Of a stretch of DNA of 64,000 nt, positions 1 through 64,000 are shown one piece after another. Within the stretch, counting starts at the first letter, position 1, and every line of letters begins with the position of its first letter. The position numbers were made by a program, and so were the translations under genes. The DNA is from Eledone cirrhosa (lineage: Eukaryota), in the NCBI GenBank assembly GCA_964016885.1, contig OZ024740.1:394444001-394508000 (forward strand), given 5' to 3'. Under the pieces are notes generated by a model. That model was not told the DNA's origin. It searched no databases and was given only the letters and a program-made list of their open reading frames with translations.

Positions 1-3000
1 ATTACTGATCCACACATATATTATTACTGATCCACACATATATTATTACTGATCCATACATATATTATTACTGATCCATACATATATTATTACTGAGCCA
101 CACATATTATTACTGATTCATACATATATTATTACTGATCCATACATATATTATTACTGATCGACACATATATTATTACTGATCCAAACATATATTATTT
201 CTGATGAAGACATATATTATTACTGATCCACACATATATTATTACTGATCCATACATATATTATTACTGATCCACATATATATTATTACTGATTCATACA
301 TATATTATTACTGATCCATACATATATTATTACTGATCCATACATATATTATTACTGATCCACCATATATTATTACTGATCCACACATATATTATTACTG
401 ATCCCTACAAATATTATTGCTGATCCACACATATATTATTACTGATCCATACTTATATTATTAGTGATCCACACATATATTATTACTGATCCACACATAT
501 ATTATTTCTGATCCACACTTATATTATTACTGATCCATACATATATTATTACTGATCCATAGATATATTATTACTGATCCACACGTATATTATTACTGAT
601 ACACACATATTATTACTGATCCACACATATATTATTACTGATCCACACATATATTATTACTGATCCCTACATATATTATTACTGATCCATACATATATTA
701 TTACTGATCCATATATATTTTATTACTGTTCCACACATATTATTACTGATCTGCACATATATTATTACTGATCCATACATATATTATTACTGATCGACAC
801 ATATATTATTACTGATCCACACATATATTATTATTGATCCATACATATATTATTACTGATTCATACATATATTATTACTGATCCACACATATATTATTAC
901 TGATCCACACATATATTATTACAGATTCATACATTTATTATTACTGATCCATATATATTTTATTACTGTTCCACACATATATTATTACTGATCCAAACAT
1001 AATTATTACTGATCCACACTTATATTATTACTGATCCATACATATATTATTACTGATCCATAGATATATTATTACTGATCCACACGTATATTATTACTGA
1101 TCCACACATATTATTACTGATCCACACATATATTATTACTGATCCACACATATATTATTACTAATCCCTACATATATTATTACTGATCCATACATATATT
1201 ATTACTGATCCCTACAAATATTATTGCTGATCCACACATATATTATTACTGATCCATACTTATATTATTAGTGATCCACACATATATTATTACTGATCCA
1301 CACATGTATTATTACTGATCCACACTTATATTATTACTGATCCATACATATATTATTACTGATCCATAGATATATTATTACTGATCCACACGTATATTAT
1401 TACTGATCCACACATATTATTACTGATCCACACATATATTATTACTGATCCACACATATATTATTACTGATCCCTACATATATTATTACTGATCCATACA
1501 TATATTATTACTGATCCATATATATTTTATTACAGTTCCACATATATATTATTACTGATCTGCACATATATTATTACTGATCCATACATATCCTATTACT
1601 GATCGACACATATATTATTACTGATCCACACATATATTATTACTGATCCACACATATATTATTACTGATCCACACATATATTATTACTGATCCACACATA
1701 TATTATTACTGATCCATACGTATATTATTACTGATCCATACATATATTATTACTGATCCACACATATATTATTATTGATCCATACATATATTATTACTGA
1801 TTCATACATATATTATTACTGATCTGCACATATATTATTACTGATCCACACATATATTATTACTGATCCACACATATATTATTACTGATCCACACATATA
1901 TTATTACAGATTCATACATATATTATTACTGATCCATACATATATTATTACTGAGCCACACATATATTATTACTGATTCATACATATATTATTACTGATC
2001 CATACATATATTATTACTGATCGACACATATATTATTACTGATCCAAACATATATTATTACTGATCCATACATATATTATTACTGATCCATACATATATT
2101 ATTACTGATCCACATATATATTATTACTGATTCATACATATATTATTACTGATCCATACATATATTATTACTGATCCATACATATATTATTACTGATCCA
2201 CCATATATTATTACTGATCCACACATATATTTTTACTGATCCCTACAAATATTATTGCTGATCCACACATATATTATTACTGATCCATACTTATATTATT
2301 AGTGATCCACACATATATTATTACTGATCCACACATATATTATTACTGATCCACACTTATATTATTACTGATCCATACATATATTATTACTGATCCATAG
2401 ATATATTATTACTGATCCACACGTATATTATTACTGATCCACACATATTATTACTGATCCACACATATATTATTACTGATCCACACATATATTATTACTG
2501 ATCCCTACATATATTATTACTGATCCATACATATATTATTACTGATCCATATATATTTTATTACTGTTCCACATATATATTATTACTGATCTGCACATAT
2601 ATTATTACTGATCCATACATATACTATTACTGATCGACACATATATTATTACTGATCCACACATATATTATTATTGATCCATACATATATTATTACTGAT
2701 CCACACGTATATTATTACTGATCCACACATATTATTACTGATCCACACATATATTATTACTGATCCACACATATTATTACTGATCCCTACATATATTATT
2801 ACTGATCCATACATATATTATTACTGATCCATATATATTTTATTACTGTTCCACATATATATTATTACTGATCTGCACATATATTATTACTGATCCATAC
2901 ATATACTATTACTGATCGACACATATATTATTACTGATCCACACATATATTATTATTGATCCACACATATATTATTACTGATCCAAACATATATTATTAC

Positions 3001-6000
3001 TGATCCACACATATATTATTACTGATCCACACATATATTATTACTGATCCACACATATATTATTACTGATCCCTACAAATATTATTACTGATCCACACAT
3101 ATATTATTACTGATCCATACATATATTATTACTGATCCATACATATATTATTACTGATCCATACGTATATTATTACTGATCCATACATATATTATTACTG
3201 ATCCATACATTTATTATTACTGATCCATACATATATTATTACTGATCCACACATATATTATTACTGATCCACACATATATTATTACTGATCCACACATAT
3301 ATTATTACTGATCCACACATATATTATTTCTGATCCATACATATATTATTACTGATCCATACATATATTATTACTGATCCATACATATATTATTACTGAT
3401 CCACACATATATTATTACTGATCCATACATGTATTATTACTGATCCACACTTATATTATTACTGATCAATACATATATTATTACTGATCCACACATATAT
3501 TATTACTGATCCAGAAATATATTATTACTGATCCATACATATATTATTACTGATCCACACATATATTATTACTGATCCATACATATATTATTACTAAACC
3601 ACACATATATTATTACTGATCCACACATATATTATTACTGATCCACACATATATTATTACTGATCCACACATATTATTACTGATCCATATATATTTTATT
3701 ACTGATCCATACATATATTATTACTGATCCACACATATATTATTACTGATCCACACATATATTATTACTGATCCCTACATATATTATTACTGATCCCTAC
3801 ATATATTATTACTGATCCATACATATATTATTACTGATCCAGATATATATTATTACTGATCCATACATATATTATTACTGATCCACACATATATTATTAC
3901 TGATTCACACATATATTATTTCTGTTCCATACATATATTATTACTGATCCACACATATATTATTACTGATCCATACATATATTATTACTGATCCACACAT
4001 ATATTATTACTGATCCATGCATATATTATTACTGATCCACACATATATTATTATTTATCCACACATATTATTACTGATCCATATATATTTTATTACTGAT
4101 CCATACATATATTATTACTGATCCATACATATATTATTACTGATCCACACATATATTATAACTGATCCATGCATATATTATTACTGATCCACACATATAT
4201 TATTACATATCCGCACATATATTATTACTAATCCATATATATTTTATTACTGATCCATACATATATTATTACTGATCCACACATATATTATTACTTATCC
4301 ACACATACATTATTACTGATCCACACATATATTATTACTTATCCACACATATATTATTACTGATCCATACATATATTATTACTGATCCACACATATATTA
4401 TTACTGATCCATACATATATTATTACTGATCCACACTTATATTATTACTGATCCAGACATATATTATTACTAATCCATACATATATTATTACTGATCCAC
4501 ACATATATTATTAATAATCCACACATATTGTTACTGATCCATACATTATTACTGATCCATACATATATTATTACGGATCCATACATATATTATTACTAAA
4601 CCATAAATATATTATTACTGATCCATACATATATTATTACTGATCCATACATATATTATTACTGATCCACACATATATTGTTACTGATCCATACATATAT
4701 TATTACTGGTCCACACATATATTATTAGTGATCCATGCATATATTATTACTGATCCACACATATATTATTACTTATCCACACATATATTATTACTGATCC
4801 ATATATATTTTATTACTGATCCATACATATATTATTACTGATCCATACATATATTATTACTGATCCACACATATATTATTACTAATCCATGCATATATTA
4901 TTACTGATCCACACATATGTTATTACTTATCCACACATATTATTACTGATCCATATATAATTTATTACTAAACCACACACATTATTACTGATCCATATAT
5001 ATTTTATTACTAATCCACACACATATTATTACTGATCCACACATATTTTATTACTGATCCATACATATATTATTACTGATCCACACATATATTATTACTT
5101 ATCCACACATATATTATTACTGATCCACACATATATTATTACTTATCCACACATATATTATTACTAATCCATACATATATTATTACTGATCCATACATAT
5201 ATTATTACTGATCCACACATATATTATTACTTATCCACACATATATTATTACTGATCCATACATATATTATTACTGATCCCTACATATATCATTACTGAT
5301 CCATACATATATTATTACTGATCCATACATATATTATTACTGATCCACACATATATTATTAATAATCCACACATATTATTACTGATCCATACATTATTAC
5401 TGATCCATACATATATTATTACGGATCCATACATATATTATTACTAAACCATAAATATATTATTACTGATCCATACATATATTATTACTGATCCATACAT
5501 ATATTATTACTGATCCACACATATATTGTTACTGATCCATACATATGTTATTACTGATCCACACATATATTATTAGTGATCCATGCATATATTATTACTG
5601 ATCCACACATATATTATTACTTATCCACACATATATTACTACTGATCCATATATATTTTATTACTGATCCATACATATATTATTACTGATCCATACATAT
5701 ATTATTACTGATCCACACATATATTATTACTAATCCATGCATATATTATTACTGATCCACACATATATTATTACTTATCCACACATATTATTACTGATCC
5801 ATATATATCTTATTACTAATCCACACACATTATTACTGATCCATATATATTTTATTAATAATCCACACACATATTATTACTGATCCACACATATTTTATT
5901 ACTGATCCATACATATATTATTACTGATCCACACATATATTATTACTTATCCACACATATATTATTACTGATCCACACATATATTATTACTGATCCATAC

Positions 6001-9000
6001 ATATATTATTATTGATCCACACATATATTATTACTGATCCACACATATATTATTACTGATCCATACATATATTATTCCTGATCCATACATATATTATTAC
6101 TGATCCATACATATATTATTACTGATCCACCCATATATTATTACTGATCCACACATATATTATTACTTATCCACACATATATTATTACTGATCCACACAT
6201 ATATTATTACTTATCCACACATATATTATTACTAATCCATACATATATTATTACTGATCCATACATATATTATTACTGATCCACACATATATTATTACTT
6301 ATCCACACATATATTATTACTGATCCATACATATATTATTACTGATCCATACATATATCATTACTGATCCATACATATATTATTACTGATCCATACATAT
6401 ATTATTACTGATCCCTACAAATATTATTGCTGATCCACACATATATTATTACTGATCCAAACTTATATTATTAGTGATCCACACATATATTATTACTGAT
6501 CCACACATATATTATTACTGATCCACACTTATATTATTACTGATCCATACATATATTATTACTGATCCATAGATATATTATTACTGATCCACACGTATAT
6601 TATTACTGATCCACACATATTATTACTGATCCACACATATATTATTACTGATCCACACATATATTATTACTGATCCCTACATATATTATTACTGATCCAT
6701 ACATATATTATTACTGATCCATATATATTTTATTACTGTTCCACATATATATTATTACTGATCTGCACATATATTATTACTGATCCATACATATACTATT
6801 ACTGATCGACACATATATTATTACTGATCCACACATATATTATTACTGATCCACACATATATTATTACTGATCCACACATATATTATTACTGATCCACAC
6901 ATATATTATTACTGATCCATACATATAGTATTACTGATCCATACATATATTATTACTGATCCACACATATATTATTATTGATCCATACATATATTATTAC
7001 TGATTCATACATATATTATTACTGATCTGCACATATATTATTACTGATCCACACATATATTATTACTGATCCACACATATATTATTACTGATCCACACAT
7101 ATATTATTACAGATTCATACATATATTATTACTGATCCATACATATATTATTACTGAGCCACACATATATTATTACTGATTCATACATATATTATTACTG
7201 ATCCATACATATATTATTACTGATCGACACATATATTATTACTGATCCAAACATATATTATTACTGATCCATACATATATTATTACTGATCCATACATAT
7301 ATTATTACTGATCCACATATATATTATTACTGATTCATACATATATTATTACTGATCCATACATATATTATTACTGATCCATAAATATATTATTACTGAT
7401 CCACCATATATTATTACTGATCCACACATATATTTTTACTGATCCCTACAAATATTATTGCTGATCCACACATATATTATTACTGATCCATACTTATATT
7501 ATTAGTGATCCACACATATATTATTACTGATCCACACATATATTATTACTGATCCACACTTATATTATTACTGATCCATACATATATTATTACTGATCCA
7601 TAGATATATTATTACTGATCCACACGTATATTATTACTGATCCACACATATTATTACTGATCCACACATATATTATTACTGATCCACACATATATTATTA
7701 CTGATCCCTACATATATTATTACTGATCCATACATATATTATTACTGATCCATATATATTTTATTACTGTTCCACATATATATTATTACTGATCTGCACA
7801 TATATTATTACTAATCCATACATATACTATTACTGATCGACACATATATTATTACTGATCCACACATATATTATTATTGATCCATACATATATTATTACT
7901 GATCCACACGTATATTATTACTGATCCACACATATTATTACTGATCCACACATATATTATTACTGATCCACACATATATTATTACTGATCCCTACATATA
8001 TTATTACTGATCCATACATATATTATTACTGATCCATATATATTTTATTACTGTTCCACATATATATTATTACTGATCTGCACATATATTATTACTGATC
8101 CATACATATACTATTACTGATCGACACATATATTATTACTGATCCACACATATATTATTATTGATCCACACATATATTATTACTGATCCAAACATATATT
8201 ATTACTGATCCACACATATATTATTACTGATCCACACATATATTATTACTGATCCACACATATATTATTACTGATCCCTACAAATATTATTACTGATCCA
8301 CACATATATTATTACTGATCCATACATATATTATTACTGATCCATACATATATTATTACTGATCCATACGTATATTATTACTGATCCATACATATATTAT
8401 TACTGATCCATACATTTATTATTACTGATCCATACATATATTATTACTGATCCACACATATATTATTACTGATCCACACATATATTATTACTGATCCACA
8501 CATATATTATTACTGATCCACACATATATTATTTCTGATCCATACATATATTATTACTGATCCATACATATATTATTACTGATCCATACATATATTATTA
8601 CTGATCCATACATATATTATTACTGATCCATACATGTATTATTACTGATCCACACTTATATTATTACTGATCAATACATATATTATTACTGATCCACACA
8701 TATATTATTACTGATCCAGACATATATTATTACTGATCCATACATATATTATTACTGATCCACACATATATTATTACTGATCCATACATATATTATTACT
8801 AATCCACACATATATTATTACTGATCCACACATATATTATTACTGATCCACACATATATTATTACTGATCCACACATATTATTACTGATCCATATATATT
8901 TTATTACTGATCCATACATATATTATTACTGATCCACACATATATTATTACTGATCCACACATATATTATTACTGATCCCTACATATATTATTACTGATC

Positions 9001-12000
9001 CCTACATATATTATTACTGATCCATACATATATTATTACTGATCCAGATATATATTATTACTGATCCATACATATATTATTAATGATCCACACATATATT
9101 ATTTCTGTTCCATACATATATTATTACTGATCCACACATATATTATTACTGATCCATACATATATTATTACTGATCCACACATATATTATTACTGATCCA
9201 TGCATATATTATTACTGATCCACACATATATTATTATTTATCCACACATATTATTACTGATCCATATATATTTTATTACTGATCCATACATATATTATTA
9301 CTGATCCATACATATATTATTACTGATCCACACATATATTATAACTGATCCATGCATATATTATTACTGATCCACACATATATTATTACATATCCGCACA
9401 TATATTATTACTAATCCATATATATTTTATTACTGATCCATACATATATTATTACTGATCCACACATATATTATTACTTATCCACACATACATTATTACT
9501 GATCCACACATATATTATTACTTATCCACACATATATTATTACTGATCCATACATATATTATTACTGATCCACACATATATTATTACTGATCCATACATA
9601 TATTATTACTGATCCACACTTATATTATTACTGATCCAGACATATATTATTACTAATCCATACATATATTATTACTGATCCACACATATATTATTAATAA
9701 TCCACACATATTGTTACTGATCCATACATTATTACTGATCCATACATATATTATTACGGATCCATACATATATTATTACTAAACCAAAAATATATTATTA
9801 CTGATCCATACATATATTATTACTGATCCATACATATATTATTACTGATCCACACATATATTGTTACTGATCCATACATATATTATTACTGGTCCACACA
9901 TATATTATTAGTGATCCATGCATATATTATTACTGATCCACACATATATTATTACTTATCCACACATATATTATTACTGATCCATATATATTTTATTACT
10001 TATCCATACATATATTATTACTGATCCATACATATATTATTACTGATCCACACATATATTATTACTAATCCATGCATATATTATTACTGATCCACACATA
10101 TGTTATTACTTATCCACACATATTATTACTGATCCATATATAATTTATTACTAAACCACACACATTATTACTGATCCATATATATTTTATTACTAATCCA
10201 CACACATATTATTACTGATCCACACATATTTTATTACTGATCCATACATATATTATTACTGATCCACACATATATTATTACTTATCCACACATATATTAT
10301 TACTGATCCACACATATATTATTACTTATCCACACATATATTATTACTAATCCATACATATATTATTACTGATCCATACATATATTATTACTGATCCACA
10401 CATATATTATTACTTATCCACACATATATTATTACTGATCCATACATATATTATTACTGATCCCTACATATATCATTACTGATCCATACATATATTATTA
10501 CTGATCCATACATATATTATTACTGATCCACACATATATTATTAATAATCCACACATATTATTACTGATCCATACATTATTACTGATCCACACATATATT
10601 ATTACTGATCCATACATATATTATTACTGATCCACACATATATTATTAATAATCCACACATATTATTACTGATCCATACATTATTACTGATCCATACATA
10701 TATTATTACGGATCCATACATATATTATTACTAAACCATAAATATATTATTACTGATCCATACATATATTATTACTGATCCATACATATATTATTACTGA
10801 TCCACACATATATTGTTACTGATCCATACATATGTTATTACTGATCCACACATATATTATTAGTGATCCATGCATATATTATTACTGATCCACACATATA
10901 TTATTACTTATCCACACATATATTATTACTGATCCATATATATTTTATTACTGATCCATACATATATTATTACTGATCCATACATATATTATTACTGATC
11001 CACACATATATTATTACTAATCCATGCATATATTATTACTGATCCACACATATATTATTACTTATCCACACATATTATTACTGATCCATATATATCTTAT
11101 TACTAATCCACACACATTATTACTGATCCATATATATTTTATTACTAATCCACACACATATTATTACTGATCCACACATATTTTATTACTGATCCATACA
11201 TATATTATTACTGATCCACACATATATTATTACTTATCCACACATATATTATTACTGATCCTCACATATATTATTACTGATCCATACATATATTATTATT
11301 GATCCACACATATATTATTACTGATCCACACATATATTATTACTGATCCATACATATGTTATTCCTGATCCATACATATATTATTACTGATCCATACATA
11401 TATTATTACTGATCCACCCATATATTATTACTGATCCACACATATATTATTACTTATCCACACATATATTATTACTGATCCACACATATATTATTACTTA
11501 TCCACACATATATTATTACTAATCCATACATATATTATTACTGATCCATACATATATTATTACTGATCCACACATATATTATTACTTATCCACACATATA
11601 TTATTACTGATCCATACATATATTATTACTAATCCATACATATATCATTACTGATCCATACATATATTATTACTGATCCATACATATATTATTACTGATC
11701 TGCACATATATTATTACTGATCCATACATATACTATTACTGATCGACACATATATTATTACTGATCCACACATATATTATTATTGATCCATACATATATT
11801 ATTACTGATCCACACGTATATTATTACTGATCCACACATATTATTACTGATCCACACATATATTATTACTGATCCACACATATATTATTACTGATCCCTA
11901 CATATATTATTACTGATCCATACATATATTATTACTGATCCATATATATTTTATTACTGTTCCACATATATATTATTACTGATCTGCACATATATTATTA

Positions 12001-15000
12001 CTGATCCATACATATACTATTACTGATCGACACATATATTATTACTGATCCACACATATATTATTATTGATCCACACATATATTATTACTGATCCAAACA
12101 TATATTATTACTGATCCACACATATATTATTACTGATCCACACATATATTATTACTGATCCACACATATATTATTACTGATCCCTACAAATATTATTACT
12201 GATCCACACATATATTATTACTGATCCATACATATATTATTACTGATCCATACATATATTATTACTGATCCATACATATATCATTACTGATCCATATATA
12301 TTTTATTACTGTTCCACATATATATTATTACTGATCTGCACATATATTATTACTGATCCATACATATACTATTACTGATCGACACATATATTATTACTGA
12401 TCCACACATATATTATTATTGATCCATACATATATTATTACTGATCCACACGTATATTATTACTGATCCACACATATTATTACTGATCCACACATATATT
12501 ATTACTGATCCACACATATAATATTACTGATCCCTACATATATTATTACTGATCCATACATATATTATTACTGATCCATATATATTTTATTACTGTTCCA
12601 CATATATATTATTACTGATCTGCACATATATTATTACTGATCCATACATATACTATTACTGATCGACACATATATTATTACTGATCCACACATATATTAT
12701 TATTGATCCACACATATATTATTACTGATCCAAACATATATTATTACTGATCCACACATATATTATTACTGATCCACACATATATTATTACTGATCCACA
12801 CATATATTATTACTGATCCCTACAAATATTATTACTGATCCACACATATATTATTACTGATCCATACATATATTATTACTGATCCATACATATATTATTA
12901 CTGATCCATACGTATATTATTACTGATCCATACATATATTATTACTGATCCATACATTTATTATTGCTGATCCATACATATATTATTACTGATCCACACA
13001 TATATTATTACTGATCCACACATATATTATTACTGATCCACACATATATTATTACTGATCCACACATATATTATTTCTGATCCATACATATATTATTACT
13101 GATCCATACATATATTATTACTGATCCATACATATATTATTACTGATCCACACATATATTATTACTGATCCATACATGTATTATTACTGATCCACACTTA
13201 TATTATTACTGATCAATACATATATTATTACTGATCCACACATATATTATTACTGATCCAGACATATATTATTACTGATCCATACATATATTATTACTGA
13301 TCCACACATATATTATTACTGATCCATACATATATTATTACTAATCCACACATATATTATTACTGATCCACACATATATTATTACTGATCCACACATATA
13401 TTATTACTGATCCACACATATTATTACTGATCCATATATATTTTATTACTGATCCATACATATATTATTACTGATCCACACATATATTATTACTGATCCA
13501 CACATATATTATTACTGATCCATACATATATTATTACTGATCCCTACATATATTATTACTGATCCATACATATATTATTACTGATCCAGATATATATTAT
13601 TACTGATCCATACATATATTATTACTGATCCACACATATATTATTACTGATTCACACATATATTATTTCTGTTCCATACATATATTATTACTGATCCACA
13701 CATATATTATTACTGATCCATACATATATTATTACTGATCCACACATATATTATTACTGATCCATGCATATATTATTACTGATCCACACATATATTATTA
13801 TTTATCCACACATATTATTACTGATCCATATATATTTTATTACTGATCCATACATATATTATTACTGATCCATACATATATTATTACTGATCCACACATA
13901 TATTATAACTGATCCATGCATATATTATTACTGATCCACACATATATTATTACATATCCGCACATATATTATTACTAATCCATATATATTTTATTACTGA
14001 TCCATACATATATTATTACTGATCCACACATATATTATTACTTATCCACACATACATTATTACTGATCCACACATATATTATTACTTATCCACACATATA
14101 TTATTACTGATCCATACATATATTATTACTGATCCACACATATATTATTACTGATCCATACATATATTATTACTGATCCACACTTATCTTATTACTGATC
14201 CAGACATATATTATTACTAATCCATACATATATTATTACTGATCCACACATATGTTATTACTTATCCACACATATTATTACTGATCCATATATAATTTAT
14301 TACTAATCCACACACATTATTACTGATCCATATATATTTTATTACTAATCCACACACATATTATTACTGATCCACACATATTTTATTACTGATCCATACA
14401 TATATTATTACTGATCCACACATATATTATTACTTATCCACACATATATTATTACTGATCCACACATATATTATTACTTATCCACACATATATTATTACT
14501 AATCCATACATATATTATTACTGATCCATACATATATTATTACTGATCCACACATATATTATTACTTATCCACACATATATTATTACTGATCCATACATA
14601 TATTATTACTGATCCCTACATATATCATTACTGATCCATACATATATTATTACTGATCCATACATATATTATTACTGATCCACACATATATTATTAATAA
14701 TCCACACATATTATTACTGATCCATACATTATTACTGATCCATACATATATTATTACGGATCCATACATATATTATTACTAAACCATAAATATATTATTA
14801 CTGATCCATACATATATTATTACTGATCCATACATATATTATTACTGATCCACACATATATTGTTACTGATCCATACATATGTTATTACTGATCCACACA
14901 TATATTATTAGTGATCCATGCATATATTATTACTGATCCACACATATATTATTACTTATCCACACATATATTATTACTGATCCATATATATTTTATTACT

Positions 15001-18000
15001 GATGCATACATATATTATTACTGATCCATACATATATTATTACTGATCCACACATATATTATTACTAATCCATGCATATATTATTACTGATCCACACATA
15101 TATTATTACTTATCCACACATATTATTACTGATCCATATATATCTTATTACTAATCCACACACATCATTACTGATCCATATATATTTTATTACTAATCCA
15201 CACACATATTATTACTGATCCACACATATTTTATTACTGATCCATACATATATTATTACTGATCCACACATATATTATTACTTATCCACACATATATTAT
15301 TACTGATCCACACATATATTATTACTGATCCATACATATATTATTATTGATCCACACATATATTATTACTGATCCACACATATATTATTACTGATCCATA
15401 CATATATTATTCCTGATCCATACATATATTATTACTGATCCATACATATATTATTACTGATCCACCCATATATTATTACTGATCCACACATATATTATTA
15501 CTTATCCACACATATATTATTACTGATCCACACATATATTATTACTTATCCACACATATATTATTACTAATCCATACATATATTATTACTGATCCATACA
15601 TATATTATTACTGATCCACACATATATTATTACTTATCCACACATATATTATTACTGATCCATACATATATTATTACTGATCCATACATATATCATTACT
15701 GATCCATACATATATTATTACTGATCCATACATATATTATTACTGATCCATACATATATTATTACCGATCCACACATATATTATTACTGATCCATACATA
15801 TATTATTACCGATCCATACATATATTATTACTGATCCACACATATATTATTACTGATCCAAACATATATTATTACTGATCCATACATATATTATTACTGA
15901 TCCACACATATATTATTACTGATCCACACATATATTATTACTGATCCATACATATTACTGATCCGCACATATATTATTACTGATCCATACATTTATTATT
16001 ACTGATCCACACATATATTATTACTGATCCACACATATATTATTACTGATCGATACATATATTATTGCTGATCCACACATATATTATTACTGATCCACAC
16101 ATATATTATTACTGATCCACACATATATTATTACTGATCCACACATATATTATTACTGATCCATACATATATTATTACTGATCCATACATATATTATTAC
16201 TGATCCACACATATATTATTACAGATTCATACATATATTATTACTGATCCATACATATATTATTACTGATCCATACATATATTATTACTGATCCACACAT
16301 ATATTATTACTAATCCATGCATATATTATTACTGATCCACACATATATTATTACTTATCCACACATATTATTACTGATCCATATATATCTTATTACTAAT
16401 CCACACACATTATTACTGATCCATATATATTTTATTACTAATCCACACACATATTATTACTGATCCATACATATTTTATTACTGATCCATACATATATTA
16501 TTACTGATCCACACATATATTATTACTCATCCACACATATATTATTACTGATCCATACATATATTATTACTGATCCATACATATATTATTACTGATCCAC
16601 ATATATATTATTACTGATCCATACATATATTATTACTGATCCATACATATATTATTACTGATCCACACATATATTATTACTGATCCACACATATATTATT
16701 ACTGATCCATACATATATTATTACTGATCTCTACATATATTATTACTGATCCATACATATATTATTACTGATCCATACATATATTATTACTGATCCACAC
16801 ATATATTATTACTGATCCATACATATATTATTACTGATCCATACATATATTATTACTGATCCACACATATATTATTACTGATCCACACATATATTATTAC
16901 TGATCCATACATATATTATTAATGATCCATACATATATTATTACTGATCCATACATATATTATTACTGATCCATACATATATTATTACTGATCCATACAT
17001 ATATTATTACTGATCGACACATATATTATTACTGATCCATACATATATTATTACTGATCTCTACATATATTATTACTGATCCATACATATATTATTACTG
17101 ATCCATACATATATTATTACTGATCCATACATATATTATTACTTATCCACACATATATTATTACTAATCCATACATATATTATTACTGATCCATACATAT
17201 ATTATTACTGATCCACACATATATTATTACTTATCCACACATATATTATTACTGATCCATACATATATTATTACTGATCCCTACATATATCATTACTGAT
17301 CCATACATATATTATTACTGATCCATAAATATATTATTACTGATCCAAACATATATTATTTCTGATGAAGACATATATTATTACTGATCCACACATATAT
17401 TATTACTGATCCATACATATATTATTACTGATCCACATATATATTATTACTGATTCATACATATATTATTACTGATCCATACATATATTATTACAGATCC
17501 ATACATATATTATTACTGATCCACACATATATTATTACTGATCCATACATATATTATTACTGATCCACACATATATTATTACTGATCCACACATATATTA
17601 TTACTGATCCCCACAAATATTATTGCTGATCCACACATATATTATTACTGATCCATACCTATATTATTAGTGATCCACACATATATTATTACTGATCCAC
17701 ACATATATTATTACTGATCCACACTTATATTATTACTGATCCACACATATATTATTACTGATCCACACATATATTATTACTGATACCTACATATATTATT
17801 ACTGATCCATACATATATTATTACTGATCCATACATATATTATTACTGATCTACACATATATTATTACTGATCCCTACATATATTATTACTGATCCATAC
17901 ATATATTATTACTGATCCATACATATATTATTACTGATCCATATATATTTTATTACTGTTCCACACATATATTATTACTGATCTGCACATATATTATTAC

Positions 18001-21000
18001 TGATCCATACATATATTATTACTGATCGACACATATATTATTACTGATCCACACATATATTATTATTGATCCATACATATATTATTACTGATTCATACAT
18101 ATATTATTACTGATCCACACATATATTATTACTGATCCACACATATATTATTACAGATTCATACATTTATTATTACTGATCCAAACATATATTATTACTG
18201 ATCCACACATATATTATTACTGATCCACACATATATTATTACTGATCCACACATATATTATTACTGATCCCTACAAATATTATTACTGATCCACACATAT
18301 ATTATTACTGATCCATACTTATATTATTAGTGATCCACACATATATTATTACTGATCCACGCATATATTATTACTGATCCACACTTATATTATTACTTAT
18401 CCATACATATATTATTACTGATCCATACATATATATTACTGATCCACACATATATTATTACTGATCCACACATATATTATTACTGATCCACACATATATT
18501 ATTACTGATCCACACATATATTATTACTGATCCCTACATATATTATTACTGATCCATACATATATTATTACTGATCCATACATATATTATTACTGATCCA
18601 CACATATTATTACGGATCCATACATATATTATTACTGATCCACACATATATTATTACTGATCCACACAAATATTATTACTGATCCATACATATATTATTA
18701 CTGATCCCTACATATATTATTACTGATCCATACATATATTATTACTGATCCCTACATATATTATTACTGATCCATACATATATTATTACTGATCCACACA
18801 TATATTATTACTGATTCACACATATATTATTTCTGTTCCATACTTATATTATTACTGATCCACACATATATTATTACTGATCCACACATATATTATTACT
18901 GATCCATACATTTATTATTACTGATCCACACATATATTATTACTGCTCCACACATATATTATTACTGATCCATACATATATTATTACTGATCCACACATA
19001 TATTATTACTGATCCATGCATATATTATTACTGATCCACACATATATTATTATTTATCCACACATATTATTACTGATCCATATATATTTTATTACTGATC
19101 CATACATATATTATTACTGATCCATACATATATTATTACTGATCCACACATATATTATGACTGATCCATGCATATATTATTACTGATCCACACATATATT
19201 ATTACTTATCCGCACATATATTATTACTAATCCATATATATTTTATTACTGATCCATACATATATTATTACTGATCCACACATATATTATTAGTTATCCA
19301 CACATATATTATTACTGATCCACACATATATTATTACTGATCCACACATATATTATTACTGATCCACACATATATTATTACTTATCCACACATATATTAT
19401 TACTGATCCATACATATATTATTACTGATCCCTACATATATCATTACTGATCGATACATATATTATTACTGATCCATACATATATTATTACTGATCCACA
19501 CATATATTATTAATAATCCACACATATTATTACTGATCCATACATTATTACTGATCCATACATATATTATTACGGATCCATACATATATTATTACTAAAC
19601 CATAAATATATTATTACTGATCCATACATATATTATTACTGATCCATACATATATTATTACTGATCCACACATATATTGTTACTGATCCATACATATGTT
19701 ATTACTGATCCACACATATATTATTAGTGATCCATGCATATATTATTACTGATCCACACATATATTATTACTTATCCACACATATATTATTACTGATCCA
19801 TATATATTTTATTACTGATCCATACATATATTATTACTGATCCATACATATATTATTACCGATCCACACATATAATATTACTAATCCATGCATATATTAT
19901 TACTGATCCACACATATATTATTACTTATCCACACATATTATTACTGATCCATATATATTTTATTACTAATCCACACACATTATTACTGATCCATATATA
20001 TTTTATTACTAATCCACACACATATTATTACTGATCCACACATATTTTAGTACTGATCCATACATATATTATTACTGATCCACACATATATTATTACTTA
20101 TCCACACATATATTATTACTGATCCACACATATATTATTACTTATCCACACATATATTATTACTAATCCATACATATATTATTACTGATCCATACATATA
20201 TTATTACTGATCCACACATATATTATTACTTATCCACACATATATTATTACTGATCCATACATATATTATTATTGATCCACACATATATTATTACTGATC
20301 CACACATATATTATTACTGATCCATACATATATTATTCCTGATCCATACATATATTATTACTGATCCATACATATATTATTACTGATCCACACATATATT
20401 ATTACTGATCCACACATATATTATTACTTATCCACACATATATTATTACTGATCCACACATATATTATTACTTATCCACACATATATTATTACTAATCCA
20501 TACATATATTATTACTGATCCATACATATATTATTACTGATCCACACATATATTATTACTTATCCACACATATATTATTACTGATCCATACATATATTAT
20601 TACTGATCCCTACATATATCATTACTGATCCATACATATATTATTACTGATCCATACATATATTATTACCGATCCACACATATATTATTACTGATCCATA
20701 CATATATTATTACCGATCCATACATATATTATTACTGATCCACACATATATTATTACTGATCCAAACATATATTATTACTGATCGATACATATATTATTA
20801 CTGATCCACACATATATTATTACTGATCCACACATATATTATTACTGATCCACACATATATTATTACTGATCCACACATATATTATTACTGATCCATACA
20901 TATATTATTACTGATCCATACATATATTATTACTGATCCACACATATATTATTACAGATTCATACATATATTATTACTGATCCAAACATATATTATTACT

Positions 21001-24000
21001 GATCGATACATATATTATTACTGATCCACACATATATTATTACTGATCCATACATATATTATTACTGATCCATACATATATTATTACTGATCCACATATA
21101 TATTATTACTGATCCATACATATATTATTACTGATCCATACATATATTATTACTGATCCACACATATATTATTACTGATCCACACATATATTATTACTGA
21201 TCCATACATATATTATTACTGATCTCTACATATATTATTACTGATCCATACATATATTATTACTGATCCATACATATATTATTACTGATCCACACATATA
21301 TTATTACTGATCCATACATATATTATTACTGATCCATACATATATTATTACTGATCCACACATATATTATTACTGATCCACACATATATTATTACTGATC
21401 CATACATATATTATTAATGATCCATACATATATTATTACTGATCCATACATATATTATTACTGATCCATACATATATTATTACTGATCCATACATATATT
21501 ATTACTGATCCATACATATATTATTACTTATCCACACATATATTATTACTAATCCATACATATATTATTACTGATCCATACATATATTATTACTGATCCA
21601 CACATATATTATTACTTATCCACACATATATTATTACTGATCCATACATATATTATTACTGATCCCTACATATATCATTACTGATCCATACATATATTAT
21701 TACTGATCCATAAATATATTATTACTGATCCAAACATATATTATTTCTGATGAAGACATATATTATTACTGATCCACACATATTATTACTGATCCATACA
21801 TATATTATTACTGATCCACATATATATTATTACTGATTCATACATATATTATTACTGATCCATACATATATTATTACAGATCCATACATATATTATTACT
21901 GATCCACACATATATTATTACTGATCCATACATATATTATTACTGATCCACACATATATTATTACTGATCCCCACAAATATTATTGCTGATCCACACATA
22001 TATTATTACTGATCCATACTTATATTATTAGTGATCCACACATATATTATTACTGATCCACACATATATTATTACTGATCCACACTTATATTATTACTGA
22101 TCCACACATATATTATTACTGATCCACACATATATTATTACTTATCCCTACATATATTATTACTGATCCATACATATATTATTACTGATCCATACATATA
22201 TTATTACTGATCCACACATATATTATTACTGATCCCTACATATATTATTACTGATCCATACATATATTATTACTGATCCATACATATATTATTACTGATC
22301 CACACATATATTATTACTGATCCCTACATATATTATTACTGATCCATACATATATTATTACTGATCCATACATATATTATTACTGATCCATATATATTTT
22401 ATTACTGTTCCACACATATATTATTACTGATCTGCACATATATTATTACTGATCCATACATATATTATTACTGATCGACACATATATTATTACTGATCCA
22501 CACATATATTATTATTGATCCATACATATATTATTACTGATGCATACATATATTATTACTGATCCACAAACATATTATTACTGATCCACACATATATTAT
22601 TACAGATTCATACATTTATTATTACTGATCCAAACATATATTATTACTGATCCACACATATATTATTACTGATCCACACATATATTATTACTGATCCACA
22701 CATATATTATTACTGATCCCTACAAATATTATTACTGATCCACACATATATTATTACTGATCCATACTTATATTATTAGTGATCCACACATATATTATTA
22801 CTGATCCACACATATATTATTACTGATCCACACTTATATTATTACTTATCCATACATATATTATTACTGATCCATACATATATTATTACTGATCCACACA
22901 TATATTATTACTGATTCACACATATATTATTACTGATCCACACATATATTATTACTGATCCACACATATATTATTACTGATCCCTACATATATTATTACT
23001 GATCCATACATATATTATTACTGATCCATACGTATATTATTACTGATCCACACATATATTATTACTGATCCACATATATATTATTACTGATCCACACATA
23101 TATATTATTACTGATCCATACATATATTATTACTGATCCATACATATATTATTACTGATGCACACATATATTATTACTGATCCACACATATATTATTACT
23201 GATCCACACATATATTATTACTGATCCATACGTATATTATTACTGATCCATACGTATATTATTACTGATCCATACATATATTATTACTGATCCATACATT
23301 TATTATTACTGATCCATACATATATTATTACTGATCCACACATATATTATTACTGAGCCACACATATATTATTACTGATCCACACATATATTATTACTGA
23401 TCCACACATATATTATTTCTGACCCATACATATATTATTACTGATCCATACATATATTATTACTGATCCATACATATATTATTACTGATCCACACATATA
23501 TTATTACTGATCCATACATGTATTATTACTGATCCACACTTATATTATTACTGAACAATACATATATTATTACTGATCCACACATATATTATTACTGATC
23601 CAGGCATATATTATTACTGATCCATACATATATTATTACTGATCCATACATATATTATTACTGATCCATACATATATTATTACTAATCCACACATATATT
23701 ATTACTGATCCATACATATATTATTACTGATCCACACATATATTATTACTGATCCACACATATATTATTACTGATCCATACATATATTATTACTAATCCA
23801 CATATATATTATTACTGATCCATACATATATTATTACTGGTCCACACATATCTTATTACTGATCCATACATATATTATTACTGATCCACACATATATTAG
23901 TACTGATTCATACATATATTATTACTGATCCACACATATATTATTACTGATTCACACATATATTATTACTGATCCATACATATATTATTACTGATCCCTA

Positions 24001-27000
24001 CATATATTATTACTGATCCTTACATATATTATTACTGATCCATACATATATTATTACTGCTCCACACATATATTATTACTGATCCACACATATATTATTA
24101 CTGATCCATGCATATATTATTACTGATCCACACATATATTATTACTTATCCACACATATTATTACTGATCCATATATATTTTATTACTGATCCATACATA
24201 TATTATTACTGATCCATACATATATTATTACTGATCCACACATATATTATTACTTATCCGCACATATATTATTACTAATCCATATATATTTTATTACTGA
24301 TCCATACATATATTATTACTGATCCACACAAAAATTATTACTTATCCACACATATATTATTAATGATCCACACATATATTATTACTTATCCACACATATA
24401 TTATTACTGATGCATACATATATTATTACTGATCCAGATATATATTATTACTGATCCATACATATATTATTACTGATCCACACATATATTATTACTGATC
24501 CACACATATATTATTACTGATCCCTACATATATTATTACAGATCCATACATATATTATTACTGATCCATACATATATTATTACTGATCCACACATATATT
24601 ATTACTGATCCCTACATATATTATTACTGATCCATACATATATTATTACTGATCCATACATATATTATTACTGATCCATATATATTTTATTACTGTTCCA
24701 CACATATATTATTACTGATCTGCACATATATTATTACTGATCCATACATATATTATTACTGATCGACACATATATTATTACTGATCCACACATATATTAT
24801 TATTGATCCATACATATATTATTACTGATTCATACATATATTATTACTGATCCACAAACATATTATTACTGATCCACACATATATTATTACAGATTCATA
24901 CATTTATTATTACTGATCCAAACATATATTATTACTGATCCACACATATATTATTACTGATCCACACATATTATTACTGATCCACACATATATTATTACT
25001 GATCCATACATTATTACTGATCCATACATATATTATTACTAATCCATACATATATTATTACTGATCCATACATATATTATTACTGATCCATACATATATT
25101 ATTACTGATCCACACATATATTGTTACTGATCCATACATATATTATTACTGATCCACACATATATTATTAGTGATCCATGCATATATTATTACTGATCCA
25201 CACATATATTATTACTTATCCACACATATATTATTACTGATCTCTACATATATTATTACTGATCCATACATATATTATTACTGATCCATACATATATTAT
25301 TATTGATCCACACATATATTATTACTGATCCACACATATATTATTACTGATCCATACATATATTATTCCTGATCCATACATATATTATTACTGATCCATA
25401 CATATATTATTACTGATCCATACATATATTATTACTGATCCACACATATATTATTACTGATCCACACATATATTATTACTGATCCATACATATATTATTA
25501 CTGATCTCTACATATATTATTACTGATCCATACATATATTATTACTGATCCATACATATATTATTATTGATCCACACATATATTATTACTGATCCACACA
25601 TATATTATTACTGATCCATACATATATTATTCCTGATCCATACATATATTATTACTGATCCATACATATATTATTACTGATCCACACATATATTATTACT
25701 GATCCACACATATATTATTACTTATCCACACATATATTATTACTGATCCACACATATATTATTACTTAGCCACACATATATTATTACTAATCCATACATA
25801 TATTATTACTGATCCACACATATATTATTACTTATCCACACATATATTATTACTGATCCATACATATATTATTCCTGATCCATACATATATTATTACTGA
25901 TCCATACATATATTATTACTGATCCATACACATATTATTACTGATCCACACATATATTATTACTGATCCACACATATATTATTACTGATCCATACATATA
26001 TTATTACTGATCTCTACATATATTATTACTGATCCATACATATATTATTACTGATCCATACATATATTATTATTGATCCACACATATATTATTACTGATC
26101 CACACATATATTATTACTGATCCATACATATATTATTCCTGATCCATACATATATTATTACTGATCCATACATATATTATTACTGATCCACACATATATT
26201 ATTACTGATCCACACATATATTATTACTTATCCACACATATATTATTACTGATCCACACATATATTATTACTTATCCACACATATATTATTACTAATCCA
26301 TACATATATTATTACTGATCCACACATATATTATTACTTATCCACACATATATTATTACTGATCCATACATATATTATTACTGATCGCTACATATATCAT
26401 TACTGATCCATACATATATTATTACTGATCCATACATATATTATTACAGATCCACACATATATCATTACTGATCCATACATATATTATTACCGATCCATA
26501 CAAATATTATTACTGATCCACACATATATTATTACTGATCCAAACATATATTATTACTGATCCATACATATATTATTACTGATCCACACATATATTATTA
26601 CTGATCCATACATATACTATTACTGATCCACACATATATTATTACTGATCCGCACATATATTATTACTGATCCATACATTTATTATTACTGATCCACACA
26701 TATATTATTACTGATCCACACATATATTATTACTGATCCATACATATATTATTACTGATCCATACATATATTATTACTGATCCATACATATATTATTACT
26801 AATCCACACATATATTATTACTGATCCATACATATATTATTACTGATCCACACATATATTATTACTGATCCACACATATATTATTACTGATCCACACATA
26901 TATTATTACTGATCCACACATATATTATTACTGATACATACATATATTATTACTGGTCCACACATATATTATTACTGATCCATACATATATTATTACTGA

Positions 27001-30000
27001 TCCACACATATATTAGTACTGATTCATACATATATTATTACTGATCCACACATATATTATTACTGATTCCCACATATATTATTACTGATCCATACATATA
27101 TTATTACTGATCCCTACATATATTATTACTGATCCATACATATATTATTACTGATCCAGATATATATTATTACTGATCCATACATATATTATTACTGATC
27201 CACACATATATTATTACTGATTCACACATATATTATTACTGTTCCATACATATATTATTACTGATCCACAAATATATTATTACTGATCCACACATATATT
27301 ATTACTGATCCATACATTTATTATTACTGATCCACACATATATTATTACTGCTCCACACATATATTATTACTGATCCATACATATATTATTACTGATCCA
27401 CACATATATTATTACTGATCCATGCATATATTATTACTGATCCACACATATATTATTACTGATCCACACATATTATTATTGATCCATATATATTTTATTA
27501 CTGATCCATACATATATTATTACTGATCCATACATATATTATTACTGATCCACACATATATCATTACTGATCCATACATATATTATTACCGATCCATACA
27601 AATATTATTACTGATCCACACATATATTATTACTGATCCAAACATATATTATTACTGATCCATACATATATTATTACTGATCCACACATATATTATTACT
27701 GATCCATACATATACTATTACTGATCCACACATATATTATTACTGATCCGCACATATATTATTACTGATCCATACATTTATTATTACTGATCCACACATA
27801 TATTATTACTGATCCACACATATATTATTACTGATCCATACATATATTATTACTGATCCATACATATATTATTACTGATCCATACATATATTATTACTAA
27901 TCCACACATATATTATTACTGATCCATACATATATTATTACTGATCCACACATATATTATTACTGATCCACACATATATTATTACTGATCCACACATATA
28001 TTATTACTGATCCACACATATATTATTACTGATACATACATATATTATTACTGGTCCACACATATATTATTACTGATCCATACATATATTATTACTGATC
28101 CACACATATATTAGTACTGATTCATACATATATTATTACTGATCCACACATATATTATTACTGATTCCCACATATATTATTACTGATCCATACATATATT
28201 ATTACTGATCCCTACATATATTATTACTGATCCATACATATATTATTACTGATCCAGATATATATTATTACTGATCCATACATATATTATTACTGATCCA
28301 CACATATATTATTACTGATTCACACATATATTATTACTGTTCCATACATATATTATTACTGATCCACAAATATATTATTACTGATCCACACATATATTAT
28401 TACTGATCCATACATTTATTATTACTGATCCACACATATATTATTACTGCTCCACACATATATTATTACTGATCCATACATATATTATTACTGATCCACA
28501 CATATATTATTACTGATCCATGCATATATTATTACTGATCCACACATATATTATTACTGATCCACACATATTATTATTGATCCATATATATTTTATTACT
28601 GATCCATACATATATTATTACTGATCCATACATATATTATTACTGATCCACACATATATTATTACTTATCCGCACATATATTATTACTAATCCATATATA
28701 TTTTATTACTGATCCATACATATATTATTACTGATCCACACATATATTATTACTTATCCACACATATATTATTACTGATTCACACATATATTATTACTTA
28801 TCCACACATATATTATTACTCATCCATACATATATTATTACTGATCCACACATATATTATTACTGATCCATACATATATTATTACTGATCCACACTTATA
28901 TTATTACTGATCCAGACATATATTATTACTAATCCATACATATATTATTACTGATCCACACATATATTATTAATAATCCACACATATGTTATTACTGATC
29001 CATACATTATTACTGATCCATACATATATTATTACTAATCCATACATATATTATGACTGATCCATACATATATTATTACTGATCCATACATATATTATTA
29101 CTGATCCACACATATATTGTTACTGATCCATACATATATTATTACTGATACACACATATATTATTACTGATCCATACATATATTATTACTGATCCACACA
29201 TATATTATTACTGATCCACACATATATTATTACTGATCCATACATATATTATTACTGATCTCTACATATATTATTACTGATCCATACATATATTATTACT
29301 GATCCATACATATATTATTATTGATCCACACATATATTATTACTGATCCACACATATATTATTACTGATCCATACATATATTATTCCTGATCCATACATA
29401 TATTATTACTGATCCATACATATATTATTACTGATCCACACATATATTATTACTGATCCACACATATATTATTACTTATCCACACATATATTATTACTGA
29501 TCCACACATATATTATTACTTATCCACACATATATTATTACTAATCCATACATATATTATTATTGATCCACACATATATTATTACTTATCCACACATATA
29601 TTATTACTGATCCATACATATATTATTACTGATCCCTACATATATCATTACTGATCCATACATATATTATTACTGATCCATACATATATTATTACCGATC
29701 CACACATATATTATTACTGATCCATACATATATTATTACCGATCCATACATATATTATTACTGATCCACACATATATTATTACTGATCCAAACATATATT
29801 ATTACTGATCCATACATATATTATTACTGATCCACACATATATTATTACTGATCCATACATATATTATTACTGATCCACACATATATTACTACTGATCCG
29901 CACATATATTATTACTGATCCATACATTTAATATTACTGATCCACACATATATTATTACTTATCCACACATATATTATTACTGATCCATACATATATTAT

Positions 30001-33000
30001 TACTGATCCACACATATATTATTACTGATCCACACATATATTATTACTGATCCATACATATATTATTACTGATCCACACATATATTATTACTGATCCAAA
30101 CATATATTATTACTGATCCATACATATATTATTACTGATCCACACATATATTATTACTGATCCACACATATATTATTACTGATCCACACATATATTATTA
30201 CTGATCCACACATATATTATTACTGATCCAAACATATATTAATACTGATCCATACATATATTGTTACTGATCCACACATATTATTACTGATCCACACATA
30301 TAATATTCCTCATCCACACATATATTATTACTGATCCATACATATATTATTACTAATCCATACATATATTATTACTGATCCACACATATATTATTACTGA
30401 TCCATACATATATTATTACTGATCCATACATATATTATTACTGATCCACACATATATTATTACTGATCCACACATATATTATTACTGATCCATACATATA
30501 TTATTACTGAACCATACATATATTATTACTGATCTCTACATATATTATTACTGATCCATACATATATTATTAATGATCCATACATATATCATTACTGATC
30601 CACACATATATTATTACTGATCCATACATATATTATTACCGATCCACACATATATTATTACTGATCCATACATATATTATTACCAATCCATACATATATT
30701 ATTACTGATACATACATATATTATTACTGATCCACACATATATTATTACTGATCCGCACATATATTATTACTGATCCATACATTTATTATTACTGATCCA
30801 CACATATATTATTACTGATCCACACATATATTATTACTGATCCATACATATATTATTACTGATCCACACATATATTATTACTGATCCACACATATATTAT
30901 TACTGATCCATACATATATTATTACTGATCCACACATATATTATTACTGATCCAAACATATATTATTACTGATCCATACATATATTATTACTGATCCACA
31001 CATATATTATTACTGATCCACACATATATTATTACTGATCCACACATATATTATTACTGATCCACACATATATTATTACTGATCCATACATATATTATTA
31101 CTGATCCATACATATATTATTACTGATCCACACATATATTATTACAGATTCATACATATATTATTACTGATCCAAACATATATTATTACTGATCCATACA
31201 TATATTATTACTGATCCACACATATTATTACTGATCCACACATATAATATTCCTCATCCACACATATATTATTACTGATCCATACATATATTATTACTGA
31301 TCCATACATATATTATTACTGATCCACACATATATTATTACTGATCCATACATATATTATTACTGATCCATACATATATTATTACTGATCCACAAATATA
31401 TTATTACTAATCCACACATATATTATTACTGATCCATACATATATTATTACTGATCTCTAAATATATTATTACTGATCCATACATATATTATTACTGATC
31501 CATACATATATTATTACTGATCCACACATATATTATTACTGATCCATACATATATTATTACTGATCCATACATATATTATTACTGATCCACACATATATT
31601 ATTACTGATCCACACATATATTATTACTGATCCATACATATATTATTAATGATCCATACATATATTATTACTGATCCATACATATATTATTACTGATCCA
31701 TACATATATTATTACTGATCCATACATATATTATTACTGATCGACACATATATTATTACTGATCCATACATATATTATTACTGATCTCTACATATATTAT
31801 TACTGATCCATACATATATTATTACTGATCCATACATATATTATTACCGATCCATACATATATTATTACTGATCCACACATATATTATTACTGATCCAAA
31901 CGTATATTATTACTGATCCATACATATATTATTACTGATCCACACATATATTATTACTGATCCATACATATATTATTACTGATCCACACATATATTATTA
32001 CTGATCCGCACATATATTATTACTGATCCATACATTTATTATTACTGATCCACACATATATTATTACTGATCCACACATATATTATTACTGATCTATACA
32101 TATATTATTACTGATCCATACATATATTATTACTGATCCATACATATATTATTACTAATCCACACATATATTATTACTGATCCATACATATATTATTACT
32201 GATCCACACATATATTATTACTGATCCACACATTTATTATTACTGATCCACACATATATTATTACTGATCCACACATACATTATTACTGATCCATACATA
32301 TATTATTACTGGTCCACACATATATTATTACTGATCCACACATATATTAGTACTGATTCATACATATATTATTACTGATCCACACATATATTATTACTGA
32401 TTCACACATATATTATTACTGATCCATACATATATTATTACTGATCCCTACATATATTATTACTGATCCATACATATATTATTACTGATCCAGATATATA
32501 TTATTACTGATCCATACATATATTATTACTGATCCACACATATATTATTACTGATTCACACATATATTATTACTGTTCCATACATATATTATTACTGATC
32601 CACACATATATTATTACTGATCCACACATATATTATTACTGATCCATACATTTATTATTACTGATCCACACATATATTATTACTGCTCCACACATATATT
32701 ATTACTGATCCATACATATATTATTACTGATCCACACATATATTATTACTGATCCATGCATATATTATTACTGATCCACACATATATTATTACTTATCCA
32801 CACATATTATTACTGATCCATATATATTTTATTACTGATCCATACATATATTATTACTGATCCATACATATATTATTACTGATCGACACATATATTATTA
32901 CTGATCCATACATATATTATTACTGATCTCTACATATATTATTACTGATCCATACATATATTATTACTGATCCATACATATATTATTACCGATCCATACA

Positions 33001-36000
33001 TATATTATTACTGATCCACACATATATTATTACTGATCCAAACATATATTATTACTGATCCATACATATATTATTACTGATCCACACATATATTATTACT
33101 GATCCATACATATATTATTACTGATCCACACATATTATTACTGAGCGCACATATATTATTACTGATCCATACATTTATTATTACTGATCCACACATCTAT
33201 TATTACTGATCCACACATATATTATTACTGATCCATACATATATTATTACTGATCCATACATATATTATTACTGATCCATACATATATTATTACTAATCC
33301 ACACATATATTATTACTGATCCATACATATATTATTACTGATCCACACATATATTATTACTGATCCACACATATATTATTACTGATCCACACATATATTA
33401 TTACTGATCCACACATATATTATTACTGATCCATACATATATTATTAATGATCCATACATATATTATTACTGATCCATACATATATTATTACTGATCCAT
33501 ACATATATTATTACTGATCCATACATATATTATTACTGATCGACACATATATTATTACTGATCCATACATATATTATTACTGATCTCTACATATATTATT
33601 ACTGATCCATACATATATTATTACTGATCCATACATATATTATTACCGATCCATACATATATTATTACTGATCCACACATATATTATTACTGATCCAAAC
33701 ATATATTATTACTGATCCATACATATATTATTACTGATCCACACATATATTATTACTGATCCATACATATATTATTACTGATCCACACATATATTATTAC
33801 TGATCCGCACATATATTATTACTGATCCATACATTTATTATTACTGATCCACACATATATTATTACTGATCCACACATATATTATTACTGATCTATACAT
33901 ATATTATTACTGATCCATACATATATTATTACTGATCCATACATATGTTATTACTAATCCACACATATATTATTACTGATCCATACATATATTATTACTG
34001 ATCCACACATATATTATTACTGATCCACACATTTATTATTACTGATCCACACATATATTATTACTGATCCACACATACATTATTACTGATCCATACATAT
34101 ATTATTACTGGTCCACACATATATTATTACTGATCCATACATATATTATTACTGATCCACACATATATTAGTACTGATTCATACATATATTATTACTGAT
34201 CCACACATATATTATTACTGATTCACACATATATTATTACTGATCCATACATATATTATTACTGATCCCTACATATATTATTACTGATCCATACATATAT
34301 TATTACTGATCCAGGTATATATTATTACTGATCCATACATATATTATTACTGATCCACACATATATTATTACTGATTCACACATATATTATTACTGTTCC
34401 ATACATATATTATTACTGATCCACACATATATTATTACTGATCCACACATATATTATTACTGATCCATACATTTATTATTACTGATCCACACATATATTA
34501 TTACTGCTCCACACATATATTATTACTGATCCATACATATATTATTACTGATCCACACATATATTATTACTGATCCATGCATATATTATTACTGATCCAC
34601 ACATATATTATTACTTATCCACACATATTATTACTGATCCATATATATTTTATTACTGATCCATACATATATTATTACTGATCCATACATATATTATTAC
34701 TGATCGACACATATATTATTACTGATCCATACATATATTATTACTGATCTCTACATATATTATTACTGATCCATACATATATTATTACTGATCCATACAT
34801 ATATTATTACCGATCCATACATATATTATTACTGATCCACACATATATTATTACTGATCCAAACATATATTATTACTGATCCATACATATATTATTACTG
34901 ATCCACACATATATTATTACTGATCCATACATATATTATTACTGATCCACACATATATTATTACTGAGCGCACATATATTATTACTGATCCATACATTTA
35001 TTATTACTGATCCACACATCTATTATTACTGATCCACACATATATTATTACTGATCCATACATATATTATTACTGGTCCACACATATATTATTACTGATC
35101 CATACATATATTATTACTGATCCATACATATATTAGTACTGATTCATACATATATTATTACTGATCCACACATATATTATTACTGATTCACACATATATT
35201 ATTACTGATCCATACATATATTATTACTGATCCCTACATATATTATTACTGATCCATACATATATTATTACTGATCCAGATATATATTATTACTGATCCA
35301 TACATATATTATTACTGATCCACACATATATTATTACTGATTCACACATATATTATTACTGTTCCATACATATATTATTACTGATCCACACATATATTAT
35401 TACTGATCCACACATATATTATTACTGATCCATACATTTATTATTACTGATCCACACATATATTATTACTGCTCCACACATATATTATTACTGATCCATA
35501 CATATATTATTACTGATCCACACATATATTATTACTGATCCATGCATATATTATTACTGATCCACACATATATTATTACTTATCCACACATATTATTACT
35601 GATCCATATATATTTTATTACTGATCCATACATATATTATTACAGATCCATACATATATTATTACTGATCCACACATATATTATTACTAATCCATATATA
35701 TTTTATTACTGATCCATACATATATTGTTACTGATCCACACATATATTATTACTTATCCACACAAATATTATTACTGATCCACACATATATTATTACTTA
35801 TCCACACATATATTATTACTCATCCATACATATATTATTACTGATCCACACATATATTATTACTGATCCATACATATATTATTACTGATCCACACTTATA
35901 TTATTACTGATCCAGACATATATTATTACTAATCCATACATATATTATTACTGATCCACACATATATTATTAATAATCCACACATATATTATTACTGATC

Positions 36001-39000
36001 CATACATTATTACTGATCCATACATATATTATTACTAATCCATACATATATTATTACTGATCCATACATATATTATTGCTGATCCATACATATATTATTA
36101 CTGATCCACACATATATTGTTACTGATCCATACATATATTATTACTGATCCACACATATATTATTAGTGATCCATGCATATATTATTACTGATCCACACA
36201 TATATTATTACTTATCCACACATATATTATTACTAATCCATACATATATTATTACTGATCCACACATATATTATTACTTATCCCCACATATATTATTACT
36301 TATCCCCACATATATTATTACTGATCCATACATATATTATTACTGATCCCTACATATATCATTACTGATCCATACATATATTATTACTGATCCATACATA
36401 TATTATTACCGATCCACACATATATTATTACTGATCCATACATTTATTATTACTGATCCACACATATATTATTACTGATCCACACATATATTATTACTGA
36501 TCCATACATATATTATTACTGATCCACACATATATTATTACTGATCCGCACATATATTATTACTGATCCATACATTTATTATTACTGATCCACACATATA
36601 TTATTACTGATCCATACATTTATTATTACTGATCCACACATATATTATTACTGATCCACACATATATTATTACTGATCCATACATATATTATTACTGATC
36701 CACACATATATTATTATTGATCCACACATATATTATTACTTATCCCCACATATATTATTACTGATCCATACATATATTATTACTGATCCCTACATATATC
36801 ATTTCTGATCCATACATATATTATTACTGATCCATACATATATTATTACCGATCCACACATATATTATTACTGATCCATACATATATTATTACCGATTCA
36901 TACATATATTATTACTGATCCACACATATATTATTACTGATCCAAACATATATTATTACTGATCCATACATATATTATTACTGATCCACACATATATTAT
37001 TACTGATCCATACATATATTATTACTGATCCACACATATATTATTACTGATCCGCACATATATTATTACTGATCCATACATTTATTATTACTGATCCACA
37101 CATATATTATTACTGATCCACACATATATTATTACTGATCCATACATATATTATTACTGATCCACACATATATTATTACTGATCCACACATATATTATTA
37201 CTGATCCATACATATATTATTACTGATCCACACATATATTATTACTGATCCCCACATATATTATTACTGATCCATACATATATTATTACTGATCCCTACA
37301 TATATCATTTCTGATCCATACATATATTATTACTGATCCATACATATATTATTACCGATCCACACATATATTATTACTGATCCATACATATATTATTACC
37401 GATTCATACATATATTATTACTGATCCACACATATATTATTACTGATCCAAACATATATTATTACTGATCCATACATATATTATTACTGATCCACACATA
37501 TATTATTACTGATCCATACATATATTATTACTGATCCACACATATATTATTACTGATCCGCACATATATTATTACTGATCCATACATTTATTATTACTGA
37601 TCCACACATATATTATTACTGATCCACACATATATTATTACTGATCCATACATATATTATTACTGATCCACACATATATTATTACTGATCCACACATATA
37701 TTATTACTGATCCATACATATATTATTACTGATCCACACATATATTATTACTGATCCAAACATATATTATTACTGATCCATACATATATTATTACTGATC
37801 CACACATATATTATTACTGATCCACACATATATTATTACTGATCCACACATATATTATTACTGATCCATACATATATTATTACTGATCCATACATATATT
37901 ATTACTGATCCACACATATATTATTACAGATTCATACATATATTATTACTGATCCAAACATATATTATTACTGATCCATACATATATTATTACTGATCCA
38001 CACATATTATTACTGATCCACACATATAATATTCCTCATCCACACATATATTATTACTGATCCATACATATATTATTACTGATCCATACATATATTATTA
38101 CTGATCCACACATATATTATTACTGATCCATACATATATTATTACTGATCCATACATATATTATTACTGATCCACACATATATTATTACTGATCCACACA
38201 TATATTATTACTGATCCATACATATATTATTACTGATCCATACATATATTATTACTGATATCTACATATATTATTACTGATCCATACATATATTATTAAT
38301 GATCCATACATATATCATTACTGATCCATACATATATTATTACTGATCCATACATATATTATTACCGATCCACACATATATTATTACTGATCCATACATA
38401 TATTATTACCGATCCATACATATATTATTACTGATCCATACATATATTATTACTGATCCACACATATATTATTACTGATCCGCACATATATTATTACTGA
38501 TCCATACATTTATTATTACTGATCCACACATATATTATTACTGATCCACACATATATTATTACTGATCCATACATATATTATTACTGATCCACACATATA
38601 TTATTACTGATCCACACATATATTATTACTGATCCATACATATATTATTACTGATCCACACATATATTATTACTGATCCAAACATATATTATTACTGATC
38701 CAAACATATATTATTACTGATCCATACATATATTATTACTGATCCACACATATTATTACTGATCCACACATATAATATTCCTCATCCACACATATATTAT
38801 TACTGATACATACATATATTATTGCTGATCCATACATATATTATTACTGATCCACACATATATTATTACTGATCCATACATATATTATTACTGATCCATA
38901 CATATATTATTACTGATCCACACATATATTATTACTGATCCACACATATATTATTACTGATCCATACATATATTATTACTGATCCATACATATATTATTA

Positions 39001-40058
39001 ATGATCCATACATATATCATTACTGATCCATACATATATTATTACTAATCCATACATATATTATTACCGATCCACACATATATTATTACTGATCCATACA
39101 TATATTATTACCGATCCACACATATATTATTACAGATTCATACATATATTATTACTGATCCAAACATATATTATTACTGATCCATACATATATTATTACT
39201 GATCCACACATATTATTACTGATCCACACATATAATATTCCTCATCCGCACATATATTATTACTGATCCATACATATATTATTACTGATCCATACATATA
39301 TTATTACTGATCCACACATATATTATTACTGATCCATACATATATTATTACTGATCCATACATATATTATTACTGATCCACACATATATTATTACTGATC
39401 CACACATATATTATTACTGATCCATACATATATTATTACTGATTTCTACATATATTATTACTGATCCATACATATATTATTACTGATCCATACATATATT
39501 ATTACTGATCCACACATATATTATTACTGATCCATACATATATTATTACTGATCCATACATATATTATTACTGATCCACACATATATTATTACTGATCCA
39601 CACATATATTATTACTGATCCATACATATATTATTAATGATCCATACATATATTATTACTGATCCATACATATATTATTACTGATCCATACATATATTAT
39701 TACTGATCCATACATATATTATTACTGATCGACACATATATTATTACTGATCCATACATATATTATTACTGATCTCTACATATATTATTACTGATCCATA
39801 CATATATTATTACTGATCCATACATATATTATTATTGATCCACACATATATTATTACTGATCCACACATATATTATTCCTGATCCATACATATATTATTA
39901 CTGATCCACACATATATTATTACTGATCCATACATATATTATTCCTGATCCATACATATATTATTACTGATCCATACATATATTATTACTGATCCACACA
40001 TATATTATTACTGATCCACACATATATTATTACTGATCCACACATATATTATTACTGA
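1..40058. repeat. 22-bp tandem satellite array, consensus ATTACTGATCCA(C/T)ACATATATT, about 1,800 monomers, truncated by the window start
   Basis: Period 22 is directly visible (1-22, 23-44, 45-66). Uninterrupted head-to-tail array with point variants and occasional shorter monomers. Ends abruptly at ...ATTACTGA|AGATAGG (40058). Confidence 0.99.
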
Positions 40059-40291
40059 AGATAGGAACAGTGTAAACAACTACATCGAATTTCTCGTTCG
40101 TTCAGAACTGGTTTAAGTGATCCACGAAGAATAGGTGATTGATGGTTCCTATCCTGCCTACACTCTTCGCAATACAAGAGACAAATGTATGAAGGTAAGG
40201 ACAAACAAAAGGGTACAGACTATCTCATTAAAAGATACATCTCTTCCTCTCTTGATTTTTACTGCTTCCAAGGATTTTTCCCCTGATGCTA
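40037..40291 (-). pseudogene. Decayed R4/Dong-type non-LTR retrotransposon RT-core fragment whose 3' end is the first satellite monomer
   Basis: Minus strand gives SLEAVKIKRG..IF**DSL..LLFVL..LRRV*AG..TINHLFFVD..DVVVYTVPIFSNNICVD across frameshifts. This is colinear with SLGSVKIKRGIFQEDSLSPLLFVL..LRKVRAG..TINHLFFMDD..DVLVDTVRIFSSDICMQ of the element at about 62215-62481. DNA example: accatcaatcacctattcttcgtgga vs accatcaatcacctcttcttcatgga. Confidence 0.92.
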
Positions 40292-40497
40292 TTGTGGGGA
40301 TTTCGTCAGAAATAGATATCTGCAGCAGGGAATGAAAGAAACATTTAAGGTGGGATGCATGCACAGACTGAGAAGTATTCTCAAGTCGAAACTGAATGGA
40401 TGGAATAAGGTGGAAGCTATCAATATATGGGCGTTATCACTCCTTAGATATGAGGCGGGAGTGATCACATGGACAGTGGAAGGGCTAAAGAGCTGCT
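40292..40497 (+). pseudogene. Decayed R4/Dong-type RT thumb-region fragment
   Basis: 40332-40502 translates MKETFKVGCMHRLRSILKSKLNGWNKVEAINIWALSLLRYEAGVITWTVEGLKS, which aligns to MKELLRTEYIRRVRSVLKSHLNSRNAISAVNSRAVSIIRYSAGILRWNVAEQKE of the 62497-63822 ORF. Confidence 0.85.
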
Positions 40498-40583
40498 GTT
40501 GATGTTGTTGTTGTTGTTGTGGTGGTGGTGGTGGTGGTGGTGGTGGTAGTGGTGGTTGTTGTGGTGGTGCTGGTGGTGGTGTT
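40497..40583. repeat. (GTT)n/(GGT)n compound microsatellite
   Basis: Directly visible trinucleotide runs. Confidence 0.95.
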
Positions 40584-41009
40584 ATTGCGTTTTGAGTTTT
40601 GATAATATATTTTGTGGTTCTTACGGTGGTGGTGGTCTTGGTGAAGGCGTTAATTTCGGCAAATCTCATTCATTCACGAAATAAGCCTTCTTTGTTGGTA
40701 ATACTGTCTTCAGCATAGCTGCTGCTGCTGTTGATAGAAAAGTGGCTGTTCTGTTTATCTAACGAATCATTGTTCTCTTTCCGGACGAAATGTTGGCATC
40801 CACCATGTTTGTTTGTTTTTCTTTTAAAAGAAAAACTTTTATTTTTAAAGTTCCGATATTTGAGCCGTAGAAGGCGATATATAGTGACTTATTTTGACAA
40901 TAAACATATTCTACAAATAACAATTCCAAACAACTTAAAAACAACAAACCTTTCCGAGTTCACAATAACAGGTCTTCACAAGCCAGTCACTAATAATAAT
41001 GAGAAGAAT

Positions 41010-41186
41010 GATTTCTAATTTAGGCACTAGGCCAGCAATTTGAAGGGGAGGGGAAAGTCGATTAAATCGACCCAGTACATTACTGGTACTTTATTTTATC
41101 GACCCCGTAAGGATGAAAGATAAAACTAACCTCGGCTGGATTTGAACGCAGAAGCATAGTTTCCGCCACTCTATTGATACTGTCAA
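41010..41186 (-). mobile_element. tRNA-derived SINE (cephalopod-type), internally deleted
   Basis: Minus strand has a B-box-like GCGTTCAAATCC followed by TTTCATCCTTACGGGGTCGATAAAATAAAGTACCAGT, a core shared with many copies in the window. Flanked by (AAT)-rich sequence. Confidence 0.8.
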
Positions 41187-41589
41187 ATAATAATTATAAT
41201 AATAATGATAATAAAAATTACGATGATAATAATATCATGTAAGGAAATGAGGAAATGAAAACTAAATGGAATGGAAATTTTCCTTTTGTTAACAAGTTAA
41301 CTATATCTTATGAAGCATGAGGCATGTATATTAAAAATATCAAATAATTCATAAAACTAAATAAATTTTATTGAAGACAGTACAAATAAGAAATAGAAAA
41401 GAAAAGAATTCGTGGAAAACAGTGGAAGATTTACGAGTAAATATTCGAACTCAACCATAACATATTAATAAATATATTTAACAATATAATACAACAAAAT
41501 AACAAGAAAGAATCTTCAAAATAGATGATGCTTTGGAGTACACCCTCATACAACCCCAGTTTTCCTTGAGACATTAGAGGTGGATGCTT

Positions 41590-41875
41590 TCTCTTAGTTC
41601 TTGTTTCCAGTTAACAGCCAAATAGGCCCATTTAGCCACACCAATTTTGCTATTCTCCCACTTCTTTCATAGCAGTGTCTTCCTCTCTACCTTCACCTGG
41701 TACTTGATGTTAATGAGTGCTTAGACCGAGATTAAAACCTCTGCCCTCAAATATGTCAACCGCTTCCAACAAACAATTTCCTTAGCAATAACCATATAAC
41801 AGGGGAAGATTATCCGTTCTTCCTGTCCAAAGGATGTATCTTCACTATAGATTCGACTGACAGCCATCATCTCAT
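41590..41875 (-). mobile_element. Possible decayed L1/Tx1-type LINE ORF2 C-terminal fragment
   Basis: Minus-strand translation LSVESIVKI..SFGQEERIIFPCYMVIAKEIVCWKRLTYLRAEVLISV*ALINIKYQVKVERK resembles, from recall only, the C-terminus of cephalopod L1/Tx1-like ORF2. Not verified by search. Confidence 0.35.
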
Positions 41876-41997
41876 CAATAATAACGAGGATTGATAATAT
41901 AGGCCCCTGCTGTATCTAGGCCCCTGCTGTATCTAGGGTATATTCAATAATATCAAACTGAGTATTTGACTTAAAGTCAAATTTACTTTCATCCCCT

Positions 41998-42196
41998 TAT
42001 AATAATAATTGCTTCTACTTTTGGCACAAGGCCAGCAATTATCTCAGTGTATTACTGGTACTATATTTTATCGACCCCGTAAGGATTAAAGGCAAAGTTA
42101 ACCTCGGCGGGATTTGAACTCAGATCATAAAGGGCCGTAACTTTGCTGCAAAGCATAGCGTTCGACCCTCTACCGATACTGCCAATCCACCGACCT
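41998..42196 (-). mobile_element. tRNA-derived SINE, near full length
   Basis: Minus strand: head, B-box GAGTTCAAATCCCGCCGAGGTTAACTTTGCCTTTAATCCTTACGGGGTCGATAAAATATAGTACCAGT, then GGCCTTGTGCC and an (ATT)n tail. Confidence 0.85.
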
Positions 42197-42224
42197 AATA
42201 GTAGTTTGCTGATTTAAAAAAAAA

Positions 42225-42410
42225 TTAGATACAAGTCCAGCAGATTTGTGAGAAGGAATAAGTCGACTACATCGATCTTTATATTATAGACTCGGGAAGA
42301 GTGATAGGAAACATTTACAGAGGCGAGAATTGAACTCAGTGCGTGAACTTACCTAAATACCACAAATAAATTGTCCGATCTTTTAACGATTCTGCCGATC
42401 CACAGCCATT
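42225..42410 (-). mobile_element. Older degenerate copy of the same SINE
   Basis: Plus strand AGTCGACTACATCGATC..GAATTGAACTCAG..AACGATTCTGCC matches the neighbouring SINE copies. Confidence 0.65.
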
Positions 42411-42831
42411 ATAATAATAACATTCCCCATTTTATAATGATAATAGTAACAGCAACAAGAAAAGAAGCAACAGCAATAACAAAATTACTTGGAACATTCT
42501 TGCTAAGGAAATGAAGAAGTAAAAACTCAATGGAATGGAAATTTTCATTTTGTTAACAAGTTAACTATATTTTTTGAAGCATGAGGCACGTATATTAAAA
42601 ACAACAAATAATTCATATAACTAAATAAATATTTAAAGAAGAGGTAACATAAATAATTACATGAATAAATAAAACATTAAACTAATTGTGTGATATATAG
42701 TAAAAAAACAGGCAGCAGAAAAAGTGATTGGGATGCGGATAGTTCGTTTTAATAAATTTGTTTGTATAACAACAGTAAAAAATGGCTGTTAAAATAACAA
42801 GGAAAGTCAATTTTATGGTAACACTAAGAGA

Positions 42832-43505
42832 GGATGATGATGATGGTGGAGTTGGTGGTGGTGGTGGAGGTGGTGGTGGTGGTGGTGATGATGGCGGTGG
42901 TGGTGGTAGTGATGATGATGATGATGGTGGTGGTGGTTGTGGTGGTGGTTGTTGTGGTGGTGGTGAGGATGATGATGATGTCGGTGGTGGTGGTGTTGGT
43001 AGTGGTGATGATGATGATAGTAGTGATGGTGGTGGTGGTGGTGACGGTGTTGATCGTGGTGATAGTGGTGATGGTGGTGATGGTGGTGATTGTGGTGAAG
43101 GTGGTGGTAGTGATGGTGGTGATGGTGGTGAAAGTGATGGTGGTGATGGTGGTGATGATGGGGGCGGTGATGGGGGCGGTGGTGATGGTGGTGAGGCTGA
43201 TGGTGGTGATTGATGGTAATGGTTGTGGTGGTGATGATGGTGGTGATGGTGGTGAGGCTGATGGTGGTGATGGTGGTGATGGTGGTGAGGCTGATGGTGG
43301 TGATGATGGTAATGGTTGTGGTGGTGATGATGGTGGTGATGGTGGTGATGATGGTAATGGTTGTGGTGGTGATGATGGTGGTGATGGTGGTGAGGCTGAT
43401 GGTGGTGATGATGGTAATGGTTGTGGTAATGGTGGTGATGGTGGTGATGATGGTGGTGATGGTAATGATTGTGGTAATGGTGGTGATGGTGGTGATGGGG
43501 GCGGT
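42832..43505. repeat. (GGT/GAT)n compound low-complexity tract with internal repeated blocks (GATGGTAATGGTTGTGGT, GGTGAGGCTGAT)
   Basis: Directly visible. It generates the poly-G/D and poly-V/M ORFs. Confidence 0.95.
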
Positions 43506-43769
43506 TACTGGGAATTGTGCTGATTAACGGCCGTTATAAAATTGCCGATGATGACGATGATGATGATAATAATACAGTAATAATAGTTATGGAGAAGAAG
43601 GTGTTGGTGTTGTTGTTAGTGTGGGTGGTGGGTGTATGGTGTTTATATTATGGATGGTATGAGGGTAATTGTTGGTGTTGGGTGATGATGGAACTTCTAT
43701 TATCATCCTGATGAACATGAAGGTGGTGGCGATGGTGTTGGTGATAATGATGATGCTGATGTGGAGATG

Positions 43770-43806
43770 ATAGTAATAATAATAATAATAATAATGATAA
43801 TAATAA

Positions 43807-43859
<53 letters not shown>

Positions 43860-43918
43860 CTAGTGGTTGTAGTAGTAGTAGTAGTAGGACTAGTAGTAGT
43901 AGTAGTAGTAATAGTAGT

Positions 43919-43967
<49 letters not shown>

Positions 43968-43968
43968 A

Positions 43969-44024
<56 letters not shown>

Positions 44025-44025
44025 A
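43770..44025. repeat. (TAA)n-(TAG)n-(CAG)n-(TAG)n compound microsatellite
   Basis: Directly visible. Confidence 0.97.
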
Positions 44026-44171
44026 TTTTGTTTTCTCTGCCCTATTGCACAAAATGTCCATACTTGTTTTCTTTCATATTTTTATCTTTTGTTTAGTTTC
44101 TTCTAAGACTTGCTTCCATTATGAAACATTTCGAAGAATTTCTACATAAAATCACAACCGAATCACGCTAT

Positions 44172-45005
<834 letters not shown>

Positions 45006-45873
45006 CGTGCGTGCGCATGTATGTATGTATGTATGTATGTATGTATGTATGTATGTATGTATGTATGTATGTATGTATGTATGTATGGAAGGATGGAGGG
45101 TGCGAAGGAAAGGTGTATGCATGCATAAGTGACTGTGTGAATATATATATACTATATAAAATTCTAAAGCTGAATTTCTGAAAATCATTTTTTATTTTTA
45201 CATTATGACATAAGATTTTCCATTGTCGAAAATGTTCTAGAAGTTATATTTTTAGATTCTTATATATTTCTTTATTATATGTTATTGTTTAAAAAATTGG
45301 TGGGCCTGTTAAACACATCCAAAATAATTTAATTTAATAGATTTTGTTAATCTTTAGAAGTTGATAATTTTTAAAGATTTTCAAAGCACCTTATATGACA
45401 AATGGAGTGCGCTACCATTGTTGTTGTGTATGATGGCTACTCATTCAAATTATATATATTTATTTATTTTAAGTTTAAAATGAACTTTGAAAAATACAAA
45501 TAAAATATAAATTATTGGATTTGATCTTTACTAAATAACTTTAAAATATTGCTATGGTGATAGAAAGAGAAATCACAGAAAAAGAAAAATATCAAAGAAA
45601 CGTCAACATTTTATAAATGTGAGGCAAAACACATCTCATGTATATGATTTAAAGTCGCCTTCAATTTTGGTGGAACTGGTTCAATGAGTATAAATTATCT
45701 TCTTAATAACGGCAGAGAGATTTTGTTTGTATTTAAATGGATTCTTGGCATCAATTGAATAAATTTTAGAGCTGCTTTAGGGCTAGATAGATTTTTGTCT
45801 TGTTTATATTGAAATAAGAAGTGCAATTTGTTTATATACATATACATAGCAACACACGCACACTCTCACCCCT

Positions 45874-45944
<71 letters not shown>

Positions 45945-45989
45945 GAGAGAGAGACAAAGATAGAGAGAAAAATATATATATATAGTTGT

Positions 45990-46155
45990 TGTAGGGTTGC
46001 AGGTAAATGGGTCCGTAGGCGATATGCCGGTTGAGCACTCGTGGCTCGCGCAGAGCAGAGTATAATATTATAAAGAACGAGAAATCAGTATTGCATAAAA
46101 ACACAATTTATTAACATATTACAAATGTGTCTCCGTCGATCAGCTCGACCCTAGA
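45990..46155 (-). mobile_element. Possible solo-LTR or short terminal-inverted-repeat remnant
   Basis: Begins TGTAGGGTTG and ends CGACCCTAGA (imperfect terminal inverted repeat, TG..CA-like). More GC-rich than its flanks, with AATAAA on the minus strand. No target-site duplication seen. Confidence 0.25.
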
Positions 46156-47254
46156 TAAAAGTTATTCCAATATTTTTGTCAGATATATAACTTGATTAGA
46201 ATTGTCCACATGTGAATTTTCCTGGTTTGATGCTATCTATAGCAATCTATGTTTTTGGCCCTTTAAATTTTGAGTGATCCTTGCCAAAGATATCCTTGTC
46301 TTTCATACTCCAGGAATGTTCAGTACCAGTCAAAAGCTAGGGTTAATTTTATCGACAGTTTTCATTACCTAGAATGTTTGACATTGTGCCATATTAAAAA
46401 TAAATATGGCATCATTTGATGAGAGTAATATATATGGTGGAAATAGTGTTAGCTAAAGGATTAAACACATTAAAGTATTTAGTCACGCCACTTTCGCGTT
46501 CTAAATTTACATTCAATGTTAAGTTTGTTTGTCATCACCGCGGGGCGAATATATCAAGAACTATTGCTATACTGGGAGACTATTCAAACGATTGAACCTT
46601 TTCAACTATACATCCTTAATGTTCGTGTCGATATATAAGAATTAAATATCATTTTTAGGACAAGTAGTAGGTAGAATCGATAGAGCGATAGATAAAATTC
46701 TTTAGCACTTCTTCAATTTAGTGTAGGACCTTTACCTCCATTCTAACTGTTTTATACATATAAAAACGATCTTCTGACTTTTGTTTTAAATATCACAGAT
46801 TCAGAACCTGCCATTTGTTTTACAATTACAGAGCTTTTCTTTTATACATGAATATATTTCGTATTGAAAGAGTTTATGTTTGTTTTAATTATATTTTTAC
46901 CTTGAATAAAATGAAACGGAATTAACAGGAGATTAAATTTTCAGACAATGAAGGTTCTAATGATTTTAAATATAAATCAAACATCTTTATACCTTTCAAA
47001 TATAAACAAAATAGATTTATACACACACAAAAACAACTGCAGTTTTATATCCCCTAAAGCTTGTCATTTTTTTAACGTAGAATACATTTTTGTCGATAAA
47101 ATATAGTGCAGTACTTCAATGACTGATATTCAAGATGCCAAAATCCATATTATAAAATGTTATTACAAAATGTTTAAAAAATGCGTATTATAAAATGTTT
47201 TTAAAATCACATTAAAACAAATAAGAGCTAATCAATTTAGAAATTATGTCACGT

Positions 47255-47395
47255 ATCATTTACGTTCTAATTTCGAATCCGATTCAGATCAACTTTGCAC
47301 GTTTTCTATTGACAGTAATGCAGAGTATTCGCTGGAATTGACGTTCAGTACTCTATCAAACAATTATGGTGTTGTGCTAAATTTGAAAATCAGTA
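47255..47395 (+). mobile_element. Highly degenerate tRNA-SINE fragment
   Basis: TTTACGTTCTAATTTCGAATCCGATTCAGATCAACTTTGC resembles the SINE B-box and core seen at 41998-42196. Confidence 0.5.
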
Positions 47396-48712
47396 CTAAC
47401 ATTTAATGAAATGCCGGATATTAGAAATAAAAGAAAAAATTTCAGATTTCTTTATATTAATTATTTAAGCAGAAGAAAAAAGGCAACAGACATCAACTTT
47501 TAAGAATTTGATGGATGCTGTCGTAGGAAGCTGTGCATCATGACATCAGGTAATACTCAGACGCTTGCAACAGAATGTATTCTGCTAAAGGGGACGAGTT
47601 GCGATTATATTCTGAGATCAAATTATATCTAGAAAGACTTTGACTTTCTAGCTATACAAACACTTCACTGTAAGAAGGGAAATCTTTACTTTTTTTAAAT
47701 GTTATAGTTTAGTCAAAAGGGGGAGGGGAACACGCATGACCCTTAGCAGGATTTTCGAGAATGGAGATTGGAAAAGAGGAAGCTATTCTCTGGCCCGTCT
47801 CCAAGCCTAAATGTTTGCAACAAAGTGGACTCCACTAAAGGCATTGATCAACCATGTGATGTCGTTAAACCAGGTGAAGGGTTAGTCAAGCACTTGAAAA
47901 TTAAATTTGATGACCTATTGATTAAAATGATTTCGTTAGGGGGAGGCTGATAAAGGCATTCGTTGGTTAGGTAGTGTTTGTGGCGCTAAACCGGGTGACG
48001 GATTAGATCTACCGACCAAGAATTAAGTTTTGTGCCGTCAGTTCGAAAGAATCCCTACCACTACTATTGTATTCAACGTTATACACCTTTCATTTATGTA
48101 GATTAAATGAACTGAGTTCCAGATATCTGTTGTATTTGATTCAGTGGGTAGATACACTTGCCTGGTTATTTACCTCCTTCAGCCATTATAGTGAAGTAAT
48201 ATTACAGCTATTCTGGTCGGAGGGGAATTGTAAATACAAAACAATGAAGAAATGTTCTAAGCCTGTTTATTTCGTTCAAATTGAAGCAAATCACGTGATA
48301 AGCCATGGTTGACTTTAGTGGTCTATGTCATTTCGACATTGAACTACAGAGAAAGAGGGAGAAAAAGAGAGGGGAAGGAGAAAGATAGCTTCAGTAGTGC
48401 GTAGCCTGATTCGGTTTTTGTCTTTAATATCTTCTTCTCACGAAAGGTTGTGTCAACAATATTCAATGGTCTCCTATAATAACCACCGCCCTGCATAGTT
48501 TCGTAAATGATTGCAGTCGTTCTAATTTTATCAACCTCATCACGTTAGGATGACAGCTCCAACAACAACAACGACAACAACAACAACGTAGTGAAATATA
48601 AACGCTTTCGAAATATAACAGAAACAACAATATAAGCGAATCGAACAATGTTTAATAGGATCGTAACTTTGAATCCTGATAGCTTCAAATTAACTTTTAT
48701 TATTAGAGCAAC

Positions 48713-48782
48713 ACTCTGAGTTCAAATCCCGCCGAGGTTGGCTTTGCTCTTCATCCTTACAGGGACGATAAAATAAAGTATG
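48713..48782 (+). mobile_element. tRNA-SINE fragment (B-box plus core)
   Basis: CTGAGTTCAAATCCCGCCGAGGTTGGCTTTGCTCTTCATCCTTACAGGGACGATAAAATAAAGTA. Confidence 0.8.
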
Positions 48783-48822
48783 AAATGGAGTCTATTTAAG
48801 CAACGAAGGATAACTGCTTATA

Positions 48823-49268
48823 CGTTGCTTTTGCTGGATTCGATGCTGGCCGTCAGCCTTTCAATATTCATAGCTTGGCTTTCAAAATGTTTATTTATTA
48901 AACATGCCATATATCTTTAGATATACGGAATTCACATATATATATAGAGCTATGTTCAAGCTAAATTTTAATTCTACTTTCAAGTTGAGCCAACTTATAC
49001 AGCTTCATATGCAAATGAGACTAATCAGCCCCCCCCCCCCTACACAGGCAAAAATACTATATATTCTCGCATGTTCCAGAAGAAAGCAGCAGGGAAGCAC
49101 TTTCCCAACGAGAACCATTAAGTTCGAAATACGCATGGGCAGTTATCCCTCGCTGCTTCTACTGAAATTCGCTAGACGGTACTGGTCGTCAGGTTTTCAA
49201 GATTCATAGCTGGGCTTTCAAAATGTTTGTTTATTACACATACCGTATATCATTAGATATACAAAATT

Positions 49269-49281
<13 letters not shown>
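48823..49281 (+). repeat. Diverged direct repeat of about 125 bp (48823-48946 and 49151-49281)
   Basis: CGTCAG..TTTCAA.ATTCATAGCT.GGCTTTCAAAATGTTT.TTTATTA.ACAT.CC.TATATC.TTAGATATAC..AATTCACATATA occurs twice. Confidence 0.85.
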
Positions 49282-49314
<33 letters not shown>

Positions 49315-49318
49315 CATT

Positions 49319-49443
<125 letters not shown>

Positions 49444-49607
49444 AATTAGTATATCTACCAACATATGTATACAGGTGCATACCTATGTTAGCAAATATAT
49501 ATGTTTTGTCTTAGTAACTTTGTGGTTCTATGCAAGGGGATGCAGAACAATTATATGAAAGACGTAAATAAGAAAGTTATGAAAATTGACTTACTTACTA
49601 AAATTTC

Positions 49608-49688
49608 ACTCCAACTAATTAGTTTCTGTAAGGGGATAAATATGGTTACGGAGCGTATCCACAGAGAAGCCTTACGTCATCAGGGAGT
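49608..49688 (-). ncRNA. Type I hammerhead ribozyme motif (copy in left arm)
   Basis: Reverse complement of 50231-50311. Confidence 0.7.
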
Positions 49689-50230
49689 CTATTCTCAGCT
49701 AAGCTTCCAGGCAATGCGAGGACACTGGGAACTTATATAAAAATAATTCAGTGGATGGAAAAAAGCGAGCGGGGACTAGATTCCAAGACATTGAAAAATT
49801 CACTGCCTACTTGGTCAAGTGGCAAATTCAAAAGAATCAATCACATGACACTGAGGTTAATCAGTGAGGAGTGGGAGTGCTATTAAGACAGGGCCTAGCC
49901 ACTACTATTAATCATAGTAGTAATTTCGGCAAGTTCTGCTCAACAAATAATTTGGAGATAATTATAAAGAATTAGTATATCTACCACCATATGTATACAG
50001 ATGCATACCTATGTTAGCAAATATATATGTTTTGTCTTAGTAACTTTCTCCTCACTGATTAACCTCAGTGTCACGTGATTGATTCTTTTGAATTTGCCAC
50101 TTGACCAAGTAGGCAGTGAATTTTTCAATGTCTTGGAATCTAGTCCCCGCTCGCTTTTTTCCATCCACTGAATTATTTTTATATAAGTTCCCAGTGTCCT
50201 CGCATTGCCTGGAAGCTTAGCTGAGAATAG

Positions 50231-50311
50231 ACTCCCTGATGACGTAAGGCTTCTCTGTGGATACGCTCCGTAACCATATTTATCCCCTTACAGAAACTAA
50301 TTAGTTGGAGT
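50231..50311 (+). ncRNA. Type I hammerhead ribozyme motif
   Basis: Stem I ACTCC/GGAGT; core CTGATGA (50236-50242); stem II GTAAGG/CCTTAC with a long structured loop; GAAAC-TAATTA-GTT (palindromic stem III ACTAATTAGT, cleavage triplet GUU). The pair closing stem II is a C.A mismatch. Confidence 0.7.
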
Positions 50312-50361
50312 GAAATTTTAGTAAGTAAGTCAATTTTCATAACTTTCTTATTTACGTCTTT

Positions 50362-50418
<57 letters not shown>

Positions 50419-50473
50419 CATGTTCAACATCAGCTTAACCAATACAAATTCCCCCTTTCTCTCCCACTCACAT

Positions 50474-50509
50474 AATTTGATAATGCATAAAATGCTGAAA
50501 CCGGTAATT
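50474..50509 (+). ncRNA. Degenerate minimal hammerhead motif (Penelope-type)
   Basis: AAT-TTGATAA-TGCATAAAATGCT-GAAAC-CG-GTA-ATT. Stems are present and stem III is palindromic (ACCGGT), but the CTGANGA core carries two substitutions. Confidence 0.45.
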
Positions 50510-50726
50510 GATAATCATTAAATAAATAAATAAATGCTATTGTTAGTTAATAAATAAATTAACTAATACCTTAACACTTCACACAAACTAAAATATTTTG
50601 TTTTAAACATTTTCTAACCCAGAAAAAAAAGAAAAAAAAAATTTTTCTCCCTAATAATCGTTTTTTTCACCCTATTTATATATATATATATTCCAGCTCG
50701 TGTGTTCCTTCTCCACATTTAATTAT

Positions 50727-50781
<55 letters not shown>

Positions 50782-50786
<5 letters not shown>

Positions 50787-50796
50787 CTCACTTCAC

Positions 50797-50870
<74 letters not shown>

Positions 50871-50885
50871 GTGAAGTGAGGTTTT
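50782..50885. repeat. 104-bp palindrome centred on (AT)n
   Basis: AAAACCTCACTTCACTTTCTAAT (50782-50804) and ATTAGAAAGTGAAGTGAGGTTTT (50863-50885) are exact reverse complements around an (AT)n tract. Confidence 0.95.
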
Positions 50886-51006
50886 TAAAAAATGAAAACT
50901 AACCGAGGTGTCCTACACGAGTGAAAGTATAAAGAAAAAAAGATGAAATCGAAAATGCAACTGGAGTCTTATTTTAAAAATATATATATATTTATTTGGT
51001 TGGTTC

Positions 51007-51042
51007 CTTTACCGGTTTCGCAGTTCTTCTGCTTTTCAAAAG
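51007..51042 (-). ncRNA. Degenerate minimal hammerhead motif (Penelope-type)
   Basis: Minus strand CTT-TTGAAAA-GCAG-AAGAA-CTGC-GAAAC-CG-GTA-AAG. All three stems pair, but the core has two substitutions. Confidence 0.5.
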
Positions 51043-51114
51043 TAGAGTTGAGATGGAGGGTCTGTGGTTTTTCTCACATCTGAGAAAAACCACAGGCCCT
51101 CCATCTCAACTCTA

Positions 51115-51117
<3 letters not shown>
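51040..51117. repeat. Near-perfect hairpin, 37-bp arms, 4-nt loop
   Basis: AAGTAGAGTTGAGATGGAGGGTCTGTGGTTTTTCTCA-CATC-TGAGAAAAACCACAGGCCCTCCATCTCAACTCTACTT, with one T.G pair. Confidence 0.95.
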
Positions 51118-51163
<46 letters not shown>

Positions 51164-51998
51164 CATGTGTGTGTGTTACCAGACGTGACAAAACCCAAGT
51201 CTCATGAACGACAGGCGAATCTCCAGAAAAACAAGAGTATTAAAGTATAGTTTAAACGTAGATACATACATACGATGATACCCATACATACACACTCACA
51301 CACTTATATATATATTATATATTTTAAATAAGCAGACACATATGCACATAAAATATTCTTTCATATACGATATATATATATATGTGTGTATGTGTGTGTG
51401 TGTGTGTGTGTATGTGTGTGTGTGTGTGTTTGAGAGAGAGAGTTTGTGTGAATATGGGTGTGAACGTATGTATGTATCTACATGTATCTACTTTTATACC
51501 ATACTTTCATTCTCTTTCTCATTTTTTCTCTCTCATTCCCTTTTTTTGCTGTAATATTCACAGTTTACATCTCACACTCTCCTTACCCTCTTATCTTTAC
51601 ACACTGCACCTCTCTCAATCACTACCTTTCTTCTTTCTCTCTAACCTTATCTCCCGTTGATGAGTTATATTACGATGACGCGTAGGAATATCTCTAGCAA
51701 CAAAATACAGCATGGACAGAACACATAGATATTCCATGCTACACTTGGCTGTAAAATCACAGATTCATAAGGAAAATCAATGTGATATAGCATATTCGAT
51801 GTCGAAATCAACATTATTTTCAGATTTATGCTCCAATTGACCTATATTTTTTGTGAAATAGAGTTTAGTTAACTTACGTTAATATGACTACATATACATG
51901 AATATGTGGATATAACAGATATTCATACACATATGCACACATGCATACATACATACGTGCGTACGTACATACATCACTACATATACCCTTGCACACAC

Positions 51999-52029
<31 letters not shown>

Positions 52030-52032
52030 CAC

Positions 52033-52104
<72 letters not shown>

Positions 52105-52136
52105 ATGTGTGTGTGTATGAATATGCAATATCTATG

Positions 52137-52190
<54 letters not shown>

Positions 52191-52425
52191 AAAGAAAATA
52201 TACAAATCGATAACTATGCATAGACAAATAATTGCACGCAAACACACGCCCGCACATACACACACACTTACACACATATGTGTTTGGATGTGTGTGTATG
52301 GGTGTGTATATATATTCAAATATTTTCTATGTAAAATAAAATCTATGGTGTACTTATGTGTATTGAGTGCTCTGTCAATTAATATTTTAGTTTTTATGCC
52401 TGGTTGTGCATAAAACCTATCCAAT

Positions 52426-52464
<39 letters not shown>

Positions 52465-52484
52465 AATAAATAACAAAGAACGCT

Positions 52485-52549
<65 letters not shown>

Positions 52550-52551
<2 letters not shown>

Positions 52552-52754
52552 AAATGTAATCAGAGTTTTTCGAATATTGATGATAATATTCGATTCGTTT
52601 GCAATTATGCAGACAGCCTCTTTAAACCCATGTCAGTAGAATGAGCCCGCCATTCTTGCTCTTGTGTTGGCATGAAAACAGAACTCTTTACATGCATAAT
52701 TGCAAACGAATTGAATATTATTTTTAATATTCGAAAAACTCAGATTACATTTAT
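52550..52754. mobile_element. MITE-like foldback element, 62-bp terminal inverted repeats
   Basis: 52550-52611 vs reverse complement of 52693-52754, about 5 mismatches, with an 81-bp non-coding spacer. Confidence 0.7.
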
Positions 52755-52795
52755 TGTATTCAGCCATGTAGAGCGATAAAACTATTTGTTTGTTT

Positions 52796-52899
<104 letters not shown>

Positions 52900-53101
52900 C
52901 GTGCGTGTGTGTATGTGTGTGTGTGTACATGTTGGATGCCGATGTAAATCACTATTAAAAAAGCATTCAATACGTTAATAGATTGTAGGTATATTCATTG
53001 TTTTTTTAAGAAATGGCTTCTATGGGACTAAAACTCTTTCCATTCGTAAGAAATCTACAAATGAATCAATTATCCTCCTATCTATCTAACTGTCTATCTC
53101 C

Positions 53102-53195
<94 letters not shown>

Positions 53196-53374
53196 TAGCA
53201 GCATATGCCGCGTTGAATCCAGCTAGCTCATAAATACTTCCGGTCCCACTCTAACCATGCACTAGTTGAAGATGAAGTCAATGAAACGCTGGCGTCTGGC
53301 GTTCTCACGTGGTTACTCAGATAGCTATGACATGATCAATTAGAGAATTCCTTTTTGTCATAAGGCTACATCTT

Positions 53375-53610
53375 TCGAGTCGATAACGTTGCCATGCCGT
53401 GACCACTGGTAATAGTAGCTAAATCATGCCCAAATCCAATCCTACTAGCTGACAAAACGAAAGAAGAAAAGCACATCAGATAATGAAGCCTTGGTTACAC
53501 TGAGTCTGAAAGAACGAAACATAGAAAATATAGAATTGTCATGGCTAGAATAAATTTGATAATATGTATATTCGATAAAGACTGACCTTCGGCTAAACAA
53601 TAACAACAAA
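53375..53610 (+). mobile_element. Degenerate interspersed repeat (SINE/LINE 3' part ending GGCTAAACAA(C/T)AAC); related copy at about 55778-55950
   Basis: Both loci share GCAGCCAAATC/GTAGCTAAATC, GCACAT(C/T)AGATA, GTCATG and a CAA-type tail. Family recognised from recall only. Confidence 0.45.
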
Positions 53611-54214
53611 ACTACTTGCAAGTAAATACTTGATTCAATGAGAATCTATTATGTTTCTGCTGTGATTGGTCGAGACAGGACCATCATTAATGTATAAATT
53701 TGCCTCTTGACGTATTGTTTTGGCTGTAACTGATACGTTTCATTTAGTTGTACAACTTTTGTTCTAATAACAAGCACTTTGACCCCTGGTGCGCGAGATT
53801 ATTTGAGGAGCTTCAATCAACCAGAGGAAACAGACGCACAAAAATAAAATAAAACATGTATGTCAATATTAATTTATGTGTCCCTTGACTTCAAACTAGA
53901 TATTTTTTTAGATTTATTTTTTCTGATATATTTAAAATTGCCAATTGCAGTATTGGTTGTTGATTTTTTCCCTGTCTTTTCATTGATTTATTATTTGTAA
54001 TAATTAAACCTGCTCATACAATTGTTCAACAGTTACGTGTCAAATGGATATTATTCGTGATTTCATAACTGACTTTTGCTCCTGCAACATAACTTCTTTC
54101 TACGTTTTATGCTTCAGTGTAATTGCAATTATCAGTTGCCTTAACTTGCACATTGCAGAGAGATATATTATAATATTATTTTCACATTGTGTATATGTGT
54201 GTGTGCACGCGCGC

Positions 54215-54367
<153 letters not shown>

Positions 54368-54449
54368 TGTGTGTTTCGAAAGCGGTTTATGACAGTATCG
54401 GAATGTTAGCTAAAGAAATGGTTGTTGTGTTTTAAATACATACGTTTAC

Positions 54450-54525
54450 GAGCTGAGTTCGATTCTGGCATATATCTACGTTGTGTATTCTTATTCAGGG
54501 ATCGATAAAATATGTAGCAATCAAG
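54450..54525 (+). mobile_element. Degenerate tRNA-SINE fragment
   Basis: CTGAGTTCGATTCTGGC..CAGGGATCGATAAAATATGTAGCA. Confidence 0.55.
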
Positions 54526-54754
54526 AAAAAGAAAAGGTTCGATTTAGTTGATCGCTTTTTACTTCGGTATTAGATGACTTCTTAATATATATTATTCCTA
54601 TCTTAGGGTTAAACTTTCGTTTGATTTACTCTTGTTTAAAGAAATGAATAAAGAAGGCGTTAGCTTCCATGAATATATTATCTAAAGAATGTCTCGAACC
54701 TAGAGACTCATTAAACCGGAGTTTAATTATCTACCTATTTCTGTGGTTGATAAA

Positions 54755-55106
54755 AAAAGTAAAAGGTGCAAAGATCCCACCCTCCTCGGCCACGAATGTC
54801 CACGGGATTTGGAAGTAGAAAGTTCCCTCTTCACGGCACAAGTCTGAGCAAGGTTGTTTGTAGAAATCCAGCAGTCTTCCATGCATACCGATCTCCATCA
54901 TCACGCCACCAATGTTGCCCAAGGAAAAGACAATGGCCGATGCAACTTGGCACCAGTGACGTCGAAACTCATTTCTACAGTTGAATGAACTAGATCAACG
55001 TAAATTAAACTGTCTGCTCAAGGACACAACACATCACCCGGTCCGGCATTCGAACTCCCAACCTCACGAGTGTAAACCCAACGCTCTAATAACTGAGCAA
55101 TGCGCC
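54755..55106 (-). mobile_element. Full-length tRNA-derived SINE of a second family (CORE/V-type central domain; resembles octopus OR-type SINEs)
   Basis: Minus strand GGCGCATTGCTCAGTTATTAGAGCG (A-box-like), GAGTTCGAATGCC (B-box), then TTGTGTCCTTGAGCAGACAGTTTA (CORE-like), and a 3' body ending in a T-rich tail. Confidence 0.8.
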
Positions 55107-55214
55107 GTCAAGTACTAATCAAGTCTTCCCTCCATTATATGTGTGGTATTATGTCTAGAATGGAAAATTCTAAAGCTTGACAGAATATATACTCTACTGC
55201 GATTAGTTACATTC

Positions 55215-55348
55215 CTTTACGTTCTGAGTTCCAGTCCATTAAATGTTGGCTTTGTGTTCTACCACTCAGTACTCAATAAAATAAGTACCGATTAGGAACT
55301 AGGTTTCATATAACTGAATAGATTATTCCTCCAAATTGGTGACCTTGG
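55215..55348 (+). mobile_element. Degenerate tRNA-SINE
   Basis: TTTACGTTCTGAGTTCCAGT..GGCTTTG..AATAAAATAAGTACCG. Confidence 0.6.
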
Positions 55349-55634
55349 TAGCGTCTTAGACGTTAGCTGGTCTCCAGCTCTTTACTTTTTCAATTCAACC
55401 TCTGCTCAGTTGCCGATATTTAGGACTCAGTATCTGATCATGAGAGTGTCCCGCATAATCGTATTTTGGCCACAGTTAACTGGTAGACATACACACTGGA
55501 ACTATAAACTGTCAACAGCATACTGATGTAGCAGTGGATTGATACTTGAATAGAATGTTGTGTTTGAAAGGTCTTGGATAGTATTATCGGTAAAACAGCA
55601 CTAAATATATCCTGCTATATTGGATAACATAGAT

Positions 55635-55715
55635 TTTGTTCTGAGTTCAAATTGAGACATGGCCAACTCTACCGTTATCTCCTGCGAGGGATATAAAATC
55701 AGTACCAGTTGAGTA
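55635..55715 (+). mobile_element. Degenerate tRNA-SINE fragment
   Basis: GTTCTGAGTTCAAATT..ATAAAATCAGTACCAGTTGAGTA. Confidence 0.55.
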
Positions 55716-56010
55716 AGTTATGAGGCCAATAATGAGACTATAATCTCTCCCGAACCACGTATTCGTAAAACCTGCTAGAATTTGCAGCCAAATCTCTCTC
55801 TTTGTTTAAGATCACAAAGACAGAAACAAGGCAGGGCACATTAGATAGAAATAATATTAATCTAGATATACTATAGTTGGAAAAATATTGGATGGTCATG
55901 TTTGAAAAAACACTGATCACATATTTGTCCAATCAAGGCTACATAACAACACTATTGACAACAACTGTGCAGTATTTTACGCATTTACAAATCATAATTT
56001 TGGGTTTCAA

Positions 56011-56165
56011 AAGCGGTGAAACCGAAGGAACTGTAGAGCGCCGAGGAAATTCCTTATGGTAATTAATTATGAGTTGAAATTAAGCCGTTGTCAACTTTGC
56101 CTTTCATCTCTCTTGGATCGATAAAATAAGTAGAAGTAATATACTCGAATCGATACAATTGGCCA
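56011..56165 (+). mobile_element. Degenerate tRNA-SINE
   Basis: TGAGTTGAAATTAAGCCGTTGTCAACTTTGCCTTTCATCTCTCTTGGATCGATAAAATAAGTA. Confidence 0.7.
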
Positions 56166-56320
56166 TATATTTCTATAAATTTGTGATTATGACGAACTGT
56201 AATAAATCATTATTTTATGTAAAAAGTGGATCTTTGTCGGTTTTGACGATGACTATTTACCAGTTCGTTCCACTGAAATACTTATTGATTGACATGGCGT
56301 ATACCATAATCTATTGCTAT

Positions 56321-56398
<78 letters not shown>

Positions 56399-57008
56399 TA
56401 CATACTGATTAGCACCTTTCTCACTGAATATTTCATAGACACATTTTCCCTTAACATTATCCTAGCTATGAATGTATCAGTGTATCAAAGCTGTAATTAC
56501 ATGTATCCAACGTGCTTCTACAAAGTTACCGCAACTCACATACACCCAAAACGAAAGGGCTGCTTTAATTAAGTATATGGGAAAATACACTCGCCGTAGA
56601 TGTCACGCAGTGGGATCAAACCTCTGTCGTTGTGAGAGCAACACAATCTTCATGCAGCGTCCACTACGAATTTTATGTATTTTTATGAGGAATACTCTAC
56701 TGAAAGATTGTGCCATGGAAAAGTAGAGTTTGTAAAATTGTTTCTCTTCAAATTGTAGCCGTTTCACAACATTGAAATAGCTAAAAATCTGAAAACATTG
56801 AAAAATCATGGACTTAAATAATAACACATTTCTCTTTCTTTAACTAATCAATATACATTATCTACATTGAAAAATCCAATTTTATGAATCTCCTGTTACT
56901 AATCCCATAATCTATGATTCTCATAGTTTCAGAAGATCCCGTTAAGGGTGAAAGCAGCGATTATTTGCTTAAACTTTAATCTGTTATTTTAATAAATAAA
57001 TAAATAAG

Positions 57009-57081
<73 letters not shown>

Positions 57082-57164
57082 TTCTGTGATGCTGAGACTG
57101 GAGAGACCACAAATCATGGGAGTACTCAATGCATGGGAAGATGCAGAATGGGCATAGAGAGAGG

Positions 57165-57235
57165 AATAAACTCGACCACAACACCAAATGGTTTCGGGTT
57201 GTGTGGAAACCATTGGAGTCGTGGCCGAGTTCATT
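57165..57235 (-). other. Imperfect hairpin with about 30-bp arms and a 10-nt loop
   Basis: Minus strand AATGAACTCGGCCACGACTCCAATGGTTTC-CACACAACCC-GAAACCATTTGGTGTTGTGGTCGAGTTTATT: three G.U pairs, one mismatch, one bulge. Confidence 0.75.
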
Positions 57236-59611
57236 ATTCACTCTCTGTCTCTCTCTGTCTCTCTCACTCTCTTTCTATCTCCCTTTCTCTTTCTCTCTCT
57301 CAAGACATAGTTAGATGTACACACACATGCTTATTTGTTCGGAGCCGGTGGATTGTTATTAATTGCAGAGTCATTATTTTTCCTTTTCCTACAAACATGA
57401 AACTAATACGACATTATGTAACTATTTTCCATGTTTGTCCTGTTTAATCCTTATAAATCTTCAACATAGATACTTAACTTTTTCTGTCACTATCTTCTTC
57501 AACCATAATACAAATATTTAAAAATGAAGCCCGCAAAAACTGATGGTTTACGCCGGGAAAATATATAAAGGGAAATTCATGAGTTTGGTTAAATCCATTT
57601 GCTGTGAGGAGAAATGTAATCTGACTATTCAGAGATGACTTTCCATTAGAGAGAAAATAAATTGTCAGCATAGTGCATATATAAGAGTTAACGTACTAAT
57701 CAGACTCACCCCGAAAAGGATGCTCCAAATCTATTTTTAATAGACTTGAAGTTCAGAGTTATATCCCCTTTCATTTGACAAAAATTATGGTTTGTATTTT
57801 CTTCACATTTGTAATTTTATTTGAATGAAAATTTATTGAGTCATACTATATTAAATATATTATATTCAAACTGAAGACATTGTTTTCATACAGAATGTAT
57901 TCCTTCGACGTTATATAGTGGCAATGGTGTCATTCGTTTGTCATGCTGCATAATGGAACAGCAGATGTAAAGACTTGCTTTAGTTTGTATTAGGACAGCA
58001 CCGTATATTATGGTAATGATTGTAGAATTTTGGGTTGCGGTATGTTTGTAAGGCGAAACACGAGTGTCCTATTCAAAAGAGAAAAAGATTGGGTAAGGTT
58101 GTATGAAAAACTTGCAGTAACCTATACATAAATCTCTCCTCTCTGCGTAACCTATGTAGTCTAGCAAAAATGCAAGTATCAATATAGGTTGGCACAAGTA
58201 TCACACAAATAATTGCCACCACGTTGCTGAAGATAACATCAGAACTATTTCAATTACATCTAGTCCAAAATTGTTTTCGGGGTTTATTCTCGAAATACTT
58301 TTCCCATGAGTGAAGTATAGCTGCAAGTCACTCGAGTTTCAAAATCCGACATTTTCATCTCTTAGATGGATTGCTCCTGAATCTGTCGTTTCGCACACAC
58401 TCCCAAATACATACGCTCACTACATGTCTGTGTGTATGTAAATATGTAAATACATGTGCGTGAGTGTATGCTTCTATATAGATATTGTCCGTTTATATAG
58501 AAGAATTGTGTAAGTGAGAGAGAGAATAAGAGAAATGGTTCTGTATAAACCAGTAGGAGGAGTAATCATCTCACAGTAGGCTTGAATTTGTTACGCTGAA
58601 TTTTAAGAGGTTGTATAAAGCCTTTACGCATTTCTGTAAATTTTGCCATGTCTTTGATGATTTCACGCAATGTCCGTTTTATGAATCTTATGTAAATAAA
58701 TGAACCAATGAGAAATGTGCAGAAGAGCTTACATGTAATGTTGTAGTTATCAATAGTTAATCATCATAAAAACTCACATACTTTGCGTTTTATAACAACA
58801 TATTGCATACACACACAGGCAGAAAGACAAACATGCAGACGCACACATACACTCGTATACGCATATACACACAAACACTCACGCATACATACATCATACA
58901 CATGTATATATATATATCTGTATACATACATACGTGACACACATGCATATACATATTTGTATACATACATACATAAATGCATGCATACATGCACACATAT
59001 ATATAGGGGTGTATTTAATAACAAGCAAACCAATTAAATTAGCCGAGGCTGATTGCCCAACTAGATAACTCATATTGGATTCCTTTATCAAATGTCACCA
59101 TTTCAATAACTGCCTGTTGACGGACAGGGAAATTATATTGCTACCTGCTTGAATTAATCAAAACTTAACTATTAACTAAGAGCAATCTATCTCTATTCCT
59201 ATTCTTAATTTTTACCCACACTCATATCATATAATATTTTCCATTTGTATCACTGTCAATAACATACCATACTATTTAATAATAACACATGCATTGATAT
59301 CTTCATAATTGTATAATACTCATTCCCGATAACAATTTAATTTAAATCCCACCAACCTTAGTCAAAGTTTTTATCTCCTTACACATTTTATTTTTAACAA
59401 TATTGAAAGAAATAACCCAACCTAGCAATATAGGTAATCTGTTATGCTTCTTATTATTTTTTCCACACAATATGTAAAAGAACTGTTGTATTGTGAGAAA
59501 GCAGCCCAGGCAGTGACCGGGTCGAATGTTATTTTTCAATTTCCTATTTTCTTTTCCCTATCTTCCATGATAAGTTTGGCTTCAACATAACCCTGTTATG
59601 TAATTCTGTCG

Positions 59612-59690
59612 AAGTTACCTGATGAGATTATCCTGTCTTGCATCATATTTGGATGATCAAACTGGGACATTGAAATATGTATAGTGATTT
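59612..59690 (+). ncRNA. Type I hammerhead ribozyme motif, partly decayed
   Basis: Stem I AAGTTAC/GTGATTT (7 bp including 2 G.U); intact CTGATGA (59619-59625); imperfect long stem II with an inner hairpin; GAAAT-ATGT-ATA (triplet AUA). Confidence 0.5.
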
Positions 59691-60235
59691 TACGGAATCA
59701 AAATTTTAAAGCATATCTTCCAGTCCGGCCTTCTGTTGTCGTTTTATAAATATATACTATATACTTGCGATGCATTTTGTATAAATTTATTGTGAAAAAT
59801 TTAGAGCAAGATTAAAGGTGTGAAGCGTAAACCCGAAATAGCGGGTTGACAACCACTAACAGGCAATGTGATATGCTCCTTATTATTCTTTCAACCCATA
59901 ATTTAATATCAGAAATTCTGTGCATCCCGAAAACTTACTAGGAGTTTTCTTTGTACAGATAAAAATATACTCTCACGACTTAAACGAGATGTAGATGTAA
60001 AAGCCAACTCGCTATATTCAGTTGAGTGTTGGTATGGTTACCTCCATGTTCGTGAAAAATACAAATACAAATACAAGCTGCCGAAATGACCTTCCTCCGA
60101 AATAATGTTACTCAAGAGGGTGCGTAGCACAGATATCACGGTGTCGTTCCAGAGAGATCAGCTACTTTTCCGCATCGATATGTGTATATATACATACAGG
60201 CATGTTTAAGAACTCTATTCCATGACCCTATTAGA

Positions 60236-60289
<54 letters not shown>
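60236..60289. repeat. (AAT)18 microsatellite, 5' target of the Dong-like element
   Basis: Pure AAT run ending immediately before the element start GTGTGTTCG. Confidence 0.97.
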
Positions 60290-60290
<1 letters not shown>

Positions 60291-63200
60291 TGTGTTCGTA
60301 TACAGCGTGGTGATAATGCCACACAAGGGCCAAGTGGGATGGCGGATCCACAGATGGCTATGTAAACATACATTCGCCAATCCTCGATAAGAGTGTTTAA
60401 ATATCGAACATAAACAGTTCGAATAACGGTGAAATGGAGACTAGAACGTCATGTGACAGACTCTCACCCAACAGGTGCCCCCTGGCTCAGCAGCAGGAAC
60501 CTGACTGTCAACCAAATACTGCTGATGTTGGAGGAAGGAGAAGAAGGAAAGGGGCCAGAACCAACTGGACGAAAGAATTGAATAGAACTGTTATGCAATG
60601 CTACCTGAAAAGTAACCCCAAGGAGAGGGGCTACAGGAGACGGATGCATAACATCTGGAACGAGATTGGTTTATTTAAATTAGATGAACAAAAATTGGCC
60701 GGGCAGGCTCGGGTAATAAGAACTAATGGGTGGATAAGCGAGCTGGAACTGGAGGAACTGAGCAGAGAGAATGGCTTGGAGATGGCGGGTGTAGTATGCC
60801 AGACAAGCGAGCCGGTGGGAAATGAAGGTGAGGAGGTCCTGAGAACGGAGGAACCACCCGAAGCAGACAATGATCTGAGTACTGAGATAAATAATACGTG
60901 GAACAGAGATACGGCCACTGAGGAGATGAATGCTGACGGGCTAGGACAAGATTCGGTTGACATCCTAAATTTAGTGGTAGATGAATTGAACAATGATAGT
61001 GGGAGACCTATGAACCTAAGATTTGTAGACAGGAAAAAGTTAAAAGAAACAACAGCTAAGGTAAACAAAGTCATCCCATACCTTGAGGCGAGGAGCCTTC
61101 ACCAGTGCAACAATATCCTCAGAGCAACAGCAAATACGGTGAGGAAACTACTTGGTATAAAAGCGAGAGGAAACAACAGACAAGAAAGAGCAGAGCCGTG
61201 GTGGAAGAAGCGACTGAGTGGGCAAATCGGGGAAATGAGAAATGACATAGGAAAGCTTGAGTCACTACTGAATGGGACACTAAAAAACATAGGCACTAAA
61301 AATAGACTGGAAATAAAATACAAAACTAGGAGTAAAAAGCTAAATATTATCATAGAGGAATTGAAGCAACGCATTGTAGCAAAGAGTGCAAAAATCAGGC
61401 GATACGAGAACAGAGTCAGTCAGTATAAACAGAACCGCATGTTCGACAACAACCAGAAGATGCTGTTTGGACAGCTTGAGGGCAAAGAAAGAGGCAACGA
61501 CTTGATCCCTGGGGCGGAGCAAACTAAAACATTCTGGAGAGGAATATGGGAGCAGGATGTTAGACACAATGCCCAGGCAGGGTGGATTGAGACAGTACAG
61601 AGGGAGATCGGTGAGCAGGCACAGCAACAGACTGATTTGAGTATCACAGTTGAAACTCTTAAGGGACAAGCCAAAAAACTAACCAACTGGAAATCGCCAG
61701 GCCCAGATGGTGTGCAGGGGTATTGGATTAAACATCTAACATCCCTCCACCCGAAGCTGACGGCCATGTTCAATGACTGCTTGGTGTCGGGTGAGGTGCC
61801 AGAGTGGTTGACAAAAGGTACCACAGTTCTGATAATGAAAGACCGAATCAAGGGTAATGATGCTACCAACTATAGACCTATCACATGTCTGCCCGTAATG
61901 TGGAAACTGTTGACGAGCATTGTGTCTGAGGAAATCTACCATCACCTCCACACAAACAACTTGTTACCGGACGAACAGAAAGGATGCCGAAAGAAGTCAC
62001 GTGGTACAAAGGACCAGTTGCTTATTGATAAGATGGTAATGGGGAATTGCAGGAGGAGACACACTGATCTTGCCATGGGATGGATAGACTACAGAAAGGC
62101 ATTTGACATGGTGCCTCATTCCTGGATCACCAAAAGCCTGGAGATCTTCAGGGTGGCGGATAACATCAGACAGTTGCTAGGCAGGAGTATGGGGTCCTGG
62201 GAGACAGAGTTGACATCAACTGGAGTATCCTTGGGAAGCGTGAAGATCAAGAGAGGTATCTTCCAGGAAGATAGCCTGTCCCCTCTGTTGTTTGTCCTTG
62301 CCCTGATGCCCTTGACCATTATGCTGCGAAAAGTGAGAGCAGGATACAAGTTGGGAAGGGGAGAGCTTACCATCAATCACCTCTTCTTCATGGACGATCT
62401 TAAGCTCTTCGGGAAAAGTGAGAAGGAGTTGGATGTGCTTGTTGACACTGTCCGTATTTTCAGCAGTGATATATGTATGCAGTTTGGTATTGGTAAATGT
62501 GGAGTCATTGTGATGAAGAGGGTAGGTTGAGCAGAAGTAACGGGATCCAGATACCAACAGGTGAGATGATAAAGGAAATTGACTCTGAGGAAGGATACAA
62601 GTATTTGGGCGTTCTGGAGGCTGATGGCATAAAGAACAAAAAAATGAAGGAATTGTTAAGAACTGAATACATTCGGAGAGTAAGGAGCGTATTGAAGTCA
62701 CATCTGAACAGCAGAAATGCCATAAGCGCAGTAAATTCCCGAGCTGTGTCTATTATTAGGTACAGTGCGGGAATTCTGAGATGGAATGTTGCTGAACAGA
62801 AAGAAATGGATAGGAAGACTAGGAAGCTATTGACTATCTACAACATGTTCCACAAGAGGAGTGATGTCGATAGACTCTACCTAAGGAGATCTGAGGGTGG
62901 AAGAGGTCTTATCAGCATAGAGGACTGTGTTCAGATGGAGAAAAACAACCTATACAAATACGTGACCTATAGTAAGGAGCCAATGCTCAGAGCTGTACTG
63001 AAGGAGGGGACAGTAGGCCAGGGGATGTCCAGGGAGGAAATAACATCAAGGAGGAAGAGCAGCCTTAAGGGAAAACCCCTTCATAGTACCTTCTTTGAGA
63101 AAACTGAATTTAGAGATCCACAGACATGGAACTGGTTGAAAAGAGGAGACCTTAAAAAGGCTACAGAAGGAATGTTAATGGCTGCGCAAGAGCAGGCCCT

Positions 63201-63898
63201 CAAAACGAAGTGGTTGAAATACCATATTTACAAGGAGGCTAGCCCACAGTGCAGGATCTGTGGAGAGAGAGAGGAGACTGTGGCTCACATTGTATCCGAA
63301 TGTAAACACCTAGCCCAGACCCACTATAAGGGCTGGAGACATGATGTGATGGGCAGGGTGATCCACTGGCACCTGTGCAAAGTAAACAATTTACCACATT
63401 CTGAGAAATGGTATGAGCATAAGCCAGAGGCGGTGATAGAGAACGATCAGGTGAAGGTGCTGTGGGATTTTAGGATACAGACGGACAAGAAACTGGAACA
63501 CAATAGACCTGACCTGGTGGTTGTGGACAAAGAAAAAAGATCGTGCCTGATTGTGGATGTGGCTTGCCCATTCGACACGAGAGTGCAAGAGAAGGAGAGG
63601 GAGAAAATTAACCGATATCAGGACTTAAAGTGGGAGGTAAAAAGGATTTGGAACTGCCATGAAGTCAAAGTGATCCCGATTGTCATAGGCGCACTGGGGA
63701 CTATCTCCAAAAGTTTCCAGGGATGGTTAAAGAAAATCGGCCCCTTCACGCTTTTTGGAACGCTTCAAAAGGCATGTTTGCTGGGAACAGCAAGAACCCT
63801 CCGATACGTCCTGAATATCTGAGGCTGCAGGTAGTGGCTTGATATTCATTCCAACAAACTTTCCAGTTAACTAACATCAATGACTGAGACTCAAGGAG
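60290..63898 (+). mobile_element. Apparently full-length R4-clade (Dong-like) non-LTR retrotransposon with restriction-like endonuclease, inserted in (TAA)n
   Basis: Single long ORF with RT, CCHC finger and PD-(D/E)xK endonuclease; short UTRs; (TAA)n on both sides. TAA-repeat targeting is the established behaviour of Dong elements. Confidence 0.93.
60434..63822 (+). pseudogene. RT-RLE polyprotein (about 1129 aa if repaired), split by a 1-nt deletion at 62520-62522 into ORFs 60434-62530 and 62497-63822
   Basis: Myb-like N-terminus (WTKELNRTVMQCY). RT motifs KSPGPDG, NYRPITCL, EQKG, WIDYRKAFDMVPH, GIFQEDSLSPLLF, LFFMDDLKL, YKYLG. CCHC finger CRICGEREETVAHIVSEC, then RHD, RPDLVVVD..IVDVACP..EKINRY. 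Adding one G restores MKRGRLSRSNG. Confidence 0.95.
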
Positions 63899-63912
63899 TA
63901 ATAACAATAATA

Positions 63913-63954
<42 letters not shown>
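63899..63954. repeat. (TAA)n microsatellite, 3' flank of the Dong-like element
   Basis: Directly visible, slightly imperfect. Confidence 0.95.
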
Positions 63955-64000
63955 GGTTTTCTTTATTAACCACAAGGGTTTACATAAAGTAGACATTAAG

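What the first reader, a model, noticed from the sequence alone, without database searches (positions are those of the whole stretch)
1..40291. A 40-kb satellite apparently born from 22 nt of reverse-transcriptase coding sequence, with the founding junction preserved
Seen: the reverse-complemented monomer TCAGTAATAATATATGTATGGA matches TCAGCAGTGATATATGTATGCA (62460-62481, codons FSSDICMQ just downstream of the RT catalytic FMDD motif) at 18/22 positions. At the array edge a decayed RT copy runs gap-free and in frame into the first monomer: gatgtagttgtttacactgttcctatct|tcagtaataatatatgtgtgga (DVVVYTVPIFSNNICVD) vs gatgtgcttgttgacactgtccgtattt|tcagcagtgatatatgtatgca (DVLVDTVRIFSSDICMQ). Known: TE-derived satellites exist, usually from LTRs, UTRs or MITE/Helitron internal repeats. 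Inference: a short non-repetitive segment inside an R4/Dong RT core was amplified about 1,800-fold in place, and parent relic, junction and a near-intact relative are all in one window.
Basis: partly seen in the sequence, partly recalled or inferred. Interest (0 to 1): 0.92.

Follow-up and report, generated by a model that had tools for sequence, protein, structure and literature searches.

The report
Satellite born inside dead retrotransposon gene
A 50,000-base run of 2,271 copies of one 22-base unit sits exactly where that unit belongs in a dead jumping gene, whose sequence resumes without gap on both sides, so the repeat most likely grew on the spot from a single copy and probably has no function, which makes it an unusually clean record of how satellite DNA can start.

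Summary
Confirmed, and stronger than reported. The 22-bp array starts 9.7 kb left of the window and totals 49,766 bp, 2,271 monomers. Both edges map to the same position in 23 of 30 relatives, so the array occupies exactly one 22-nt slot of one dead Dong-like (R4 clade) LINE. The monomer matches the older subfamily's commonest letters at 20 of 22. All 2,126 genome-wide matches (up to 2 mismatches) lie in this array, so it is a single locus. The first duplication left no microhomology and the unit forms no hairpin. 69% of monomers lie in exact blocks of 10 or more found elsewhere in the array, so growth was likely by block duplication. No function is evident. Corrections: the young element at 60-64 kb is a later relative, not the parent, and the 18/22 match alone is modest evidence. 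Tandem repeats born inside transposons, including LINE ORF2, are known. This is a new member, notable for size, one locus, a known ancestral state and two intact junctions. No read spanning the array and no unexpanded allele was seen.

The parts
1..40058 (-). 22-bp tandem array, window part. Whole array is G000:C1:394434293-394484058 (49,766 bp, 2,271 monomers, RT sense on the minus strand) and begins 9.7 kb left of the window. Outside the window, in locus L061: the last monomer (G000:C1:394434293-394434314, full length, ancestral A18) and the downstream half of the same relic (G000:C1:394434158-394434292), which resumes the RT sequence at the base after the 22-nt slot
40037..40058 (-). First monomer in RT sense: full length, carries the two changes fixed in the array (T5, A9) and the derived G18
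40059..40291 (-). Upstream half of the parent LINE relic (RT motifs up to just past the decayed catalytic motif); 186 of 225 columns equal the old subfamily's commonest letter
40321..40492 (+). Fragment of a different R4-like LINE family (81-89% to its own relatives); an independent neighbour, not part of the parent
60290..63900 (+). Young Dong-like element between (AAT)18 and (TAA)19: RT, CCHC knuckle and restriction-like endonuclease motif, broken by a frameshift near 62520; later relative of the parent
62460..62481 (+). Single-copy equivalent of the monomer in the young element (18 of 22 identical)

Best explanation
The array fills exactly one 22-nt slot in the reverse-transcriptase sequence of one dead Dong-like LINE and occurs nowhere else in the assembly, so it most likely grew in place, probably without function, from a small tandem duplication followed by repeated block duplications. 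Shown: colinear parent sequence on both sides, single locus, no microhomology at the unit ends, no hairpin, nested duplicated blocks up to 3.7 kb. Inferred steps: (1) an old Dong-like copy inserted and decayed; (2) the slot gained two transitions; (3) a blunt 22-nt tandem duplication arose, most likely by repair of staggered nicks or a break; (4) once a few copies existed, misaligned recombination or repair copied ever larger blocks; an early A-to-G change at position 18 reached half the copies; (5) drift let this one seed run to 50 kb while other seeds in the family stayed at two or a few copies.
For: Both junctions map to one position in 23 of 30 relatives. Monomer equals the old subfamily's commonest letter at 20 of 22 columns; none of 200,000 shuffles exceeded 17. 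Single locus: 2,126 of 2,126 matches with up to 2 mismatches, 0 on the other strand, 0 in the reversed control. An ancestral-type head-to-tail junction was found in no other LINE copy: 21 of 22 hits lie in the array and the other has no LINE match. Order of events: T5 and A9 are in 2,201 and 2,177 of 2,271 monomers, including the first monomer, where they sit next to the flank; no monomer has both ancestral letters; the last monomer keeps ancestral A18 next to its flank. Block growth: 165 of 169 monomers identical at lag 169, 50 of 50 at lag 50, 107 of 116 at lag 238; 69% of monomers lie in exact blocks of 10 or more, 0% in 5 shuffles. Seeds are common: of 16 candidates checked in about 168 kb of family copies, 4 are clear and 2 probable two-copy duplications, and one 74-bp unit reached 7.6 copies. 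Divergence fits neutrality: monomers about 14.5% from the family, flanks 18.3% (arithmetic; Fisher p 0.39 for 20/22 against 312/382).
Against: No unexpanded or short allele was seen: RAD reads of three other samples cover the relic but stop about 30 bases short of the junction. No long read spanning the array was available. The first-duplication mechanism is inferred from absences only. Homogenisation could have fixed T5 and A9 after the first duplication. Why this seed ran away is not explained by any sequence feature found. The old relatives were chosen as best hits to the relic, so the family yardstick is not an unbiased sample.
Confidence: 0.85

Rival explanations
1. The first duplication was microhomology-driven: a 26-nt unit bounded by the 4-nt direct repeat that flanks the slot in the family, followed by a 4-nt deletion at the joint, gave the 22-mer. 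Later growth as in the best explanation.
For: In the relatives the slot lies exactly between two ATTT tetramers, and several copies have their own small indels at this site. Some two-copy duplications in the family show 3-10 nt of overlap.
Against: It needs two events. No 25- or 26-nt monomer and no trace of the longer joint occurs among 2,271 monomers. The relic's upstream tetramer differs from the downstream one at one base.
Confidence: 0.1
2. The duplication was made during retrotransposition (template slip or jump) or was carried by a parent element, so the seed is as old as the insertion.
For: Human data link TE-derived repeats to younger, active elements (PMC3389668). Homogenisation could have spread T5 and A9 later.
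Against: No other copy carries the head-to-tail joint in ancestral or derived form. Both derived letters are present in the flank-proximal first monomer. Monomers lie only about 5.4% from the A-type monomer against 18% for the flanks.
Confidence: 0.07
3. The array is kept or driven by selection, as a heterochromatin block, a nascent centromere or a drive element.
For: Its size and uninterrupted state are exceptional, and it lies in a transposon-rich region with no recognisable host gene among ORFs of 150 aa or more in the 194 kb held (judged by eye). SINE-derived satellites favour subtelomeric regions (PMC10702118).
Against: Divergence is compatible with neutrality. The two main variants show no regular alternation. 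The consensus unit has a stop in each 66-nt period on both strands (read from the sequence). The array lies 48 Mb from the nearer contig end and occurs on one chromosome only.
Confidence: 0.07
4. The origin is real but the assembled length or block structure is partly an assembly artefact.
For: One 50-monomer and some 22-25-monomer blocks are perfect copies. No spanning long read was available.
Against: Most blocks differ by a few monomers and are nested. There are 185 monomer types with regional distributions and no N. Summed contig depth on the monomers is 12,000-17,000 against 3.8 on the flank in run X1, the right order of magnitude though not a copy number.
Confidence: 0.05
5. A pre-existing AT-rich satellite inserted into the relic and resembles the RT slot by chance.
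For: 18/22 somewhere in a 3.6-kb element is reached by 2 of 300 shuffles.
Against: It would have to delete exactly those 22 bases, match them in phase at 20/22 and have no source array elsewhere.
Confidence: 0.01

Closest known systems
SINE-derived satellites of squamates (sSat; PMC10702118; abstract and sections 5 and 19 read)
   Same: Tandem arrays of an internal retroelement segment with parent sequence left at the ends; up to about 950-1,200 monomers; minor variants keep both termini; one lizard has a single very long locus.
   Different: Those come from non-coding SINEs, have 67-215 nt units and often many loci per genome, and usually keep one parent end. Here the unit is 22 nt of RT-coding LINE sequence, at one locus, with 2,271 copies and both ends.
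Human TE-derived minisatellites (PMC3389668; parts 1-3 of 4 read, first of 86 parts of its table seen)
   Same: In-place local duplication inside a TE copy; mostly single-locus; 94% have no flanking repeat or incomplete end unit to explain initiation; 601 come from L1.
   Different: Alu-derived ones average 2.3-2.4 copies and all 7,276 total 1.05 Mb; this one array is 49.8 kb. Their filter (GC at least 40%) would have excluded this 25%-GC unit.
Satellites related to LINE ORF2: PROsat, Pvc20, chicken HinfI (PMC9659126; part 1 of 8 and passages read)
   Same: Satellite sequence related to LINE coding sequence.
   Different: In the passages read the link is sequence similarity or a long fragment inside the monomer; the founding locus with both junctions is not described there.
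Mouse Ms6-hm and Hm-2 from MaLR (table rows in PMC9659126 and PMC6947457; details recalled)
   Same: Recalled as single-locus, kilobase-long arrays expanded inside a retroelement relic.
   Different: 4-5 nt units from an LTR; recalled, not checked here.
Dong / R4-clade non-LTR retrotransposons (PMC7998251, passages read)
   Same: RT plus restriction-like endonuclease in one ORF, inserted in (TAA)n repeats.
   Different: The parent here is a roughly 390-bp internal relic without its own ends; assignment rests on its relatives.

Membership tests
TE-derived tandem repeat amplified in place | Unit is homologous to a segment of the TE | tested here: met
   20 of 22 against column majorities of 29 old relatives, 18 of 22 against the young family
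TE-derived tandem repeat amplified in place | Flanks are the adjacent TE sequence, colinear with the unit | tested here: met
   Both sides, zero gap, 23 of 30 relatives
TE-derived tandem repeat amplified in place | Segment is single-copy in the TE family | tested here: met
   One copy in the relatives aligned; no other LINE copy with the joint
TE-derived tandem repeat amplified in place | Unexpanded ortholog or allele exists | tested here: inconclusive
   RAD reads of 3 other samples stop short of the junction; no other species label among 6 runs listed
Classical satellite DNA family | Long head-to-tail array with homogenised monomers | tested here: met
   49.8 kb, mean pairwise difference 8.3%
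Classical satellite DNA family | Dispersal to several loci or chromosomes | tested here: not met
   2,126 of 2,126 matches at one locus; better called a very large single-locus minisatellite or nascent satellite
Classical satellite DNA family | Heterochromatic or centromeric chromatin | not testable with these tools
   No chromatin data
Minisatellite born between 5-10 bp direct repeats | Flanking direct repeat in phase with the unit, or incomplete terminal unit | tested here: not met
   Both end monomers are complete; no base is shared across either junction
Dong / R4 clade (young element and relatives) | One ORF with RT, CCHC knuckle and C-terminal restriction-like endonuclease | tested here: met
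   RVT_1 E 2e-19; zf-RVT weak, below cut-off; CX2CX8HX4C and PD-D-A motifs read in the translation; unbroken 1,141-codon frame in a neighbour copy in L135; nearest solved structures are R2 (E 6e-24) ahead of L1 (E 1e-12)
Dong / R4 clade (young element and relatives) | Insertion in (TAA)n | tested here: met
   30 of 30 young copies end in TAA-type runs; 13 of 13 visible 5'-truncation junctions have TAA runs; many but not all old relatives do too
Dong / R4 clade (young element and relatives) | RT phylogeny with named R4/Dong references | not tested
   No named reference was fetched; the tree holds own-genome copies only
Dong / R4 clade (young element and relatives) | Diverged N-terminal Myb/SANT domain | tested here: inconclusive
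   No Pfam hit at E 0.1; the published detection used profile-profile search
Dong / R4 clade (the relic itself) | Belongs to the same lineage as the TAA-targeted copies | tested here: met
   Falls among the old copies in a 35-row clade (100/100) that includes the young family; its own ends are lost
5'-inverted (twin-primed) LINE insertion | Inverted and direct pieces come from the same element | tested here: not met
   The plus-strand piece at 40321-40492 belongs to a separate family

The most novel reading that the evidence does not exclude
A satellite caught at birth with a full record. An ordinary, non-repetitive, non-folding 22-mer of dead RT-coding DNA was duplicated bluntly, possibly at staggered nicks made by the still-active Dong endonuclease, and ran to 50 kb at one locus without dispersing. 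Short or single-copy alleles still segregate or survive in a sister species, and the array is acquiring heterochromatin. The whole path from one copy to 2,271 could then be read directly, including array ends that are less diverged than the middle, against the usual (recalled) expectation.
Probability: 0.2. Interest if true: 0.8.

Novelty: new member of a known kind. Interest (0 to 1): 0.55.

Why it matters
How satellites start is usually inferred from loose similarity, because the founding locus is overwritten or lost among daughter arrays. Here the ancestral single-copy state can be read from dozens of sibling LINE copies, both junctions are exact, every variant can be polarised and the array has not dispersed. 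That makes textbook models testable at one locus: whether seeds need microhomology or secondary structure (here apparently not), whether growth is stepwise or by blocks (blocks), whether edges are the most decayed part (here they are not), and how long a seed takes to reach 50 kb. It is not new in kind and shows no sign of function.

Tried and rejected
Twin-priming or 5'-inversion reading of the relic: the plus-strand piece resumes close to where the minus-strand piece ends, but it belongs to another family; rejected. Hairpin-driven slippage: six monomers fold worse than all 200 shuffles on both strands; rejected. Regular dimer or higher-order period from the A/G variants: same-state frequency 0.45-0.52 at lags 1-6; not found. 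Monomer 'frozen' earlier than the flanks: 20/22 against 312/382 is not significant. A possible second array on C2 (paired hits) is only a 162-bp two-copy duplication inside a large inverted segmental duplication. The one outside hit to the ancestral-type joint (L111) has no LINE match. RAD reads did not reach the junction and laid nothing on the monomers, so they say nothing on array length in other animals. Three look-ups of earlier findings returned nothing. Eight literature searches listed no report of this repeat or of a Dong-RT-derived array; the library lacks most subscription journals, and only 1 of 86 parts of the human table was seen. Protein homolog searches of the large collections and structure prediction were not run, as they do not bear on the array.
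Full report
Observation. The window opens inside a 22-bp tandem array that ends at 40058. Right of it, 40059-40291 on the minus strand is a decayed reverse-transcriptase sequence that aligns to the young LINE at 60290-63900 (174/262, E 5e-17) and runs without a gap into the first monomer. The 18/22 match is modest on its own: it is the single best of all rotations and strands in the young element, but 2 of 300 shuffled monomers do as well somewhere.

The other end. I fetched 100 kb left of the window. The array continues for 9.7 kb and its far edge passes straight into the next RT bases: 108 of 149 identical, no gaps, to 62460-62608 of the young element, beginning with the monomer itself. At protein level the pieces follow each other in order. 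The whole array is G000:C1:394434293-394484058, 49,766 bp, 2,271 monomers, 2,176 of them 22 nt long. I aligned each junction separately to 29 older relatives (30 loci were fetched from 42 listed; one is the relic itself) and to the young element. Both point to the same base in 23 of 30; four of the rest have their own indel there and three do not cover the site. The array therefore replaces exactly one 22-nt slot, with nothing lost or added at either side.

The parent. Against the commonest letter per column of the 29 older copies the monomer matches 20 of 22, and the flanks match 312 of 382. None of 200,000 shuffles exceeded 17 at the fixed site. In a tree of 41 rows (loci aligning over fewer than 140 bases were dropped) the relic falls among the old copies with the longest end branch (0.19); the young family is nested in the same clade, and the family of the plus-strand fragment at 40321-40492 is separate at 100/100 (bootstrap not fully settled). 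The young element is thus a later relative. The lineage behaves as Dong: RT (Pfam RVT_1), CCHC and endonuclease motifs in one frame, R2 as nearest solved structure, and TAA runs at 30 of 30 3' ends and 13 of 13 visible 5' truncations. PMC7998251 (passages) gives RT plus REL and (TAA)n targets as Dong features in insects, molluscs and cnidarians. No tree with named references was made. The genome looks octopod-like from its SINE and microsatellite make-up; that is recall, not tested.

One locus. Three patterns were counted genome-wide and in the 164 kb held around the array: 440 and 440, 1,234 and 1,234, and 2,126 and 2,126 with up to two mismatches, with no hit on the other strand or in the reversed controls. 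A joint with the family's ancestral letters gave 22 hits at one mismatch, 21 in the array and one with no LINE match. More diverged daughter arrays, or arrays missing from the assembly, are not excluded.

Order of events (inferred). Two transitions from the family state, at positions 5 and 9, are in 2,201 and 2,177 of 2,271 monomers, and no monomer has both ancestral letters. They are present in the first monomer, where they lie next to the flank and are hardest to overwrite, so they probably predate the first duplication. Position 18 is split 1,074 A to 1,123 G; A is ancestral and is kept in the last monomer, four bases from its flank. Monomers differ from the consensus at 0.70 further sites on average. 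By arithmetic they lie about 5.4% from the A-type monomer and 14.5% from the family, against 18.3% for the flanks. This fits neutral decay, with amplification in roughly the last third of the relic's life if rates are equal; homogenisation makes this a lower bound on the seed's age.

The seed. No base is shared across either junction and both end monomers are complete. The unit does not fold. The two classical initiation models (flanking direct repeats, incomplete end unit) are therefore not met, as for 94% of human TE-derived repeats (PMC3389668). A blunt duplication by repair of staggered nicks or a break is my preferred reading; it rests on absences and on general knowledge. In the family the slot sits between two ATTT tetramers, which allows a two-step rival (26-nt duplication, 4-nt deletion), but no longer unit survives. 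Seeds are not rare: in about 168 kb of LINE-coding sequence from 79 loci, 16 candidates were checked and 4 are clear, 2 probable, two-copy duplications of single-copy family sequence. One locus holds 7.6 copies of a 74-bp unit at the end of another LINE ORF. The rare step is the run-away.

Growth. The monomer string has nested repeats: 165 of 169 identical at lag 169 (3.7 kb, head to tail), 107 of 116 at lag 238, 81 of 86 at lag 446, 50 of 50 at lag 50. 69% of monomers lie in exact blocks of ten or more, none in five shuffles; 889 of 1,076 variant monomers have a twin in matching context; several variants are regional; the part left of the window has almost no private variants, suggesting recent duplication there. 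The 20 monomers at each end carry 7 and 5 differences, 12 against about 28 expected from the mean; monomers are not independent, so this is a hint only. The pattern fits unequal exchange or misaligned repair of kilobase blocks and does not fit one rolling-circle event or a fixed higher-order unit. Which recombination pathway acted cannot be told.

Reads. Six runs were listed, three holding the stretch (one sample, one study, possibly the assembled animal) and three RAD runs added by species label; four were laid. One contig covers 40029-40405 with no difference, so it includes one monomer and eight bases of the next; that is 30 letters on the array side, one short of the tool's bridging rule. 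Summed depth on the monomers is 12,000-17,000 against 3.8 on the flank, which is no copy number. RAD reads of three other samples cover about 40083-40370 at depth 2-6 with no listed difference in the relic, so the relic is shared, but they do not reach the junction.

Context and function. In 194 kb held around the array, ORFs of 150 aa or more look like transposons or simple repeats by eye; short exons are not excluded. Nothing points to a function, and I rate neutrality most likely.

Comparison. Tandem repeats from TEs are well known. PMC9659126 (part 1 of 8 and passages) finds repetitive and non-coding parts prevail but lists LINE ORF2 cases. PMC10702118 (abstract, sections 5 and 19) describes SINE-derived arrays of up to about 1,200 monomers, a minority with both parent ends. 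PMC3389668 (parts 1-3 of 4; first part of its table) lists 7,276 human cases, mostly two or three copies. PMC6947457 was seen as passages only. Eight searches listed no report of this repeat or of a Dong-RT-born array; subscription journals are mostly missing. It works like an in-place TE-derived minisatellite and meets that group's tested features. It fails the dispersal test of a classical satellite family.

Verdict. Observation confirmed, interpretation supported and strengthened by the second junction and single-locus status. New member of a known kind, exceptional in clarity and size. Interest 0.55.

Noticed in passing
L046:2101-2662: 74-bp unit x 7.6 (96% matches) at the C-terminal end of another R4-like LINE ORF; each unit is ORF sequence plus AT-rich filler and the ORF resumes after the array. 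Looks like an intermediate stage of the same process.
   Followed up: partly
L131:4943-5258 and L132:4934-5249 (G000:C2, about 384.66 and 384.95 Mb): 162-bp two-copy duplication inside an old Dong-like copy, itself within an inverted segmental duplication of about 10 kb or more at 98-99% identity, about 290 kb apart.
   Followed up: partly
window 49182-50417: A 320-bp segment is repeated inverted at 99.4% (49552-49871 and 50048-50367) with an 85-bp direct repeat (49437-49521 and 49963-50047), between (TA)n runs; a duplication-inversion structure.
   Followed up: no
L135 (about 22-25 kb right of the window's end): Neighbouring full-length copy of the young Dong-like family with an unbroken 1,141-codon frame; the family is 97-99% alike, so probably recently active.
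   Followed up: partly
window 40321-40492: Fragment of a second R4-like family in the opposite orientation, beginning at almost the protein position where the relic's far half ends; apparently coincidence.
   Followed up: yes
L036, L041, L043, L045, L058, L059 at the 22-nt slot: Six of 29 old copies have their own small deletions, duplications or AT slips within or beside the slot, so the site may be slip-prone; not compared with other sites.
   Followed up: no
window 40059-40291: The relic has the longest end branch (0.19) of all old copies in the tree; either the oldest copy or faster decay beside the array.
   Followed up: no
window 1-40058: Most monomer joints carry a GATC site, so restriction-based Hi-C or digests would cut this locus about every 22 bp; depth there may be biased.
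   Followed up: no
window 41073-41152, 42045-42124, 48715-48780, 56070-56145: Several copies of a short dispersed repeat, probably a SINE; similar pieces lie beyond the relic's far half.
   Followed up: no
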